Virus record (IMG/VR): IMGVR_UViG_3300032304_002326
Coordinates: 14,588 to 78,587 of that record
Strand: one strand, 5' to 3'
DNA: 64,000 nt
DNA from: a virus
Made by a program: the position numbers and the translations under genes. The notes under the pieces were generated by a model, which saw nothing but the letters and a program-made list of their open reading frames with translations, did not search any database and had not been told where the DNA came from. Below, one piece after another: positions 1 to 64,000 of this stretch (position 1 is its first letter; every line of letters starts with the position of its first letter).

Positions 1-4
1 TGTT

Positions 5-367
5 GTGGTTATTGGTGGTAAAAAATCAAAACTAATACTTAATGATTTTTCATTTGTTGCATCTGGAACTAAAATCGTTTGTGGTAGTGAAGATTATACT
101 GGTGTTGGGTTAGTTGGACCGACAATCCCAGAAGAATACAGAGAATTAACATACAGTACCGTTATATTTGAAAAATATGCTGGATGTGGTGTTAATTGCA
201 GTATAATGCCAGGTGTTACATTAGCCGAAGGTTCAATCTTAGGTGCAAATTCACTATTAACTAAAGATACTGAACCGTGGACAATATATGTTGGTTCACC
301 AGCAAAACCAGTTAAAATTAGAGATAAGGAAAAAATAATAGAATATGCTAGTAAACTTAAAAATTAA
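5..367 (+). CDS. Hexapeptide-repeat (left-handed beta-helix) sugar acyltransferase, 5'-truncated by window edge
   Basis: C-terminal 'IMPGVTLAEGSILGANSLLTKD...IYVGSPAKPVK' typical of LbH acetyltransferases. Confidence 0.8.
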   Translation: MVIGGKKSKLILNDFSFVASGTKIVCGSEDYTGVGLVGPTIPEEYRELTYSTVIFEKYAGCGVNCSIMPGVTLAEGSILGANSLLTKDTEPWTIYVGSPAKPVKIRDKEKIIEYASKLKN

Positions 368-373
368 TAAATT

Positions 374-1255
374 ATGATTTATATTACAAATGGTGTAACG
401 CATGATGGTTATGGTTCTAGAATGCAAAGAACTATATCAGTTATGGGTTTAGTTGAATATCTTAAAAATGATTTAAAATTAGAAGTTGAATATATACACA
501 CACCATTATCTTATATTTGGGATGGTGAAGATTATAATAAAGGTTACTTGACTCGAAAAGGGATATCAGAATACCCATATAATGATATTACAATTGATGG
601 GTATTTACATAGATGTAAATTGTGGGATGATAAATTAAATTTTAAAGGTAAAATTATTAATGATTTTTATTTAAAAAATCATGAATTAAAATATGGGTAT
701 AATGAATTAATGTTAGATATTAAAAATAATAATGCTGACAATAAATTATATGTAATAAAAACATTACATAAGGAATATGATACTAGAAAAATAGATATTA
801 ATATTATTAAAAAATATAGAGAAGAAATTGTATCTAAATTTTCATTTAATGATAATGTTAAAGATAATAAAAATGTAAAATCAGTAGCAATACATGTGAG
901 AGCTAAAGACGCTTTAAACCCAAAAAATATTGGACATAGATATTTAGATTATTCTTATTATTCAGATATTATTAATAAATACAAAACCAATGATAAGTAT
1001 GATTTAAAAATATACACACAAAAATTAGGTTTTGAATCTGATAAATACGCTGGGTGTAATATCATATATGATGATATTGAAAATGATTATGATACATTTT
1101 TTAATTTAATATTTTCCGATTATTTAATAGTTGGGAAATCATCATTTAGTTATACCGCAGCCTTATTAAATAATAATACTGTAATATATCATAACAATGG
1201 ACACGTAAAAATGTCACACTGGATAACCAAAGAAGAATTATTAAATTATGAGTGA
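374..1255 (+). CDS. Glycosyltransferase, GT11/fucosyltransferase-like
   Basis: 'VAIHVRAKD' and 'SDYLIVGKSSFSYTAALL' resemble GDP-sugar-binding motifs of GT11. Confidence 0.6.
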   Translation: MIYITNGVTHDGYGSRMQRTISVMGLVEYLKNDLKLEVEYIHTPLSYIWDGEDYNKGYLTRKGISEYPYNDITIDGYLHRCKLWDDKLNFKGKIINDFYLKNHELKYGYNELMLDIKNNNADNKLYVIKTLHKEYDTRKIDINIIKKYREEIVSKFSFNDNVKDNKNVKSVAIHVRAKDALNPKNIGHRYLDYSYYSDIINKYKTNDKYDLKIYTQKLGFESDKYAGCNIIYDDIENDYDTFFNLIFSDYLIVGKSSFSYTAALLNNNTVIYHNNGHVKMSHWITKEELLNYE

Positions 1256-2006
1256 TAAATATAAATACAACAGTTGGCCTTTAGGTAAAGTACCCAAAGA
1301 GTTACAAAGATTAGAATTAGATGAATTAAAAAATAGGGGTTATGAATTCTCAGACCCAAGAGATGTTGTTGATATCTTTGAAGAAAAAGTTGCAAAATTT
1401 TCTGGTAGTAAATATGCAGTTTCGGTAGATTGCTGCTCTCATGGTTTATTTTTATCTTTAAAATATTTAGAGTCAATTGGTGAAACACCTAGTAATACAG
1501 ACTCAATAAAATTTAAATTTGGTGAAATAACAATACCAAGTAGGACTTATGTATCAGCACCAATGCAAATAAATCAAGCTGGGTATAATGTTAAATTTGA
1601 AAACATTGAATGGTCAGGATTATATCAACTAAAACCAACCAGAGTTTGGGATGGTGCAGTTAGATGGACAAAAGATATGTATGTTGGTGATAATGCATTA
1701 CAAGTGGTATCATTTCAAATAAAAAAAAGGGTACCAATTGGTAAAGGTGGTATAATTTTAACTGATGATAAAAAAGCATACGAATGGTTAAAATTAGCTA
1801 GATATGATGGTAGAGATATGTCAGTCCCATACACTGATGATAAACATATTTTAATGATGGGTTATCACATGTACATGACACCAGAAGATGCCGCTAGAGG
1901 TATTATATTAATGGATGAAGTTAATAAACACACTGAGGAACATGAAGATTCTGGAGGTTATTTAAATTATACAGACGCATCTAAATTAAAAGTTTTTAAT
2001 AAGTAA
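1248..2006 (+). CDS. DegT/DnrJ/EryC1/StrS-family PLP sugar aminotransferase (short, 252 aa)
   Basis: 'FEEKVAKFSGSKYAVSVDCCSHGLFLSL', 'VSFQIKK..IGKGGIILTDD'. Confidence 0.8.
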   Translation: MSDKYKYNSWPLGKVPKELQRLELDELKNRGYEFSDPRDVVDIFEEKVAKFSGSKYAVSVDCCSHGLFLSLKYLESIGETPSNTDSIKFKFGEITIPSRTYVSAPMQINQAGYNVKFENIEWSGLYQLKPTRVWDGAVRWTKDMYVGDNALQVVSFQIKKRVPIGKGGIILTDDKKAYEWLKLARYDGRDMSVPYTDDKHILMMGYHMYMTPEDAARGIILMDEVNKHTEEHEDSGGYLNYTDASKLKVFNK

Positions 2007-2055
2007 TTAAACTTTACTTTTAATTAATAATTTTTTAAATTAAATAAAAAAAAAT

Positions 2056-3030
2056 ATGAGTAAAAAAGCATTTATAACAGGTATTGCTGGCCAAGATGGT
2101 AGTTATTTAGCAGAACATTTAGTATCCTTAGGATATGAAGTTCATGGTATAATTAGAAGAAATTCTTTTGTTGAAGGTCAACAAGCTAGATTAAACGAAA
2201 TTAACACTAAAATAAATTTACATTATGGTGATTTATTAGACCAATCATCATTAGAAAGATTATTGTATGACATACAACCAGATGAGATTTATAATTTAGG
2301 TGCACAAAGTCACGTTAGGATTAGTTTTGATATTCCACAGTTTACTGTTCAAACAAATGCTTTGGGTGTATTAAATATACTTGAAGCATATAAACGAGCA
2401 TGCCCTAAAGCTAGATTTTATCAAGCTAGTTCTAGTGAAATGTTTGGTAATAGTGTTGATACTGATGGATTTCAAAGAGAAACAACACCAATGCATCCAG
2501 TTAGCCCATATGGTTGCTCTAAATTATTTGGATATTCTATTGTTAGAAATTATAGAAACGCATATAAACTTCACGCAACAAATGGTATATTATTTAATCA
2601 TGAATCGCCAAGAAGGGGTTCAAACTTTGTAACTAATAAAGTTGTTAAAACGGCTGTTGAAATTAAGTTAGGATTAAATGATAAATTGGTTTTGGGTAAT
2701 ATGGATAGTTATAGAGATTGGGGGCACTCAAAAGATTACGTTAAAGCTATGCATTTAATTATTAACCATGATACACCAAATGATTTTGTTGTATCAACTA
2801 TGCAAACTCATTCAGTAAGGGAAATGGTACAATATGTATTCGATAAATTAGATTTAGATGTTAATCAATATGTAAGTCAAGATTCTAAATTTATAAGACC
2901 TGAAGAATTGAAATATTTAAAAGGTGACTCAACTAAAATTAGAACAATGCTTGGTTGGGAACCAGAGTATACATTTGAAACATTAATGGATGATATGATT
3001 AATGGTTGGTTTAATATTTTAGATAAATAA
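2056..3030 (+). CDS. gmd: GDP-mannose 4,6-dehydratase
   Basis: 'AFITGIAGQDGSYLAE', 'YNLGAQSHV', 'FYQASSSEMFG', 'SPYGCSK', 'LFNHESPRRG', 'RDWGH'. Confidence 0.95.
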   Translation: MSKKAFITGIAGQDGSYLAEHLVSLGYEVHGIIRRNSFVEGQQARLNEINTKINLHYGDLLDQSSLERLLYDIQPDEIYNLGAQSHVRISFDIPQFTVQTNALGVLNILEAYKRACPKARFYQASSSEMFGNSVDTDGFQRETTPMHPVSPYGCSKLFGYSIVRNYRNAYKLHATNGILFNHESPRRGSNFVTNKVVKTAVEIKLGLNDKLVLGNMDSYRDWGHSKDYVKAMHLIINHDTPNDFVVSTMQTHSVREMVQYVFDKLDLDVNQYVSQDSKFIRPEELKYLKGDSTKIRTMLGWEPEYTFETLMDDMINGWFNILDK

Positions 3031-3074
3031 GTTATGGTTGAGTTTAAACACATTTGACATCCAAAAAAATAAAT

Positions 3075-3872
3075 ATGGAAAAAATATTATTAGCTGGACC
3101 TTGGGTTGGTGAATTTGGGTGGGAATTATTTTGTTGGCAAGGATACCTTAGAAAATTATCAAAAAATTATGATAAAACAATTGTTATTGGTAGACCTAAT
3201 CAAAAACTACTTTATGAAGATTTTTGTCATGAATATATAGATTTTGATTCAAAAGGTTATAAAACTGATTCATGGATGTGCCATGATTGTGTAATTAACC
3301 AAGATTTAATTGGTAAAATACAACACACTGATTACTTAGATGGTAATTTTGATATAGGGTTTAGGTATGGTCAAAATGGTGCATTTGATATAAAGGGTTT
3401 ATTTAATAAACAAGAATTTAAAAAATATGAATCAAACACACTAGATAAATCATATGATATAATATTTCACTGTAGAAATAAGTCAACAGGTTCAGATAGA
3501 AATTGGGACAAAAAACAATGGGTTGAGTTATTTGAGTTATTAAGTGGTAATTTTAAAATAGCATGTATTGGTAACAATGAAGCTTTTCATATTGAGGGTG
3601 CTGATGATTTAAGAAACATATCATTATCTGATTTGGTTTCAGTTATGAATAAATCTAAATTAATTATTGGTCCAAGTAGTGGTCCAATGCACTTAGCTAG
3701 TTTATCTGGATTAAAACATTTGGTTTGGAGTAGTGAACATAATAAATCTAGATATTTAAATATATGGAACCCATTTAAGACTGAAGTTATTTTTTATTCA
3801 AAAGAAGGGTGGAATCCAAATCCTAATAATATTTATAATATAATATCAAAAGAATTACAATATGTTAAATAA
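3075..3872 (+). CDS. Glycosyltransferase, GT9 (heptosyltransferase)-like
   Basis: 'LSDLVSVMNKSKLIIGPSSGPMHLA' matches the GT9 C-terminal motif; ATG 3075 preferred over TTG 3054. Confidence 0.65.
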   Translation: MEKILLAGPWVGEFGWELFCWQGYLRKLSKNYDKTIVIGRPNQKLLYEDFCHEYIDFDSKGYKTDSWMCHDCVINQDLIGKIQHTDYLDGNFDIGFRYGQNGAFDIKGLFNKQEFKKYESNTLDKSYDIIFHCRNKSTGSDRNWDKKQWVELFELLSGNFKIACIGNNEAFHIEGADDLRNISLSDLVSVMNKSKLIIGPSSGPMHLASLSGLKHLVWSSEHNKSRYLNIWNPFKTEVIFYSKEGWNPNPNNIYNIISKELQYVK

Positions 3873-4446
3873 AAATATAAAATCATATGTTATTAACCTA
3901 GACAAAAGGACCGATAGAATATCTGAATTGAAATTACCATTAGAATGGGAAAGATTTTCAGCAACTGATGGTCAAAAATATGTTGATAATATACCAAAAG
4001 AGAGAGGTTGGCGGGGTTGTTATGATTCACATGTTAGATTGATTGAAAAAACAATAAATGATGATGCTGATTTATTTATTATTTTTGAAGATGACGTTGA
4101 AGTTACTGATAATTTTATGAATAAATTAGAAACCATTATAAATAACGTACCAGAAAATTGGGAATTACTATTTTTAGGTGGATGGAATGTTGGTGAAAAA
4201 ATAAAAATTAATGATTATGTTGATTTAGCAGAAAAGGTATATTGTATGCATGCATATATGTTTAAACCTGAAACTGCTAAAAAATTATTAAACAAATTTA
4301 AAAATAGAGTATATAAAATTGATGTACTGTTATGTGAATTATTACCAGAGATAAATGCCTACATATGTAATCCAACACTTGCTTGGCAAAGACCTGGCTT
4401 TTCTAATATAGAATATAAAGAAACGGATAATATACACTTAAAATAA
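3862..4446 (+). CDS. Glycosyltransferase family 25
   Basis: 'YVINLDKRTDR', 'RFSATDG', 'GCYDSH', 'IFEDDV'. Confidence 0.85.
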   Translation: MLNKNIKSYVINLDKRTDRISELKLPLEWERFSATDGQKYVDNIPKERGWRGCYDSHVRLIEKTINDDADLFIIFEDDVEVTDNFMNKLETIINNVPENWELLFLGGWNVGEKIKINDYVDLAEKVYCMHAYMFKPETAKKLLNKFKNRVYKIDVLLCELLPEINAYICNPTLAWQRPGFSNIEYKETDNIHLK

Positions 4447-4487
4447 TGTGTAAAAATATTTGTGGTTAATAATTATAATTTTAAAAT

Positions 4488-6197
4488 ATGGAATTAATAA
4501 TATGTGGTGTTGCCACAATAAAAGGTAGGGAAGAAGCATTTAAAGATACAGTGCTATCAATAATTAATCAAGTTGATAAATTAATTGTATATCAAAATGG
4601 TTACAAAGAAATTTTTGATTTTTTAAATAATGAAAAAATAGAAGTTTATAGTTCAGTAGACACTGGTGTTGATATGGGTGATGCTGGTAAATTTTACAAA
4701 TTATCTGATTACGCCAATAATTATTATTTATCGATTGATGATGATTTGATTTACCCAACTGATTATGTTTCAAATATTATTGATAATCTTAAAAATTATA
4801 ATAATTCTGTCATTATTACACATCATGGTAGAATATTAAATACAAATGCGGTATCATATTATAAAGATTCAAAACTAAAGTTTAGATGCTTAGATAATGT
4901 TGATGGTTATCAAGCCATTCATTTTCCTGGTACAGGTGTAATGGGTTTTCACACTAGTAAAGTAAGAATAACATTTGATTATTTTAAAATAGCAAATATG
5001 TGTGACATATGGGTTGGATTATACGCTAGAGAAAACAATATACCAATCATAGTTGCACCACATAAAACTGGATGGATAAAACATAGTGATAAATTTAATT
5101 TAAATAACACTATTTATAGTACTAGTATAAATAATGATGGTATTCAAAATAAATTAATTATTGATTTTAACAAATCACTAATTATAGAACCAACAGTTAA
5201 TTCATCAATTATAGAACCAACAGTTAATATTAATAATAATGAAATATGTTTATTAATTCCATCATATAATAGATACGATAAATTAGTAGAAACTTTAACA
5301 AACATAAATGAATATGATGAGTTAAATGTAATAGTATATAATGATGGCTCTAATGATGATAGATATTATAATATTGAGAGTAATTTTAAAAATGTTAAAG
5401 TATATCATAATAGTAAAAATAATGGTAAAATTGGTTATAATGATACTGTTAAATTTTTATTAAATAAAGCTATAGAATCTAAATTTAATTGGTTTATATA
5501 TTACGCTGATGATATGTTATTATGTAAAAATTTTACAACCCATGTAAAAAAATTATTTAATGATAAACAAATTGTAAATATATTTTCATTATCATCAGGT
5601 GGGTGGGGTGTTAATGGATATATCGATGGATTTTTCACCACATCAAAAAATGGTATTAAAACTATGTATAATTTAATACCAAATAAATTAAAAGATGTTG
5701 AAAATAAATCAACAGGTGTTTGGTCTAGCGTTACTAAAAAATTTAGTGCAATACATGATGAATTAGGAGGTATTAAACTATGTTGTTTAAACTATACATT
5801 ATGTCAACATTATGGAAATGATGATTCTAAATTACACCCCAAACATAGGTTAATACAACCAATAATTGCTCACAATTTTTACGATGATTTTTATGGTCAA
5901 GAAATAAAAATTATCAGTACATCTGGTACAGTAGACCAATCAAGTGGTAACATTAAAAAAAAAAGCTCAGAAGGCACATCAAGTGGTAATAAAGTTGTTA
6001 AGGAAGAACCAAAGATTCAAGAAACACCAAAACCAACCAAACCAGTTATTAATACACCAATAGCTACTGAAAAACCAAAAATAAAGAAACAAGAAATACC
6101 TGAAAAAATGCAAAAACCAAAAACAATAAATAAAACACATGGTGACTTGTTTATGGGTAAAGCTATGAAGAAAAAATTAAGATTTGGTAAAAAGTAA
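4488..6197 (+). CDS. Tandem GT-A/GT2-like glycosyltransferase with basic low-complexity C-terminal tail
   Basis: Domain 1 'YLSIDDDLIYP'; domain 2 'LLIPSYNR...VYNDGS...YADDM'; linker repeat IIEPTVN x2; K/P/E-rich tail. Confidence 0.7.
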   Translation: MELIICGVATIKGREEAFKDTVLSIINQVDKLIVYQNGYKEIFDFLNNEKIEVYSSVDTGVDMGDAGKFYKLSDYANNYYLSIDDDLIYPTDYVSNIIDNLKNYNNSVIITHHGRILNTNAVSYYKDSKLKFRCLDNVDGYQAIHFPGTGVMGFHTSKVRITFDYFKIANMCDIWVGLYARENNIPIIVAPHKTGWIKHSDKFNLNNTIYSTSINNDGIQNKLIIDFNKSLIIEPTVNSSIIEPTVNINNNEICLLIPSYNRYDKLVETLTNINEYDELNVIVYNDGSNDDRYYNIESNFKNVKVYHNSKNNGKIGYNDTVKFLLNKAIESKFNWFIYYADDMLLCKNFTTHVKKLFNDKQIVNIFSLSSGGWGVNGYIDGFFTTSKNGIKTMYNLIPNKLKDVENKSTGVWSSVTKKFSAIHDELGGIKLCCLNYTLCQHYGNDDSKLHPKHRLIQPIIAHNFYDDFYGQEIKIISTSGTVDQSSGNIKKKSSEGTSSGNKVVKEEPKIQETPKPTKPVINTPIATEKPKIKKQEIPEKMQKPKTINKTHGDLFMGKAMKKKLRFGKK

Positions 6198-6243
6198 ATT
6201 TACAAAATATAAAAGTTAAGTATATTATATTAAAAAATAATAA

Positions 6244-6294
6244 ATGGGTAACTGGATTAAAAAACAAATGGTGAAATTACTTAAAAAGTTATAA
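6244..6294 (+). pseudogene. Orphaned original 5' end (MGNWIKKQM...) of gene 7082..8092
   Basis: 18 nt TGGATTAAAAAACAAATG identical at 6253-6270 and 7088-7105, on either side of the endonuclease gene. Confidence 0.8.
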
Positions 6295-6327
6295 CATTAT
6301 TATATATTTATAATAAAAAATAATAGT

Positions 6328-7095
6328 ATGATTGATAGTAAAGAAACTGGTGTTTATAAAATAACTAATTTAAATAATAATAAAGTTTATATTGGTAGTT
6401 CTACTTCTGAGCGAGATGGGTTTAAAGATAGAATAAATACCCACATTAGATTGTTAAATAATAAAAAACACCCAAATAAACATTTACAAAGTTCTTGGGA
6501 TAAATATAGTTATAAATCTTTTAAATTTGAAATTTTAGAAATAATTAAAGGTAAAGATAAAATAATTGAAAGAGAACAATATTATATTGACTTATATGGG
6601 GTGATTAACCCAAATATTGGTTATAATAAAGCACCAATAGCAAATAGTCAGTTAGGTTTTAAACATTCAGAAGAAAGTAAACGTAAAATGTCTAAAGCTG
6701 CTAAAAGTAGGTCTAAAGAAATTTCAGAAAGAATGAAAAAAATAATGACTGGTAAAAAAATGAGTGATGAAACAAAGGAAAAAATATCAAAAAAAATAAA
6801 AGGAATTAAAAGAAATTATGAGTTTAAAAATAAAATGAGTATTATTGCTAAAAATAGGGTAGTTAGTGATGATACTAAAAATAAAATCAGTAAAACAAAA
6901 ACGGGTAAAATATCTAAAAAAAGGAAAAAAGTTATACAATTAGATTTGTATGGTAATTTAATTAAAATATGGTCTTTTGCTGGTGAAGCTGAAAGTGAAT
7001 TAAATATAACTAGAGGTAAAATAAGTGCAGTTTGTTTAAATAATAGAAAAACAGCTGGTGGATTTAAATGGAAATATAAAAATGAAATGGATTAA
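6328..7095 (+). mobile_element. Free-standing GIY-YIG homing endonuclease with NUMOD3/NUMOD1 DNA-binding repeats
   Basis: 'GVYKITNLNNNKVYIGSS', 'REQYYID', 'HSEESKRKMS' repeats, 'KTAGGFKWKY'. Confidence 0.9.
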
Positions 7096-8092
7096 AAAAC
7101 AAATGTTAAATCTAACATTAGCTATAAGTAATGTTGAAAAAAATGCATTAAATCAGGAAGGTATAGATGGCGGTATTGAAACTGGGAAATACCAGAGATT
7201 GAACCAAAATTCATTGATGGATGCCCTACTTAGGGGGGAGATGAATGATGAGGTTGAAAAATTGCGTTGGAGAATATACAAAACTTCATCAGCTATTAAA
7301 AATTATGGAACCAAAGTGGTTGGTTATACAATTGACGGGCACCCAATAACTAAAATTACTTATGTTGGTGATGAAGAAAGGTTAGCTAAAATTAAAAAAG
7401 AACCTTCTGATGAATACGAATTAATAATGGTGGTTGATAATACCAACGTTAGTGCTAGTGTTTTCTCATCATTAAATTTAGATATTGATGAATACGATGA
7501 ACCTATCGACTCAAAAACAACAAACATAATTAATAAGGATGATGCACCAAAAGGTTTCACTATAGATGTAGATGATGAGATTAATAATGGTAGTAATATT
7601 GAGTTAGGTGATGATGAAATAAAAACTATTGGGGAAGTTAAAGATAATAAAGTTGAATTAAATCTACCAATAAGTATAACTAGGGAACACAGGCCAAAAT
7701 TTGAATTAGAAAATTACACCAAAAAACTACATGTTAAGGAAATAAATGATAAAGAATTTTTATTAGAGTTTTTCATTTCAAAATACCCAAATCAGTTTGA
7801 TAAAAAAAGTGATTTTTTCTTATCGGATATTAAAAAATTGATATCACAACCAAAAAGATATAACTCAATTATCGATATAAATACAGTATCATTCGTTACC
7901 AATAATACAGTTGGTGTTCCAGACTTTTTAGAATTTGAATACAATGTTAAAAAATTTGACAAAATTGTTGAGTTCAATGAATTTTACGTTGTTAAATTTA
8001 TTTCAGAAGTAACTATTGAAGCTAAAAGTATTATTGATAAGTTCAGAAATGAAGAACTTGACGAAAAATATAAAAACAAAGAAAAAAGATAA
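7082..8092 (+). CDS. Hypothetical phage protein (start MKWIKKQM supplied by the inserted element)
   Basis: Long ORF; ATG 7082 overlaps the endonuclease 3' end. Confidence 0.7.
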   Translation: MKWIKKQMLNLTLAISNVEKNALNQEGIDGGIETGKYQRLNQNSLMDALLRGEMNDEVEKLRWRIYKTSSAIKNYGTKVVGYTIDGHPITKITYVGDEERLAKIKKEPSDEYELIMVVDNTNVSASVFSSLNLDIDEYDEPIDSKTTNIINKDDAPKGFTIDVDDEINNGSNIELGDDEIKTIGEVKDNKVELNLPISITREHRPKFELENYTKKLHVKEINDKEFLLEFFISKYPNQFDKKSDFFLSDIKKLISQPKRYNSIIDINTVSFVTNNTVGVPDFLEFEYNVKKFDKIVEFNEFYVVKFISEVTIEAKSIIDKFRNEELDEKYKNKEKR

Positions 8093-8097
8093 AATAT

Positions 8098-8937
8098 ATG
8101 GGGAGGCCGAGAAAAGTAACTGGTGAAACTTCAGTGCCACAAACTAGAAGTGTAAAACAACCACTAACTAAAGAGCAGTTGTTGCAAAATATTAGATTAT
8201 CAATTAAGTGTAAAAATGAGACTCAAAAAAAATTAATACACACAATAAAAAATAATGATGTTACAATATGTACTGGTCCAGCTGGTACTGGTAAAACGTT
8301 TTTATCTTGTTATGAATCTATTAATCAACTTAAAAATAATAATTTAATTAATAAAATCGTGATAGTTAAATCAGTTACAACATTAAAAAATGAAGAAATA
8401 GGATTTTTAAAAGGTTCATTAGAAGAAAAAATGGAACCATTTGTATATTCATTTATTAAAAATTTTGAAAAAATAATTGGATTAGACTTAACTAATAAAT
8501 TAAAGGATGAAAATATTATTGAAGTGTTACCAATTGCATACATGAGAGGTATAAATATTGATAATGCTGTGGTTATAATAGACGAAGTTCAAAACATATC
8601 AATAGATAATATTAGAACTATATTAACTAGGTTAGGAGAAAATAGTAAAATGATATTATTAGGTGATATTAACCAAATAGATATGAAATATAAAAAAGAC
8701 AGTGCTCTAGAATTTTTAATTAATAATTTTAAAAACACTTCAAATATTGGACTTATTGAATTCAATAATAGTGAAATTATAAGACACCCATTAATTATAA
8801 AAATAGAAGAAATATTTAATAATTACGATAAATCAAATACTCAAAATAAAGTTAAAGTTATCAATAATAAACCAGTTATAATTAGAAAAAAAATTAGCTT
8901 ATTAAAGTTATTATTTAATAAAATATTCGGTAGATAA
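8098..8937 (+). CDS. phoH: PhoH-family ATPase
   Basis: 'GPAGTGKT', 'EIGFLKGSLEEKMEP', 'AYMRG', 'IIDEVQN', 'LTRLGENSK..LGD..QID', 'IRHPL'. Confidence 0.92.
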   Translation: MGRPRKVTGETSVPQTRSVKQPLTKEQLLQNIRLSIKCKNETQKKLIHTIKNNDVTICTGPAGTGKTFLSCYESINQLKNNNLINKIVIVKSVTTLKNEEIGFLKGSLEEKMEPFVYSFIKNFEKIIGLDLTNKLKDENIIEVLPIAYMRGINIDNAVVIIDEVQNISIDNIRTILTRLGENSKMILLGDINQIDMKYKKDSALEFLINNFKNTSNIGLIEFNNSEIIRHPLIIKIEEIFNNYDKSNTQNKVKVINNKPVIIRKKISLLKLLFNKIFGR

Positions 8938-9744
8938 ATTTAATAAACCTAATCTATATAATTTTTGATAGGTAGGGTTATCATTTTCCCTAAATTCTTT
9001 TTTATTTTTATATTTTGATGCTATTTTATATAAGTCTTCAATAGAAATTATATTAGAATATATATCACCAATAATGATATTATTAATATCATCCTTATTT
9101 ATTTGTTTTTTTAAAAATTTATTTATAACTGGTAAATTATTAATAATTTGTTCTTTTATATCCAACTCATATTTACGACTATGTTCATTAATAATAATTA
9201 GCAATATATTTTTTTTAAAACATAAATCACACTTAAATGAATTATCATTATGTTGGTGCCAACCCTTACCATTATATTCAAAAGCTATTTTTAAGTCATC
9301 AACATAAATATCTAACTCATATGGTTTAATTATTTTCCTTGTATTGTATAAAACATCAGATTTAAATAATTTAACAATTATATCTTTTAAAATTAATTGT
9401 GGTATACTAAATGATTTTGAAATCATATGTGAACATATGTCATTCAATATACCTTTTCTTTGTGCTGAAGAATAAGCTGAAGCATCATATTTTTTAAATT
9501 CAGACCTAGAGTTATATTTTTTAGCAATTTCTGCTAAATTATCATAAGATAAATCACGACCAACTAATTTATTTCGCTTACCAATTAAATATGATTTAAA
9601 CTCCTTACTTTTTTTCAAACCTAATCTATTAGCTTTTGATTCAAGTGATTTTTTAGATACATTTAAAATGTTACTTATTTCTAAATTTTCAGTATTTGGG
9701 TATAATTTAATAAGTTCATTAGTTAATTTTATAGACCAACTCAT
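8911..9744 (-). CDS. Putative free-standing PD-(D/E)xK/Vsr-like endonuclease
   Basis: 'YELDIYVDDLKIAFEYNGKGWH' nuclease motif; 'AKKYNSRSEF'/'ASKYKNKKEF' repeats; antisense to neighbours with own ATATTTAT. Confidence 0.65.
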   Translation of the reverse strand: MSWSIKLTNELIKLYPNTENLEISNILNVSKKSLESKANRLGLKKSKEFKSYLIGKRNKLVGRDLSYDNLAEIAKKYNSRSEFKKYDASAYSSAQRKGILNDICSHMISKSFSIPQLILKDIIVKLFKSDVLYNTRKIIKPYELDIYVDDLKIAFEYNGKGWHQHNDNSFKCDLCFKKNILLIIINEHSRKYELDIKEQIINNLPVINKFLKKQINKDDINNIIIGDIYSNIISIEDLYKIASKYKNKKEFRENDNPTYQKLYRLGLLNLSTEYFIK

Positions 9745-9850
9745 ATATTCTTTAAATATAAATATCCAATATACTCAAAAAAGGTAAAAATATTTTTATT
9801 TAAACTTTATTTATTTATTTATTTTATTATCATTAAATAAAAATAAATAG

Positions 9851-10462
9851 ATGGCACGCATAGGTATTAGTATTAACGAAGTTTTAAGGGATACGTTATC
9901 CCAAATGGATTATACTTACAGTAAGTATATATCAGGTGAGGAATCTAAAATTACAAAAGATGAAATTACATCATTTAATTTAGAAGACCATTTTACGTTC
10001 CAATCGAAAAAAGATTTAAACAGATTCTTATATGATGAGGCTAGTTTAGAAATCTTTGGACATGCGGACCAAATGATTGAAAATTTAATGACTAAATTTA
10101 ATATGTTCTTAGTCGACATTGAGGAAGAAGAAGAGCATACAATCGAATTAGTTAGTAGAGAATACTTAAAAAGTATTCCATCAACATTATTCTTCCTATC
10201 AAAATTAGGTTGTAGAGCAGCAAATATTAGATTTGTTAAACAATATGATGAAGAATGGGGTGATGTTGATGTATTAATTACAGCAAACCCAATATCACTA
10301 AAAAACAAACCAAGCGATAAGATTTCGGTAAAAATAAATGCACCTTACAACAGTGATTGTCAAGGTGATTTTGAATTGGATTCAATTTTAGATTTTATCG
10401 AAGATGAAGCTTTAAGAACTAAAATTTTAAACACAAAAATAACAACACAAGAACAATTATAA
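9851..10462 (+). CDS. HAD-fold 5'(3')-nucleotidase-like protein, degenerate motif I
   Basis: 'RIGISINEVLRD' in place of DxD motif; 'DVLIT', 'INAPYN'. Confidence 0.45.
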   Translation: MARIGISINEVLRDTLSQMDYTYSKYISGEESKITKDEITSFNLEDHFTFQSKKDLNRFLYDEASLEIFGHADQMIENLMTKFNMFLVDIEEEEEHTIELVSREYLKSIPSTLFFLSKLGCRAANIRFVKQYDEEWGDVDVLITANPISLKNKPSDKISVKINAPYNSDCQGDFELDSILDFIEDEALRTKILNTKITTQEQL

Positions 10463-10463
10463 A

Positions 10464-10826
10464 ATGGAAGATATTATATTAGAATTTGGTGGCGTAGCTT
10501 ATTATTTAGATTTTGATGGGATACAAAATATATTAAAATCCGATGAGGATTTAGAATCTGGTGAAGTAATTGAAACTGACACCAAAACAACCAATATTAA
10601 TGGTGGGGTTGAAAAAGTTGAAATAACCACAAGACAATACCATAAAGGTAGAGAAATCGATATATCAAAATATGAAACATATAGAACTTTACTTGAAATA
10701 TTACTAACACTACAAGATGATGGTGATGATTCATTAGGTACTGAAAGAGCACTTAGTAGCGCACCATTACCATTTAAAATAGCATTTAATACTTTAGTAA
10801 AATACGGTGTACTAAAGGAATTATAA
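10464..10826 (+). CDS. Hypothetical protein
   Basis: ORF in operon. Confidence 0.7.
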   Translation: MEDIILEFGGVAYYLDFDGIQNILKSDEDLESGEVIETDTKTTNINGGVEKVEITTRQYHKGREIDISKYETYRTLLEILLTLQDDGDDSLGTERALSSAPLPFKIAFNTLVKYGVLKEL

Positions 10827-10847
10827 TAACAAATAAAAAAAACAGAT

Positions 10848-11984
10848 ATGTCAGAAAACGTAAACAAAGTAAATGAAGAACAAGTTAATGCTGTAATTGA
10901 AAAATTGGAATCTAAAGATTTCGGCATTTATTTTTTCACATTAGACACAAAGGGTAATCCAGTAGCTGGTATTGCAAACATTTATGAACATGTAAAAGTT
11001 TTAAACCAATTAGGGTATAGAGCTTATATTTTACATGAGAAAAATGATTATAAAAAATTCGGTGACGAAGATGAAAACGGATTAGGTGATTGGTTAGGTG
11101 AAGAATATGCTAATTTACCACACATGTCAATTGAATCTGGTGCATTAAATGTTGGTCCACAAGACTTTTTAATTATACCAGAAGCATTCTCAAGTGTAAT
11201 GCAACAAAAAGAAGTTAGGTCTTTACCATGTAAAAAAATTGTATTCTCACAAAGTCATGAATACATTTTTGAATTATTACCATTAGGTAGAAGATGGACC
11301 GATTTTGGATTCAACGATGTTATTACAACATCAAAAAAACAAGGTGAATACCTTAAAACATTATTCCCAAGTATTAAAACACATGTTGTACCAGTTGCAA
11401 TCTCAAGTTACTTCAAAGCGTCAAACAAACCTAAGTTACCAATCGTAACTATTCACACTAGAAATCAAAGTGACGTTTCTAAAATTACAAAAGCATTTTA
11501 TTTACAATACCCAATCTACAAATGGTTAACATTTAAAGAATTAAGAGGTTTGTCTAAAGTACAATTTGCTGATGAACTATCTAAATCTTGTTTAGCTATT
11601 TGGGTTGACGATGTTGCTGGATTTGGTACATTCCCATTAGAAGCTATTGAGTGTGACACCCCAGTAATTGGTAAAATACCTAATATGGTTCCAGAATGGA
11701 TGGAAGAATTAGATTCAGATGGTAATTCAATTATCAAATACAATGGGTTATGGACTAATAGTACATTAAATATTCCAGAATTAATCTCAACATATATGAA
11801 AGTTTGGTTAGAGGATTCAGTTCCACAAGAACTTTTAGATGGTATGGCTGAAACAAAAGGTGTTTACAGTGAGGAAAATCAATCTAAAAAAATAGAAGAA
11901 GTTTATAGTTCACTAGTTCAATCTAGAACTGATGAATTTAAAAACATAATCGATTCATTAAAAACTGAATCAACAATTAAATAA
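10848..11984 (+). CDS. Glycosyltransferase, GT-B/GT4-like
   Basis: 'IYEHVKVLNQLGY', 'LIIPE', 'AGFGTFPLEAIECDTPVIG' (E-x7-E-like motif). Confidence 0.7.
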   Translation: MSENVNKVNEEQVNAVIEKLESKDFGIYFFTLDTKGNPVAGIANIYEHVKVLNQLGYRAYILHEKNDYKKFGDEDENGLGDWLGEEYANLPHMSIESGALNVGPQDFLIIPEAFSSVMQQKEVRSLPCKKIVFSQSHEYIFELLPLGRRWTDFGFNDVITTSKKQGEYLKTLFPSIKTHVVPVAISSYFKASNKPKLPIVTIHTRNQSDVSKITKAFYLQYPIYKWLTFKELRGLSKVQFADELSKSCLAIWVDDVAGFGTFPLEAIECDTPVIGKIPNMVPEWMEELDSDGNSIIKYNGLWTNSTLNIPELISTYMKVWLEDSVPQELLDGMAETKGVYSEENQSKKIEEVYSSLVQSRTDEFKNIIDSLKTESTIK

Positions 11985-11994
11985 TTTTTAAATT

Positions 11995-12042
11995 ATGAAT
12001 AATATAACAGTAATTATACCAAGATTTTTAGTTAGTGAATAG
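11995..12042 (+). pseudogene. Orphaned original 5' end (MNNITVIIP...) of GT2 gene 12932..13723
   Basis: GTAATTATACCA identical at 12010-12021 and 12956-12967; ITVIIP vs ISVIIP. Confidence 0.75.
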
Positions 12043-12080
12043 TTTTACATTAGATTTACCATATTTATAAATAAAAATTT

Positions 12081-12923
12081 ATGATAATATATAAAACAAC
12101 AAATTTAATTAATGGTAAAATTTATATAGGTAAAGATGTTAAAAATAACCCAAATTATTATGGTTCTGGTAAAATATTAAAACAAGCTATAAAAAAATAT
12201 GGTAAAGAAAATTTTAAAAAAGAAATATTACTTGAGTGTTTTAATAAAAAAGAATTAGAATTGGAGGAAATTAAACACATAACCAAATATTCATCAAATA
12301 ACCCTAAAATCGGATATAATGTAACTAATGGTGGGTCTGGTGGTGTAACAAAAAGAATAAAAATATACCAGTATAATAAAAATGGTGAATTTATAAAAGA
12401 ATGGGAGAGTAGTGAAGTTGCATCTAGAGAATTAAATATTGATTCAAGTGCTATTAGAAAAGTTTGTAAAGGTATTTTAAAAAGTTGTGGTGGATTTATT
12501 TGGTTAGAATATAAAAAAAATAATGTAATCTATAAAACAAATAAAGAAAAAAATATATTACAATATGATATGTGTGGTAATTTCATAAAAGAATGGGTAT
12601 CAATTAAAGATGCTGAAAATTATTTAAAAATAAAACCATATAGTGGTAATATTGGTTCAGTTTTAGATAAACCAAATAGGTCATCACATGGTTATATTTG
12701 GTTAACAAAATGTGATAAAATAAAAAATAAAATAAAACAATATGAACATAACTTATCAAGAAAGGTGAACCAATTAAATGATACGCATGATATTATTAAA
12801 ACCTGGGAATCAATTACTGATATATGTAAAAATTTAAAAATAAAACAAAGTACATTAATAAAATACCTTAAATTAGATAAAAAATTAGGTGGTTATTATT
12901 GGGAATATAATAATAAAAAATAA
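12081..12923 (+). mobile_element. Free-standing GIY-YIG homing endonuclease with three NUMOD1-like repeats
   Basis: 'IIYKTTNLINGKIYIGK...YYGSG..LK.AIKKYGKENFKKEIL'; 'QY..NG.FIKEW.S' repeats. Confidence 0.9.
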
Positions 12924-12931
12924 TAAATAAA

Positions 12932-13723
12932 ATGAAAAAAAGAAATTTAATAAGTGTAATTATACCATTACACGAAGTACAAGAAGGAACCAATGGATTA
13001 TATAAAAATGCAATTCAAAGTGTTATTGACCAAGTTGTAAAACCATCAAATGTGTTAGTTGTAACACCAATAGGTAGTGAAGCAACTAAATTTGCAAATG
13101 ACTTTGATTATGGTACTATAAAAGATTTAGTTAAAGTGATTGAAAATGATGGTAAAACGGATTTTGCATCACAAATTAATTATGGTGTTTCAAAATGTGA
13201 AACAACGTGGTTTAGTATTTTAGAATTTGATGATGAATATTCTAAAATTTGGTTTAAAAATGTGGAAACATATATTGAAGCTTATTCAGATGTTGATATT
13301 TTTATGCCTATCATAGTTGACGTTGATGAATTTGGTTCATTTATAGGGTTTACAAATGAAGCAGTTTGGGCCAATAGTTTTTCAGAAGAACTAGGTCTTT
13401 TAGATAAAGATGCATTACTTTCTTACCAAAACTTTAATATCGATGGTATTGTAATGAAAAAAGATATCTATGAATCATACGGTGGGTTTAAATCAAACAT
13501 GCAGTTAACATTTATTTATGAATTCTTATTAAGAATGACATATAAATCTGCTAAAGTTATGACAATCCCTAAATTTGGTTATAAACACGTAAACCAAAGA
13601 GTTGGTTCATTATTCCATAGTTATAAATTAAATATGAATCCAGTTGAAGCGAACTGGTGGTTAAATAAAGCTAAATCTGAGTTCTACCATGAGCATGACA
13701 GAGAATTGAGCTATGCTGAATAA
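12932..13723 (+). CDS. Glycosyltransferase family 2
   Basis: 'ISVIIPLH', 'INYGV', 'WFSILEFDD'. Confidence 0.75.
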   Translation: MKKRNLISVIIPLHEVQEGTNGLYKNAIQSVIDQVVKPSNVLVVTPIGSEATKFANDFDYGTIKDLVKVIENDGKTDFASQINYGVSKCETTWFSILEFDDEYSKIWFKNVETYIEAYSDVDIFMPIIVDVDEFGSFIGFTNEAVWANSFSEELGLLDKDALLSYQNFNIDGIVMKKDIYESYGGFKSNMQLTFIYEFLLRMTYKSAKVMTIPKFGYKHVNQRVGSLFHSYKLNMNPVEANWWLNKAKSEFYHEHDRELSYAE

Positions 13724-13733
13724 AATTTAAATA

Positions 13734-14483
13734 ATGGGCACACAACGAGGACGAAAAAGAACAAATGATTTATATTTCGGTCCAGACGAAGAGGCTGCTG
13801 TTATTAGATTTTTAGAATGTAATGATGATATAGAAAGGAATGCAATCTACAATGAATGGTTAAGAGGACCATTTGATAAAATGATTGAATCGATAATCAG
13901 AAGGTATAAATTATATAGAAAAGGGTTTTCGTTTGAGGATTTACACTCAGACACCCTATCCTTCTTGATAACAAAAGCAGATAAATTTGAAAAAGATTCT
14001 GGCAAGAAAGCATATTCTTACTATGGAACAATTTGTAAACACTACATACTTGGGTTACTAATCAAAGATGATAGTAATGTAAAACAACTATATTCGTATG
14101 AAGATTTAAGTCAAGATTATTTTGACGATAGAGATGATTTACAATATGAGATTGATGATAAAGATTTTACTTTAGATAAATTTATAGTTAAATTAACGAG
14201 TGGTATTAAACTTGAAATTGATAACAATGAAACGTTACCAATTAAAAAAAGATTGAATGATAATGAAATAAAGGTTGGTTACGCACTTATCGATATTTTA
14301 GAAAATTGGGAACAAACACTAGATGTAATGAATGGTGGGTCAAAATTCAATAAAAATTCAGTTTTGGAAACCATGCGAAATTACACCAATTTATCAACAA
14401 AAGACATAAGGTCGTCAATGAAAAGGTATAAAGATATATATTCTATATTAAAAATAGATGGGTTAGATAACGGATTTGAATAA
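13734..14483 (+). CDS. gp55-like late-transcription sigma factor
   Basis: 'FEDLHSDTLSFLITKADKFEKDSGKKAYSYYGTICKHYI' resembles sigma region 2.2-2.4 as in T4 gp55; no recognisable region 4. Confidence 0.6.
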   Translation: MGTQRGRKRTNDLYFGPDEEAAVIRFLECNDDIERNAIYNEWLRGPFDKMIESIIRRYKLYRKGFSFEDLHSDTLSFLITKADKFEKDSGKKAYSYYGTICKHYILGLLIKDDSNVKQLYSYEDLSQDYFDDRDDLQYEIDDKDFTLDKFIVKLTSGIKLEIDNNETLPIKKRLNDNEIKVGYALIDILENWEQTLDVMNGGSKFNKNSVLETMRNYTNLSTKDIRSSMKRYKDIYSILKIDGLDNGFE

Positions 14484-14537
14484 AAATCCGTTTTTTACGT
14501 ATTTATAGTATATAACAATAACTAAAATAATTCATGT

Positions 14538-14921
14538 ATGGCTAGGAAAAAGAAACAAGAAGTCAAAATAAATAGTGTTGACAGTCTTGAAGGATTATGT
14601 CAGGAAGCATATAATGATGCATGTGCGCAAATAAATGATGCACAAAGAACAATAAACGAAATGGTTAATTCAGCAAATCCAGAAGATGTTGATGATTTAA
14701 CCAAAATAGCTAAAGGTAAAGTCGATGCATTAAAGATTAAAGATTCAGCAATTAAAATAAAACTTGAAATTGCTAAATTACAAAATGATATTATTAAAAA
14801 CAATGGTGATGCTGATGCGGCCATTAAAGATAGAAGCAATGGTACAGCATCATTAGATGATTTTTCTAAAGTTAGAGAAATGATTAAAAATGGTCAAAAT
14901 AATAATCCAGAAAACGAATAA
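14538..14921 (+). CDS. Helical hypothetical protein (possibly terminase small subunit-like)
   Basis: 127 aa coiled-coil; TATTTAT upstream; function is a guess. Confidence 0.3.
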   Translation: MARKKKQEVKINSVDSLEGLCQEAYNDACAQINDAQRTINEMVNSANPEDVDDLTKIAKGKVDALKIKDSAIKIKLEIAKLQNDIIKNNGDADAAIKDRSNGTASLDDFSKVREMIKNGQNNNPENE

Positions 14922-14924
14922 GAT

Positions 14925-16508
14925 ATGTCAGTATACGACCAAAAGAAAAAAGTAATGGGTAATATTGCAGCATTGAATACAATAACTGAAGGTTTACCGA
15001 AATTTAAACGAACTGATTCATTTTCAAGTATGAATAATGATGGTAATTCAACTAATTTTCTATTGGATTTAACTCAAGCTTTAATTGGTTATCAAGAATT
15101 AAAAGAAAATATTGTAGATATATTAACTAGAAAATTACCAGAAATTGAATCTGAAATTAAGAAAAAATTAAAATTAGAATTAAAAGAATATACTAGTTGT
15201 GGTGTTAACCCAAATATCCCATCATGGTTTAAAAGTACTGGTGTTGGTGTTACATTAAAATTATCTAATATTGATTTTTTTCAAATAACAAAAACCGACC
15301 CAAAATCAGCATTTGGTTTTTTAATTTATAATGATTTTCAGTCTGGCACAAATAGCACTGATTTTAATACGTTTCTATATTCAAATATTGAACAAAATAA
15401 ATCAGACTACACACCAAACGGTGGTACACCAAGTCCATGGGGTACATCAACAGTTGGTACCAACATACTAGATTTAAAATTTAGTCCAGTTGGGAGTCCA
15501 ACAATTGTACCAGTATCAACATTAGGTACACCTATTGGTAATCCAATTGGGTTACCACCTAGTGGTTTTTTAACGGTACCAAATAATAATATAATTAAAA
15601 TAACTACTAACCCAGCATTCGATAATAAAACTTTATCTGAATTCAATGAAAAATTTATAGATAGTATTTATTTATTCGGTGACCCAAATAATTATGATGG
15701 TACCAAAATATTAAATGCAATTATTGATAATTTATTTGGGACTATGTCAGTTGAATTTGGTAAAACTAAGGAACAACTAAAAAAAGAGGCTGAAATAAAT
15801 GAAGTATTAAAGTGTATTTTAAATTCAGATGAAAACGATTTTATTGATGATAATTATTTTGAATTCGATAACGAACAATTGAGTAAAATAGAAACAGATG
15901 TAAATAATAAAAGATTAGGTATTAAGGTACTTGAAACATGTGGTAATTTAGTTGCAAATATACCGATTAGTGAACTTATAGATGCTAGTAATGCATTTAC
16001 AGCAGCAACAGCAAATCAATTAAGTCCATTAAGTGTTGATGAATTAAAATCACAAGCAATTAGTAAAGCTATTGATAATATAGCAGCGGCTCAAGCATCA
16101 AATGCTGCCACAATTGATATACCAACAGTTAAATATAATTTTATATTAGATTTAATAAAATCATTTACACAATCGGTAATAACTATAATTTTATCACCTA
16201 GATTAATTACTCTATTTGCTGTTAATTTTAAAATAATATATGGTCAGTTATCAGAATATGATGGTGCTATTGATTTTATGAAGAAAAATAAAAATCTAAT
16301 TATTAGTATATCTAAAACTGTGCTTGAAATAATAATTAAAATGTTAATAACTTTAGTTTTAAAATATATTAGTAAAAAACTAGCTAAAAAAATAGCAGAT
16401 GATAAAAAAGAAAAAAGTGAAAATTACAATAAAGTAATGCTTAGTTTATTAGGTGTTACCCCAGATATAATAACACAAATCCAAAATATAAATTATTTTG
16501 GTGCTTAA
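14925..16508 (+). CDS. Putative virion structural protein (baseplate/tail region)
   Basis: Late operon position upstream of gp5-like gene. Confidence 0.4.
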   Translation: MSVYDQKKKVMGNIAALNTITEGLPKFKRTDSFSSMNNDGNSTNFLLDLTQALIGYQELKENIVDILTRKLPEIESEIKKKLKLELKEYTSCGVNPNIPSWFKSTGVGVTLKLSNIDFFQITKTDPKSAFGFLIYNDFQSGTNSTDFNTFLYSNIEQNKSDYTPNGGTPSPWGTSTVGTNILDLKFSPVGSPTIVPVSTLGTPIGNPIGLPPSGFLTVPNNNIIKITTNPAFDNKTLSEFNEKFIDSIYLFGDPNNYDGTKILNAIIDNLFGTMSVEFGKTKEQLKKEAEINEVLKCILNSDENDFIDDNYFEFDNEQLSKIETDVNNKRLGIKVLETCGNLVANIPISELIDASNAFTAATANQLSPLSVDELKSQAISKAIDNIAAAQASNAATIDIPTVKYNFILDLIKSFTQSVITIILSPRLITLFAVNFKIIYGQLSEYDGAIDFMKKNKNLIISISKTVLEIIIKMLITLVLKYISKKLAKKIADDKKEKSENYNKVMLSLLGVTPDIITQIQNINYFGA

Positions 16509-16520
16509 AATATAAAAATT

Positions 16521-16946
16521 ATGGCAGAATGTAAATCAACCCAAAAAAGTTTACCAGTATCACAATCAGGTTTAAACTCAATTTCAAAAGTACTTAAAAT
16601 AATATTAGGTGCATTTAATTTACCACAAAAACCAGCTCCAAAAATTCCACCACTTTTATTATTAATTGGTGCTGAATTAAGGCCAGGCATGAGTGGTAGA
16701 CAATTAGCTGCAAATACAATATCTAAATTAGAGTCAGAAGCTGGAATACCCATGGGTGATATATTTGCTGATGGTCCAAACGCAATGGCGGCAGCTAAGT
16801 TAATAGAAAGTAACGAAACAGTTACACACATAAAAACTAATGCTAAATCAAGTACTGTAATTAAACCAGGGTCCATCCAAGTAACAGTTGTTGGTGGTAT
16901 AGGTTCAAACACATCGCTAACACAAACTTCAGGAATCGTAATATGA
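16521..16946 (+). CDS. Putative structural protein
   Basis: ORF in late operon; G/T/V-rich C-terminus. Confidence 0.4.
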   Translation: MAECKSTQKSLPVSQSGLNSISKVLKIILGAFNLPQKPAPKIPPLLLLIGAELRPGMSGRQLAANTISKLESEAGIPMGDIFADGPNAMAAAKLIESNETVTHIKTNAKSSTVIKPGSIQVTVVGGIGSNTSLTQTSGIVI

Positions 16947-17125
16947 AAACAGATTGGGAAGATAAAAGCAACAATGAAATATTGTTAGAAATTAAACAAC
17001 TTCAGCTAGACCACGAATCTTTAAAAATTAAAATTGCTAGGGAGTTTGATAAGTTAGTTGAAATTGAACAACTTTTTGATGAAGCTCAAAAAGTTATAAA
17101 AAAAAGGTTAATTGGTAATAAATAA
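16943..17125 (+). CDS. Small coiled-coil hypothetical protein
   Basis: Overlapping start/stop with neighbours. Confidence 0.6.
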   Translation: MKTDWEDKSNNEILLEIKQLQLDHESLKIKIAREFDKLVEIEQLFDEAQKVIKKRLIGNK

Positions 17126-18186
17126 TGGGTATTGACAATAAATTTGCAACGGGTCAAGCTAGTAGTGCTAATGGTACTGGTGTTGTTTTTAAAAATTTTC
17201 AATTAGCAGAAGTTGTTACAGTTGGTACGGTACCAGTTACACAAACAAATGATGCGATTAAAAATAAGGACTTAATATTTAATGCGGACCCATATATTAT
17301 AAGATGTAGGATTATCGGTAGTAACTATGATAATATTTTTTCAAATGATGCATTATTACCAAATTGCTTTCCACTTATACCTAAAATGGTGTCACCGATA
17401 CCAAAAGTTGGTGAATATGTGTTGGTATTTATGTTTGGGCCCGATGAAAAATATGGTGATAGGTTTTATATTGGACCAATCATATCAAATCCAACTGCAT
17501 ATAACAAGCAAACATTAATTAATGGTGCAACTGATGGGTTATCTGTTGGTATTTATACACCTGAAAGGGATTTATCTAAAATCGAATCAATAAAAGGTAT
17601 TTATGCTGACTATGATTCAAATAATACATATAGTTTAAATGGTAGGGATAATGCTGATATAGTATTCAAACCTAGTGAAGTATTAATTAGAGCTGGTAAA
17701 TTTATTGAAAATAAACCAAAAGAGTTTAATAATGTTAATCCAGCTTATATACAGGTTAAAAATGGATTTAATTATACAGACCAAGTAAATAATGCTATTG
17801 TTGCTATAACTGGTGCTGGTAAACAAAGTAAGCCTCAAAAAATAAGTGTTAATAACATTGTTGCTGATAAAATTAATTTATTAACCTACAACGGTAGTCC
17901 AAATTTTAATTTAACCGAAAGAGATTTATTAAATAGTACAACACCATATATAACTGATGATGAAATGAATACAATACTATCTACAGCGCATCCATTAGTA
18001 TTTGGTGATGTATTATTAGAATATTTAAAAGCATTAAGAGCTGCGTTTGATTCACATGTGCACAATAAATTCGGAGCTGCACCACCAACTGACAATATAA
18101 CATTAGGTAATTCAGTTGCAGAATTTAAAAAACTAGCACCAAAACTTGAAACAACTATGTTATCTAAAAATATAAGAATTAACTGA
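17125..18186 (+). CDS. Baseplate hub/spike gp5-like protein (N-terminal OB fold)
   Basis: 'IRCRI...CFPLIP...IPKVGEYVLVF...RFYIGP'; C-terminal 'HVH' metal-binding tip motif. Confidence 0.6.
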   Translation: MGIDNKFATGQASSANGTGVVFKNFQLAEVVTVGTVPVTQTNDAIKNKDLIFNADPYIIRCRIIGSNYDNIFSNDALLPNCFPLIPKMVSPIPKVGEYVLVFMFGPDEKYGDRFYIGPIISNPTAYNKQTLINGATDGLSVGIYTPERDLSKIESIKGIYADYDSNNTYSLNGRDNADIVFKPSEVLIRAGKFIENKPKEFNNVNPAYIQVKNGFNYTDQVNNAIVAITGAGKQSKPQKISVNNIVADKINLLTYNGSPNFNLTERDLLNSTTPYITDDEMNTILSTAHPLVFGDVLLEYLKALRAAFDSHVHNKFGAAPPTDNITLGNSVAEFKKLAPKLETTMLSKNIRIN

Positions 18187-18216
18187 TAATTCCAGATATT
18201 TATTAATAAAAAACAA

Positions 18217-19659
18217 ATGGTAGTTAGAACATATTTTGATAGGAATAATACAATTATATTAAATGATTATACCAACACTGGTAGAAATCCAATCACTGAA
18301 TTATATTATGGTGGTGATTTAGTTGATAAATCATACACTAGATTTTTATTTCATTTTGATGAAACTAGATTAAGAGAATTATATAGTGGTGGTACATTCC
18401 CAAATATAGGTCTAATGACACACACACTTAGAATGACTAATACTGGTGCATTTGATTTAAATTTACTTGGTCACGATACGTGTGATGGTAAACCTAGAGC
18501 CTCATCATTTGATTTAATAGTTTTTAAATTACCACAACAATGGGATGAAGGTGTTGGTTATGATTATAACATTGAAATACCATTAAGAGAACCTAGTTAC
18601 CAAGATACTAGCGGTATTAACCCAATGGTATATTCAACATGTCCATCAAACTGGTTTCAGGCTCAAACAAACTTACCTTGGAATACTGGTTCAGGTGTTT
18701 ACTCTGGTTCAACATTACCAACTATATTTGGTACACAACATTTTGAACAAGGTAATGAAAATATTGAAATAGATATTACCAATATAGTTAATTCATACAT
18801 AACTGGTGAAACTAATTATGGTTTAGGTATAGCATTTCCACCTAGTTACGAACAAATGTTTATGGATGAATTTCAATATGTTGGATTTTTCACTAGACAC
18901 ACACAAACTTTTTATGAACCATATGTAGAAACAACATATTCTTGCCATATTAAAGATGATAGAACTGATTTTTATTTAGATAAATTAAATAAATTATATC
19001 TGTATGTAAATTTAGGTGGTAACCCAACTAACTTAGATAAATTACCAACAGTTACGGTTTATGATAATTGTGGTGAAATAATATCAGCTTATACACAAAA
19101 TGATGTTGTTCATTGTACTAAAGGTGTTTACTATATTGATTTACTAGCTAATACTAATTCAAATAATCAACCAGGTGTAATGATAAATGACGTTTGGGGT
19201 AATATTAAGATAAAAGGTGTAAGTAGACCTGATATCGAATTATCAACTGAATTAAAAGATTCATTTGGTTATTATAATATTGGTGACGCTGATGATTTAC
19301 CTAAAAAAGTTGGTTTTAATATTTCTGGTATAAATCACAATGAAAAAATAAAAAGAGGTGATATCAGAAAAGTGTTGGTTAGTACAAGGATACCATATAC
19401 AGTAAATCAAACTCAAAAAATTGATAGATTACTTTATCGTCTATATGTTAAAGAAGGTAAAAATGAATATACAGTAATTGATTACCAACCATTAGAAATG
19501 ACACCAAATACCAACTATTTCTTATTGGATACACAAAGTTTAATACCTAATACTTATTATTTAGATGTTAAATATGAATCAAATTTAGAGGTATCAACAA
19601 ATAAAGAAGTGTTAAAATTTGATATAGTATCTCAAGTTGAATTAAGAATATCACAATAA
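18217..19659 (+). CDS. Putative structural protein, beta-rich (DNRLRE-like) domains
   Basis: 'TRFLFHFD', 'WDEGVG', 'IDITNIV...NYGL'; ATATTTAT upstream. Confidence 0.45.
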   Translation: MVVRTYFDRNNTIILNDYTNTGRNPITELYYGGDLVDKSYTRFLFHFDETRLRELYSGGTFPNIGLMTHTLRMTNTGAFDLNLLGHDTCDGKPRASSFDLIVFKLPQQWDEGVGYDYNIEIPLREPSYQDTSGINPMVYSTCPSNWFQAQTNLPWNTGSGVYSGSTLPTIFGTQHFEQGNENIEIDITNIVNSYITGETNYGLGIAFPPSYEQMFMDEFQYVGFFTRHTQTFYEPYVETTYSCHIKDDRTDFYLDKLNKLYLYVNLGGNPTNLDKLPTVTVYDNCGEIISAYTQNDVVHCTKGVYYIDLLANTNSNNQPGVMINDVWGNIKIKGVSRPDIELSTELKDSFGYYNIGDADDLPKKVGFNISGINHNEKIKRGDIRKVLVSTRIPYTVNQTQKIDRLLYRLYVKEGKNEYTVIDYQPLEMTPNTNYFLLDTQSLIPNTYYLDVKYESNLEVSTNKEVLKFDIVSQVELRISQ

Positions 19660-19943
19660 TGAAAGATTTTATAAAACATAAACTAAGGGAAAATTTATCA
19701 AACCCAATATGTAATATAATGACAGTTAGTACTTATGAAGAAGGTATTGAACTTTTAAATAAACATATTGGAACGCCAAAAGAAAACCCAGAAGCTTGGG
19801 CTCAAATTTCTAAACCACTTAAAATGTGGGAAGATATTACAATACAAATTCGAAAAGAATTGAAAACTGGTGCAACTGGCGATTCTGAAGTTGATGAATC
19901 AGATACTTGGTGGTCAGCAATCACTAGTAGGTTTTGTAGATAA
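19659..19943 (+). CDS. Small protein with 'IKHKLRE' leader
   Basis: MKDFIKHKLRENL. Confidence 0.6.
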   Translation: MKDFIKHKLRENLSNPICNIMTVSTYEEGIELLNKHIGTPKENPEAWAQISKPLKMWEDITIQIRKELKTGATGDSEVDESDTWWSAITSRFCR

Positions 19944-19945
19944 TT

Positions 19946-19976
19946 TTTAAATACATCTTTACAAATTTATATTTTT
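19946..19976 (+). repeat. 31-bp direct repeat, copy 1
   Basis: TTTAAATACATCTTTACAAATTTATATTTTT, identical to 22518-22548. Confidence 0.9.
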
Positions 19977-19991
19977 TACTATATAATATAG

Positions 19992-20015
19992 TGGGGATTA
20001 TTAATCCCCATTTTT
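19992..20015. terminator. Intrinsic terminator hairpin between convergent genes
   Basis: TGGGGATTA-T-TAATCCCCA followed by T run. Confidence 0.7.
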
Positions 20016-20037
20016 ATTTTAAAAATATAGGATTATT

Positions 20038-22449
20038 TTATCTACTTACCTCTTCCCAATCTATTGAAGCATATGCTCCTAAATTTCCACCAGTTGCATC
20101 TACAGCCATTTCAATTACTATTTCAAAAGCTGTCCCCGTAAAACTATTTCTTTCAAGTTGACTAGCAAATAATGCTTCTTTTAATATATTAATACTAGGA
20201 GAACCTTGATTAGATGAATTTATATACCCTTGTGCTAATATTCTACCTCCTGAAACAGAAGCTCCCGTAAGATTATATTCAACAGATGAATCAACTCCAG
20301 CAGAAACCCACGCACCTCCTGTGATAATAGCCCCATTTACAACTCTCCATGCATAGTTTTTACCATTACCTATCCCTAATAAAGATACTGCTGTAGTTAT
20401 AATTATAGCATCTAATGCAGTAGCCTTAACCCTAATCCCCACCATTGGATAATACGTTCCAGCTACAGCAAATGTTTTAGGTGTTGTGATAGGTGTCCCA
20501 ACCGCTAGTTGAGCACCCCTAAGTTCATAACCACCTTCAGATAATGCAGTAGAACACACTTGCTTTAAAGTACTTGGTATAGCTGTTACCCCTGTATTAG
20601 TAATCTCATACCTCAAAGGTAAAGATGCTGTGGTAATATAAGTAGATGTTATTAAATTAGCGTGATTAAATCTATGACAAAGAATAAAATTACCGTCTAT
20701 AACAAAACCTAATCTAACGGTCCCTTCTCCTAACCACTCAATATCCATAAATAATATCTGAGCTTTTGTAATATCTAATACTAAACCAGAAGGCCCAGTA
20801 CCATCCATTTTATCAACATTCCACGCCGATTGATTTACTACAGATTCAGTAACTACACCAGTAACCAAACTTCTTTCTACAAAACTTAAAGTAGAGTTGT
20901 TAAGTTGTAAGTAAAGCCCATTATCACTACCAAAGTAACCTACTCTTTGTCTAAGATTAGTTTGAGCTGGAGCCATTACAAATGTATTATATATTAGTAA
21001 TGACTTACCTGGTTGGTATGATATTACTTTAAATGTTTCTCTAAGAACTTGTGAGCCACTTGTTGTATTTACATTTAAATTTACCAATCCTTCATTTGCA
21101 CTAAATACTGCTGCACCCCCACTTGCTGTAGAAGTAGCCCATAACCCATTGTCTTTATATCTATGTGAAGAATCAAATAAAGTTAATGGATTTGAAACCC
21201 TTAATCTACCAAATGCATCACCCAACATTGGATTATTAGTTAATATTGATTGATTAGATACAGTAACAGTACCATCTACAGTAATTGAATTACCACCATC
21301 TTGTATATTTACAGCAGCTGCACCAGCACCATTCTGAACTGTTATACTTTCTAATGCAGATAATGTTGCAGCATCTAATGCGACTGTACTATTAGTGACA
21401 TCAACTTTATCCGTTGCAAATACTAAATTTCTAATATCTAAATCAGTAGCATCAACTGTGATTGAATTACCACCATCTTGAATATTAACAGCTGAAGCTC
21501 CAGAAGTATTTCCAATAGTTGCATTTAAATTAGACGCTGTAGGTTGAATAATTGTGAAATTACCAGTACCAGCATTTGCAGTAACAGTACCATCTACAGT
21601 AATTGAATTACCACCATCTTGAATATTAACAGCTGATGAACCAGCACCATTCTGAACCGTTATATTTTCTAATGCAGTAAGTGTTGTAGCATCTAAAGCA
21701 ATAGTACTATTGCTAACGTCAACCTTATCTGTTGCAAATACTAAATCTCTAATATCTAAATTATTAGCATCTACAGTTATACTATTACCACCATCTTGAA
21801 TATTAACAGCTGAAGCACCAGCACCATTCTGAACCGTTATATTTTCTAATGCAGTAAGTGTTGCAGTACTTAAACTTACCGTACCATCCACAGTAATCGA
21901 ACCACCAGCGTCATCTATTGAAATAACATTACCACCATCTTGAATATTAACAGCGGAACCACCACCAGTATTATTAATCGTAACATCACCAATATCAGTA
22001 CCATTAACTAATTTATTATTAATATTAGTTAATATTGTTTGAGTATTGGTTACAGCAGTTAGTACTAATTTTTGAGTATCTTCTAAATTTATATCAGTTG
22101 TATTTGAAACTATTAAACTTAAAAAAGTATTTGGATTGATATATGATAACGGTGGTGTGGGTATTGATGGTGTGTTAGAATTTGGTAAATAATAAGTAGG
22201 TGGGTTAAATGCACCAGTTGAACTATTCCATACTCTAACCTCTAAATAAGTAACATCTAAATTATCAACAACCAATTTAGTTTCATAATCACTTTGTTGC
22301 TGAACTGCTGACAATATTGATAAAGAAGTTAACTCAGTTGCTAAATAAGCACCATTTGAATTTACCGAAATAATTTGGTCACTAGGTAAAACAACTGGGT
22401 CACTTTCAGCCATCGTTTTTTGACCTTTTGTATTTGGAAATTGATTCAT
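20038..22449 (-). CDS. Repeat-containing fibre/decoration-like structural protein with C-terminal globular domain
   Basis: Five 'AVNIQDGGN' repeats; 'DAFGRLRVSNPLTLFDS' begins a beta-rich C-terminal domain. Confidence 0.6.
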   Translation of the reverse strand: MNQFPNTKGQKTMAESDPVVLPSDQIISVNSNGAYLATELTSLSILSAVQQQSDYETKLVVDNLDVTYLEVRVWNSSTGAFNPPTYYLPNSNTPSIPTPPLSYINPNTFLSLIVSNTTDINLEDTQKLVLTAVTNTQTILTNINNKLVNGTDIGDVTINNTGGGSAVNIQDGGNVISIDDAGGSITVDGTVSLSTATLTALENITVQNGAGASAVNIQDGGNSITVDANNLDIRDLVFATDKVDVSNSTIALDATTLTALENITVQNGAGSSAVNIQDGGNSITVDGTVTANAGTGNFTIIQPTASNLNATIGNTSGASAVNIQDGGNSITVDATDLDIRNLVFATDKVDVTNSTVALDAATLSALESITVQNGAGAAAVNIQDGGNSITVDGTVTVSNQSILTNNPMLGDAFGRLRVSNPLTLFDSSHRYKDNGLWATSTASGGAAVFSANEGLVNLNVNTTSGSQVLRETFKVISYQPGKSLLIYNTFVMAPAQTNLRQRVGYFGSDNGLYLQLNNSTLSFVERSLVTGVVTESVVNQSAWNVDKMDGTGPSGLVLDITKAQILFMDIEWLGEGTVRLGFVIDGNFILCHRFNHANLITSTYITTASLPLRYEITNTGVTAIPSTLKQVCSTALSEGGYELRGAQLAVGTPITTPKTFAVAGTYYPMVGIRVKATALDAIIITTAVSLLGIGNGKNYAWRVVNGAIITGGAWVSAGVDSSVEYNLTGASVSGGRILAQGYINSSNQGSPSINILKEALFASQLERNSFTGTAFEIVIEMAVDATGGNLGAYASIDWEEVSR

Positions 22450-22517
22450 ATAATATTTATATATAAATATTTAATTATTTGAAAAAGAATAGATATTTTA
22501 ATTTTAATATTATTTAA

Positions 22518-22548
22518 TTTAAATACATCTTTACAAATTTATATTTTT
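22518..22548 (+). repeat. 31-bp direct repeat, copy 2
   Basis: Identical to 19946-19976. Confidence 0.9.
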
Positions 22549-22563
22549 AATTATATTTATTAT

Positions 22564-22635
22564 TATAGTTAACTCCGTATTGGTTTCGAGTCAAATTTGA
22601 CTTTAGAGTTGTTTAGGCAACAAAGAAATTGGTAC
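22564..22635 (+). promoter_or_regulatory. Putative structured 5' leader RNA (three-way junction) of gene 22666
   Basis: 22577-22587 pairs with 22625-22635 (WC+GU), enclosing hairpins 22588-22603 and 22608-22621; ATATTTAT at 22553-22560. Confidence 0.4.
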
Positions 22636-22665
22636 ATTAATAACAAAAATTAAAAAGTTAAAAAA

Positions 22666-23478
22666 ATGAAAATTAGTTTAAACAATGAGGTTTCTACACC
22701 TCAAGCATTTATTGCTGTTAATAAAAGTAGAATTAAACAATATGATAAGTCTGGTGACACACCAACTTACTACCTACAAAAAGGTCAAGAATTCCAATTA
22801 GAATTATTTAATCCAACCAATGGAACCATTTTAGCTAAGATTTTCTTAAATGGAAATGCTATATCACAAGGTGGACTCGTTTTAAGACCAGGAGAGCGCA
22901 TTTTTCTAGATAGATATATCGATGTAGCCAAAAAGTTTTTATTCGACACCTACGAGGTTGAAAATACGTCTGAGGTTAAAAAAGCTATTGAAGACAATGG
23001 TGATTTTAAAGTTGAATTTTACAGAGAGTTCGTATTTAATAACTATGGTGGTTATTTAAACTTAAATAATAATACCACAGTAACCACATATAATACAAAT
23101 TTAACTAATTATAGTGATGTAAATACATATGATATTAGATGTAATTCTTTAAATGATTTTAATTCATCATTTACAAACACATCAATTAATCAAAATACAA
23201 CACCAGAAGGTCCAAACCGAAGACAATTAAAATCAAAAAAAACAAAATCAATTGAAACTGGTAGAGTTGAACAAGGTTCATCATCTAATCAAAAATTACA
23301 AACAGTAAATAAGAATTGGGAATACTCCCCATTTCATACTATTGAATATAAAATGTTACCATTATCACAAAAGATAAACACAATTGAAGATATTAATATA
23401 AAAAGATATTGCACCAATTGTGGTTCCAAATTAAAAGTAGAGTTTAAATATTGTCCATTATGTGCAACTAAAATTTAA
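22666..23478 (+). CDS. Hypothetical phage protein with C-terminal double CxxC zinc ribbon
   Basis: 'CTNCG...CPLCA'. Confidence 0.75.
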   Translation: MKISLNNEVSTPQAFIAVNKSRIKQYDKSGDTPTYYLQKGQEFQLELFNPTNGTILAKIFLNGNAISQGGLVLRPGERIFLDRYIDVAKKFLFDTYEVENTSEVKKAIEDNGDFKVEFYREFVFNNYGGYLNLNNNTTVTTYNTNLTNYSDVNTYDIRCNSLNDFNSSFTNTSINQNTTPEGPNRRQLKSKKTKSIETGRVEQGSSSNQKLQTVNKNWEYSPFHTIEYKMLPLSQKINTIEDINIKRYCTNCGSKLKVEFKYCPLCATKI

Positions 23479-24548
23479 TTTAAAAATTGGTTCCATGATT
23501 CCCAACCATTATATTTATAAACATAATCTGGTCTTTTAGGAATATATGATGGTAGATTTTTAGTTAACGTTCTCCAAATAGATTCCGATTTAATATCACA
23601 ATTTTTATTAACCCATTCCTTACTATCTTTATAAGATAAAAAATGGGTTATTTTTTTCTTCCCAATATATTTAATATTTTTTGGTAAATCATTACCAAAA
23701 AAATCATTATATGAAATCCATTCATTTTTATAAACATTAATTGGGTTTCTAGGTAAACCTAAATTTTTATTTTCTAAATACCAATTTGTGTATTCTGATT
23801 TAGTTGTTAATTTTAAATCTTTAATTATTAATTTAGCTTCAGAATAATTTATTAATTTAATTTTATTTTTTTTTATTATTAATTTTTTTTTATTAATTTT
23901 TGGTTTAGTATTTAAAAAAGAATACCAAGATTCCCAACCTTTACCTTTATAATATTGAGCTGGATTATATGGCATTTTATTTTTTCTAAAAATACGATAT
24001 TCTTCTATATTTTTAATTTTCTCTTTAATAACTATTTCTTTTAATTCATTGTAACTTAAAAAACTATTATTATTAAAAAAATCAGTCCAGTTCTTCCAAT
24101 CTCTATTTTTATATACTGAATCTGGTCTTTTAGGAAAACATTCGGGTAATTCACCTAATTTTATCCATTTACGCCATTTTTTTTCTGAATTAATGTTAGG
24201 TATATTATTTAACACCCATTCTTTCATTTCTACTAATGTTGATTCATATTTAGAATAACTACTACCTTCACCACCTTTACTTAAATTAGTTAAATTAGGT
24301 ATTTGCCCTATCCAATATTTTTCTCGTTCTACCCAATTATCTTCATTACATTCTTCTATAATATGTATTTTTAATTCTTCATTATTATTTAAAACTTTAC
24401 GAATCCAATTATTCTTATGTGTTATTATACCTCGTTTAGCTTCACAAATGTGGTCATTTTTCCTAATTATTGGTCTATATGATTTACCAATATATCTTAT
24501 TATATTATCATACCCTGATAATCCATAAATATAAATTTTATCACTCAT
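23475..24548 (-). mobile_element. Free-standing GIY-YIG homing endonuclease with 'P-x-x-P-x-x-x-Y-K-x-x-x-W-x-x-W' repeats
   Basis: 'IYIYGL...IRYIGKS', 'REKYWI', 'NLSKGGEG'; four C-terminal repeats; start at MSDKIY. Confidence 0.85.
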
Positions 24549-24605
24549 GATGTTTTTATTATAAATATACAAAAATTTATAAAAATCACATTTTAGATAA
24601 AACTT

Positions 24606-24665
24606 TGTGGTTCTAAATTAGGTAAGGGTGATAAATTTTGTGCTAACTGCGGCACAAAAGCTTAA
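24606..24665 (+). pseudogene. Orphaned original 3' end of gene 22666 (CGSKLGKGDKFCANCGTKA*)
   Basis: Same length and register as current end CGSKLKVEFKYCPLCATKI* (23419-23478); followed by terminator. Confidence 0.85.
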
Positions 24666-24692
24666 ATAAAAATAACTGAGTTAACTATATAA

Positions 24693-24716
24693 GGGGAGTT
24701 TTTACTCCCTTTTTTA
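24693..24716 (+). terminator. Intrinsic terminator
   Basis: GGGAGT-TTTT-ACTCCC followed by T run. Confidence 0.75.
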
Positions 24717-24745
24717 TTTAAATAAGTTTTTTTATTAAAAAAAAA

Positions 24746-24775
24746 TTGTTATTTTAAATATTATTTGTATATTTG
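24746..24775 (+). promoter_or_regulatory. Bacteroidota-type primary sigma promoter
   Basis: TTG (24746-48), 19-nt spacer, TATATTTG (24768-75). Confidence 0.6.
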
Positions 24776-24790
24776 TAAAAAAATAAAAAT

Positions 24791-24964
24791 ATGGAAAATA
24801 CTAACATGTTATCTAGCAATAGTGCTATTGCTTCTGAAGTAATCAAATTGGAAAAGAAATATCCTAATAATATGGATTTAGGTTTTGCAATTAGAAAATT
24901 GTTACTTGAAAATCGTGAAAAATACGATTTATTATTAAAAAGTATTGAAAACAAAAAAGGCTAG
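24791..24964 (+). CDS. Small hypothetical protein (57 aa, MENTNMLSSNSAIASEVIKLEKKYPNNMDLGFAIRK...), not in ORF track
   Basis: Open frame directly downstream of the promoter. Confidence 0.6.
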   Translation: MENTNMLSSNSAIASEVIKLEKKYPNNMDLGFAIRKLLLENREKYDLLLKSIENKKG

Positions 24965-25068
24965 ATAAACTCTAGCCTTTTATATGAATTAGATTTTTAT
25001 TATCTTAATTCGTTAATGTTAAATGTTGGAACACCATCAACTTTTACGTGACCGTAGAATCTGTTGTT
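24948..25068 (-). repeat. Displaced copy of major capsid gene 3' end (NNRFYGHVKVDGVPTFNINELR*), 3' UTR and terminator
   Basis: Direct repeat of 25872-25993; identical peptide, 12 synonymous codon differences. Confidence 0.92.
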
Positions 25069-25079
25069 AAAACTTGCTT

Positions 25080-25853
25080 TTATAATAATTTATACATAAA
25101 AATATCATCTTCATCATCTGTTGTTCTATATTTAGAAAAACCATACTTACTGTAAATTTGATAAAGTATATCTGAGTCTATTTCCGAATCATCATCAACC
25201 CTCAAAAATAATGATTTATATCCTTTATTTTTGCCGAAATCATATAACCAATTCATAGTTTCTGTCATATAATTTTTACCTCTAAATTCTGGCAAAATTT
25301 TAATGTCAACAATAGCTAAAGGATTTGGTAAATTAACATCAATCCAATAATATTCTTTCCTCGCTGGCGATAATATTATATAACCCACTTTTTCACCATT
25401 AACAATAATATCATTATATTCATCAGTTGATGGGTTTTCTATATTTATTGATTCATTTAATGAATCAGAACCAGTTCCTTTATATATTAATTCAATTGAA
25501 TTTGGTGGGATATTTTCAAAAGTGATTATTCGTTTATCTTCTAAATCAAAATTAGGGTCAATATACCATTTGTTTTTAAGTTTGGTCGTATCTATTTTGT
25601 ATATATCATCATCATAGGTTGAATCCCACCAATCTTTTTTATTATCACTATTAACCGCAAATATGACTTTACCTTCAATAGGTGTATTAGATAACCAAGT
25701 TTCACTCTTTCCCTTTGGAATTAAACCTTCTTTTGATATGACATCCCTAAAATACGAATTTGATGTATGATACACATACTTATTTGGGATTATTTCTTTT
25801 AATTTACGATTATTTAACGATTCTCTCAGTAACTTTTGTATTAATGTTTTCAT
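25080..25853 (-). CDS. Two-domain protein: ADP-ribosyltransferase/Tpt1-like fold plus GNAT acetyltransferase, with 'IQKLLRE' leader
   Basis: 'VYHTS...ISKEGLIP...ENIPP' ART-like; 'ILPEFRGKNY...YSKYGF' GNAT; internal 'SLNES'. Confidence 0.55.
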   Translation of the reverse strand: MKTLIQKLLRESLNNRKLKEIIPNKYVYHTSNSYFRDVISKEGLIPKGKSETWLSNTPIEGKVIFAVNSDNKKDWWDSTYDDDIYKIDTTKLKNKWYIDPNFDLEDKRIITFENIPPNSIELIYKGTGSDSLNESINIENPSTDEYNDIIVNGEKVGYIILSPARKEYYWIDVNLPNPLAIVDIKILPEFRGKNYMTETMNWLYDFGKNKGYKSLFLRVDDDSEIDSDILYQIYSKYGFSKYRTTDDEDDIFMYKLL

Positions 25854-25879
25854 ACCTATAAATATCTATATAAAACAAA

Positions 25880-25906
25880 AAAGGCTAGATTAACTTCTAG
25901 CCTTTT
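25880..25906 (-). terminator. Terminator of major capsid gene (duplicated near 24957-24980)
   Basis: AAGGCTAGA/TCTAGCCTT stem followed by T run on minus strand. Confidence 0.75.
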
Positions 25907-25924
25907 ATATGAATTAGATTTTTA

Positions 25925-27712
25925 TTATCTTAATTCGTTGATATTGAATGTAGGTACACCGTCCACTTTTACATGACCATAGAACCTATTATTCACAACT
26001 TTCTTCGCATATCTAGTCATGATACCTTTAACTGGTGCGAAGTTGAATGGATTGTACATTGTAGGTGTAAGTTGCATTGGCACGTATGGTGCGTAGATGT
26101 AACCTGTATCTAACAATGATTTTCCTTTATGACCGATAATCGCTGAGTAGAAAGGTGCATATGGGTCACGGTACACTTGGTAACGTCCGCTTAATGAACC
26201 GATTCTTTCAATACCCATGTTGTATTGGTCTTGCTCTGGGTTAGCATCACTTACGTGGAAGTATTCTAAATCATCCATGATTGCAGATATTTCAGAAGAT
26301 ACTACGATAAAGTTAGCACCACCTCTAAGAGTTGATTTGTGAATTTGAGCTGAAATTTGGTTAATTCTAGTAATGAAAGTTTGATTCCACTCTTTTTGTG
26401 TATATGGTGATGCAGCAGAAGAAGCTTTTCTCCATCCGTTGTAATCCCATCTTAATTGCCATGCAGCAGCTTTTCTTAAGTCTCTTAAGATTTCACGGTC
26501 AATTTCAGCAGCAACTTGCTCAGAAAGCATTGCAGTTAATTCAGCTTCAGCATCGATGTTGTGGAATGCACTAACGTCTTGCGCTAACTCTGGAGACCAT
26601 GTAGCTCTTAATTTTCTTTCTTCTACAGAAACAACAACTTCATCCAATTTGAATGATACTTCACCCATTTCAGTTTCTAACTCTAATGAATCGTAACGAC
26701 CCCAAGCGATAAAGAAATCAGCAGCAGTTTCAGTTGTACCAGTAGTACCAATATAACCATCATAAGTTGATGTAGTACCAACTACTGGGTGTGTTAAATC
26801 CATTTCAACATAAAGAAAACCTTTAGCATCACAGATATCTTTATAATCTACGATACCTCTACCATATTTTTGAGTTACTAATCTAAAAGGAACTTGAGAA
26901 CCTTGAGCGATAATTACATTACCATCTGAGTCTAATAAATCTACGTTAGAAACAATGTTTAAAGATGCTAAGAAAGCTTCTGAATCCATTTCATTTCCGT
27001 CTGGACCTGTTAATCTACCAGCATTAACTGAAGAGAAACCAGAGATAGCCATAATAGCGTTTCTTAAAGTTCCGTCAGTTGCTAATGGTAAAGCACCAAA
27101 GTTAGCAGCAACAGTAAATTGACCATTAGTACCTAATGTTTGTAAAGCACCAAAACCAGCAACGATATTTAATGTACCTTTAGAATTATCAAATAATCCG
27201 TCATTGTAGAAAATATCATATAAGTTTTTACCTTCAAATGGAGTCATAACACAGTTACCTAATGTACTAACACATGATGGTAATTGGTCACCCATTGAAG
27301 TGTGTGCAGAATATACAGAGTTTTCACTACCGTAAATATAATCGTTAGTTCCAGGATTTCCTAAACCGTCAACTCTAGATGATGTAACTGGTACGAAGAA
27401 GAACAATTTACCGATTGGCATGTTCATAGCTTGTACAGATACTACATCATTAGCTAATAATTTAGAGAATACTCTTCTTACGATTGGGAAAACTACAGTT
27501 TCAAAAGAACCTGATGACGTAGAGTCAGTAGCTTCTGTTAAAATTGAAGATGCTTGGTTTTCATATAACTGAGCAACGTTTTCTTTAACGTGGCCTTTAA
27601 GACCTTCTAAGAATCCTAATGATTCCCATTTTGATTGGGTTTGTCTACGGATTTCCTTCATGTGGTTTAATCCGATGTTCCCAACTTGTCCTGAATTTAA
27701 AAATTGTGACAT
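25925..27712 (-). CDS. Major capsid protein, T4 gp23-like
   Basis: 'VQAMNMPIGKLF', 'RKLRATWSPELAQD', 'DAEAELT.MLSE..AEIDREI', 'GANFIV.S', 'YAPYVP', 'GIMTRY'. Confidence 0.95.
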   Translation of the reverse strand: MSQFLNSGQVGNIGLNHMKEIRRQTQSKWESLGFLEGLKGHVKENVAQLYENQASSILTEATDSTSSGSFETVVFPIVRRVFSKLLANDVVSVQAMNMPIGKLFFFVPVTSSRVDGLGNPGTNDYIYGSENSVYSAHTSMGDQLPSCVSTLGNCVMTPFEGKNLYDIFYNDGLFDNSKGTLNIVAGFGALQTLGTNGQFTVAANFGALPLATDGTLRNAIMAISGFSSVNAGRLTGPDGNEMDSEAFLASLNIVSNVDLLDSDGNVIIAQGSQVPFRLVTQKYGRGIVDYKDICDAKGFLYVEMDLTHPVVGTTSTYDGYIGTTGTTETAADFFIAWGRYDSLELETEMGEVSFKLDEVVVSVEERKLRATWSPELAQDVSAFHNIDAEAELTAMLSEQVAAEIDREILRDLRKAAAWQLRWDYNGWRKASSAASPYTQKEWNQTFITRINQISAQIHKSTLRGGANFIVVSSEISAIMDDLEYFHVSDANPEQDQYNMGIERIGSLSGRYQVYRDPYAPFYSAIIGHKGKSLLDTGYIYAPYVPMQLTPTMYNPFNFAPVKGIMTRYAKKVVNNRFYGHVKVDGVPTFNINELR

Positions 27713-27741
27713 AATTTTTTATTTTTTTTGTTTTGTTATTA

Positions 27742-29130
27742 TTATCTTTTTTCGACTCTACTCATTAAGTCTTTTATTCTTTGAGTTTCTTTGTCGATGT
27801 ATGCGGTAGACTCATTTAATTGTTTTGACACACCGCTTGAAACGTCTTTATTTAATTTTCTATCGATTGATTCATTCATTGGTTTTCTAGAAGACAATTC
27901 ATTAACAATCGTTTTGTATAACTTTTTTGATTCTTTAAGAGTTGAAACTTCTTCGTCAAATCTTTTTAAGATTGACTGTTTCTCATCTTTAGTTGTAGTT
28001 TGTTCCATAAATAACTTAGTTACATAAGTTAAGTTAGAGTTAAACACAACTGTTTCTGCTAACATAGTTCTAAATGTTTTAAGAGCTTCTTTGTATTCTT
28101 CATTTCTACCTCTTAAATCTCTAGCTTCCGCTAACAATGTATTATATTTGTTTGCAACCTCATTGATTGTCATTGTTGGTTTTTTAGACTCGTTTTGTAA
28201 CTTAGCATTTGTGTGTGATGTTGCAACTTTAGCAACTTTACCACCAACATATCTAGTTTCATCAACCATTTCTTCTTCTTCTTCAGTTTTCTTAACACCT
28301 GACATACCTTTAGGTAAATCAGTTGGTTGTGTTTCAGCGTATTCTTCCAAATCACCTTCAGACATAACCATGTCACCTTCAGCGTGAGCATATTTTACAG
28401 CATCATCATCGAATCCACCATCTAAATTATCACCAGCCCAGTTATCTTTACTTGCATTACCAAGTGGGGCTTTTTTACCATCAATGTTTTCCATTTCTTC
28501 AAGTGCAATTTCATACATAACCTCGTCAACTTCTTCTTCTTCACCACCAAATTCATTAGCACCAAATTCATCAGCACCAAATTCATCAGTACTAATTTCA
28601 GAACTATCAAGTTCAGATGTACCACCATTAGTTTTAATGATAAATTTTCCTGGTTCATTTACTGATAATTTAATATCACCAGTTTCATCGTCAACAACAA
28701 CTTCGATTTCGCTATCACCAGTTAACTCTTTGTAAACCTTGATAACGTCATCATCGGACGCTTGAGTCATATCTCTTACTTCTGTGTCTCCTCCAAGCGG
28801 TTCAGCGCTCATTCCCATATCGTCACCACCATTTAGGTCGTCACCTTCTTCTGAGTCATCAGATGTAAATTTAGAATCGTCAGCAACTTCTTCTGAGTCA
28901 TCAGCTGCATCATCAACAACTTCATCATCAACTGTTACATCAACATCTTCTGTTTCTTCATCAGCATCTTCTTCAACATAACCTTCTTCCAAAGATTCTT
29001 TCACTAGTCCGTCAATTTCTTCAATAGCTACACTACGAAGTATTTCTTTTGTGTTGGCGTTAAGTGCCTCTTGGATTCTCTTTGCATCCAAAAGAGCGCT
29101 TTCAATAATTGATTTATTTTTTTCTGCCAT
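27742..29130 (-). CDS. Prohead core scaffold protein (gp22-like)
   Basis: Very acidic, coiled-coil C-terminus, many [LIVM]-x-E sites, between protease and capsid genes. Confidence 0.7.
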   Translation of the reverse strand: MAEKNKSIIESALLDAKRIQEALNANTKEILRSVAIEEIDGLVKESLEEGYVEEDADEETEDVDVTVDDEVVDDAADDSEEVADDSKFTSDDSEEGDDLNGGDDMGMSAEPLGGDTEVRDMTQASDDDVIKVYKELTGDSEIEVVVDDETGDIKLSVNEPGKFIIKTNGGTSELDSSEISTDEFGADEFGANEFGGEEEEVDEVMYEIALEEMENIDGKKAPLGNASKDNWAGDNLDGGFDDDAVKYAHAEGDMVMSEGDLEEYAETQPTDLPKGMSGVKKTEEEEEMVDETRYVGGKVAKVATSHTNAKLQNESKKPTMTINEVANKYNTLLAEARDLRGRNEEYKEALKTFRTMLAETVVFNSNLTYVTKLFMEQTTTKDEKQSILKRFDEEVSTLKESKKLYKTIVNELSSRKPMNESIDRKLNKDVSSGVSKQLNESTAYIDKETQRIKDLMSRVEKR

Positions 29131-29181
29131 TTTTTAATGTTTTTTAAAATATTATTAAAGGGAAATACCCCTTACTTGTTT

Positions 29182-29189
29182 ATAAATAT
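29182..29189 (-). promoter_or_regulatory. Putative late promoter ATATTTAT (example before scaffold/capsid; about 20 copies before genes)
   Basis: Also + 6304, 12061, 18196, 22553, 45420, 48079, 54862, 62526 and - 9758, 22463, 24561, 25858, 30217, 32255, 36426, 41695, 48793, 51961, 54305, 62514. Confidence 0.6.
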
Positions 29190-29237
29190 GTTTATTTTAT
29201 CAAAAAGCTAAATTTTTAAAAAAAAATTGTTTTTTAA

Positions 29238-29939
29238 TTAATCTAATAAAAATTTATCTAAACCATCGATTAATGTATTTTTTTTATTTTCTACTGATTC
29301 AACAAATGGTCTAGCTTCCATTTTATCTTTAAACATCCATGAACCAGGTGTGCTAGGTGCGGTTACAACATCCCAACAAATAATTTCAAAATCCTCTTGA
29401 ACTATGTGGTCATCACCAACTTCCCTTAATGAACCAACACCTCTAGATGATACACCAATCATAATATTATTTCTTAAAAGATTGGCAACTTCATCACCTT
29501 TAGTTGATACAATTCCATAATTAATATATCCTGGAGTCATTAATATTTCCATTTTACCCATTAATGTTTTACCTTCCCACCAAGTTTCAATTATATTGTG
29601 TGATACTCTATCACCAGCAATAATTGAAGACTCTGGGTGGTCTAATTCACCAATAGCTCTTCTTTCTCTAATTAATTCTTGATATCTATCAACTTCTCTT
29701 TTTAAAATAGATTCTGGGTATATTCTACCATTTCTATTTTTTACACCATATTTCTGTAAGACTACATAAACCACTAATGGTTCGTGAACTGATGGATGTA
29801 TACCAGATTCTAATTTTTTCATCTCAGTTACGAATGGTTTATTTCTTTTATCATCTGGTGAAATATAACCAGCATCAGATTCAATCATAATCATTCTTTC
29901 ACCAGTAATATTGGTTTTATTTATCTTGTAATCACTCAT
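29238..29939 (-). CDS. Prohead protease, T4 gp21-like
   Basis: 'KNRNGRIYP', 'GELDHP', 'VSH', 'GVSSRGVGSL', 'WDVVTAPSTPGS'. Confidence 0.93.
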   Translation of the reverse strand: MSDYKINKTNITGERMIMIESDAGYISPDDKRNKPFVTEMKKLESGIHPSVHEPLVVYVVLQKYGVKNRNGRIYPESILKREVDRYQELIRERRAIGELDHPESSIIAGDRVSHNIIETWWEGKTLMGKMEILMTPGYINYGIVSTKGDEVANLLRNNIMIGVSSRGVGSLREVGDDHIVQEDFEIICWDVVTAPSTPGSWMFKDKMEARPFVESVENKKNTLIDGLDKFLLD

Positions 29940-29940
29940 A

Positions 29941-30201
29941 TCAATTAATTTTTACCCATTTATAATTATAGTATGTCCTATTTTCTTTGTTACAAACATT
30001 AGATATACTACTTTGTTTTATTTTTAAAGTATTACTGTATTTAGATTTTCTAATATGTTCTTTAAACCTTACATCAATATTATTTGATTTACCAATATAT
30101 CTAACTAAATTGGTTAATGGGTCAACTAACATATAAATGTAAACTACATTTAATTTATTTTCCACACTTTGACCAGCCTTTAATATTTTAATATCTGACA
30201 T
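29941..30201 (-). pseudogene. Internally deleted GIY-YIG endonuclease remnant fused to probable old protease start
   Basis: 'VYIYML...VRYIGKS' joined to NUMOD1-like 'SSISNVC...YKW' in only 86 aa; N-terminus MSDIKILK resembles protease MSDYKINK. Confidence 0.6.
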
Positions 30202-30242
30202 ATTGTTTTTTTATTAATAAATATATCATATAAAACAAAAAA

Positions 30243-30260
30243 CCCCGAACTAATTCGGGG
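30243..30260 (-). terminator. Intrinsic terminator
   Basis: CCCCGAA-CTAA-TTCGGGG with T run on minus strand. Confidence 0.7.
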
Positions 30261-30265
30261 CTTAC

Positions 30266-30709
30266 TTATTTTTTACTTTTATGAAATTCAAAGTGTGATG
30301 AATTGTCAAATACCTTTAATATTATATCTCCAGTTATTTCTTTAATGCAATCCTTTATTTTTTTATCTTGTATTTTAAAATTATTAAGTTTGAATAATGT
30401 AATCTCACAATTCATATAACTCTTTTTATCAAAAGATATTCCAGAGTTTCGCATATCTAAATCAACTATTGTTCTATTGATATCAAATAATGTACTATCC
30501 AAGTTATCAAATAGTGTTGTTTTAATTTGTTTATTCATTTTTCTGATAATATCAGAATAGTTAATATCTCCATCAACAATTGGTTTACCCCATGCTGATA
30601 TTGTTAAGTACATTGATTTTGGATTTTTATTGTCTATTGTTCCAGTAACAATTTTATAATTCTTAAATAAATCTAATTTCATTTGTTTTCCCGTTTTAAG
30701 CATACCCAT
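30266..30709 (-). CDS. Hypothetical protein, head module
   Basis: ORF. Confidence 0.65.
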   Translation of the reverse strand: MGMLKTGKQMKLDLFKNYKIVTGTIDNKNPKSMYLTISAWGKPIVDGDINYSDIIRKMNKQIKTTLFDNLDSTLFDINRTIVDLDMRNSGISFDKKSYMNCEITLFKLNNFKIQDKKIKDCIKEITGDIILKVFDNSSHFEFHKSKK

Positions 30710-30746
30710 ATTTTTTATTTAAGTATACTCAAAATATTTCAATTAG

Positions 30747-31142
30747 TCAAGACCTATTAACTCTACCGATGAACACTAAACCATTAATTTCTGGGAAATA
30801 TTTACCCTTCCAAGTTACCTTAAGATTCTTACCATCTTTCTTAATTAATTCTGATGTAAATGAATCAAATTTATTATCATTTTTTTTAATTCTATCAACA
30901 TTATTTAAGACTTTATTTAAATCATATTTAGGTATAATATTTTCCCAACCTAAACCAATACAGTGTTGTTCACTAAATCCAGTAACTAACTCCCAGTCAC
31001 CATTAGCGGCAACAAATTTATCAGTTATACTAGATTCAATAAATCGAATAACATAATCATTATGTTTTTCTGACAATCTATCAACCATCTCAAGTTGTTT
31101 TAGTTCTAATTTGGCGATAGTAAGTTGTAATGTAGTAGTCAT
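30747..31142 (-). CDS. Stand-alone PAS-domain protein
   Basis: 'FVAANGDWELVTGFSEQHCIGLGWENIIP', 'ELIKKDGK.LKVTW'. Confidence 0.7.
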   Translation of the reverse strand: MTTTLQLTIAKLELKQLEMVDRLSEKHNDYVIRFIESSITDKFVAANGDWELVTGFSEQHCIGLGWENIIPKYDLNKVLNNVDRIKKNDNKFDSFTSELIKKDGKNLKVTWKGKYFPEINGLVFIGRVNRS

Positions 31143-31154
31143 AACATTATTATT

Positions 31155-31463
31155 TTATTTATTATTGTTATTAGAACAGTTATTAGATAATTCAGCTATT
31201 TTATCATTAATATGATTAATGATTGTTTCAATAACTTCTTTATTATTTTCCTCGTTTGTCTTAATAACATCTTGCAAACCTTTAGATGCGTCATTCAATA
31301 AGGGTAACATTTCTTTTAGTTCTTTAATTCTATTTTCTTGTTCAATCTCTAATTTATTAATAATACCTTTTTTTTCGTTTTGTATACTTTGCAACCAAAG
31401 CCACATCACGTAAAAAGTAACGCCAGCACTACCAAATATCTGAACCAATGAATTCATTTCCAT
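31155..31463 (-). CDS. Single-TM coiled-coil protein (BhlA/UviB holin-like)
   Basis: N-terminal hydrophobic 'LVQIFGSAGVTFYVMWLWL' then coiled coil. Confidence 0.4.
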   Translation of the reverse strand: MEMNSLVQIFGSAGVTFYVMWLWLQSIQNEKKGIINKLEIEQENRIKELKEMLPLLNDASKGLQDVIKTNEENNKEVIETIINHINDKIAELSNNCSNNNNK

Positions 31464-31464
31464 A

Positions 31465-32241
31465 TTAATTATCCGTTAAAGTATTTTTTAATTCTAAAAC
31501 TTTTGAGACATCATTTAAAAATGTTTCTACATTGTATTCTTTTTCTAATAATGTTTCTTTTGTTGCTAATAACTTTTCTTTAATATTACCAGATGATTCT
31601 GAAAGTCTTTTGTTAATTAAATCTAAACATTCTCTAACGCTTTTTTTATATAAACCCTCTTGCTCAGTACCATTAGAACCAATAACAACTGAAATTAATT
31701 CTTTTTCTGATTCATTTAATTCAGAATATTCTTCATTGAATTTATTAACAGCTATTTCAGATAATACACTATTCGGTAATCCATAACCACCATCAATAGA
31801 TTCCACTTTTTTATTGTTTAATATGTAATCAACGATTTCATTCTTAGCCTCAACAATCACATCAATTGTTCTTGTTGATTTTTTAGTTAAAATTAATGTA
31901 TTAATATTTTCATATAATTTGGATTTTAATCCATTATCATATGACAAACTCTCGTTAATAATAGGTCCAGCTAATTTTTCATTAGCTTCTTTAATTTCTT
32001 TTTTTGTGAATTTATCTAATAGTGATATACACTCATTAACATATTCAATAGCTTTAAATTTATCAGACTCAATTTTATTCTCAATATTATAATAAACATC
32101 GAATTGAGTTTTTAAAACCGCACTCTCTTTTACTGTCTTAATATACTTCTTAAATGCAACTTTTTCTTTGCTACTATTTTTAGAAATGCCCTCAGCTAAT
32201 AGGGTGTTGTATGTATATTTTATCTTACCAAAATTATCCAT
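31465..32241 (-). CDS. Helical head-module protein (possible prohead core component)
   Basis: After portal; LAE/VKE/INE/LNE/LSE sites; ATATTTAT upstream. Confidence 0.5.
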   Translation of the reverse strand: MDNFGKIKYTYNTLLAEGISKNSSKEKVAFKKYIKTVKESAVLKTQFDVYYNIENKIESDKFKAIEYVNECISLLDKFTKKEIKEANEKLAGPIINESLSYDNGLKSKLYENINTLILTKKSTRTIDVIVEAKNEIVDYILNNKKVESIDGGYGLPNSVLSEIAVNKFNEEYSELNESEKELISVVIGSNGTEQEGLYKKSVRECLDLINKRLSESSGNIKEKLLATKETLLEKEYNVETFLNDVSKVLELKNTLTDN

Positions 32242-32283
32242 AGTATTTTTTAATATAAATATAATAAATTAGGTCAAAAAGTC

Positions 32284-34329
32284 TTATTCATCCAACATTC
32301 TATCAATGTCTTTGATAACACTATTAATATCCTCATTTATTTTTAAACTTTTATCATAAACTTTAACTCTCTCATTTAATACAATATCATCTTCTTTACT
32401 AATTGAACCAACTAAGTTGTTAAAAAGTTTATCACTCGGTTTTTTATTTTTAGGTTTAACCTTACCTTTATCATCACGCTCAATTAGTAAATTACCTTTT
32501 CTTTTTCTAGATTCAGCCATTGGTTCTGGGGCTTCAGCAGCAGCCTCAGGTGCAGCAGCTTCACCACCTTCAGGTGCGGCCTCACCACCCACCTCTTCTG
32601 GAGTAGCTTCACCACCAGCTTCTTCTGGTGCCTCACCACCTTCTTCACCACCAAAGTCTAAACCACCGCCGCCGAAGCCACCGCCGCCTCCACCACCAGT
32701 TGGTCCACCACCTTCATCAGCACCTTCTTCACCACCCTCAGCACCAGACATTGCGGCATCCATATCACCATATATTGAATCAACTTTATCAAACGTACCA
32801 GTATGTTTAATAACCTGACCAGTATTCTCAAGTTCAGCTGCTGCTGCTTTTTCAATTCTTTGTTCAAGTAAATCTTGTTTGATTTCATCATCACTCCAAC
32901 CAAGTATTTCTCTATGTGCTCTAGTCATAGACATTGGTGCAAACCCATTACCAGCATCAGATACAGCATCTTTATATAATGTCATCTTCATCTGTAATTG
33001 CTCAATTTTAAGTATTTCAGCTTGTGTTGATGGATTGTTAAGTGTTAGTGTAAAATTATCTAAATCATCTTCAAACCCTAAAAGGTATAAATGGATAATT
33101 GCAATTTTATTTAATTCAGCCAACATAGCTTGTTGGATTCTATTTATTGTTCTAGAAAATCTAACATCTTGTAATGATAAATTTTTACCTTCACCTTGAG
33201 CTTCATCGTAATTTAAGAATTGTTTAGGAACCCTTAGTGCGGTAAATAATTTTCTTTGTAGATATTGTATATCAGCAATTTGGTCTAAGTTAGAAGCACC
33301 AGCTAATGTATCAATAGGATTCGGAGCATTTTCATCTCTTACTGGAATAAAATAATCCTGGTCATTCGATAATGTATTATATCTTAAATCCACTTGACCA
33401 GTTTGTGGGTCAACAATTGGTGTTCTTTTAAATCTATTGGCAATCTCATCAACGTATGCTGGTACATCTTCCTCGTCAATATTACCAACAAATATTTTAT
33501 ATACTCTCCTTTCTGGTGCTCTAGTTACACGATAAACTAACATAGCATCTTCAGATAATTGTAATTGTTTCCAAATTCTTCTAGCTTTTTCAAGCATTGA
33601 AGTACCATAAGGTAATCTTCTATCATCACCAAGTAATCTAAAATGTGCAATTTGCCAAGAATTAAACTCAACATCTCTACCTCTCCAGAAGAATTTAACT
33701 TTACCAGTAGTTTCCTTAACATCTTCAACATTAATTCTATTTCTACCACTAATTAAAGTATCAATAATATCACCTTCACGTCTTTCAATCTCAAAGTTTG
33801 GTAATTGTCTACCACCAGTAATCCCATGTTTATCATCGATATTTAATAATACAAAGTTATCACCGTATTTACATGTATTTCTAGTCCACATAGGTAAAGA
33901 AACGTGAATATCTAACCTATTAAAAAATAAATCTTCTAAAACACCTTTAATTCTATTACTATCAGAATATACATTTAATATTTTACCTTTATCATTTGTT
34001 GTTGTAGCTTCTTCCATCATTACATCTAATGCAGCTGCAATTTCTGGGTAAAACTCCATACTCTCAAAATCAGTATATGAACCAATCCTAGTTGTTTCAT
34101 AATGTATTGATTGTTGAAATAATTCACCATCAACTTTTCTCCAAACATTTCTTAAATATTTGTTTTGTTGATTTTGCAATTTAACAGAATCAAATTCTTC
34201 TTTAGATTGTGTCTTTATTAATACATCATTATTTATTGAATACTTATTAGACTGTTGCTGAGGTTGTTGTTTAATACCATCTGGCCCAAGTATGACGTTC
34301 AATCTTTGAAATATAGTTCTTTTTGCCAT
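32284..34329 (-). CDS. Portal protein, T4 gp20-like, with G/E-rich C-terminal extension
   Basis: 'PEIAAALD', 'EDAMLVYRVTRAPERRVY', 'DYFIP', 'IDTLAG', 'LFTALRVP'. Confidence 0.93.
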   Translation of the reverse strand: MAKRTIFQRLNVILGPDGIKQQPQQQSNKYSINNDVLIKTQSKEEFDSVKLQNQQNKYLRNVWRKVDGELFQQSIHYETTRIGSYTDFESMEFYPEIAAALDVMMEEATTTNDKGKILNVYSDSNRIKGVLEDLFFNRLDIHVSLPMWTRNTCKYGDNFVLLNIDDKHGITGGRQLPNFEIERREGDIIDTLISGRNRINVEDVKETTGKVKFFWRGRDVEFNSWQIAHFRLLGDDRRLPYGTSMLEKARRIWKQLQLSEDAMLVYRVTRAPERRVYKIFVGNIDEEDVPAYVDEIANRFKRTPIVDPQTGQVDLRYNTLSNDQDYFIPVRDENAPNPIDTLAGASNLDQIADIQYLQRKLFTALRVPKQFLNYDEAQGEGKNLSLQDVRFSRTINRIQQAMLAELNKIAIIHLYLLGFEDDLDNFTLTLNNPSTQAEILKIEQLQMKMTLYKDAVSDAGNGFAPMSMTRAHREILGWSDDEIKQDLLEQRIEKAAAAELENTGQVIKHTGTFDKVDSIYGDMDAAMSGAEGGEEGADEGGGPTGGGGGGGFGGGGLDFGGEEGGEAPEEAGGEATPEEVGGEAAPEGGEAAAPEAAAEAPEPMAESRKRKGNLLIERDDKGKVKPKNKKPSDKLFNNLVGSISKEDDIVLNERVKVYDKSLKINEDINSVIKDIDRMLDE

Positions 34330-34379
34330 AATTAATTTATTTTATATAATTATAATGAAATAAGATTAAAATTAAATGC

Positions 34380-34649
34380 TTATTGCACATAATCACACTC
34401 CACATAAGCTAAATGTTCCATTACACCATTTACAACTAGTAAATTATATACGTATCCAGTTATATTATCATAACCTTGTGAACCTTTTTTAGCATTACAG
34501 AATGGTTTTGGTATACCACCTTTAGCCAGGTTACCCCCAGATTGTTTATCTATTGATGTATCAACACAAAATCGATAAATCTGAGTTGGGTTTTTCCCAA
34601 AATTAGTATTTCTAGTAAAACATCTTTTGTTAATTCTATCTTTACCCAT
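34380..34649 (-). CDS. Small Cys-containing hypothetical protein
   Basis: ORF between terminase and portal. Confidence 0.55.
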   Translation of the reverse strand: MGKDRINKRCFTRNTNFGKNPTQIYRFCVDTSIDKQSGGNLAKGGIPKPFCNAKKGSQGYDNITGYVYNLLVVNGVMEHLAYVECDYVQ

Positions 34650-34658
34650 TACGTTTAT

Positions 34659-36413
34659 TTATTTTAATCCGCTAAACAACCATAAAAATTCACCTTTTGG
34701 GTCTTGCATATTTTTAGCAATACTTGAGTTAAAGTTTGGTTTCCCAGTTGTTTGTTTATTTCTTTTATTTTTTGGTACAAAACCAGTACTATAAACTTCA
34801 TCAGTTGTTTTATTTGAAGTTCCAACTTGCCAAGATGATAATATTGCTTTTGTTTGTTTCTCTAATTTTTTTAATTTTTTAAATGAAGATTCCAATATCC
34901 ATAATGCCATACCCAATGATATTAAACAATCATCATTGTAACCTTCCATATGGTCAGGTCTACCATTTTTATAGATAAAAGTTTTCATTTCATTAATTAC
35001 ACGTTTAGATTTAATCTTTATAGTATTAGTTCTAACTGCAATTTCTAAATGAGATATTAGTTGCAACCTAACACCATTAATGTTAAATCCAGCAACCTTT
35101 TTACCATTTTCAGTTTTAACTGAATCATAGTGCAAGTTTGGGTATTTAATTTCAACTAGTTTTGATGTTGTAGTATTACCAACACCAACATTATCAACTA
35201 CTAGATATGCTGAATATTTTGTGCCATAAACATTAAGTATTTCAGCAAAAGTATCTGGTGGTATTTTACCTTGAAATTCAACAACTTGTTCCATTGTTGT
35301 AAAATCAATAATTTGAAAACAAGAAAAATCGGCACCATCCCCACGAGCAACATCCGCTGCCAATATGTATTGGTGGTCTTCTTCTGGTTCATTCCAAATC
35401 CAAACTAAACCACTATTCCCATCATAATAAGTGTCATCGATAAATTTTGGTTTCACAACATTTTGGGTATCATGCATATTGATATATTCATCATCAATTA
35501 CATTACCCCCAGAACCAAGGAATGATACATCTAACTCTTGAGAAATTCGCTTTTTATCGTTATTCATACCCTTACACATATCCCTATACCAAGTTGAAGT
35601 TGGTTTATAACCTTTTTTTACCATATCATCAAAAGATTCTAGTGTAAATTCAAATTCAGTTACGATTTCATCACCCTTTAACCATTGTAAATCTTTATTA
35701 TATCTAGGGTCTTGATACCATTTTAACTCAATTACATTATAATCATTATCACCTTTTTCAGATTGTTCATATGTTTTATAATATAATGGGTCATAACCAT
35801 TCGGTGTTGAAATTAATATAGCACCACCCCCAGTACCTAAAGATGTAATGGCAGCAGAATATAATTCAGCACCATTTACAATAAAGGCCGCCTCATCAAA
35901 AATAAGTAATGTTGGGGTATATCCACGAAGTGCATCCGTTGATGTTGCCACAGCGATGATTTTACTACCATTTGGTAACTCAATCTCAATTTGTGAATCC
36001 TTAATGAATATTGATTTTTTTTCTTTTTCTTGAGTACCATAATAATCTGGCCCCCAAACCCATCTTGGTAATTGTGAACAATAATCCTTAATACCTTTAG
36101 CAAACTTTTTAGCCAAGTTTAACTTATTGGCAATAACAATTATTGTTTCTGGGTTTTTTGAATCAGCAAATGCACATTTAACTGCACTGTATGCTTGTGT
36201 AGTTGTTGATATACCAGCTTGCCTTGGTTTTGTTACTAAATTGAAACGGTGACGTTGATAACAATCAACAATATATTTTTGTCTAACAAATAAATTAAAT
36301 GGTACAAACCCTTCTTGAGTTTTATCAAATGTTGATAAATAGCTTTCTATTGCGTACTTTGGGTCAATCACACATTTTGCATATTCATTTAATATTTCAC
36401 TACTTGTTAACAT
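34659..36413 (-). CDS. Terminase large subunit, T4 gp17-like
   Basis: 'KPRQAGIST', 'LIFDEAAF', 'ISTPNG', 'ADVARGDGADFS', 'GYNDD'. Confidence 0.95.
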   Translation of the reverse strand: MLTSSEILNEYAKCVIDPKYAIESYLSTFDKTQEGFVPFNLFVRQKYIVDCYQRHRFNLVTKPRQAGISTTTQAYSAVKCAFADSKNPETIIVIANKLNLAKKFAKGIKDYCSQLPRWVWGPDYYGTQEKEKKSIFIKDSQIEIELPNGSKIIAVATSTDALRGYTPTLLIFDEAAFIVNGAELYSAAITSLGTGGGAILISTPNGYDPLYYKTYEQSEKGDNDYNVIELKWYQDPRYNKDLQWLKGDEIVTEFEFTLESFDDMVKKGYKPTSTWYRDMCKGMNNDKKRISQELDVSFLGSGGNVIDDEYINMHDTQNVVKPKFIDDTYYDGNSGLVWIWNEPEEDHQYILAADVARGDGADFSCFQIIDFTTMEQVVEFQGKIPPDTFAEILNVYGTKYSAYLVVDNVGVGNTTTSKLVEIKYPNLHYDSVKTENGKKVAGFNINGVRLQLISHLEIAVRTNTIKIKSKRVINEMKTFIYKNGRPDHMEGYNDDCLISLGMALWILESSFKKLKKLEKQTKAILSSWQVGTSNKTTDEVYSTGFVPKNKRNKQTTGKPNFNSSIAKNMQDPKGEFLWLFSGLK

Positions 36414-36482
36414 AGTTTTTTATTAATAAATATGTGAAAAGGTACAAAAACAAAAAAGGTGACTTTCGCCACCCCTTTTAAG

Positions 36483-37655
36483 TTAGAATAAATCTTCTAT
36501 CTCAAATAAATCATCACCCATCGATTCATTATATTCATCTTCCTTTATTTCTCGTTTTATTTCCTTCAATAGTTCACCAATCAGTTCTTTACCTCTTTTA
36601 GTTCCACCCATAATTTCTTTCATTGTGTGTGCATATTCTTTAGGTTCCAATTGAGATATATCTGAATATATATGGTGTTTTAAATTAAAATCTTCTGCTG
36701 GTATCATAGAACAGAATCTACCCCATATTGCTGGACCGATTCTCATGTCCCAAGGTTCAGCTTGTACAAAATCTGATTTATTAATAACGTACTCAGCAAT
36801 ATTCTCTTTAGTTGGTAAACCATTTGCTGATAATATTTCCATACAACCCTTAACTAACTCATGTAATAATACTGGGAAAACCATTGCTTTTGCAGTTAAT
36901 GTAGTTGGTTTCTTTTTTTCTTTTGAACCAAATTCAACTTCACATTTACCAGCATTTTGAGATGCATCTAATTCAGGTGTTACATAATACATGTAATCAG
37001 CCGCAGTCATCATTTTTTTATAATTATTAATTAACTTAGGATTCATTTCAGTTAATTCTTTGTCAGCTAAATGGTACATATGATTTACTTTTTTAGCTGC
37101 ACCTTGATTCATTGCATTTGCAAATCTCCTTTTATACACACTATCATTCGCATATTCCATTTCATTATGGTCATCGAATTCTGTAATTGTATCTGATGGT
37201 GGTGTCATATTAGTATTTTCGGAGTCAATATACGGTGTCAATTCAACATCGATAATCACATTATCTGGTATATCAAATTCTTCCTTAATCATTTTAACAG
37301 CCAATTCTTGTAGTGATTTTCTATGGGCACTTTCAAGTTCCATAGTACCCTTAACTAATGGCATCATTTCCATCATTAAGGACATTGTATCAATTTCATC
37401 AACATTAAATGCTTTCTTAACTTCATTAACAACTTCTTTAAAACGCTCAGAAACAACTTGTGTTGCAAAATTTCTCTCATTGCCAACTGGGAAACAAGGT
37501 GAATCTCCTAAAGATGTTTTATTATTTAATAAATCCTCTTCAAGTTTCGGATGCATTCTTTCCTTTAAATCTTCTGGGTAAATAAGACTTTCAGCTAGTA
37601 AATTTCTTCTTGACATACCCAATGCGTGTTGTATTGTACTTTTATAGTTACTCAT
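36483..37655 (-). CDS. Hypothetical late protein
   Basis: ORF with 'LLAES', 'FPVLLHELVKG'. Confidence 0.65.
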   Translation of the reverse strand: MSNYKSTIQHALGMSRRNLLAESLIYPEDLKERMHPKLEEDLLNNKTSLGDSPCFPVGNERNFATQVVSERFKEVVNEVKKAFNVDEIDTMSLMMEMMPLVKGTMELESAHRKSLQELAVKMIKEEFDIPDNVIIDVELTPYIDSENTNMTPPSDTITEFDDHNEMEYANDSVYKRRFANAMNQGAAKKVNHMYHLADKELTEMNPKLINNYKKMMTAADYMYYVTPELDASQNAGKCEVEFGSKEKKKPTTLTAKAMVFPVLLHELVKGCMEILSANGLPTKENIAEYVINKSDFVQAEPWDMRIGPAIWGRFCSMIPAEDFNLKHHIYSDISQLEPKEYAHTMKEIMGGTKRGKELIGELLKEIKREIKEDEYNESMGDDLFEIEDLF

Positions 37656-38083
37656 TATTTTAAATCTTTAACTTTAATTGTTTTTATAACTTTTCTTTTT
37701 CTTTTAATTGATTCTTCAAGACTATTTAAATCATTTAAAAACTTTTGCTGTTCTTCATAATCATCAGCACCAACCTCAATATCTTGACCAGTTGGAATAT
37801 CACCAAAATCTTCACCACCAGGGTAATCATTTTCACTTAACTTTAAAAATGCACTCATTTCCCCATCTCTAATATCTTTATTTATTTTACCAACTTCTTT
37901 ATTTAACTTATCAACCGCTATTTTAGATTTTTCAATATCTTCAGGTTTTGGTAAATTAACTTTATTGTTATTATTTTGCGTACTTGTAGTATTACTAGTA
38001 TTTGTTGATGTAGTATTACTAGTATTTGTGTTAGCCGTTGCATTAGCCACAGCTTCAAGTATTGTACTTTTCTTAATTCTCAT
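37655..38083 (-). CDS. Hypothetical protein with T/N/S repeat (probable head-internal)
   Basis: 'ILEA', 'NTSNTTST' x2, 'LSEN', 'LEES'. Confidence 0.55.
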   Translation of the reverse strand: MRIKKSTILEAVANATANTNTSNTTSTNTSNTTSTQNNNNKVNLPKPEDIEKSKIAVDKLNKEVGKINKDIRDGEMSAFLKLSENDYPGGEDFGDIPTGQDIEVGADDYEEQQKFLNDLNSLEESIKRKRKVIKTIKVKDLK

Positions 38084-38084
38084 A

Positions 38085-38483
38085 TCATTTAAGTTTTTTA
38101 TCTTTGTTATATTCTAAAACTAAATCACGTTCATATAGTTTATCATTAACTTCATTAATATCCAAACCAAATGAAAACCAAAGTCTAGTTTCTGGGTATT
38201 CATCATAACCATCAATATCTTCCCAACCTAAAGCAACTATACCATCAACAGCATCCCAAACAGCAAATGTATCACTATCTTGAACTAAATTAAATTTAAT
38301 ATCAGTAGTTAATTTACCAACTTGTTTAACAAATTCAGAATTAGGTGCTTCTGGTCTACCAGATGCTGGAACAGCATCCCAATCCTCACCATCAATACCT
38401 TCTATTGTATTCGAGAAAAGGAACTCATAAATGTGGTACCCTTCCCAATCTTTACCAACTTTATTAATATAAATTAATTTCAT
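38085..38483 (-). CDS. Hypothetical protein
   Basis: ORF in operon. Confidence 0.65.
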   Translation of the reverse strand: MKLIYINKVGKDWEGYHIYEFLFSNTIEGIDGEDWDAVPASGRPEAPNSEFVKQVGKLTTDIKFNLVQDSDTFAVWDAVDGIVALGWEDIDGYDEYPETRLWFSFGLDINEVNDKLYERDLVLEYNKDKKLK

Positions 38484-38488
38484 TTATT

Positions 38489-40600
38489 TTACATTTTAGG
38501 TTTTGGGCTTTTAACTGGTTCAGCTTCCCAAATTCTTTCTCTTCTTCTAGAAGGTTTAACTGGTGTTTCAGGTAAAACAACTGGTTCTTTAACTGGATTA
38601 TCAGGAATAGTAATAGGTCCAAGTGTATTTGTATCTTCCATTTCTCTTAATTTTTGAATTATAGGATTATTATTTGCAAATATACTACTATTTTTTGAAT
38701 TATCAAAAGATTCATTATTTTTTTTACCCCATTTTTCACCTTTACCTTTTGTACCACATGCTGATGGTGTTGGTCTACATGCTGGATAAGCTCTATCTTC
38801 ACCTTCTTTTCTTCCACAAGGTTTACATTTTTTTCTACCAGTTTCTGAGTCTTTTCTACATGTATTACAGTCAACCCAACCTTGTGATTTACCTTCACCA
38901 CCCTGTCTTTCAAACCAACCATGTAACCCTTTTTCTTTTTCTTTTGAAAAATCTGTTTTTTTAGCTTCAGAAACATCAATATTTTCATCAGTTTTATTTC
39001 CCCAATTTTTAGCACCAACTTTTCTACATTTTACTAACGCACCTGATGCATAGGCACTTGGCCAAACGTCATATCTACTTTTTACTTTATGGTAACAAGC
39101 GTCTTTTTTCTTTTTTTTTTCACCTTCAGCAACCATTTTAGATACTGGAGTTCTAGACCACATTTTACATGACCAATATTTTGGTGTAGTTCTATCTTTT
39201 GCTTGAGAACATTTATGTCTTGCTCTAAATGATTTTCTTCTTTTTGGGTCATCTCTTTTTATTTCCATATTAGGGTCACCAAAATTAACCTTAACAACAT
39301 TTCCTTTTTTGTTTTTAACGTAAACTTTGAATTTTTTAACATCACCCTTAGTTGGTTTACCCAATTTAACAGTTTTACCCTTATATTCAGCTTCATTAAT
39401 ACCACTACCAATAAATAATTGTGCAATATCACTTTCTGGTGATTCAACCGAACCGTGAACATCTTCATATCCAGTTTCAGTTTCACCATCATAACCCATC
39501 TGTCCAGTTAAAAAATGATAAACTTCTTCAATATCATCTTTGGCAGTTGCTGCTAAATTTGAAATCCATTCACCATGATTTGAAATCTCACCATCAACCA
39601 TACTAACATCCATATTTAATATTTCATGTGTTGCATGTTGTAATGTTTTTAAATTTTGAAAAAACATGTAATTATTTGATTCAGATTCTTCAGTCATTCT
39701 TTCTTTACCTTCAAAATAATGATATATATGTTCAACATCATTAGTTGATGTTGCAACATGGTCTAAAGCCCAACCATGGCCATCACTTAATATACTATTA
39801 ATTTGATTTGAATCCATTTCTAATAACTCACAAGCATCTTCGTACATTGAATATATGTCATTAAAAAACATTTCATTTCTAATACCTTGTTCATGGTTAT
39901 CATGATTTTCATAAACTTCAATATCATCACCGAATTGACCATCACTTAATAAATCATCAGATTCCCACATTTGATTTTCAGCCCCTGGTGCAAACCCTGG
40001 GTCAGATGCAAATTTTGGGTCTGGTTCATACAACTTATCATTTTCAGCTAATTCACCATCAGAATCCATATCTAATTCAGTATTATCTGATTTTGGTTCT
40101 TCTTCATCACTAGAAGAATCAGTATCTACGTTAACGTCAACGTTAACATCTTTACCTTTATCACCAGAATTTTTAATTTTTTTAATTATATCTTTTTGGT
40201 CTTCTTCATCCATTTCACCAGTGTGTGTTGCTGAAATAACTGAATTAATTGCGAATTTTTCCAAATCAAAATCAGGTTGACCTTTATCTTCACTATATTT
40301 TCTAAGTGTAGTTCCTAATTTACCAGCAAGTTGCTGTATGTATTTTTCTGGGTCCTCATCTTCATCAGCTTCAACACCAGCATCAAAAGGAGTATCATTA
40401 AATGGTTTATCACCTGATGGCTCAGCTTCAGGAGCCTCAGCATCACCACCCATATCTAAATCAATATTTTCACCACCAGTTTCGGTAGGTGTAGAAACAT
40501 CTAAAGCTGGCGTACTAGGTGCAGCCAGCTTTATTTTATATTTTACTTCTTCTTCTAGATTGTATCCATCCTCTTCATCAGCGAAAAGACCAGTAGACAT
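38489..40600 (-). CDS. Multi-module head-internal-like polyprotein (probably reached by frameshift from 40621..41391)
   Basis: Acidic N-part, duplicated 'MFF...W...D[VI]E..YH' module, three basic Cys-containing modules separated by x-x-E sites. Confidence 0.6.
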   Translation of the reverse strand: MSTGLFADEEDGYNLEEEVKYKIKLAAPSTPALDVSTPTETGGENIDLDMGGDAEAPEAEPSGDKPFNDTPFDAGVEADEDEDPEKYIQQLAGKLGTTLRKYSEDKGQPDFDLEKFAINSVISATHTGEMDEEDQKDIIKKIKNSGDKGKDVNVDVNVDTDSSSDEEEPKSDNTELDMDSDGELAENDKLYEPDPKFASDPGFAPGAENQMWESDDLLSDGQFGDDIEVYENHDNHEQGIRNEMFFNDIYSMYEDACELLEMDSNQINSILSDGHGWALDHVATSTNDVEHIYHYFEGKERMTEESESNNYMFFQNLKTLQHATHEILNMDVSMVDGEISNHGEWISNLAATAKDDIEEVYHFLTGQMGYDGETETGYEDVHGSVESPESDIAQLFIGSGINEAEYKGKTVKLGKPTKGDVKKFKVYVKNKKGNVVKVNFGDPNMEIKRDDPKRRKSFRARHKCSQAKDRTTPKYWSCKMWSRTPVSKMVAEGEKKKKKDACYHKVKSRYDVWPSAYASGALVKCRKVGAKNWGNKTDENIDVSEAKKTDFSKEKEKGLHGWFERQGGEGKSQGWVDCNTCRKDSETGRKKCKPCGRKEGEDRAYPACRPTPSACGTKGKGEKWGKKNNESFDNSKNSSIFANNNPIIQKLREMEDTNTLGPITIPDNPVKEPVVLPETPVKPSRRRERIWEAEPVKSPKPKM

Positions 40601-40620
40601 TCCATCTAATTTAGTTTCAA

Positions 40621-41391
40621 TTAATCTTTTTTTTTTAAAGTGTTTAACAACGCCGTTTTTTCAGATTCAGTTAATGAATTTAATAAGTCATTTACCTTAT
40701 CATTAACATCTTCACCAATAATTGAATCCATTTTTTCCATTGCTCTTTTGATACTAAACCCTTTTTTAGATTCAGTAACTTGATTAGCATCTGTTTCTTC
40801 ATGTGATGGTGCTTCTGGCATTTCTTCATCACCAGTAATCATTTCATCAATAGCCATTTCGTTTTCAGATAATTTAACTTTTTCAAACTCACTATCAACG
40901 TTTTTGTCAGCAACATTGTCACCAAATTGACTTTCATCTTTACCTTCTTTAGAATCATAAGTTAATTTTTCACCAGCTTTATCTAAAATATCTTTAGATG
41001 CTTCATTTTCAGATAATAAATTATCATTTGAAAATGTATTAAAATTACCTTCTTTACCATAAGCCTCATTTAAACTCATGAATTTTAAGTTTAATTGTTT
41101 GATAGCTTTAGCGTATGTAGGATAAGCTTCAGATGTCTTGTTCATTAAACCACCAATATAATTGAAATCTTCAGTTACAATATTTGATTGCTTATTAGTT
41201 ACTTTGATAAAGTAATTATGACCTTCTCTAACTATACCATAAACCTTACCATCAGGTCCTAATTTAGTTAACTCAACAACAGAATTTTTAACATCTTCAT
41301 TTAATGAAGTTGCCCCCATTAATTCTCTCATTCTATTAAGTTTTTCATTTCCTTTTAACCCTGTAGGTTTAACTATAAATTGATTCTTCAT
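40621..41391 (-). CDS. Hypothetical head-internal protein ending at slippery T-TTA-AAA-AAA-AAA-G
   Basis: LNE/LSE/VTE/LTE sites; ends LKKKD*. Confidence 0.65.
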   Translation of the reverse strand: MKNQFIVKPTGLKGNEKLNRMRELMGATSLNEDVKNSVVELTKLGPDGKVYGIVREGHNYFIKVTNKQSNIVTEDFNYIGGLMNKTSEAYPTYAKAIKQLNLKFMSLNEAYGKEGNFNTFSNDNLLSENEASKDILDKAGEKLTYDSKEGKDESQFGDNVADKNVDSEFEKVKLSENEMAIDEMITGDEEMPEAPSHEETDANQVTESKKGFSIKRAMEKMDSIIGEDVNDKVNDLLNSLTESEKTALLNTLKKKD

Positions 41392-41417
41392 TTTATATTA
41401 TTTTTTTCTTTTTTATA

Positions 41418-41675
41418 TTATAAACTAATTGACCCTAAATTAGGGCTACCAAAGTATACATCAGATTTATTACCAAGTAAATAAACCGTATCATTAGTCG
41501 CAGCACTAATGCTATCAATTTTAATATTTAAAATTGAAGTTGCCACTAAATTAACATTAACACCATTAATTATTGCTGCTGTATTAGCAAATGTGTAAAC
41601 TGATGAATATGTTTCATCAGTAAAATTAGCGTCTTGCCATGCCCTAATTATTGAAAACGTATCTCTACTAATCAT
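41418..41675 (-). CDS. Small late protein
   Basis: ATATTTAT at 41695-41702 upstream. Confidence 0.55.
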   Translation of the reverse strand: MISRDTFSIIRAWQDANFTDETYSSVYTFANTAAIINGVNVNLVATSILNIKIDSISAATNDTVYLLGNKSDVYFGSPNLGSISL

Positions 41676-41779
41676 ATTTTTAGCTATTTTATTAATAAAT
41701 ATGAAGAAATAATAAAAAAGATACTTTTACCAAATAAAAATGGGACCTAACTAAGTCCCATTTATTTTTTTTTATAATT

Positions 41780-42604
41780 TTAATTTATCCGTTTTAAAAC
41801 ATCAGTTAATCTCGTATACATTTCAATAGCAACTGGTGCTGAAAGTAAAGATATTAAGAAGTTATTTATGTAAGAGTATACAATAATTACAGCACCAATT
41901 GTAATGTTCGGTGTAGTAAGTACTAATAATATTATGGCTATGAATAAAAATATATTTTTTATAATTCCAATAGTAAACCAATTCTTACCTTGTATTGTAG
42001 AATTATATATAGTTAATTGCCCTAGACGCTTAAAAAATGATACCGAATAATCATACCCACGTTCTATTGAATTAGCTTTATTTTCATTGTGGTCATTTCT
42101 AACCCTAATACATTGTTGTATTTTTTTATAATAAAGCATAGCTGCTAAAATAATTAAAACCATAGCAATTGTTACTAAAACACCAACCTTCCAATTTTCT
42201 GAATAAATGAATCCTATTGACCCTAGTATAGTTACTATAGTCCCTATGTAATAATGCACATAACCTTCAAGTACACCAACTATTTCATATGCCATATCCG
42301 TTCTTGCAATTTTAGTCGATGCATCAAGATTTTTGTTTTTAAGTAATTTAAATACAATCCCATTGTAAATTTTAGTATATACTTTAGTGTCATATACCAT
42401 TCTTTTATAATTAAAAAATACAGATAAAAAATATGAAAGACCTAATAACACTAACCAATGCCAGGTACCCAACATCAATCCATCAATACTTTTACCTAGA
42501 AGAAATGGTGTTGCAAGTATCGATAACTCAGTAAACAACATAAAAAAATAAATCCATAACAATTCACATTTGTGTTGTTTGAATATTTCATAAATTTTAT
42601 TCAT
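41780..42604 (-). CDS. ABC-transporter six-TM membrane domain protein (no ATPase)
   Basis: 'PFLLGKSIDGL', 'RMVYDTKVYTKIY', six hydrophobic segments. Confidence 0.65.
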   Translation of the reverse strand: MNKIYEIFKQHKCELLWIYFFMLFTELSILATPFLLGKSIDGLMLGTWHWLVLLGLSYFLSVFFNYKRMVYDTKVYTKIYNGIVFKLLKNKNLDASTKIARTDMAYEIVGVLEGYVHYYIGTIVTILGSIGFIYSENWKVGVLVTIAMVLIILAAMLYYKKIQQCIRVRNDHNENKANSIERGYDYSVSFFKRLGQLTIYNSTIQGKNWFTIGIIKNIFLFIAIILLVLTTPNITIGAVIIVYSYINNFLISLLSAPVAIEMYTRLTDVLKRIN

Positions 42605-43028
42605 TTGTTGGATTAAAGTAATTATTAATTTTAGTAATTAAATTATTTAATTTTGATTCTTTAAATTCACCGTCAACATTAAATTCATAAGTGATTGATT
42701 CCATATCATCGATAATCGATTGTTGTTTCAATATCAATTCTTCTTTTTTAAGTTTATTGATTTCTTCTTCAATAACTTTAGCATCAACAGTTTCACCTTT
42801 TTCAAATGAATATGGTTTTATGTGTGAATTTAAAATTGCACCTTGACTTTCAGCAGTTTCAAATCTTAAATAATCGGATGCTGATACATCCAAATAGGTA
42901 TATTGTACACCACGTTTAAATGTAATTGTTAATCTTTTACTTTCTTTATCATACTTTGATGATAAAATGTTTGATGAATCATACGTTGACTCAATCAAAT
43001 TTTCTTTTTGTGTTCTTTTTAATAACAT
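42597..43028 (-). CDS. KTSC-domain protein
   Basis: 'SSNILSSKYD...LTITFKRG.QYTY.DV....Y..F..AESQG'. Confidence 0.8.
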   Translation of the reverse strand: MLLKRTQKENLIESTYDSSNILSSKYDKESKRLTITFKRGVQYTYLDVSASDYLRFETAESQGAILNSHIKPYSFEKGETVDAKVIEEEINKLKKEELILKQQSIIDDMESITYEFNVDGEFKESKLNNLITKINNYFNPTNE

Positions 43029-43038
43029 AATTTATTTT

Positions 43039-43236
43039 TTATTGTTCCCTTATATAAAAGGTTATTGATTTTAATAGTTTTGAATAATCACCCTTATCAT
43101 AATCACCAGATTCACCAATCTCCAAATATGGATTTGATTCAAAATTTTCTTGTTTAATATTGTCACCATATTTTTCTCGAATCATTTCCATAATTTCTTC
43201 GAACGGTATTTCAATCTCTCTAACTATTTTAGCCAT
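43039..43236 (-). CDS. Small hypothetical protein
   Basis: ORF in operon. Confidence 0.55.
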   Translation of the reverse strand: MAKIVREIEIPFEEIMEMIREKYGDNIKQENFESNPYLEIGESGDYDKGDYSKLLKSITFYIREQ

Positions 43237-43237
43237 T

Positions 43238-43441
43238 TTATTTTGTTTTATATGATTTTATTTCTGATAAATTAAAAACTGTATTAATTGATGATTCATC
43301 ATTCCCGTAATTTTTTTTTTCAATAATAATTAAGTAATTACCTGTTAGTAAAATACTTGCATTTTCAAACTTAACATTAATAATTGAATTAGTTTCTTTT
43401 TTTAATATTTCTATTGTTTTGAAAATTGGTAAATTGACCAT
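43238..43441 (-). CDS. Small hypothetical protein
   Basis: ORF downstream of TATATTTG (43470-43477, minus). Confidence 0.55.
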   Translation of the reverse strand: MVNLPIFKTIEILKKETNSIINVKFENASILLTGNYLIIIEKKNYGNDESSINTVFNLSEIKSYKTK

Positions 43442-43552
43442 AATATATTTTTTATTATTTACTTGAAGGCAAATATAGTGATATTTATTTAAAAAAACAA
43501 CAGTTGTTTTTTATAAAAAAAATAAGTAATTTTACTAAAAACATTTTGCTAT

Positions 43553-45382
43553 ATGAATAGAGAAATAATACCAAAGCTAAAGAAAATAATTAGCGAAGCC
43601 AAACATGAAGCAAAATTAATGGATGACACTGTGGTTAAACCAGAACACATATTAATTGCAATACTAAGTGATAATAATAATGGATGTTCAGATGCATTAA
43701 AAAATATGCAAATAAATTTAAGTTTACTTAATGACTACATATTTTTAGAATTAAATAATTCAAATTTAACCCCTAAAATTAGTAATAACACAAAAATAAC
43801 AATACCTTTTAGTAAGGAGAGTAGATTATTATTTAAAGAGGTTGATTTAGAAGCTGAAAATTTGGGTGATAACCACATTGATACAACACATTTAATGATG
43901 GCAATATTAAACCCAAAAAATAAGGTAAATATTAGAAAATTATTAAACACTTCTGGTATTTACCATGAAAACTTTTCAAAAACTGTTAAAAAAATGAGAG
44001 ATATGTTAGATGATGTTAAAGGTTCATCAGATGATTCTGAAGATTTTGAATATTCAAGTAGTGAGGATAACAGAAAAGATAAAAAACCAAAAAGAAGTGC
44101 ACCAAGTAAAACACCAGTTTTAGATAATTTTTGTACTGATATAACAAAAATGGTTGATGAAAATAAAATCGACCCAGTTGTTGGTAGAGCAAATGAAATA
44201 AAACGTGTAACACAAATCTTATCCAGAAGAAAAAAGAATAACCCAGTATTAATTGGTGAAGCTGGTGTTGGTAAAAGCAGTATCGTTGAAGGTATTGCAC
44301 TACTAATCAAAAGTGGTTCGGCACCAAGAACATTAATCGATAAAAAAATATATTCATTAGATTTAGCATCAGTAGTTGCTGGTACTAAATATAGGGGTCA
44401 ATTTGAGGAAAGAATTAAAGCAATCCTAGACGAACTAAAAGCAAATCAAGATATAATTTTATTTATTGATGAATTACATACATTTGTTGGAGCTGGTAAC
44501 GCATCTGGTTCATTAGATGCATCAAATATATTCAAACCAGCATTAGCTAGAGGTGACATACAAGTAATTGGTGCAACAACATTAGATGAATTTAGAGAAA
44601 ACATTGAAAAAGATAGTGCGTTAACCAGAAGATTCCAACAAGTACTTGTTGAAGCAACAACAAATGAAGAGACTAAAATTATTCTTAATAATATTAAAGA
44701 TAAGTACGAAAAATATCATAGTGTTAGTTACACACCAGAAGCAATCGAAGAGTGCGTTAAAATGGCTGATAGATACATCACAGATAGAGCAATGCCAGAT
44801 AAAGCAATTGACGTATTAGATGAAGCTGGAGCCAGCACAAACATATCTTTAGAAAAACCAGAAAGTGTTAAAAAACTTGAGGCAAAAAAAGAAGAAATAT
44901 TAAAAAGAAAACTAGAAGTAGTTCAAAAACAAAAATATGAGGAAGCTGCCGAACTTAGAGATGAGGAAAGAAAAGTTAATGAGGAATTAGATAAAGCTAA
45001 AGAAAATTGGTTAGCTTCATTAGATAAGAAAAGAACAATTGTTGACGTTGAACTAATAGCTGAAACAGTATCAATGATGACTGGAATACCATTAAGTAAA
45101 ATTTCTTCACAAGAAAATAAAAAACTAACGACCATGGATAAAGAATTGATGGGTAGAGTAATTGGTCAAGATGAAGCAGTTTTAAAAGTAATTAAAGCTA
45201 TTAAAAGAAATAGATTAGGTATTAGAAATATGAATAAACCAATTGGTTCATTCATATTTTTAGGACCAACTGGTGTTGGTAAGTGTTTTTTATCTGAAAC
45301 TCAGATAGTTATTAGAAATAAAACAACTGGTTTGATTGAAACTATTGATATAAATGAATTAAAAAAACGAATAAAACACTAA
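43553..45382 (+). CDS. clpC: ClpC-type AAA+ chaperone, N-terminal fragment fused to split-intein N-part
   Basis: Clp_N repeats, 'DPVVGR', 'GEAGVGKS', 'LFIDELH', UVR-like 'QKYEEAAELRDEE', second Walker A 'GPTGVGK' then C. Confidence 0.9.
   Translation: MNREIIPKLKKIISEAKHEAKLMDDTVVKPEHILIAILSDNNNGCSDALKNMQINLSLLNDYIFLELNNSNLTPKISNNTKITIPFSKESRLLFKEVDLEAENLGDNHIDTTHLMMAILNPKNKVNIRKLLNTSGIYHENFSKTVKKMRDMLDDVKGSSDDSEDFEYSSSEDNRKDKKPKRSAPSKTPVLDNFCTDITKMVDENKIDPVVGRANEIKRVTQILSRRKKNNPVLIGEAGVGKSSIVEGIALLIKSGSAPRTLIDKKIYSLDLASVVAGTKYRGQFEERIKAILDELKANQDIILFIDELHTFVGAGNASGSLDASNIFKPALARGDIQVIGATTLDEFRENIEKDSALTRRFQQVLVEATTNEETKIILNNIKDKYEKYHSVSYTPEAIEECVKMADRYITDRAMPDKAIDVLDEAGASTNISLEKPESVKKLEAKKEEILKRKLEVVQKQKYEEAAELRDEERKVNEELDKAKENWLASLDKKRTIVDVELIAETVSMMTGIPLSKISSQENKKLTTMDKELMGRVIGQDEAVLKVIKAIKRNRLGIRNMNKPIGSFIFLGPTGVGKCFLSETQIVIRNKTTGLIETIDINELKKRIKH
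45284..45379 (+). mobile_element. Split intein N-fragment, 32 aa
   Basis: CFLSETQIVIRNKTTGLIETIDINELKKRIKH* follows GPTGVGK; intein block A pattern. Confidence 0.85.
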
Positions 45383-45442
45383 CCAACACCAATTAGTCCG
45401 AACTTTTTAAATCTTCGTGATATTTATTATAAAATAGATATT

Positions 45443-46615
45443 ATGAAGATAAAAACAAGTAAAGGTATTAAAGAAGTGAATGAAGTGTTTCCAGATTTAG
45501 AAACATTTAAAAACCAGGTTTTAAAATTAGATAAAAACATACGCTACAATAACGAAATGATAAAAAAAGAAATGGAATCACTGATGGTTAAATTAAAAGA
45601 ACAAGTAGGTGTTGTTTCATTATCGTTGATGCGTGGTTGGTTAGTTAAAAATTATAATTTTAAAACTAAAAAATGGGGTAATATAGAGTATTTCATTGAA
45701 CGTGGTTGGACTCATGATGATACTTTGGTTGAATTAGGTAAACGAAATGAAGAATTAAAACAAAGGAATCGTTTATGTGAGGAATATTGGGTAAACAAGG
45801 GTTACACTAAGGAAGAAGCTATTAATGAAATTTCTAAACAACAAAAGAAGTCGTCTAAATGTGTTAAAACTTATCATGGTAAATCAAAACAAATGCTAGC
45901 TGATAAAGGTTACACCGAAGAAGAAATAAAACGTATTTGTTTAACACCAACAAATCATGAATTCTGGGTTAATAAGGGGTATTCTGAAAATGAGGCAAAA
46001 GAAATTATTAGTAAAAACCAAACTGAAGCTGCAAAACAAGTTGATTTTGAAAAAAGACTAATACCATCAAATATTGAGTACTGGGTTGAGAGAGGGCTTA
46101 ATTATCAACAAGCTAAACTAAAAGTTACTGAACGACAAACAACATTTAGTTTAGATATATGTGTTCAAAAATACGGTGAAGAAGATGGTTTAAAAAGGTT
46201 TAATGAAAGACAAATTAAATGGTTAACTAACTATAAAAAAACTAATTTCAGTAAAATTTCTCAAACATTATTTTGGGATATATTAGAATCAGAACCAACG
46301 ATAAAAAATAATAACATATTCTTTGCAACTTTCAAGAATGGTTTTAAAGATGATAGTGGTAAAAATAACGAATATCGATTATCATTGTTAAATGGTGTAA
46401 TATTACCAGATTTTATTGATTTAGCTAAGAGAAAAATTATTGAGTTTGATGGTACTTATTATCATAGGTTAACGCCAGAAAATTCATTAAGAGAAGAAAA
46501 ACGAGATAAAATGATATTAGAATCTGGTTATGAAGTGTTACATGTTAGTGAATTAGATTATAAAAATAATAAACAAGAAATAATAAATAAATGTATAAAT
46601 TTTTTAAATAAATGA
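45443..46615 (+). mobile_element. Free-standing Vsr/DUF559-like endonuclease between the split-intein halves
   Basis: 'PDFID...IIEFDGTYYH...RD......GYEVLHVSE'; 'YWV.KGY' repeats; own ATATTTAT at 45420-27. Confidence 0.8.
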
Positions 46616-47256
46616 AAAAAGAAATTAAATTAAATAAAATCTATAATCTCGATTTAGGTTCAACACCAGTTAGTGTTACAATTTTAGAAATTAATGAAAA
46701 TGGTGTTATGTGTAAATATAATAATTCTTATGCTGGTAGGGTTGAGTTGTTAACATATGATTTATTTGAAATGAATGGCTTAACTAAACCATTAGATAGA
46801 ATAGAGGAAATACAAAAAAGACTTGAGAAATCAGATAATGTTTTATTATTTGATAAACACGAATTAGAATCTTTAAAAAAAATCAATAAAACAACCAAAA
46901 TATCAGAGTACGAAGTTTTAACTGATGATGGTTTTGTTGATATAGAAGCATTGCATGAGACAATACCATATGAAGTATATCATCTTAAATTAAGTGATGG
47001 AAAAGAGCTTAAATGTGCTGATAATCATATTGTGTTTAAACACAATGAAGTTAATCCGATTAATTTTGATGAAGTTTTTGTTAAAGATTTAAAATTAGGT
47101 GATAAAATTATAACACAATATAATGATAATGGTGAATCTATAAATTCAATGGTTATTCAATTAACCAATTTAGGTTATGAAGAAGTAATGTATGACCTTG
47201 AATTAAAAGAAGGGTCTAACAAAAGATATTACACCAACGGAATTTTATCGCATAAT
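46612..47256 (+). mobile_element. Split intein C-fragment (up to 215 aa including N-terminal extension)
   Basis: 'VLTDDGF', 'LKCADNHIVF' (block B), 'VKDLKLGD', 'MYDLEL...YYTNGILSHN' then T+1. Confidence 0.88.
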
Positions 47257-48048
47257 ACACATTTAACTAAATTATTAACTGATGAAATATTTGGTGATTC
47301 AGATTCTTTAATTAAAGTTGACATGAGTGAATACATGGAAAAACATTCAGTATCAAAATTAATTGGCGCACCTCCAGGATACGTTGGTTATGAACAAGGT
47401 GGTCAATTAACTGAAAAAGTTAGAAGAAAACCATATTCAGTTATATTATTTGATGAAATTGAAAAAGCTCATGATGATGTATTTAACATATTATTACAAT
47501 TATTAGATGAGGGTCAATTAACTGATAGTTTTGGTAGAAAAATTAATTTTAAAAACTGTCTGGTAATCCTAACATCAAATGTTGGTGCTAAAGAATTAAG
47601 TAGTTTTGGTAAATCAATGGGGTTTCAAACTGGTGCAACTGTTGCCAATGAAGAAGAAAGAAATCGTTCAATTATTGAAAAGGCACTTAAAAATAAGTTT
47701 AAACCAGAATTCTTAAATAGGTTAGATGAAATTATAGTATTTAATAGTTTAAAAGAAGAAGATATTCATAAAATTATATACAATGAACTAGGTAAATTAA
47801 GAGACCGAATAAAAGAAATGGGTTATGATATTAAAATACAAAAAAGTGCAGTTGAATTTGTCGCTAAAAATGGATACGATGAGGCATACGGTGCAAGACC
47901 TTTAAATAGAGCAATTCAAAGATACATTGAAGACCCAATCGCTGATGAAATATTAAATGGCAACTTCAAAGAAGGTGAAACCATAAATATTACATTGGAT
48001 AAAGATAAGAGTGAGATTGTGTTAAAATCAATAAAATCAAAACAATGA
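46612..48048 (+). CDS. clpC: Split-intein C-part fused to ClpC C-terminal fragment (rest of NBD2)
   Basis: After HN: 'THLTKLL...DMSEYMEKHSVSKLIGAPPGYVGYEQGGQLTEKVRRKPYSVILFDEIEKAH', 'GARPL'. Confidence 0.92.
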   Translation: MKKEIKLNKIYNLDLGSTPVSVTILEINENGVMCKYNNSYAGRVELLTYDLFEMNGLTKPLDRIEEIQKRLEKSDNVLLFDKHELESLKKINKTTKISEYEVLTDDGFVDIEALHETIPYEVYHLKLSDGKELKCADNHIVFKHNEVNPINFDEVFVKDLKLGDKIITQYNDNGESINSMVIQLTNLGYEEVMYDLELKEGSNKRYYTNGILSHNTHLTKLLTDEIFGDSDSLIKVDMSEYMEKHSVSKLIGAPPGYVGYEQGGQLTEKVRRKPYSVILFDEIEKAHDDVFNILLQLLDEGQLTDSFGRKINFKNCLVILTSNVGAKELSSFGKSMGFQTGATVANEEERNRSIIEKALKNKFKPEFLNRLDEIIVFNSLKEEDIHKIIYNELGKLRDRIKEMGYDIKIQKSAVEFVAKNGYDEAYGARPLNRAIQRYIEDPIADEILNGNFKEGETINITLDKDKSEIVLKSIKSKQ

Positions 48049-48090
48049 AACTAAAACCCACAAAAGTGGTTTTTTTTTATATTTATTAAT

Positions 48091-48477
48091 ATGATTGAAA
48101 AATATTTAGAAGACAAATACAAATCAGAATTAATTGGTTTGGATATATATGAAGATAGTAAAAGTATTAAATTATCCAGAATTATAGTCGACCCAAATTT
48201 TAGAGATAAGGGTATTGGTACATCAATATTAAATGATTTAGTCGACTACGCAGATAAAACTAAAAAAATAGTAACACTAACACCATCATCAGATTTTGGT
48301 GGTAATAAAAATAGGTTGGTTCAATTTTATAAAAAATTTGGTTTTAAAATGAATAAAGGTATTCATAAAAGTTATGAATATATGGATAGTATGATAAGGT
48401 GGCCAAGACTTAATGAAAATGATTTTAACACAAAATCAATGATTAAAAACTTACTAAGAGAATCCTTACTAAAGTAG
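48091..48477 (+). CDS. GNAT acetyltransferase with C-terminal 'IKNLLRE' tag
   Basis: 'IIVDPNFRDKGIGT', 'LVQFYKKFGF'. Confidence 0.8.
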   Translation: MIEKYLEDKYKSELIGLDIYEDSKSIKLSRIIVDPNFRDKGIGTSILNDLVDYADKTKKIVTLTPSSDFGGNKNRLVQFYKKFGFKMNKGIHKSYEYMDSMIRWPRLNENDFNTKSMIKNLLRESLLK

Positions 48478-48550
48478 TAATTATAAATTACTGGATAATA
48501 AAATAGCCGTGGATACTTATACCCACAGCTCGTTTATTTTAGAATTTTTA

Positions 48551-48751
48551 TTACTTATTACCTTTAGTAATTCTAGCAATTGACTCTTCTAATCTAGCAA
48601 TTTTACTTTCAAGTAAGTTAGCTTTATTAGATTCTTGTTCAGCAATCCACTCAACTTTCTTTTTTTCAACTGCTTCTTTTACGATGTTATCGATTAAATC
48701 AACTAATGCTGATTCATTGATTTTTACGGTTTTTTTTGTGATATTTGACAT
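48551..48751 (-). CDS. Small late coiled-coil protein rich in [LIV]-x-E sites
   Basis: INE, VKE, IAE, LLE, LEE; ATATTTAT upstream. Confidence 0.55.
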   Translation of the reverse strand: MSNITKKTVKINESALVDLIDNIVKEAVEKKKVEWIAEQESNKANLLESKIARLEESIARITKGNK

Positions 48752-48838
48752 GTCTTAAAGTTTATAACGTATTTTTATTACTTTTCTATTTTATAAATAT
48801 ATAAAAGTTTTGTAAAGTTATAAAAATATACAATTTTT

Positions 48839-49363
48839 TTAGCATAATTTATCCGCAGCATTTGAAGCTGCAAATGATAATGGTTTAACTTTAAAATCAT
48901 AACCCATACCCAACATATACCCAACCGCTTCACTTAGGGCTTTATTTGAATCAAATTTAACATCTGGATTTATATCTGCATGTACTTCAAGTTTAATATC
49001 ATACAAATCTAAAAGTGGTGAAATCTCACAAGCAATTTCAATAGTTTTAGAAACCTCCTTCATCATTCTTTCTTTAACACCTTCTTTACCTTTCTTTTGG
49101 TTTGCATCAAAATAGGTCGCACCTATTACCATACCACCCTTACCTTTGAATATATCTCTACCAAATTTATCTTTACCGATATTTTCACTTAAAGCAATAA
49201 CAATTGCGGTGGCGAATTGATAACCAACCCCACGTCTTTTTGAATCTGTACCAATACAAACCTTTATTTCATACCCTTTTTCAATTTCTTCATCGAATAC
49301 TTTTTCTAAGTATTCAATCAAAGGTTCATCAATGTAACCTTTTGATGCTCTTTTCCATTTCAT
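48839..49363 (-). CDS. RNase H-like YkuK (DUF458) family protein
   Basis: 'IGTDS', 'EV.KTIE', 'LEVHADIN', 'VKP.SFAASNAADK'. Confidence 0.75.
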   Translation of the reverse strand: MKWKRASKGYIDEPLIEYLEKVFDEEIEKGYEIKVCIGTDSKRRGVGYQFATAIVIALSENIGKDKFGRDIFKGKGGMVIGATYFDANQKKGKEGVKERMMKEVSKTIEIACEISPLLDLYDIKLEVHADINPDVKFDSNKALSEAVGYMLGMGYDFKVKPLSFAASNAADKLC

Positions 49364-49409
49364 AACTTATTAATTTTTATTTTTTTATTATAATAAAAAA
49401 CCCCCAAGT

Positions 49410-50810
49410 TTATTGGGGGTCTACTATTTGTGTATTTGGTAACAACCTTTTTAATTTTTGGTAGTTATCATCCCCAATGTCGTTTAAACTTACTGCGACT
49501 CTATGTAAACACCCCCCATTTGATTTATCTAAGTATTTAATCGTATCTGGTATTTCATTTATTTTATTACCCAAGATATTTAAAAATACTAATTTTTTTA
49601 AATTACCAATTTCTTGAGGTATGCTGGTTAATTTATTATCCCTAACAACCATAACCTCAAGATTCTGTAAAGTACAGACTGATGGATGAATTGATACTAA
49701 ATTAGTATTATTCATTTCCAACGTCTCCAAATTCTTAAACTTACTCAAATCCCCCATTTTAGGTACTTCCCTATCTTTAAATATTATAATTGGTGTAGTT
49801 TCTTCCATTATTTCAAATAAACTGTCACTAAACCCAAATTTAATTAAATGATTCAAATACTGGTTATTATTTACAGACTTGACCATTCGTGAAAGGTCTA
49901 ATAATATTTCTTGAAAATAATTACTTAACCCATCACTGTTCATCAAAACTTTGTCATAAAGACTCGTATTTGAAAAATCATTTTTTCTATCTTTAACCTG
50001 GTCACTTTCAAAATGAATCTGATACAAAGAATCATCATTTACCTTACCAGAAAAAAATTCATTATTAATAATTATGTATATTTTTGATTTTTTACCATTT
50101 GGTACCTTATAATTATTCGTATAATGTTGAAACATACCATTACCAGATTTACAAGTGCACCAGTTTGCAAATGAATCAAAAACAACACTAGCATCCCTAG
50201 TTAATGGAACATAAACAGTATATTTTCTATCCCTAACACCAATTTCAGCTTGACCTGAATCTACAAATTTATATAACAATTGCTCAATACCAGATGCATC
50301 TCTAACAATAAACGGGTCAACAGCATCATATAACTGACTTAATGACTTATATTGATTAATATCTGTTGGGTCCGAAATGTTTTTTAATACATAACTACCG
50401 CTGCATAAATTTTTGAATTTTTGTTTCCTCTTATTGGCTTCAAATATCCCCAAATATTCTTTAGCAAGGGGTAAATCCTCAACACCAAATCTAACCGCCT
50501 CAACATATTTACCATTTTTTAGTAAACGTTGGAAAGTATTTAACATCCATTGTGTATACATTTTATTTGGTGTTGGGTCAGAATCAACCATAGTATCAAA
50601 CATATTTTTTGATATACTAAAATACGATTTTACTTTATCACCAACATCGATAGTTGATACAATAACCAAACAATCATCATCATCAGATGTTATCTTAATT
50701 ACATCGTAACCATCTGAATTTAATTTTGTTACCTTAGACTCTAAATTCTTAGAATCAAAGATATCAAATTTATCAGATAAAAATTTTAATCTTTCTGTGA
50801 TTGATGACAT
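49410..50810 (-). CDS. Phage protein with N-terminal domain of unknown function and C-terminal leucine-rich repeats
   Basis: 'LETLEMNNTNL', 'NKLTSIPQEIGNLKKLVFLNILGNKINEIP'. Confidence 0.75.
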   Translation of the reverse strand: MSSITERLKFLSDKFDIFDSKNLESKVTKLNSDGYDVIKITSDDDDCLVIVSTIDVGDKVKSYFSISKNMFDTMVDSDPTPNKMYTQWMLNTFQRLLKNGKYVEAVRFGVEDLPLAKEYLGIFEANKRKQKFKNLCSGSYVLKNISDPTDINQYKSLSQLYDAVDPFIVRDASGIEQLLYKFVDSGQAEIGVRDRKYTVYVPLTRDASVVFDSFANWCTCKSGNGMFQHYTNNYKVPNGKKSKIYIIINNEFFSGKVNDDSLYQIHFESDQVKDRKNDFSNTSLYDKVLMNSDGLSNYFQEILLDLSRMVKSVNNNQYLNHLIKFGFSDSLFEIMEETTPIIIFKDREVPKMGDLSKFKNLETLEMNNTNLVSIHPSVCTLQNLEVMVVRDNKLTSIPQEIGNLKKLVFLNILGNKINEIPDTIKYLDKSNGGCLHRVAVSLNDIGDDNYQKLKRLLPNTQIVDPQ

Positions 50811-50859
50811 TATTATATTTTTTACAAATATACTAAATTTTATTTACAATATCAATATA

Positions 50860-51195
50860 TCATATAAATCTATTCACACAATCATCTTCAATAAAGGTTT
50901 CAATTATTGATTTTAACACAAAAAATAAATTGCTATTAATAAAAAACTTATTTACCATTTCAAGCATAACTAAATTTGTGTTTTCACCATCAGTTATTCT
51001 GTATTTAACTTCTTCAAAATAGGTGTACTCACCTATTTTTATTAACTCGTTCATAATTACATTATAAACTTCCCATCTATCAAGATACTCTTCTTCAGAA
51101 TTATTTATTGAGTTTATTGCGAAATCTCGGTATAATTTATCTAGTTTACTAAACTTACCAGAACCCGATTTAATTGTTAAATTAAAATTATTCAT
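50860..51195 (-). CDS. Hypothetical protein (paralog of 51279..51599)
   Basis: Shared W..YN....EL...E..Y..T.....N pattern. Confidence 0.6.
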   Translation of the reverse strand: MNNFNLTIKSGSGKFSKLDKLYRDFAINSINNSEEEYLDRWEVYNVIMNELIKIGEYTYFEEVKYRITDGENTNLVMLEMVNKFFINSNLFFVLKSIIETFIEDDCVNRFI

Positions 51196-51278
51196 CTGTC
51201 TATATTTTAGTCAGTGTTATTTATTACATAAATATCTTACAACACTAGATAAATCTATAAACTTACTATAATTTTATA

Positions 51279-51599
51279 TTAAAAATTGTTTATTTTATTG
51301 TATAATCTATAAAGCTCTGGGCTTAAGTTTTTAATATCGTAAATAACTTCAATACACGCTTCATTTGGTGGTGAATCTTCAGTTAATTTATATTGTAATT
51401 CTTTAACTTTAATACCATCTTTAATATTGTGTTTTAATTCCAATATAACTTGATTATAAGTTATCCATTCACGTTTTAACTTTGAATCACCATTGAATAG
51501 GTTGTCAGTTAATTTATTCTCATATTCGTGCTCCAAATAAGTATTAAAGGGACCATAGACCTCTCTCAATTTTTCCCTTATTTTAGATTTTAGATTCAC
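51279..51599 (-). CDS. Hypothetical protein with 'IREKLRE' leader (paralog of 50860..51195)
   Basis: GTG start; shared motif. Confidence 0.6.
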   Translation of the reverse strand: MNLKSKIREKLREVYGPFNTYLEHEYENKLTDNLFNGDSKLKREWITYNQVILELKHNIKDGIKVKELQYKLTEDSPPNEACIEVIYDIKNLSPELYRLYNKINNF

Positions 51600-51609
51600 G
51601 ACATCAGAC

Positions 51610-51957
51610 TTACTTAAGAGTTACATTCTTAGATAAGTGACCACCATCAATTTTACCATGATACCAGTCGTCAATTACTTGTTTAAGGAAATCATCACCA
51701 CAAACTTCATGATATTTGTATTTCAAATATTCTAAAAGTTCTTTAGCCTCAATTAAACTATCATCAACTTTAACTTTAAATCTAGGTTTTTCATTATAAT
51801 CATGATAGTCTTTAACTACAGCAGTAACTTTTTCGTAATTTTTATCTAAGTCAGTTAAAACATTATCCAATACAATATTAAAATGACTCTCCTTAAGTAA
51901 TGGTTTAAAGAGCCTATTATATTGCGATTCCGTTATTATTATTTTTTTTGTCATCAT
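51610..51957 (-). CDS. Hypothetical late protein with 'KIIITESQ' leader
   Basis: ATATTTAT immediately upstream. Confidence 0.6.
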   Translation of the reverse strand: MMTKKIIITESQYNRLFKPLLKESHFNIVLDNVLTDLDKNYEKVTAVVKDYHDYNEKPRFKVKVDDSLIEAKELLEYLKYKYHEVCGDDFLKQVIDDWYHGKIDGGHLSKNVTLK

Positions 51958-52007
51958 TATATAAATATCTATTTAAAATAAAAAAGCGGGGTGAACCCGC
52001 TTTAATT

Positions 52008-52316
52008 TTATTGAATAAATTGTCTTAGATTATCTATGGGCTGCACCCCAAGTAGTTTTTTATCAACCTTACCATCCTTAAATAATACTAATGCTGGAAT
52101 ACTCCTAATAAAATACTCAACTGCTAGAGATTGGTTTTCATCAATATTTATTTTTGCAATTAAAACTGAATCCGTTTCATCCGCTAAAACATCTAAAACT
52201 GGTGCAATCATTTTACATGGGCCACACCAAGGTGCCCAAAAGTCAACTAAAACTGGTTTTTCTGAATTTAAAACCAGTTCTACAAAATTTGTAACATTTA
52301 CTTCTACTACTTTCAT
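52008..52316 (-). CDS. trxA: Thioredoxin
   Basis: 'VLVDFWAPWCGPCKMIAP'. Confidence 0.95.
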   Translation of the reverse strand: MKVVEVNVTNFVELVLNSEKPVLVDFWAPWCGPCKMIAPVLDVLADETDSVLIAKINIDENQSLAVEYFIRSIPALVLFKDGKVDKKLLGVQPIDNLRQFIQ

Positions 52317-52332
52317 AAGATTTATTTATTTA

Positions 52333-52668
52333 TTAAATATTTTTAGATAAACTAAAAACTGAATTTACTGCGGATATTGATTGATGTGTTTTAAGCCAAT
52401 ATTTATTAAATAAAAATTTATACATATAATCTGCTGATTCACTATTAGTTAAACCAAAAAATTTAGATAACCTATCCATTGTGATACTTAATATAAATCT
52501 TTCACCTTTATTAAAATTTGCGTTTCCACTTATTAATTTTAATGATAATGAATTACATAGTGTTGTAAATTTTTCATAAGAAAGTTTACTCTTTTTTGAT
52601 GACTGCTTATGGGCATCATACAAAAAATCACATAAATGATACAAAACTATATTATCAAAATTACTCAT
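52333..52668 (-). CDS. Hypothetical protein
   Basis: ORF. Confidence 0.55.
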   Translation of the reverse strand: MSNFDNIVLYHLCDFLYDAHKQSSKKSKLSYEKFTTLCNSLSLKLISGNANFNKGERFILSITMDRLSKFFGLTNSESADYMYKFLFNKYWLKTHQSISAVNSVFSLSKNI

Positions 52669-52753
52669 AAAATTAATATTTACTTTTTTTTGTAAAATTA
52701 CATTTTTTAAAATTAAAAAACAATATTTAATTATATAAACGTTTTAAAAATGA

Positions 52754-53062
52754 ATGAAGAAGTTACGACCACATAAAAAAACGAATGGGAAGAATTTGGT
52801 TACCACCTTACAGCCGTATTCTGACGATATTATTGAAGGGTTAATATTCAAGTATCTAAAGTCAGTATATCCAGTATCTAGAACAAAATTTGACGGTAAA
52901 TTTAAACGAACTATAATGATTGATGGTAATACATACTCCGTATCACAAAGTAAACAAAAATTTATACCAAGATTAATCAATGATATTTCAAAAACTTTTG
53001 CAATTAACCAAATCGAAACTAAAATAATAATATTTAATTACTTTAAAATTAAACCTGTCTAG
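52754..53062 (+). CDS. Hypothetical basic protein
   Basis: ORF. Confidence 0.55.
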   Translation: MKKLRPHKKTNGKNLVTTLQPYSDDIIEGLIFKYLKSVYPVSRTKFDGKFKRTIMIDGNTYSVSQSKQKFIPRLINDISKTFAINQIETKIIIFNYFKIKPV

Positions 53063-53216
53063 ATTTATCATTAATATATAATTGGTACAAATAATAAACA
53101 AATAATAGTACTGCTAATATAAATTTTGTACTGATATGTCCAAGGTTTGAATACATTAGATATAATGCTAATATCACCATAGCATGTAAGAATAACCTAT
53201 AAACGTTAATTACCAT
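53049..53216 (-). CDS. Small two-TM membrane protein (55 aa), not in ORF track
   Basis: MVINVYRLFLHAMVILALYLMYSNLGHISTKFILAVLLFVYYLYQLYINDKSRQV*; start overlaps upstream gene end. Confidence 0.55.
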   Translation of the reverse strand: MVINVYRLFLHAMVILALYLMYSNLGHISTKFILAVLLFVYYLYQLYINDKSRQV

Positions 53217-53785
53217 GATTTAACTTTTTTAAATTTTAGTTCTGAAATATATGTGTAATTTTGGTTATTAATAGATGCATAACCTTCTTGTATGTAAAAA
53301 TATGCGGTGGAATCTGAAAAGTTACAAATTGTTGCACTAATAGGTCTAGTTGAACCACCCATTTGCATTGTTGATGTAGTTGATTGTGGATTCTCCATAA
53401 TTGTCCAATTATTTTTAGTTACATAAAATCCATATGGGTTTAAAGTATCACCATTTAAAGCAAACCTACCATAACCTGGAACCACTGGAGGCGCATAGAA
53501 AGACCAAGTAGTAACATTAAGTTCAATCACCTCAATTGGAATATCTGAACCATTGTAATCTAAACTACTAACAGTTTTACCTGGACCAAAATGGTTATAT
53601 TTAGTTTTCTGACCAGTTTCTAAATTTTCCATATACATGGAACCACCAACTAATACCCATTCACCATATATAACGATTTCCTGACCAATACCAACTGGGG
53701 GTTGCGTATTTGGTTGTATGTTTTGTTTATTGCAAGAAGTTAAGACTAAACTTGTGCAAATAATAAGATAAATTAGACTTTTCAT
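53210..53785 (-). CDS. Lipoprotein
   Basis: Signal MKSLIYLIICTSLVLTS-C lipobox; TACATTTG promoter at 53810-17 upstream. Confidence 0.7.
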   Translation of the reverse strand: MKSLIYLIICTSLVLTSCNKQNIQPNTQPPVGIGQEIVIYGEWVLVGGSMYMENLETGQKTKYNHFGPGKTVSSLDYNGSDIPIEVIELNVTTWSFYAPPVVPGYGRFALNGDTLNPYGFYVTKNNWTIMENPQSTTSTMQMGGSTRPISATICNFSDSTAYFYIQEGYASINNQNYTYISELKFKKVKSW

Positions 53786-53845
53786 TTTGTATATTTTAAT
53801 ATTATAATACAAATGTAAGAATAATATTTTAATTTACCAAATTTT

Positions 53846-54289
53846 TTAAGATAAATTTAATGATTTTATGTCAGAAAATAAATTTTTGGTAGTTTCATTA
53901 TCATCAACTAGTGAATCTAAATCCATTAATATTGATGATATAGCATTTATTTTATCATAGTTCTTGTAATTCAAACTATCTAAGTTATGATGTATTGCCA
54001 CCCATTTGTCAAAATAAGCATCATCACCAAATGATTTGAAATACTTATCCATATCATTACCAATCTTATGTTGCTCACTATCCAAATTATCAGATTTTTG
54101 AATAAGTAATTTAACATCAATTTCACCATTTAATAATTCAGCTAAACTAATAAAATTAATATCAGTGTAAAACTTATTTAAAGCTTTATTAACAGCACTA
54201 ATTCTGTTAGTGAATTGATTAAGTACATCTTCATTTTCTTTAATCAACTTTAATAATTGCAATTGGTTTTCAGTAAGTATAATTTTCAT
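53846..54289 (-). CDS. Hypothetical late protein with 'KIILTENQ' leader
   Basis: ATATTTAT at 54305-12. Confidence 0.6.
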   Translation of the reverse strand: MKIILTENQLQLLKLIKENEDVLNQFTNRISAVNKALNKFYTDINFISLAELLNGEIDVKLLIQKSDNLDSEQHKIGNDMDKYFKSFGDDAYFDKWVAIHHNLDSLNYKNYDKINAISSILMDLDSLVDDNETTKNLFSDIKSLNLS

Positions 54290-54336
54290 AGTAACTATTT
54301 ATTGATAAATATTCAAAAATATCAACTTGTTCAAAA

Positions 54337-54825
54337 TTATTTTGTTAAATTTTTTGGAACCAACCTTACTTTAAAAAATTTCTTAAATTGATACCTTGGT
54401 ATTAAATACCCTTTTGTATTACTACCTAAATCACCACTATTATTATGCGTTTTAAATTTATTTTCAGATATTAATTTCCTTAATTTATTTGATTTTATAT
54501 ACCATATTTCGTTAAAGTGTTTAAAGTAAGTTACAAACCATTCTGCTTTAGTAACTGAAATTCCACTTTGTTTACCCCTAGACTCAAATTCAATAAAAAT
54601 ATTTCCAGTATCTAAATCTGGTCTACAAAATACATCAGTTTTAATCTCATAACTAACTAATTTATAACCTGGAAGTAACCTAATCGGCATTTCCATTATT
54701 AAATCATGTGAATTATCTTTGTTATCACCAATGAATCGACCACCGACTGATTCTAAGTCCAATCTTACAGTATATTCACCCTCTTCCCCAAGTATAATAT
54801 CCTTTTCAAAATTATAATTTGCCAT
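54337..54825 (-). CDS. PD-(D/E)xK nuclease-like protein
   Basis: 'HDL...YEIKTD......TGNIFIEFESRGK.SGI..TKA'. Confidence 0.6.
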   Translation of the reverse strand: MANYNFEKDIILGEEGEYTVRLDLESVGGRFIGDNKDNSHDLIMEMPIRLLPGYKLVSYEIKTDVFCRPDLDTGNIFIEFESRGKQSGISVTKAEWFVTYFKHFNEIWYIKSNKLRKLISENKFKTHNNSGDLGSNTKGYLIPRYQFKKFFKVRLVPKNLTK

Positions 54826-54878
54826 AAATGCAAATATATGTAAATTTTATTAATTAATCAAATATTTATTGATATATT

Positions 54879-55634
54879 ATGAGAGATTTTATTCAAAATA
54901 AATTAAGATTATTATTTGAGATGGTATCCGATAGGGATAGTGATTTAGATATTCCACCAATTATTAAATATGGTGGTCCAAGCCATGGTTACGAAGCTGA
55001 AGATATATTTTTCATGTTAAATGTTGCTAATAATTTGGCTAATCAAATGCCACCCGAAACATTGGCAACAACTTATGGTAATGGTGGGTATGAATACATG
55101 TTATCACAAACAAGTAGTGGTAATTTTATATTCAGAGGTAAACCAACAACAAAGTATTTTGAACCAGGTGATTTCAAATTATCAGATAGTGGTAAAGTAT
55201 TATACATGTATACAATGGGTTGTTCAAAATATTCTGAAACACCATGTACAACAATATATAACCCAATGGTAGATTCAAAAATAAAAATATTAGTTGACCC
55301 AAGTATGAAACAAGCAATTATGGATTTTGTAAAAGGTGGTTCTGGTTATCTAGATGATAAGGGTGAAGAAATAAGAGCTGCAAAAATGTCATCAGATGAA
55401 TTGGAAAAATTAGCTAATAAAGAAGATTTATACACAAAAAGAAGTTTACAATCAAAAAATTATGATACTGATGAACTTGAAATTAGAAATAAATTAAATG
55501 ATTTGAAATTAGCTAGATTAAAATCAAAAGACCAAACTGAAATTAAAAAGATTAGAGGTATTGAAGGACAATTAACAGTTCAGTTAAGAGCTATTGAAAA
55601 AGAAAAAAACAAAAGAAGAAGTAGTAATATATGA
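54879..55634 (+). CDS. Hypothetical late protein with 'IQNKLR' leader
   Basis: MRDFIQNKLRLLFE; ATATTTAT at 54862-69. Confidence 0.6.
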   Translation: MRDFIQNKLRLLFEMVSDRDSDLDIPPIIKYGGPSHGYEAEDIFFMLNVANNLANQMPPETLATTYGNGGYEYMLSQTSSGNFIFRGKPTTKYFEPGDFKLSDSGKVLYMYTMGCSKYSETPCTTIYNPMVDSKIKILVDPSMKQAIMDFVKGGSGYLDDKGEEIRAAKMSSDELEKLANKEDLYTKRSLQSKNYDTDELEIRNKLNDLKLARLKSKDQTEIKKIRGIEGQLTVQLRAIEKEKNKRRSSNI

Positions 55635-56029
55635 AACACTTTATAAAACAATTACTTAGAGAAGAAATTGAAGTGATGCCAAAAAAGGCAATTGTTCAAA
55701 AATTCATGGATTTTGTAATTGACCATCTTGGTATTGATGGTAAAGTTAATGTTGTTTTAACTAACCACAAAAATGATATTAAAACTACAGCTTATTATGA
55801 TTACACAAAACCTTTAATAAAAATCTACATTAAAAATAGGGCAATTGTTGATATCTTAAGGTCAATTGCTCATGAAATGGTTCACCACATGCAAATGCAA
55901 CGTGGTGAACTTAAAAACAACCCAAACGCTGGTGATGACGGTTCCCCACAAGAAAATGAAGCAAATGCTAAAGCTGGTGAATTAATCAGAATATTTGGTA
56001 GACAAAATCCTGAAATTTACGAATCTTAA
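55631..56029 (+). CDS. Zincin-like (HExxH) metallopeptidase with 'IKQLLRE' leader
   Basis: 'LRSIAHEMVHHMQ...ENEAN'. Confidence 0.7.
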   Translation: MKHFIKQLLREEIEVMPKKAIVQKFMDFVIDHLGIDGKVNVVLTNHKNDIKTTAYYDYTKPLIKIYIKNRAIVDILRSIAHEMVHHMQMQRGELKNNPNAGDDGSPQENEANAKAGELIRIFGRQNPEIYES

Positions 56030-57171
56030 AATACGTCATCTAACAAATTATCAAGTTCAAAAATACGACTAGACCCTGGATTTGTATGCACTTCCATACC
56101 ATTAAACTTATATAATTCACCTTTTACCTTATCATATAAATTTTCTGGTGCATTAGAATTCTTATAACCCCTAAATTGCGCAATTACTAATGCTAACTTA
56201 GTGTGGTTATTAACCCACTTGGTATTCAATTCTAACGTATAACCGTCAATACTATAAATACCACAATTACCATTATCAACCTTACCAACATATGTTGCAA
56301 CACAGTGGTCATTTTTTCTACCTTCAATATTCATCTCCTTAGTAGTTCTCAACAAATTAAAACCACTTTCATCAGCAAACTTAATAAACATATCATTAAC
56401 ACCCATTAATCTATCACCTTCAGTAAATACAATATCAGTTATTTCCTTTGACCACACATCATGTTCTTCTTTTAATCTTCTTGCTGACCAAGAACAATTA
56501 ACTTTTCTATCCAATGTTTTTGCCATTTTTACAGTATCGTAAAAAATACCAAAATCATAAGTAGGTAGTGTGTTATGTAAGTTCTCAACATTAACAAGAT
56601 ATTCAATATAATATTTCAAGTATTTAGCTTGGTAACTTTGATTTCTCATACTATATAAAAGTTTTGCAGCTGGTGACGGGAGTTTATATTGGTGCTTCAA
56701 TGCCTTATCCAATGAAAATAATTTCTTACTATATATCGTATTAAATGAAACTGATTTTATAACATCATGTTCAGTCATATATCTAAGCCATGGTAATCTA
56801 CTAACCAACTCAACTATAATAATGTTATAATGTTCACAACTTTGTAAATGATTATAAGTTAATGGTTTAATACCCAGTTTGCTTTTAAAGTAAAACTTAT
56901 TACCCTTTTTTATTATAGAAAAAACTTTGGATTCTCTATTGTACATTCTACTGGTTTTACTTATACCATAGTTTCTTCTAAAGTATACAATATTAAAATC
57001 ACCATTTGGTTCCTCAAAAACACCCAACCTGATTTTATTAAAAACTGATGAATTTTCATTCATGAAATATACCCTAGCATTAAATTTGCTTTTTTCATAA
57101 ATTTTAAATAGTGTATCAACACTTGTAGTTTGGTGATTATACAATTCCTTATAAACAGCTTCTTTACTCAT
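56026..57171 (-). CDS. PcfJ-like domain protein
   Basis: 'LKEEHD', 'EGRKNDHCVATY', 'TLEL', 'QFRGYKN'. Confidence 0.7.
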   Translation of the reverse strand: MSKEAVYKELYNHQTTSVDTLFKIYEKSKFNARVYFMNENSSVFNKIRLGVFEEPNGDFNIVYFRRNYGISKTSRMYNRESKVFSIIKKGNKFYFKSKLGIKPLTYNHLQSCEHYNIIIVELVSRLPWLRYMTEHDVIKSVSFNTIYSKKLFSLDKALKHQYKLPSPAAKLLYSMRNQSYQAKYLKYYIEYLVNVENLHNTLPTYDFGIFYDTVKMAKTLDRKVNCSWSARRLKEEHDVWSKEITDIVFTEGDRLMGVNDMFIKFADESGFNLLRTTKEMNIEGRKNDHCVATYVGKVDNGNCGIYSIDGYTLELNTKWVNNHTKLALVIAQFRGYKNSNAPENLYDKVKGELYKFNGMEVHTNPGSSRIFELDNLLDDVF

Positions 57172-57191
57172 AATTATAATATTTAGTTTTG

Positions 57192-57270
57192 CAAATATAA
57201 GTAGATTTATTCAATTATCAAAATTTTTTGTAAAATATTTTGCACAATCAAAAAATAAACCCTATATTTG
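57192..57270. promoter_or_regulatory. Divergent pair of Bacteroidota-type -33/-7 promoters
   Basis: Plus: TTTG 57239-42, 20 nt, TATATTTG 57263-70; minus: TTTG 57219-22, 19 nt, TATATTTG 57192-99. Confidence 0.7.
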
Positions 57271-57289
57271 TACCATAAAAATAAATTTT

Positions 57290-57544
57290 ATGCCAGATTT
57301 TTACGTAGACGACCTAGATATATCACCAAGTGCTTTTGTTGATGCTTGCTCAAAAAGAGAAATAGCAGAATTAATAGAAATATTAATTGAAGATGGTTAT
57401 GTTGATAATCAATCAATTTTAAAAACTAACGGAACATATGATGATGAATCATATACCAAAGCATTAATTAAATTAAGTGAATCAAGACGTAGATTAACCA
57501 ATGAAGAAGAAGAAATAATTAAAAAAATCGCAGAAAGACTATGA
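57290..57544 (+). CDS. Hypothetical protein
   Basis: First ORF of operon. Confidence 0.65.
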   Translation: MPDFYVDDLDISPSAFVDACSKREIAELIEILIEDGYVDNQSILKTNGTYDDESYTKALIKLSESRRRLTNEEEEIIKKIAERL

Positions 57545-57888
57545 AAGTATCATTCGACTTTGATTCAACACTTTCCGAAGAAAAAAATCAAAAATTAGCC
57601 AAAAAATTTATAGATGCTGGTCATGAAGTATGGATTACAACATCCAGGTTATCAACCGAACACGGTAGGTCAAAAGGGTGGCCTTGGATTATCACACAAA
57701 ATGAATACCTATTTGAAATAGCTGAAAAGCTTGGAATACCAAAAGATAAAATAAAATTCACAGAAGGTGAGGATAAATGGAAATCATTATATAACTTTGA
57801 TATTCATTTCGATGATGATAATGTTGAAATTGAACTAATTAAAGAAAATCAACCTGATTGTTGTGGTGTATTAATTAATAAAAAATAA
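57541..57888 (+). CDS. HAD-superfamily phosphatase-like protein
   Basis: 'VSFDFDSTL', 'WITTSR', 'K', 'IHFDDD'. Confidence 0.7.
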   Translation: MKVSFDFDSTLSEEKNQKLAKKFIDAGHEVWITTSRLSTEHGRSKGWPWIITQNEYLFEIAEKLGIPKDKIKFTEGEDKWKSLYNFDIHFDDDNVEIELIKENQPDCCGVLINKK

Positions 57889-57891
57889 AAT

Positions 57892-58776
57892 ATGTTAGAA
57901 TTAAATTTAGTTTACGAAGGGGCTAGTGATATTAAATATAAAATATCAAAATTCCCAGATGGTCAACAAGATGTTACCATCACAAAATTTGACACAAAGG
58001 TTAGTGAGGTTATTATTAAATCAAGTTTTAATAATTTCAAAGACTTGGAGTTAATAATTTCAACAACAAAAGCACTTAGGAATTTAAAAGTTGAAAGAAT
58101 TCACTTGTATATCCCATATATTTTGGGTGCTAGAAGTGATAGAAAATTTGTTGAAGGTGGAACATCCTATTTAAGAGACGTTATCGCACCAATATTAAAT
58201 GCGCAAAATTATGTTACAGTAACTTGTATCGATGCACATAGTGATGTTGCAGCAGCATGTATAAATAACCTAGAAGTTATGGATAACTCTTGGTTTGTTA
58301 AAATCGCTTTAACCAAACAAAATCAAATTAGTTTGCAAAATGCTGTGGATTCATTCACACTAATCTCACCAGATGCTGGTGCACTTAAAAAAATCTATAA
58401 TTTAGCTGAAAAAATTGGTTATAAAAGAGATATCTTAATTGCATCAAAACATAGAGATATTGAAACTGGTAAAATATTAAGTACAAACGTACCACTTAAT
58501 GCTGGTGAACATACAAATAACAATTTCTTAATCGTTGACGATATCTGTGATGGTGGTAGAACATTCATTGAAATTGCAAAAGCAATTCATGAAATGAGAC
58601 CAACAGCTAAAGTATCATTAGCAATTACTCATGGTATATTCTCAGGTGGGTATTATGAATTAAGTAAACATATTAACCACATCTATTGCACCAATTCAGT
58701 AAAAGATATAGAAGTTGAATCAACATCAGATTATACTGTATCCAAAGATTACATAACACAAATTAACGTATATTAA
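57892..58776 (+). CDS. PRPP-synthetase-like pyrophosphokinase (NARP1 Adps-like)
   Basis: 'KFPDGQ', 'PYILGARSDR', 'DAHS', 'ISPDAGA', 'IVDDICDGGRTF', 'THGIFS'. Confidence 0.85.
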   Translation: MLELNLVYEGASDIKYKISKFPDGQQDVTITKFDTKVSEVIIKSSFNNFKDLELIISTTKALRNLKVERIHLYIPYILGARSDRKFVEGGTSYLRDVIAPILNAQNYVTVTCIDAHSDVAAACINNLEVMDNSWFVKIALTKQNQISLQNAVDSFTLISPDAGALKKIYNLAEKIGYKRDILIASKHRDIETGKILSTNVPLNAGEHTNNNFLIVDDICDGGRTFIEIAKAIHEMRPTAKVSLAITHGIFSGGYYELSKHINHIYCTNSVKDIEVESTSDYTVSKDYITQINVY

Positions 58777-58777
58777 T

Positions 58778-59260
58778 ATGAAAGAAATTAAACCACCACA
58801 CTCAATAGTTAAAAATAGTAATAAAGGTTGGGATAAAGTTTTTCTAGCTGGTACAATTGAAATGGGTAATTCTGAAGATTGGCAAACAAAAGTGTCAAAT
58901 GCTTTGGCAGATAGACCATGCACAATACTAAACCCAAGAAGAACAGATTGGGATTCATCATGGACTCAAGAATTTGAAAATCCACAGTTTTACCAACAAG
59001 TAACCTGGGAATTAAATGCCCTAGATAAAGCAGATGTTATCATTTTATATCTATTACCAGATTCAAAATCACCAATATCACTTTTGGAATTGGGGTTATA
59101 TGCTAATAGTGGTAAATTATTGGTTTGTTGCCCAAATGGATTCTGGAGAAAGGGTAATGTTGACATCGTTTGTGAAAGATTTAACGTACCAGTTTACGAA
59201 AATATTGAAAAACTCTTGCATGATAACTTTTTTATTACTACCTTTGACGAAAATAATTAA
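58778..59260 (+). CDS. Nucleoside 2-deoxyribosyltransferase-like protein
   Basis: 'VFLAGTI...DWQ', 'LNPRR', 'QVTWEL', 'SPISLLELG'. Confidence 0.75.
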   Translation: MKEIKPPHSIVKNSNKGWDKVFLAGTIEMGNSEDWQTKVSNALADRPCTILNPRRTDWDSSWTQEFENPQFYQQVTWELNALDKADVIILYLLPDSKSPISLLELGLYANSGKLLVCCPNGFWRKGNVDIVCERFNVPVYENIEKLLHDNFFITTFDENN

Positions 59261-59263
59261 TAT

Positions 59264-59527
59264 TTGATGGAAAATAATAAATTAATAGGGGCAACGATAA
59301 TCGGGGTATGTGTATTCTTATCAATTGGTGTTGTCACAAATGCAGTAACAAAAAAATCAACTCACGAACATAGAATGGAGTTGATTGAAGAAGCAAAAGC
59401 GTTGTATGAATTGAATAAAGAAGTAAAATTCGATAAAAGTTATAACGATGTTAAACTATTTGTTGATAGTTTGAAATTAGAAATAGAAAAAGATTTAAGA
59501 AAATCAAATAATAACAAAAAAAAATAA
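59264..59527 (+). CDS. Single-TM hypothetical protein
   Basis: 'LIGATIIGVCVFLSIGVV'. Confidence 0.55.
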   Translation: MMENNKLIGATIIGVCVFLSIGVVTNAVTKKSTHEHRMELIEEAKALYELNKEVKFDKSYNDVKLFVDSLKLEIEKDLRKSNNNKKK

Positions 59528-59533
59528 AATAAC

Positions 59534-61039
59534 ATGAGAATTAATCCATTATTTTTAACAGATGGTTACAAAACTGGTCACCATCAACAATACCCAAAAG
59601 GTACAACATTGGTTTACTCAAACTTCACACCAAGAAGTTTGAAACATGCACCAAAACACTGCAATGAAATCGTTTCATTTGGTCAACAAATGGTTATGAG
59701 AATAATCCACGAAGCATTTGATGCTGACTTCTTCTCACAACCAAAAGACATTGTGTGTGGTGAAATGAAACGTGAGTTATCATTGTACCTTAACACAGAT
59801 TACGATGTATCACATTTTGAAGCATTACATGATTTGCAATATTTACCAATCAAAGTTAAAGCTATTGAAGAAGGTACAGTTGTTCCAGTTAAAGTTCCAG
59901 TACTTACAATCTACAATACTATTCCTGAATTTTATTGGATTACAAACTACCTGGAAACAATCATTTCTAACTTATTGTGGAAACCAATTACATCTGCAAC
60001 AATCGCACATAACTACAGAAAAGTATTAACATCTTGGCAAGAAAAAACCGATGCTGAACGTGGTTGGTTTATTGATTGGCAAGGTCACGACTTCTCAATG
60101 AGAGGATTGGACTCAATCGATGCAACAATATCATCAGGTATTGGTCACTTAACATCATTCTCTGGTTCAGATTCATTACCAGCAATTTATGGTGCTAGAA
60201 AATACTACGGTGAAACTGGATTTATCGCTGGTTCAGTTAATGCAACAGAACATTCAGTAATGTGTGCTGGTGGTAAAGAAGATGAAATCGATACATTCCG
60301 TAGATTATTAGATACATACCCAATTGGAATCCTTTCAGTAGTATCTGATACATGGGACTTGTGGAAAGTATGTACTGAACACGTAGTTACTTTGAAAGAA
60401 GAAATTATGAGTCGTGATGGTAAATTGGTTATTCGCCCTGACTCTGGTGACCCAGTAGATATTCTTTGTGGTACAGAAAATTACGTAACCTCTAAATTAA
60501 CATTTGATGAAGTAAAAGATGTTGCAATTGTTCATCCTGAACAAAAAGGAGTTATTGAATTACTTTGGGATGTATTCGGTGGAACAATCAACGAACAAGG
60601 TTACAAAGTTCTTGATTCTCACATCGGAGCAATCTATGGTGACTCAATTACAATCGATAGAGCAAATGAAATTTGCGCTAGATTAGAAGCAAAAGGTTTT
60701 GCATCAACAAACGTAGTATTAGGTATCGGTTCATTCACATACCAATACAACACTCGTGATACTTTTGGATTTGCAATGAAAGCAACATACGTTGAAGTAA
60801 ATGGTGAAGGTAGAGAAATCTTTAAAGACCCAATCACTGACGATGGAACAAAAAAATCAGCAACTGGATTACTAAGAGTAACAACTGGTGAAGATGGTTA
60901 TAAGTTAGTTGACCGCCAAACTTGGGCTGGTGAACAAACTGGTAACCTACAAACAATCTACTCTGATGGTAATTTTTACAACCCAACAACACTTACCGAA
61001 ATTAGAGGTAAGCTTGGTAAATTAGTAGAACTAGTATAA
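59534..61039 (+). CDS. Nicotinamide phosphoribosyltransferase-like enzyme (NARP1 Namat-like)
   Basis: 'TDGYKTGH..QYP', 'HDFSMRG', 'ATEHSVM', 'SVVSDTWD', 'VIRPDSGDP', 'IYGDSI', 'KDPITD.GTKKSATG'. Confidence 0.9.
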   Translation: MRINPLFLTDGYKTGHHQQYPKGTTLVYSNFTPRSLKHAPKHCNEIVSFGQQMVMRIIHEAFDADFFSQPKDIVCGEMKRELSLYLNTDYDVSHFEALHDLQYLPIKVKAIEEGTVVPVKVPVLTIYNTIPEFYWITNYLETIISNLLWKPITSATIAHNYRKVLTSWQEKTDAERGWFIDWQGHDFSMRGLDSIDATISSGIGHLTSFSGSDSLPAIYGARKYYGETGFIAGSVNATEHSVMCAGGKEDEIDTFRRLLDTYPIGILSVVSDTWDLWKVCTEHVVTLKEEIMSRDGKLVIRPDSGDPVDILCGTENYVTSKLTFDEVKDVAIVHPEQKGVIELLWDVFGGTINEQGYKVLDSHIGAIYGDSITIDRANEICARLEAKGFASTNVVLGIGSFTYQYNTRDTFGFAMKATYVEVNGEGREIFKDPITDDGTKKSATGLLRVTTGEDGYKLVDRQTWAGEQTGNLQTIYSDGNFYNPTTLTEIRGKLGKLVELV

Positions 61040-61380
61040 TGGACCTTAAATTTTATAAAGAATCAGATAATAGATGGTATGTGGACCTTCCCGAATGGGA
61101 AGGTCCTAAAGCCAACCTGGAAATGGTAATGGGTGCCGATACCATGTTAGAAATACTAGCACAAGGTGAAGGTGAAGTAACTTTATATATGCTAACAGAA
61201 CCAGAAGATGGTTACGAAAAGCTTATATATAAACATGAAACCCCAGAACTAGGTGAAGGGGCATATTATCACATGGAATCATATATAGGATTGGAATTTA
61301 ATCTTGATGTTTGGTTATGTGATGTAACCAAATTTGTATTCGGCAAATTTCCAAAAATAATTTATTTTAATAAAGCTTAA
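61039..61380 (+). CDS. Hypothetical protein (DUF6717-like)
   Basis: 'WYVDLP', 'MVMGADTML', 'WLCDVTKFVFG.FP..IY'. Confidence 0.55.
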   Translation: MDLKFYKESDNRWYVDLPEWEGPKANLEMVMGADTMLEILAQGEGEVTLYMLTEPEDGYEKLIYKHETPELGEGAYYHMESYIGLEFNLDVWLCDVTKFVFGKFPKIIYFNKA

Positions 61381-61384
61381 AAAT

Positions 61385-61777
61385 ATGGGATTAATAGTAA
61401 ACGTAGAAAAAATTGAAAAAATATATACACATAAAGCAAGACAATCTTTTTATGTTAGATATAACGAAGGTAAACCTGAAAAAAAAATATTTTTTGGATT
61501 AATAAGACTTGAAAAAGAACAAAAACCATATTGGAGACATTCATATGATGATAATTATGATACTAGAGAAGATTTAGTTAGTTCTAACTCAGATAAATTC
61601 TTTATAAATTATGATGCATTATTCGAATGCTCAATTTGGGAAAAACCACATTTATATATTGTAATATCTAATGGTGAAAATATTACACTTTATTATAATT
61701 CATATAAAGATTTACAAGAAAAATTGGATGAAATTATTAACCAATCAAATGGTAATTTAGTAATTATAAATAAATAA
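61385..61777 (+). CDS. Hypothetical protein
   Basis: ORF. Confidence 0.6.
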   Translation: MGLIVNVEKIEKIYTHKARQSFYVRYNEGKPEKKIFFGLIRLEKEQKPYWRHSYDDNYDTREDLVSSNSDKFFINYDALFECSIWEKPHLYIVISNGENITLYYNSYKDLQEKLDEIINQSNGNLVIINK

Positions 61778-61840
61778 TTTACCGTCATAATTGGACCATA
61801 CGGTAGAATCTTTAATTTTTACCGACCATTATATATCAAA

Positions 61841-61863
61841 AACCCCTTAATTGGGGTTTTTTT
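61841..61863. terminator. Bidirectional intrinsic terminator
   Basis: AACCCC-TTAATT-GGGGTT flanked by A and T runs between convergent genes. Confidence 0.75.
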
Positions 61864-61864
61864 G

Positions 61865-62509
61865 TTAGCTATAATATGTCCCGTAAACATCATTGGTTAA
61901 ACCATAATCAATCATAACTATGGTATCACTACCGTCCCTATTCACCAAACCATAAGTGGATAATCTACCCAAATCACCAACTGGAATATCGTAATTAGCC
62001 ATAAAACTTAACATTTCATAAACAAATTCATTATCCCACATTTCATCCATGTTCTTAGGTTTTGCTGTTGGGTATCTATTAGGTTTAATATTGGTAAAAT
62101 AATTATACTTCATAGCATTAGCGTACTCATCAAAACTTACACCCACAACATTCTTAAAAATATTAGGAGTAACCTTTTTAGCCAATTCCATTTCAACCCA
62201 TAAATTATTTTCATCAGATTCAAATACTTTGGCAACAATACCTGATAAGTCATAATAATTACCATACTCAATTTCAACCTCATTTTGAGCTAACCCCTTT
62301 TTGTTCTTAGCCAATTTAAGTACTTTTTCATTATCCACCATATAAACAATCCTACTGGAACCAGCAGCAAGTCTTTTAAGATGTGTATTACAATATTCAA
62401 CACGCTTTGTAAATGAATTTAATTTTTTAAATTCTTCAATATTCCAACTAGATGGATAATCCTCACCAACCAAATTTTCTCTTAATAATTTTTGAATGTA
62501 CCTTTTCAT
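61865..62509 (-). CDS. Protein-kinase-like fold protein with 'IQKLLRE' leader
   Basis: 'LAAGSSRIVY' (G-loop), 'VLKLA', 'QNEVE', 'GDL', 'VMIDYG'. Confidence 0.65.
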   Translation of the reverse strand: MKRYIQKLLRENLVGEDYPSSWNIEEFKKLNSFTKRVEYCNTHLKRLAAGSSRIVYMVDNEKVLKLAKNKKGLAQNEVEIEYGNYYDLSGIVAKVFESDENNLWVEMELAKKVTPNIFKNVVGVSFDEYANAMKYNYFTNIKPNRYPTAKPKNMDEMWDNEFVYEMLSFMANYDIPVGDLGRLSTYGLVNRDGSDTIVMIDYGLTNDVYGTYYS

Positions 62510-62550
62510 ATTAATAAATATATTTATATTTATATAAAAAAGTCAAACAA

Positions 62551-64000
62551 ATGAAGAATTTAATTTTGGAAAGCGATGTAAAAATTGTTAAAGGTACGAT
62601 GGGTGCTGCACCAATTGCATATGTTAAAGGTGATGTATACGCATCAAAAGATATACTTAAAAAATATAATGCAAAATGGAATGGAACAAATAAATTTTGG
62701 TTCTGGTTCTTAAATAAAAATAATCCACAAGAAACAATCGATAAAATCATTAGACCAGCATTAGCTGAACTAAAAAAATCACAAAATGTTCCAGTTGATG
62801 AAATCGAAAAAGAAATTGACCAAATCCTAGCATCAATGGAAACTGAAGGACCATCAGCAAACCCAGATTTGGGAGTTAGTGCAGATGAAGAAAAAAATAT
62901 CAAAGATAAATTACAAGCATTTAAACAAAGACTTGTTAATATCGAAAATGATGAGCAATTCAAAGAAACAATGGGTAAAATTCTTGCCCTTAAATCAGCA
63001 CAAGGTTATCAATTTTCTTTCGGTAATTCAATCCTTATTATGATTCAAAACGAAAATGCTGGAATCGTAAACAGTAGAAAAAACTGGTTGGAAAAATATA
63101 ACAGAACCGTAAACGCAAACGCTAAACCATTAATGGTTTGGGCCCCACAAGGAATCAACCAAAAATTAAGTAAAGATAAAGAAGATTTGTTAAAAGCTGA
63201 ATTCCTTAAAAAATCAGGAAAAAAACCAGGTGATAAATTAACACCAAATGAACAATTCCAATTAGAAAAACTTTTAAAAGGCTATACATACGCAACCAAA
63301 TTTAAATTCGTACCAGTATTCTCACAAAATGATACAACTCAAATAGAAGGGACTGAAGATTATATCAAAGCAGCGCAAGATTCACAAAAAGATATAAAAT
63401 GGTTTGAAGATAATATGTTATCAGATGAAATTAGACCAATATATAAAGGACTTATTGATTTCACAGAAGAAAAAGGTATCAAATTTGAAATGGTAGATGA
63501 TTTAGATGGCTCAAGAGGTGTTAGTGCTAATGGTGCAATCAGATTATTAAAAAATGAAGGTAATGATATCGGACTAACAAAAACTCTAGCCCATGAAATT
63601 ACTCACGAATTACTTCACCAAAAATATCTATCAAATAAAGGTGATGAATCATCTAAATTCTTCCTGGGTACAGCTGAAGGTAGAGCTGCCGTTGAACAAC
63701 AAGCAGAATTATCAGCGTGGATGTTTATGTATGCATTCGGTTTTGACCTTAAAACAACTTCACTTAATTATGTACTTCTTTGGGGTGGTGATAAAGATAA
63801 AATGGTTAAAGTATTTGATACTGTATCCAGCTCTGTTAACTACCTTATTGATTACGTTAATAAGAAAATCAAATCACTAGACGAAGGAATGGGAAGTCAT
63901 ACTCATGGTAAAAATATTACACCAGATGAAATTGCAAAACTTATAGGTGTAGGTTCTGAATACCAATCATTGAAATCTGGTAAAAAACCAAATGCAGATG
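62551..64000 (+). CDS. ArdC-like protein (ssDNA-binding domain plus HExxH metallopeptidase), 3'-truncated; not in ORF track
   Basis: Open from ATG 62551 to window end: 'FSFGNSILIMIQ', 'W....R.V', 'FKFVPVF...DT', 'TLAHEITHELLH', 'EQQAEL.A', 'SLNYV..W'. Confidence 0.75.
   Translation, partial: MKNLILESDVKIVKGTMGAAPIAYVKGDVYASKDILKKYNAKWNGTNKFWFWFLNKNNPQETIDKIIRPALAELKKSQNVPVDEIEKEIDQILASMETEGPSANPDLGVSADEEKNIKDKLQAFKQRLVNIENDEQFKETMGKILALKSAQGYQFSFGNSILIMIQNENAGIVNSRKNWLEKYNRTVNANAKPLMVWAPQGINQKLSKDKEDLLKAEFLKKSGKKPGDKLTPNEQFQLEKLLKGYTYATKFKFVPVFSQNDTTQIEGTEDYIKAAQDSQKDIKWFEDNMLSDEIRPIYKGLIDFTEEKGIKFEMVDDLDGSRGVSANGAIRLLKNEGNDIGLTKTLAHEITHELLHQKYLSNKGDESSKFFLGTAEGRAAVEQQAELSAWMFMYAFGFDLKTTSLNYVLLWGGDKDKMVKVFDTVSSSVNYLIDYVNKKIKSLDEGMGSHTHGKNITPDEIAKLIGVGSEYQSLKSGKKPNAD

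Follow-up and report, generated by a model that had tools for sequence, protein, structure and literature searches.

How can a conserved phage gene take in a foreign gene close to its start or stop and remain whole without splicing? The question arises in the window considered here, the whole stretch of 64,000 nt that was analysed from the virus IMGVR_UViG_3300032304_002326:14588-78587, in which six sites of insertion lie within positions 6,244-30,201. The host genome is that of a freshwater T4-like giant phage.

Architecture of the six sites

Sequence reading and repeat comparison within the window identified a duplicated gene end or promoter at all six places listed in an earlier note on this DNA, and repeats, orphans (the stranded copies of gene ends) and empty alleles bore out its pattern. 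Coding ends are duplicated at five of the six, three of them 5' ends (336-aa gene, site 1; glycosyltransferase, site 2; gp21 protease, site 6) and two of them 3' ends (zinc-ribbon gene, site 4; gp23 capsid gene, site 5). Site 3 is not a coding end; here a duplicated promoter flanks an acquired virion-protein gene. The proposal that inserts land at a gene terminus or promoter was upheld for the five coding ends, and the promoter duplication fits homing less well. The count of four GIY-YIG inserts (sites 1, 2, 4 and 6) and two of non-nuclease cargo (sites 3 and 5) was retained after Pfam, PHROG, BLASTP and fold matching. The features are as follows.

Site 1, 6244-6294 (+): orphan 5' end, a 16-codon ORF that opens with the resident start (10 codons) of the 336-aa gene
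Site 1, 6328-7095 (+): GIY1, GIY-YIG and NUMOD3 homing endonuclease gene (Pfam PF01541, E 1.2e-11; PF07460)
Site 1, 7082-7285 (+): substitute 5' end and co-converted tract, from alignment; whole gene 7082-8092
Site 2, 11995-12042 (+): orphan 5' end of the family-2 glycosyltransferase gene, matching the empty-allele start in L015
Site 2, 12081-12923 (+): GIY2, GIY-YIG (SegE-like) and NUMOD1 homing endonuclease gene (Pfam PF07453, E 1.7e-13; PF19835, 25.8 bits)
Site 2, 12932-13120 (+): substitute start (12932-12967) and co-conversion gradient; whole gene 12932-13723
Site 3, 19946-20012 (+): stranded promoter copy (TTTACA, 18-nt spacer, TATAAT), then hairpin terminator
Site 3, 20038-22449 (-): cargo, gene for an 803-aa virion structural protein (PHROG 1645, E 1e-131)
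Site 3, 22518-22569 (+): promoter copy in use, upstream of the zinc-ribbon gene
Site 4, 23419-23478 (+): zinc-ribbon gene (22666-23478 in full), substitute 3' end
Site 4, 23475-24548 (-): GIY-YIG endonuclease gene in antisense, 357 aa; its C-terminal part has repeated DNA-binding-like modules
Site 4, 24606-24712 (+): orphan 3' end of the zinc-ribbon gene, 3' UTR and terminator
Site 5, 24953-25068 (-): orphan, last 22 gp23 codons (25000-25068), 3' UTR and terminator (24955-24981)
Site 5, 25080-25853 (-): cargo, 257-aa gene with C-terminal GNAT acetyltransferase domain (Pfam PF00583, E 5.8e-7; PHROGs)
Site 5, 25877-25993 (-): end in use, last 22 gp23 codons recoded (25925-25993), and second terminator copy
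Site 6, 29886-29939 (-): 18-codon substitute 5' end of gp21, the prohead protease gene (29238-29939 in full)
Site 6, 29941-30201 (-): decayed GIY-YIG remnant, 86 aa (Pfam PF01541, 27.3 bits, first half of the domain only)

All coding-end inserts interrupt a conserved gene within 10-22 codons of its start or stop. At sites 1, 2, 4 and 6 an endonuclease ORF lies between two copies of the gene end, of which the inner one continues the reading frame of the gene body; site 5 has the same in-frame layout, but with cargo in place of the nuclease. Across the breakpoint neither copy keeps the full original sequence, the orphan lacking the gene-body side and the end in use being altered on the terminus side. 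Breakpoints fall at VIIP in the glycosyltransferase, WIKKQM in the 336-aa gene, the first Cys pair of the zinc ribbon and NNRFYGH in gp23. Read from sequence alone, the orphan frames stop after 15-16 codons at sites 1 and 2 and lie beyond a stop at sites 4 and 5, while the site 6 orphan start would be read into the nuclease remnant, which is preceded by the resident gp21 upstream region, read as driving it.

The GIY-YIG catalytic domain was recognised by profile in GIY1, GIY2 and the remnant, and by fold and BLASTP in the 357-aa protein, which has no Pfam match; its N-terminal 106 aa match GIY-YIG folds (TM 0.86) and it is related to the site 6 remnant by BLASTP (E 6e-5). The PF19835 score of GIY2 exceeds a cut-off of 25, and its PHROG homing endonuclease match has an E of 3e-24. 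A modular DNA-binding region follows the catalytic domain in GIY1 (NUMOD3), GIY2 (NUMOD1) and the 357-aa gene (three internal repeats, families D5 and D10), and is absent from the 86-aa remnant. For none of these proteins is the enzyme activity or the cut site known. Five inserts carry their own ATATTTAT, as had been stated, and the sixth relies on the copy of the motif that belongs to resident gp21. This motif is start-proximal across the genome (24 of 98 genes) and is not a cassette signature.

Filled and empty alleles

Empty alleles of five sites (2, 3, 4, 5 and 6) were found in close relatives from other metagenomes. Those of sites 2, 4, 5 and 6 join the orphan end directly to the gene body, and site 3 is represented by a single-promoter empty allele; the absence of such alleles had been named beforehand as grounds for refutation. 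At the same four coding sites presence/absence polymorphism was met at one homologous position, these sites being also filled in distant lineages, and more than 10 of the lineages compared are empty.

The neighbouring proteins of L015 are 97-100% identical to those of the window, and its empty allele of site 2 begins with a sequence 100% identical to the orphan, of which 11995-12021 is resident and the remainder belongs to the cassette. Orphan and real start (12932-12967) have only a 12-mer in common, and it is exactly at this 12-nt repeat that the orphan is joined to the glycosyltransferase body in L015. Past the junction, identity to L015 is 84-87% in the first 90 nt, then 91-93% and then 98-100%. 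A GIY2 homologue occupies the same site in the distant lineage L012, with its own frameshifted orphan, which resembles the starts of L013 and L019 and breaks after the same motif as that of the window.

For site 1 the comparisons gave no empty allele of near-identical sequence, and GIY1 has no close relative in IMG/VR. The first 10 residues of the orphan are identical to the natural N-terminus of the homologues P0010 and P0031, an exact 18-mer is common to the orphan (6253-6270) and the real gene start (7088-7105), and the GIY1 stop falls within the substitute start region. By alignment, the first ~68 codons of the 336-aa gene and 8 codons upstream are 100% identical to P0022; beyond them the gene is about 65% identical to P0022 (73% over the whole length) and about 90% to P0004. 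This mosaic and the decay of identity at site 2 are of a kind typical of homing co-conversion, as judged from the alignments. On the body side of sites 4 and 6 no co-conversion tract was detected in the identity comparisons with relatives.

At site 6, listed only as probable in the earlier note, the first 12 codons of the remnant (30166-30201) are the orphan gp21 start and the natural gp21 start of L003, a relative that is empty at this site and lacks the remnant. The gp21 gene of the window begins with 18 substituted codons, and the start in use is unlike the N-terminus common to all eight relatives, which the orphan matches. L003 is also empty at site 4, where the 357-aa gene is absent and the zinc-ribbon end is that of the orphan; orphan and natural end with its terminator are nearly identical (hairpin -12.2 kcal/mol). 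The zinc-ribbon gene departs from L003 exactly at 23419-23478, after 135 nt of 96-98% identity, and its two 3' ends (23419-23478 and 24606-24665) match with 27 bits. Homologues of the 357-aa gene occupy the same site in L012 and L013, and in both the zinc-ribbon orphan breaks off ahead of the TGTGG that marks the break in the window.

The repeat at site 5 is 132 nt long, with 87% identity, and consists of the last 22 gp23 codons, 3' UTR and terminator; the whole 3' UTR and terminator are identical in both copies and in L003. The gp23 of L003 has 95.6% aa identity, the GNAT gene is absent from it and its gp23 end is that of the window's orphan, with 3 of 69 nt differing. By comparison, the count of differences for the end in use is 12 of 69 nt against L003 and again 12 of 69 nt against the orphan, all of the latter synonymous, and sliding identity along gp23 drops only there. 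In L083 and L085 the zinc-ribbon and gp23 genes are convergent, 88 nt apart. The gp23 orphan of L012 begins at the same codon, beside an Endo VII/HNH-type nuclease gene and another ORF. The N-terminal domain of the 257-aa protein has a homologue in L013 (BLASTP). This cargo is described here as ART-like/GNAT.

Site 3 contains a 31-nt exact repeat (39 nt at 95%) at 19946 and 22518, with only these two copies in 64 kb when up to 3 mismatches were allowed and none in shuffles. The promoter match is 11/12 at 19958-19987 and the hairpin at 19990-20012 has -12.5 kcal/mol; promoter-like matches as such are not enriched in the A+T-rich DNA of the window. The copy in use runs on into a leader common to the empty alleles L082, L083 and L085, which have a single promoter. 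With 35% G+C against 25-28% in its flanks, the 803-aa gene was not found in any relative examined, and structural proteins of cyanophages and Puniceispirillum phage share 63% identity with the C-terminal half of its protein.

Sequence comparison shows that the resident end survives in the orphan and that the copy in use is divergent and imported, the stranded end being closer than the inserted end to the ends of close relatives. The filled and empty alleles, the architecture, the co-converted tracts and the recurrence at the same breakpoint in distant lineages are likewise shown.

Origin of the sites

We regard the sites as terminus-replacing homing cassettes, with a probability of roughly 0.78; cleavage, the homing unit and self-immunity are inferred. 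In this reading a free-standing endonuclease gene has entered a conserved gene at a conserved motif that lies 10-22 codons from the start or stop, and the cassette has a substitute of the displaced end beside the endonuclease gene. At 5' sites the substitute is the start codon and first codons, abutting or overlapping the endonuclease stop, and at 3' sites the last codons and stop. Since a substitute end is supplied, the target gene is whole without splicing, and the resident end is stranded on the far side of the insert as the orphan. During co-infection the endonucleases may cleave empty alleles close to or at the breakpoints, with repair from the cassette-bearing genome and with gene body and orphan region as the two putative homology arms, and splitting of the target might confer self-immunity as an intron does. 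The intron-less homing or acquisition strategy suggested earlier is to this extent supported by controls and empty alleles; that it is a strategy, the cleavage and the role as homology arms stay inference. There is no nuclease at sites 3 and 5 in this genome and that of site 6 is a truncated remnant, therefore at least half of the sites cannot be active now. Sites 1 and 6 are not simple insertions, because the orphan is shorter than the replaced tract.

The least credible alternative, chance similarity in A+T-rich DNA or an artefact of metagenome assembly, can point to the short words shared at sites 1 and 2 (18 and 12 nt), to DNA of 27% G+C and to a contig that is a metagenome assembly. Against this, Markov simulations gave 0.02-0.18 expected exact direct repeats of at least 18 nt within 4 kb per genome, and a scan of gene termini in this genome and 24 syntenic loci gave seven same-strand matches of at least 26 bits within 4 kb, none with reversed peptides and none on the opposite strand. 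Terminal duplications, which the earlier note would have had to see no commoner than in controls to be refuted, are far commoner. Exact empty alleles occur in independent contigs, and the same layout in contigs from other samples; controls and independent contigs thus gave nothing in support of chance or artefact. It is also quite improbable that old insertions were inherited vertically and lost precisely from most relatives by recombination between the gene-end copies. Direct repeats permit a precise deletion restoring the intact gene, and the window and L012 have cassettes at shared sites, but the orphans are near-identical to the ends in use of close cassette-free relatives (100% at site 2, the 3 differing nt at site 5), the ends in use are the divergent ones, the empty lineages are many, and the P0022-identical stretch at site 1, on a body so much less like P0022, shows lateral transfer.

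Two further explanations keep more weight. One, which we consider unlikely, is that incoming DNA with a copy of the resident promoter, terminator or gene end integrated by homology without a nuclease, for example through a circular intermediate and single crossover, as proposed for PeSL mini-circles, leaving direct repeats. For T4-type phages both PeSL-mediated shuffling and mini-circles are on record (PMC2839356), the repeated element of site 3, a sigma-70-like promoter by a hairpin terminator, comes without a nuclease, and the site 5 repeat extends through the entire 3' UTR and terminator. This site 3 duplication is better explained by promoter/terminator-cassette recombination than by homing, and entry of the 803-aa gene at such a cassette is the more likely event. 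Elsewhere this account is opposed by endonuclease genes in four of the six inserts, by coding-end breakpoints at conserved motifs that recur in other lineages next to nucleases, by the mere 12-15 nt of homology available at sites 2 and 4, and by a promoter element with two copies in the window, unlike the dispersed PeSLs. The other, somewhat more plausible though still the minority view, makes the orphans a by-product of one-sided homing between diverged phages, with no later role and no transmissible unit: the gene-body side would be repaired by homology and the other sealed by microhomology or end joining, the donor flank being too different. Consistent with this, the orphans of sites 1 and 6 (10-12 codons) leave some resident codons lost, the window and L012 have unlike cassette-side junctions at sites 4 and 5, and a common cut site alone would account for shared breakpoints. 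Clean replacement without an orphan also occurs:

8300-9860 (no strand): replacement tract of the PhoH 3' two-thirds, an endonuclease-like gene and the next gene's first codons

Here identity to L015 is 96-100% to about 8300, then about 55-65%, resuming just past the start codon at 9851. The gene at 8911-9744 (-) has PHROG homing/HNH endonuclease matches, and the tract is counted as co-conversion of flanking donor sequence. Opposed to a by-product is the cassette side next to the site 2 orphan, alike in the window and L012 where the flanking genes are only about 57-62% identical; this is the only site with junction sides clearly alike between lineages, and separate scars left at a shared cut site remain possible. 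Moreover, the orphan is kept in every filled allele seen (site 2, window and L012; site 4, window, L012 and L013), and the nuclease 3' end overlaps the substitute start both in the window and at the locus L028, which suggests a fixed unit. Under the cassette reading, the cargo at the gp23 breakpoint most likely rides in terminus-replacing cassettes or remained after nuclease loss.

Known systems and other loci

Other splice-free rescues in phages are Aeh1 nrdA with mobE (genes in pieces), T4 mobA with the gene 60 bypass, and fractured genes with split inteins. In these, as here, an endonuclease gene lies inside a conserved gene whose function is kept without RNA splicing; they split the protein or bypass the insert, whereas here a single ORF is kept by end replacement. 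Splice-free replacement of gene ends by inserts was not found described for phages in the literature; splice-free gene-end invasion is known from fungal mitochondria, and their mobile endonuclease ORFs (mORFs) are the closest known system. These replace gene C-termini in Allomyces macrogynus atp6, Glomus atp6, atp9, cox2 and nad3, Rhizopus atp9 and Mortierella cox2 (PMC3630166). An endonuclease ORF (LAGLIDADG or GIY-YIG) comes with a foreign gene end in frame with the body, and the native end is left downstream, nearer to close relatives than the inserted end (PMC3630166), an asymmetry also seen here. The present sites differ in their phage host, in 5' ends replaced with a new start codon at three of the five coding sites, and in much shorter duplicated ends (10-22 codons). 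In addition, one nuclease runs antisense to the gene it targets, another is fused with the orphan start, and one site has cargo only.

The T4 Seg/Mob genes (SegF, SegG, SegB, MobE), free-standing and spread by intronless homing, resemble the present ones in that GIY-YIG genes adjoin conserved genes, are present or absent among relatives and co-convert flanking sequence from the donor (PMC2988022, PMC13565253). They are described as intergenic, with self and non-self set by substitutions in neighbouring genes, and stranded gene ends are not described; here insertion is within coding sequence and splits the target as an intron does. Site 3 resembles the PeSLs of T4-type phages in its sigma-70-like promoter and hairpin terminator on both sides of a new gene (PMC2839356), but only two copies occur in the window, the many dispersed copies were not met, and the other five sites duplicate coding ends.

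Whether terminus-replacing cassettes are a general, self-contained class of phage mobile element, with the orphan an obligatory homology arm and intron-like self-immunity, is a tentative proposal to which we give rather less than even odds. The first 50 kb of T4, with five free-standing endonuclease genes, contained no orphan above noise; with the orphan-free gene at 8911-9744, this makes the orphan not obligatory for free-standing homing. If the proposal is true, homing endonucleases would have a fourth route into a conserved coding target, next to introns, inteins and gene splitting; spread would be possible within a population, not only between diverged phages; and passenger genes could reach the termini of essential genes, the major capsid gene among them. 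Flanking orphan matches of at least 20 bits numbered six at 46 unrelated GIY-YIG loci, against none with reversed peptides, and in this partial survey three or four unrelated phage GIY-YIG loci had the same layout, among them L028 and L038, where in both cases the target is a RuvC-like gene and the break follows one shared motif.

Duplicated gene ends (and one duplicated promoter) at six sites

The sequence was read across every junction and the coordinates were verified at the six sites listed below, where the stranded gene end (or start) beyond an insert is termed the orphan and the substitute copy the end in use.

Site 1, 336-aa gene: orphan ORF at 6244-6294 and real start at 7082, with an exact 18-mer common to both; the insert is the nuclease gene GIY1 (6328-7095).
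Site 2, glycosyltransferase gene: orphan at 11995-12042 and real start at 12932, with a 12-mer in common that encodes a VIIP motif; the insert is the nuclease gene GIY2 (12081-12923).
Site 3, promoter by the zinc-ribbon gene: one copy at 19946 and one at 22518 of an exact 31-nt repeat (95% over 39 nt), around an 803-aa gene, minus strand.
Site 4, 3' end of the zinc-ribbon gene: one copy at 23419-23478 and another at 24606-24665, around a 357-aa gene, minus strand.
Site 5, 3' end of gp23: 132-nt repeat, 87% identity, on both sides of a GNAT gene.
Site 6, start of gp21: 86-aa GIY-YIG ORF (the remnant), the first 12 codons of which are those of a gp21 start.

Markov simulations of the genome gave 0.02-0.18 expected exact direct repeats of at least 18 nt within 4 kb, and the longest real direct repeats, leaving aside repeats internal to two proteins, belong to sites 5, 3 and 1. 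The site 3 element occurs in the window in two copies only, and no copy was found in shuffles. In a test of the kind that the earlier note had proposed, 28 residues from either terminus of every gene were compared with their surroundings in this genome and in 24 syntenic loci. On the same strand and within 4 kb, 7 matches of at least 26 bits were obtained, against none with reversed peptides and none on the opposite strand, so that terminal duplications clearly exceed the controls. A like scan of loci L073-L101, fetched via the 94-aa gene, was left out of account, being swamped by an N-terminal peptide common to neighbouring paralogues. A peptide of about 13 residues (M-K-x-x-I-x-x-L-L-R-E type) opens many neighbouring genes, both in these loci and in the window (19659, 25853, 54879, 62509); such similarity fills scans with false 'duplicated N-termini' and has to be masked.

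The source contig (IMG/VR virus record) is 78.6 kb long, and the window spans its bases 14588-78587. The window has a G+C content of 27% and encodes gp23, gp21 and PhoH of T4 type. Megablast against GenBank phages gave a sole match of 380 nt, to a cyanophage, so there is no close cultured relative, and even the nearest cultured ones are distant. Syntenic relatives were found in IMG/VR and JGI metagenomes, including complete genomes of 288 and 363 kb. The sequencing runs containing parts of the window are lake or freshwater metagenomes; the run list was not counted as evidence.

Resident and imported ends, by comparison with relatives

Around site 2, the proteins of locus L015 are 97-100% identical to those of the window, and no endonuclease lies between its 378-aa gene and its glycosyltransferase gene. 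The start of the L015 glycosyltransferase is exactly the window's orphan, and past the 12-nt repeat it continues as the window's gene body. In locus L003, where gp23 has 95.6% amino acid identity, there is no 357-aa gene, no GNAT gene and no GIY-YIG remnant. Its zinc-ribbon end and terminator are the window's site 4 orphan, and its gp23 end differs at 3 of 69 nt from the orphan as against 12 of 69 nt from the end in use. Within the window, the two gp23 ends differ from each other at 12 positions, all synonymous. The L003 gp21 start is the site 6 orphan, which in the window reads in frame into the remnant, while the first 18 codons of the window's own gp21 resemble none of eight relatives. The earlier note had proposed that each insert brings a substitute for the target end, and empty alleles joining orphan to gene body are indeed present at four sites (L015; L003). 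At all four sites the orphan is the resident end, whereas the copy in use has been imported.

In L083 and L085 the zinc-ribbon and gp23 genes are convergent and 88 nt apart, presumably the ancestral state, and in L082, L083 and L085 just one promoter separates the zinc-ribbon gene from the 94-aa gene. L003, the closest relative, has an additional minus-strand ORF (~930-1581) between the zinc-ribbon terminator and a 57-aa gene; it is missing from the window, which marks the convergent zinc-ribbon/gp23 junction as a hot spot of gene gain and loss. The 94-aa gene has a 93% identical homologue in L084 (5320-6249), in which the 11-residue leader peptide has given way to about 225 additional N-terminal residues.

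At site 1, a degenerate pattern search of IMG/VR for the predicted empty allele gave no match, and no near-identical empty allele was found. The first ten residues of the site 1 orphan are the natural N-terminus of the homologues P0010 and P0031 (66-84% identical). The window's 336-aa protein is a mosaic, in which about 68 first codons are 100% identical to the homologue P0022, an identity that extends 8 codons upstream into the 3' end of GIY1; beyond them identity to P0022 falls to about 65% (73% for the full-length protein), and from a conserved EVEKLRWRIYKT stretch onward the protein tracks the homologue P0004 at about 90%. The stretch identical to P0022 was thus co-converted from a P0022-like donor. 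At site 2, identity to L015 rises in a gradient (84-87%, 91-93%, 98-100%), and the junctions at sites 4 and 6 are sharp.

The same sites are occupied in distant relatives. In L012, the flanking proteins of which are about 57-62% identical to the window's, site 2 again holds a GIY2 homologue (56% identical). The L012 orphan there is its own, frameshifted and like the natural starts of L013 and L019; it breaks after the same motif as the window's orphan, and the adjoining cassette sequence is alike. Homologues of the 357-aa gene lie antisense and 3' of the zinc-ribbon gene in L012 and L013, and beyond them stands an orphan zinc-ribbon end (29-32 bits) that matches the natural ends of L009, L010 and L014, with the breakpoint just 5' of the same TGTGG. 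The L012 gp23 orphan shares its first codon with that of the window. Its protein is 100% identical to L012's own gp23 end, with 14 differences, all synonymous, in the 69-nt repeat (22 codons plus stop); between gp23 and this orphan lie a 183-aa ORF and an Endo VII/HNH-type gene. Conserved breakpoints with lineage-specific orphans argue for repeated and site-specific events. An Endo VII/HNH-type endonuclease gene (PHROG 1035, E 2e-14) directly downstream of gp23 was recorded in L012 (region 12658-13961) and in L013 (region 14174-14857).

The inserts and a promoter-like motif

GIY1 and GIY2 are GIY-YIG enzymes carrying NUMOD modules; no relatives of GIY1 above 39% identity were found in IMG/VR. 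A Pfam search of the 357-aa protein gave no match, but over its first 106 residues it resembles GIY-YIG folds (TM 0.86) and can be aligned to the remnant (E 6e-5). Its gene has three repeat units of about 77 nt (within 23478-24148), putatively DNA-binding modules. The remnant at site 6 retains only half a catalytic domain.

The cargo at site 3, the 803-aa gene, has a G+C content of 35% and encodes a virion protein that in its C-terminal half shares 63% identity with proteins of cyanophage and Puniceispirillum phage. The records of three relatives, two of them complete genomes, contained no match to it, and its reading as a translocated core gene was rejected on this ground. It has long internal DNA repeats (266-nt units, 85% identical, 21261-22021). 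In L013, the corresponding variable region encodes a homologue of the N-terminal domain of the site 5 GNAT protein.

Of 98 genes, 24 have the motif ATATTTAT no more than 60 nt before their start codon (mostly 12-17 nt), structural genes among them, although only about 1.6 such genes are expected; its total genome-wide count of 48 is close to the 43 expected from composition.

Examples of ATATTTAT in the window: 6304, 12061, 18196 and 34425.

Being start-proximal in a quarter of the genes, structural ones included, it is by its placement a general promoter-like motif, and probably the promoter of one temporal class. The earlier note was right that five inserts have their own copy; the remnant relies on the resident gp21 copy.

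Probable mechanism, known systems and generality

The best reading is homing via double-strand-break repair, in which the cassette would sit within the target sequence and bring a substitute gene end. Neither gene-end copy retains the complete original site: the orphan retains the terminus side, and the end in use retains the body side and is altered on the terminus side, at gp23 through synonymous recoding. Any later transfer could use the orphan region and the gene body as two homology arms. Cleavage and its positions, the role of the orphan and immunity are all inferred. In a rival reading, the orphans are merely passive scars, left where a shared cut site was repaired from one side; this is not excluded, because clearly homologous cassette-side junctions are present at site 2 only. 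Recombination at a PeSL-type promoter/terminator cassette is what site 3 fits, even though its element is not a dispersed one. Under the homing reading, site 5 may be a cassette after nuclease loss or one moved in trans.

In fungal mitochondrial mobile ORFs, a foreign C-terminus is inserted and the native one is stranded, the native end being like that of close relatives (PMC3630166); the phage pattern matches this, including the resemblance of the native end to close relatives. Free-standing phage endonucleases are described as lying between genes, with targets told apart by substitutions (2010 review of T4 mobile elements, PMC2988022; 2026 review, PMC13565253), whereas here many are actually inside a gene and supply a spare end. 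No description of stranded gene ends beside phage endonuclease genes was found, in a literature search that was incomplete and does not prove absence. New are the phage setting for terminus replacement, the exchange of 5' ends that supplies a new start, a nuclease antisense to its target, a nuclease fused to an orphan start, the synonymous recoding of a capsid gene end and cargo at the same breakpoints. The pattern provides a mechanistic link between phage and mitochondrial mobile ORFs. If general, it would make the breakpoints likely target sites of uncharacterised endonucleases, readable from sequence data, explain unusual N- or C-termini and short ORFs labelled 'hypothetical' beside endonuclease genes, allow gene-start annotation to be corrected and offer cargo a route to the ends of core genes.

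An orphan is present for 4 of the 6 endonuclease-like genes in the window. The one at 8911-9744 (minus strand) lies within a 1.56-kb tract (8300-9860) that is about 55-65% identical to L015, against 96-100% in the flanks, and that replaces PhoH over its 3' two-thirds as well as the opening codons of the following gene, without an orphan; orphans are thus frequent and not obligatory. In T4, no orphan above noise was found in the first 50 kb, the only part searched (segF, segA, mobA, mobB, mobC). Generality was surveyed in 46 loci, taken solely for encoding distant GIY1 relatives, and these gave six nuclease-flanking orphan matches of at least 20 bits, against none with reversed peptides. In two unrelated phage contigs, L028 (2734-4408) and L038 (2898-4317), a GIY-YIG gene separates the stranded start of a RuvC-like gene from its real one, the target being broken in both just after the conserved aspartate-containing N-terminal motif (catalytic-motif region). 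A further orphan case was found in L069 and L070.

Follow-up and report, generated by a model that had tools for sequence, protein, structure and literature searches.

Homing endonucleases of phages are usually regarded as selfish genes that spread themselves together with a little flanking DNA. In T4-like phages, the nuclease genes of the seg and mob families are sporadically present at fixed intergenic sites next to essential genes, adjacent to clusters of nucleotide differences, and segD of T4 sits between genes 23 and 24 (PMC2988022). T4 mobE mobilises the defunct I-TevIII intron by trans-homing, as established by genetics (PMC2790892), and cyanophage S-PM2 encodes F-CphI, a free-standing homing endonuclease with an EndoVII-type catalytic domain (motif DHHRN) that adjoins a conserved gene (PMC6083498). 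In phage T6, a break by the homing endonuclease SegB and subsequent microhomology repair lead to tandem duplications that include a useful gene, and laboratory selection of this segmental amplification yielded arrays of identical 718-bp units (PMC13096335). Terminal duplications made by mobile endonuclease ORFs and introns are also described in fungal mitochondria, as in Tremella fuciformis, where a portion of the host gene arrives a second time with the insert, the reading frame enters the incoming copy, and the resident copy, which differs in sequence, is stranded beside the insert (PMC7315562).

Here we describe an end-replacing insertion in the window, the whole 64,000-nt stretch analysed from the IMG/VR record of an uncultured giant phage, in which the 3' end of the major capsid gene is present on both sides of an enzyme gene (Table 1). 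The locus resembles the fungal duplications in each of the features just named, but it lies in a phage and in its major capsid gene, involves no intron, has an insert that encodes an ART-like/GNAT protein and no endonuclease, and has two copies that encode the same 22 residues. The seg and mob loci are similar in their sporadic nuclease gene, their fixed intergenic site by an essential gene and their adjacent cluster of differences, whereas no duplicated gene end is described for them, the nuclease family found here in relatives is HNH/EndoVII-like and not GIY-YIG, and the window itself has the patch of differences, not the nuclease gene. As in trans-homing by mobE, a segment without a working endonuclease would have been spread by the break of a nearby or co-infecting enzyme, although our case is drawn from comparative sequence and has an accessory gene that codes for a protein as its passenger. 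The likeness to F-CphI concerns a 228-aa protein of the relatives, and runs through its match to the PHROG family "endonuclease VII". Unlike the T6 arrays, this locus comes from a natural genome and holds one insertion, whose two flanking copies have diverged. With a probability of roughly 60%, we read the locus as the footprint of endonuclease-break repair between capsid codons -23 and -22, the enzyme gene having hitch-hiked.

Table 1. Features of the capsid-end insertion and of the neighbouring zinc-ribbon locus (positions in the window).
Feature	Position	Strand	Basis
Replacement 3' end of zinc-ribbon gene 22666..23478	23419..23478	+	
GIY-YIG-like gene, three repeat modules, cargo of second end-replacing insertion	23475..24548	-	
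Original end of zinc-ribbon gene 22666..23478, now stranded with its UTR and terminator	24605..24719	+	
Copy 2 of the 3' UTR with its terminator (hairpin at 24955-24981); runs into resident downstream flank	24948..24999	-	
Orphan capsid end, codons -22 to stop, displaced resident copy	25000..25068	-	matches L083, L228, L102
Right junction filler AAGCAAGTTTT, cargo stop codon to orphan	25069..25079	-	
Cargo gene, 257 aa, ART-fold N-terminal domain and GNAT C-terminal domain, no nuclease	25080..25853	-	
Spacer, ATATTTATA motif 3 nt upstream of cargo start codon	25854..25871	-	read from sequence
Copy 1 of the 3' UTR with its intrinsic terminator (hairpin at 25879-25906, folding energy -15.6 kcal/mol, z-score -3.5)	25872..25924	-	
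In-frame capsid end, 22 codons and stop, incoming allele; divergent patch 25940-25994	25925..25993	-	
Major capsid gene, 595 aa, gp23-like	25925..27712	-	Pfam PF07068 Gp23 4.5e-71; phrog_138 major head protein 1.2e-64

The gp23-like capsid gene, which has at least 597 relatives in IMG/VR, ends in 22 codons, a 3' UTR and a terminator that occur twice on the minus strand, in frame at 25993..25872 and as an orphan at 25068..24948; either copy translates to NNRFYGHVKVDGVPTFNINELR followed by a stop codon. The initial annotation had reported these coordinates, the shared peptide and the ORF between the copies, all of which were borne out on re-reading the sequence. Its count of 12 synonymous and no non-synonymous differences is exact, and all 12 are at third codon positions within the first 54 coding nucleotides. 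The next 46 nt (the last five codons including the stop, and the UTR up to the stem) are free of differences. The UTRs differ, as had also been observed, in the hairpin loop alone, by one indel and one substitution, with stem and T-run identical; the UTR of copy 1 is also identical to that of L083, a close relative. Both hairpins score as intrinsic terminators (three found in 1.6 kb by the terminator scan versus 0.3 expected), with folding z-scores of -3.5 for copy 1 and -4.3 for copy 2. A repeat scan of the whole window found no second gene-end duplication of this kind. The orphan is not in frame with the enzyme gene (offset 14 nt), and read-through from one into the other was rejected because the reading frames differ. 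To the left of the orphan, 9 of the 11 nt at 25069-25079 agree with capsid codons -27 to -24 when a shift of 1 nt is allowed, and the orphan may therefore reach further in decayed form. The ATATTTATA motif ahead of the enzyme gene appears to be promoter-like, and motifs of the TATTTATA type also precede endonuclease genes and other downstream genes in relatives.

Two close relatives, L083 and L228, have empty sites, with a single capsid end and no enzyme gene, and allow the resident copy to be told from the incoming one. As had been proposed for such relatives, their ends are of the orphan type, sharing its nucleotide at 10 (L083) and 9 (L228) of the 12 sites at which the copies differ; the contrary case, insert-less relatives with the codons of the in-frame copy, is not what these genomes have. 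Both also carry the orphan's downstream flank; beyond 24948, identity to the window is 95% for L228 and 90% for L083. Therefore, the in-frame copy arrived with the insert, and the orphan is the resident end, in agreement with the polarity originally suggested. The suggestion that the orphan has the more common codons likewise holds against 152 distinct capsid ends of relatives, with the in-frame copy having the rarer codon at 9 of the 12 sites. Among these ends, the best natural match to the orphan is L102 (53 of 54 nt, with L083 at 51), compared with only 46 of 54 for the in-frame copy. The lysine present in both copies was seen in one of the 152 ends and in L228, which was found later. No other record with the in-frame allele was found in IMG/VR using degenerate peptide patterns, L228 was the sole match to a lysine-only pattern in the metagenome collection, and in the collection of isolated phages no match went beyond 84 nt, to Flavobacterium phages. 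The sequencing runs listed for the sequence numbered 20, most of them labelled freshwater or lake metagenomes (best share 0.77). An origin of L228 as a chimera from single-crossover deletion between the two copies was rejected, as the variant sites interleave.

It is worth noting that the synonymous-only pattern, taken in the initial annotation as a sign of recoding, is not in itself exceptional. Natural versions of the peptide vary as much: the same peptide (with R for K) is encoded by at least 15 natural nucleotide versions that are 1 to 13 of 54 nt away from the orphan. Targeted adenine mutagenesis of the type found in diversity-generating retroelements was also considered, and was rejected since the 12 changes mix T/C, G/A, G/T and A/T. 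The unusual point is the setting of so divergent a patch: the rest of the gene is ~98% identical to L083, and the UTR that comes next is of the window's own lineage. In the in-frame end, 11 of 18 codons differ from L083, compared with about one position in every 60 over the 600 nt before it. Selection to cut homology between the direct repeats, which would protect the enzyme gene from deletion, might produce such a patch, as the differences are limited to the coding portion of the repeat and T4-like phages recombine very actively. We consider this improbable, however, because 46 nt of perfect identity, the stem and the T-run remain between the copies, 12 point changes would hardly have arisen independently in a gene that elsewhere is 98% identical to L083, with the orphan left intact, and relatives with nuclease genes have a similar patch without a long repeat. 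Of the two forms of escape that were initially proposed, escape from recombinational excision is less likely in view of the same 46 nt. As to the other, a link to a site-specific nuclease has indirect support only, from a nuclease gene family that 22% of relatives carry at this locus and from the synonymous patch associated with that family.

A second full orphan is present in G001, a complete 362-kb relative from a different sample. Its first codon is -22, the same as in the window, and the in-frame copy of G001 differs from its orphan by 10 synonymous codon differences and no replacements. The expectation that different cargos would occur at the same junction is thus realised: the G001 insert contains three nuclease genes (one HNH/EndoVII-like and two DUF723/Vsr-like) where the window insert contains none, and no homologue of the window's cargo was found in G001. 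In addition, the 28 nt to the left of the window orphan are homologous to the 30 nt to the left of the G001 orphan (p ~2e-4, random 30-mers). A search for the junction pattern returned no record besides G001, and tblastn of the capsid C-terminus over 220 loci returned no further full orphan.

The shared junction bears on two other explanations. The window is a metagenomic contig whose junctions are known from assembly alone, and its two copies differ as strain variants do, so a two-strain chimera has to be considered; we give it almost no credence, because mixing two strains cannot produce the sequence that joins the cargo stop codon to the orphan, this junction sequence is shared with G001 from another sample, and the cargo gene is intact, comes with a start motif of its own and is a member of a widespread family. 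Alternatively, a one-off illegitimate recombination or unequal crossover between co-infecting relatives might have formed the locus without a nuclease. A donor with the enzyme gene after its capsid gene would have paired homologously on the left and joined by chance on the right, and the differences between the copies would be ordinary divergence. Such an event would accord with a conserved C-terminal peptide whose natural alleles can be as many as 13 of 54 nt apart with no amino-acid change, with a post-capsid region that is a variable island of accessory genes, several of them with the cargo-type N-terminal leader, and with an insert that has no nuclease gene. We regard it as unlikely, given that the same right break codon is found in G001 and in the remnants of 13 relatives described next, that the junction sequence is common to the window and G001, and that the divergent tract begins exactly at the break point and is followed by the UTR of the window's own lineage.

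Downstream of the capsid gene, 32 of 146 scorable relatives (22%) carry a gene for a 228-aa HNH/EndoVII-like protein, always 85-139 nt past the capsid stop. This sporadic presence at one fixed site is as for a free-standing homing endonuclease. The protein matches phrog_1035 "endonuclease VII" (1.1e-14 over residues 79-226) and no Pfam family at E up to 1, and an H-x-D-H ... N-L-x-P-L motif can be read in its sequence. No copy of the gene was found in the window or in its 78.6-kb record, which is estimated to be 23% complete. Codons -22 to -17 of the capsid gene recur as a remnant 62-74 nt past the stop in 13 of the 32 carriers and in none of the 114 non-carriers (Fisher 3e-10, a carrier versus non-carrier comparison that, like those below, is not fully free of shared ancestry), and its left edge is codon -22, as in the orphans of the window and G001. 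The remnant is upstream of the nuclease gene in most carriers, and no capsid-end remnant was found 3' of the gene in carriers.

The carriers also have a patch of synonymous differences, spanning codons -45 to -5, of the sort that co-conversion or resistance would leave beside a free-standing homing endonuclease gene. Where the capsid body is at least 95% identical to the nearest non-carrier, median identity over codons -28 to -5 is 87% (seven of eight carriers at 85-89%, one at 100%), compared with 100% for non-carrier pairs (Mann-Whitney p 0.001). The frequency of differing codons in carriers is 0.06 per codon upstream, 0.36 in codons -45 to -23 and 0.34 in codons -22 to -5, and within the patch 131 codon differences are synonymous and 6 are not. 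One relative, L011, has lost the nuclease gene and keeps the remnant, the promoter-like motif and the diverged end; therefore such alleles outlive the gene. The in-frame allele of the window is about equally distant from carrier and non-carrier alleles (42-46 of 54), and its patch is confined to the right side of the break point, where 11 of 18 codons differ, versus 2 of 23 on the left.

Overall, these comparisons show an insertion that replaces the capsid gene end, its polarity and a recurrent break point, which lies between codons -23 and -22 and is most likely the cleavage site of the HNH/EndoVII-like homing endonuclease found in about one fifth of relatives. In a mixed infection, the resident allele would be cleaved by this enzyme, and synthesis from the left end would proceed along a donor, across its capsid end and ART-like/GNAT gene, until the new strand rejoined the right end of the recipient, which starts at codon -22. 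The insert, ~925 bp, comprises an alternative 22-codon end, UTR, terminator, promoter-like motif, ART-like/GNAT gene and short decayed junction; the capsid frame continues into the incoming end, and the resident end and terminator remain as an untranslated orphan. New sequence laid rightward from the break would give the rightward-only patch seen in the window. The in-frame synonymous differences would be those of a donor allele that the enzyme spares, kept divergent only over the recognition site, whereas the UTR would be the lineage's own sequence. What we infer is that the enzyme cuts at this position, that the in-frame allele resists it and that repair took the course just given, and it is plausible that the cargo was mobilised in trans, the ART-like/GNAT gene being a passenger. 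Because the UTR and terminator are nearly identical in the two copies and the lysine is shared, one transfer from a distant donor is not enough, and the model would need either a donor of the same lineage or later homogenisation. The upstream position of the carriers' remnant is also unexplained by a simple end replacement. More tentatively, the site could be a shared landing pad in this group of giant freshwater phages, at which cassettes with an uncuttable end deliver arbitrary accessory genes, driven in trans by endonucleases elsewhere in the population. The orphan would then be renewed at each transfer, and the inherited junction would mark one old element with swapped cargo.

The cargo had been described as a non-nuclease ART-like/GNAT enzyme, and profile and fold matches agree. 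The GNAT domain (residues about 130-257) scores 30.2 bits against PF00583 (cut-off 20.7), and the predicted model (pLDDT 81.7) matches Naa50/NatC by Foldseek (1e-5), with Z 11.7 for the GNAT fold (VIA). In the same predicted model, residues 17-124 align with 9ld3_A (Z 10.7, rmsd 2.2, 88 aligned residues, 24% identity), although the match covers only the C-lobe, the NAD-binding ART fold, of the two-lobed RNA 2'-phosphotransferase Tpt1/KptA (9ld3_A residues 86-180), and no counterpart of the N-terminal RNA-binding lobe was seen in the cargo protein. The match to phrog_5470 (E 2.2e-4) similarly covers profile positions 87-180 of 183. Folded alone, the ART-like domain gives a poor model (pLDDT 60.6), and its profile has no match by sequence among solved structures. 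The protein has 170 homologues, the full-length ones being 55-81% identical and all ending in ...FMYKLL; searches in IMG/VR found stand-alone homologues of the N-terminal domain only, none of them beside a capsid gene. In the landing-pad reading, the delivered protein would be a possible ADP-ribosyl- or acetyltransferase effector.

The new elements here are the G001 orphan with its nuclease cargo, the post-capsid 228-aa family, the linked synonymous patch and the gene-end replacement next door. They suggest that nucleases of such loci can also install ordinary accessory genes, and that complete, unrelated genes can enter the end of an essential gene without harm because the incoming piece carries a spare gene end. 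If this is true, it would be a concrete route for accessory or counter-defence genes between related phages, and would explain sharp synonymous patches at the ends of structural genes. It also calls for caution, as duplicated gene ends in assemblies of phage metagenomes are not necessarily artefacts.

The neighbouring GIY-YIG-like gene was initially put forward as a nuclease for the capsid end, and could in principle both target that end and have moved the cassette: it lies 400 nt from the orphan, is missing from both empty-site relatives, and its N-terminal 103 aa match GIY-YIG profiles weakly (PF01541 E 0.0011, 19.6 bits, under the 22.6 cut-off; phrog_5123 E 0.015). It is a poor candidate, however, because the zinc-ribbon gene has a separate end-replacing insertion, with the GIY-YIG-like gene as cargo, and would be the expected target of such an enzyme. 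In addition, it is not beside the G001 orphan or in the HNH-type carriers, and we find its involvement at the capsid end very improbable.

The zinc-ribbon gene itself shows a second end replacement. In the window its product ends in ...CGSKL followed by KVEFKYCPLCATKI, and in L083 and L228 in ...CGSKL followed by GKG.KFCANCGTKA. The stranded segment beyond the GIY-YIG-like gene, which has internal 77-nt repeats, encodes CGSKLGKGDKFCANCGTKA and a stop codon, and continues into UTR and terminator as in L083 and L228. At this site only 16 nt are duplicated.

The source record of the window (78.6 kb, IMG/VR) has an estimated completeness of 23%, and relatives lie on contigs of 345-362 kb, which points to a giant phage; its head module is of T4 type. 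The duplicated unit runs from the last 22 capsid codons and their stop through a 22-nt UTR to an intrinsic terminator. The in-frame copy, now joined to the capsid gene, and the displaced second copy, hereafter the orphan, have the same peptide product; the 12 differences between them in the first 54 nt all fall at third codon positions, and the 46 nt that follow are identical. In the loops of their terminator hairpins the copies are one indel and one substitution apart, and both hairpins pass terminator scoring. The duplicated capsid end flanking an ORF, as described in the initial annotation, was reproduced in its coordinates, shared peptide and all 12 synonymous differences. The intervening gene, hereafter the cargo, is preceded by a ATATTTATA motif, and its stop codon lies 11 nt from the orphan start. 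A 57-aa ORF (window 24791-24964, plus strand), whose position is kept in the relative L083 (1645..1818), converges on the orphan terminator; if it is real, the stranded terminator would serve it from the opposite side.

Features of the capsid locus, the insert of a relative and the neighbouring end replacement
Feature	Coordinates (window)	Strand or location
Prohead protease gene	29238..29939	minus
Gene for 462-aa protein, head module		minus
Major capsid gene, gp23-like, 595 aa	25925..27712	minus
In-frame capsid-end copy	25993..25872	minus
Orphan capsid-end copy	25068..24948	minus
Cargo gene, 257 aa	25080..25853	between capsid-end copies
Insert in relative G001: 229-aa gene plus two genes		229-aa gene, capsid strand; two genes, opposite strand
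End-replacement region, including the new 14-codon end of gene 22666..23478	23419-24719	
Antisense 357-aa gene, weak GIY-YIG N-terminus, three repeat modules	23475..24548	between new and stranded ends
Stranded original end, UTR and terminator of gene 22666..23478	24605-24719	

Two close relatives, located with short DNA patterns, bear on which copy came in: L083 (IMG/VR, 12.4 kb, 89-96% nucleotide identity to the window) and L228 (metagenome contig, 16 kb, up to 99%). Each has one capsid end and no 257-aa gene, and the sequence past its terminator is that found downstream of the window orphan. Of the 12 sites where the two copies differ, L083 has the orphan base at 10 and L228 at 9. In a comparison with 152 different capsid ends from the family, the best natural match reaches 53/54 for the orphan versus 46/54 at most for the in-frame copy. 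Over the final 600 nt of the capsid gene, the window and L083 differ about once per 60 nt, after which 11 of 55 positions differ (25994-25940). The empty-site relatives, the natural-end matches and this local divergent patch together show that the orphan is the resident end and that the in-frame copy arrived with the insert. The initial annotation had likewise taken the orphan for the original end, replaced by one supplied by a cassette, and had expected empty-site relatives with orphan-type ends. The L083 capsid gene (1855-3639) is broken into two frames of 455 and 110 aa, which may reflect a frameshift or a contig assembly error.

The synonymous "recoding" of the in-frame copy is real as a set of differences, but not unusual in itself. 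The capsid C-terminal peptide (R for K) has at least 15 natural nucleotide versions, 1-13/54 nt from the orphan, and therefore 12 synonymous and no replacement differences are unremarkable alone. The oddity is the mosaic, a divergent patch inside a capsid gene otherwise ~98% identical to L083. In its divergence the patch equals the most distant relatives that have this peptide, and the UTR and terminator that follow it are nearly identical to those of the orphan. The lysine common to both copies occurs in 1 of the 152 relatives' ends, and also in L228, found later. The near-identical UTR and terminator and the shared rare lysine imply either a donor of the same lineage or later homogenisation of the UTR. 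Counting codons back from the gene end, the patch is one-sided about the -23|-22 boundary, with 11/18 codons differing to the right versus 2/23 to the left. In the same 152-end comparison, the in-frame allele is no nearer to the alleles of carriers, i.e., relatives with an HNH/EndoVII-like gene after the capsid gene, than to those of other relatives.

The same break point recurs in G001, a complete 362-kb genome with terminal repeats, found as the one contig matched twice by a degenerate pattern for the C-terminal peptide. Its capsid gene has a normal end, and an orphan starts 2.1 kb beyond, at codon -22 as in the window, with 10 synonymous codon differences from the in-frame end, no replacements, and its own, different UTR and terminator. 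In the insert, the two opposite-strand genes carry zinc-finger repeats of the DUF723/DUF4379 type and hit phage families with the annotations 'HNH endonuclease' and 'homing endonuclease' (phrog_559, 1e-50; phrog_9084, 4e-32), so that a different cargo, as anticipated, does occupy this junction. The window and G001 orphans have homologous sequence over 28 nt on their left (at these loci, 0.02% of random 30-mers align equally well), and in the window this stretch takes in the last cargo codons; the part matching capsid codons -27 to -23 is decayed, whereas codons -22 to -1 are pristine in both genomes. An assembly chimera, in which mixed strains were joined, is unlikely because strain mixing cannot produce the cargo-to-orphan junction, which is seen again in G001 from another sample; the structure is real and well delimited. 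Distant from its capsid gene, G001 also has a short second capsid-like stretch (G001:C1:52576-52761; 48% identity to capsid residues 366-427) within a 164-aa open frame.

The family of the 229-aa G001 gene matches phrog_1035 'endonuclease VII' (1.1e-14) and has a readable H-x-D-H ... N-L-x-P-L motif; a Pfam search of this gene returned no family. Homologues lie 85-139 nt past the capsid stop in 32 of 146 scorable relatives. Capsid codons -22 to -17 persist as a remnant, again with codon -22 as its left edge, in 13/32 carriers and 0/114 non-carriers (Fisher 3e-10, with ancestry partly shared), 62-74 nt past the stop and directly before the nuclease gene's promoter-like motif. Where a carrier and its nearest non-carrier share 95% identity or more in the capsid body, median identity over codons -28 to -5 is 87% (7/8 at 85-89%, one at 100%), versus 100% for non-carrier pairs (p 0.001, a contrast from which shared ancestry is only partly removed). 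Among the seven closest pairs, the fraction of codons that differ is 0.06 upstream of -60, 0.36 from -45 to -23, 0.34 from -22 to -5 and 0.14 in the last four (131 synonymous differences, 6 not). This is the pattern known for free-standing homing endonucleases in T4-like phages, with co-conversion of flanking markers and a site that is different in the carrier itself; T4 has segD between genes 23 and 24 (PMC2988022). A patch of this kind is also present in the window, but without the nuclease gene, as no HNH/EndoVII-like gene is present in its record. One relative, L011, also lacks the nuclease gene, yet keeps the remnant and the TTGACTTT promoter-like motif after the terminator (5850-5960) and a diverged capsid end (76% identical to the nearest relative vs 98% in the body). 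It looks like a locus that lost the nuclease gene and kept the linked allele, suggesting that diverged alleles can outlast nuclease-gene loss. That carriers have the remnant ahead of the nuclease gene falls outside a simple end-replacement model; as a lead, it may go back to an older nested event or act in binding, by analogy with the I-TevI operator, which resembles the I-TevI homing site.

In the most likely history, as read from these sequences, an HNH/EndoVII-like endonuclease from a co-infecting relative would have cut the resident capsid allele at or near codon -23|-22. The left end would have copied a donor already holding an uncut allele, the cargo and an inherited junction, and the new strand would have rejoined the recipient's right end, which starts at codon -22 and became the orphan. 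With the enzyme still attacking, divergence would be maintained in the coding patch and the UTR left free for homogenisation, which would explain the restriction of the differences to coding DNA. Such a history would account for the common left edge of orphans and remnants, the conserved junction beside decayed codons -27 to -23 versus pristine, lineage-matched codons -22 to -1, the one-sided patch and the intact cargo. Precedents include a passenger mobilised in trans (T4 mobE and the I-TevIII intron; PMC2790892), a duplication driven by a break (SegB of T6; PMC13096335), and stranded host-gene ends adjoining mobile endonuclease elements in fungal mitochondria (PMC7315562). End-replacing endonuclease insertions and intronless homing are known kinds of event; what is new is the setting, in which the gene is that of a phage capsid, the passenger is not a nuclease and the break point recurs.

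The cargo is not a nuclease, in agreement with its initial description as an ART-like/GNAT enzyme. A GNAT acetyltransferase makes up its C-terminal half, with PF00583 scoring above its cut-off and structural matches from Foldseek and VIA (Z up to 11.7), and residues 17-124 match the NAD-binding ART-fold lobe of 9ld3_A, an entry binding ADP-ribose (Z 10.7, rmsd 2.2, 24% identity over 88 residues). These residues also match the C-terminal part of a PHROG family annotated 'RNA 2'-phosphotransferase', and the first lobe of such enzymes was not seen among the profile and structure matches. Its biochemical role is predicted from its folds. The fusion family is widespread, with 170 homologues, the full-length ones 55-81% identical. 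The N-domain also stands alone in other giant-phage contigs, amid runs of small genes with common N-terminal leaders. Runs with near-identical leaders occur in L084 (3820-7992) and L086 (5600-7280), and after the nuclease gene in L103, L138 and L079; examples (MKYIKLFEQFINES..., M..FKKY.EFLNE..., MK.LI.KLLRE...) resemble the cargo start, and the shared leaders could be recombination points or a sorting signal.

A second end replacement affects the convergent zinc-ribbon gene 22666..23478. Its homologues in L083 and L228 have the uninterrupted form, ending in ...CGSKLGKG.KFCANCGTKA and a stop, then UTR and terminator; the window gene ends in ...CGSKLKVEFKYCPLCATKI and a stop, its 14 new codons supplied along with the antisense GIY-YIG-like gene. 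The window genome thus contains, 400 nt from the capsid orphan, a classic end-replacing cassette whose cargo is nuclease-like. The GIY-YIG-like gene had been put forward as a candidate agent for the capsid end, but it is the cargo of its own end replacement, which makes it an unlikely agent there and shows that the end-replacement mechanism operates in this genome. At the same intergenic spot, L083 carries a different nuclease, a 213-aa DNA/RNA non-specific endonuclease (939-1580, minus; PF01223, 1.6e-28; EndoG-like by PDB match).

Two further differences separate the window from these relatives. L228 lacks an equivalent of about 2.1 kb (20097-22211) of ORF 20038..22449, which encodes an 803-aa virion protein (phrog_1645), and joins 22212 straight to 20096; the segment holds 266-nt internal repeats at 21261-22021 in the window. 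A stretch of ~280 nt (29886-30164) lying between the gene for the prohead protease and its neighbour, including most of the 86-aa ORF 29941..30201, is missing from L083.
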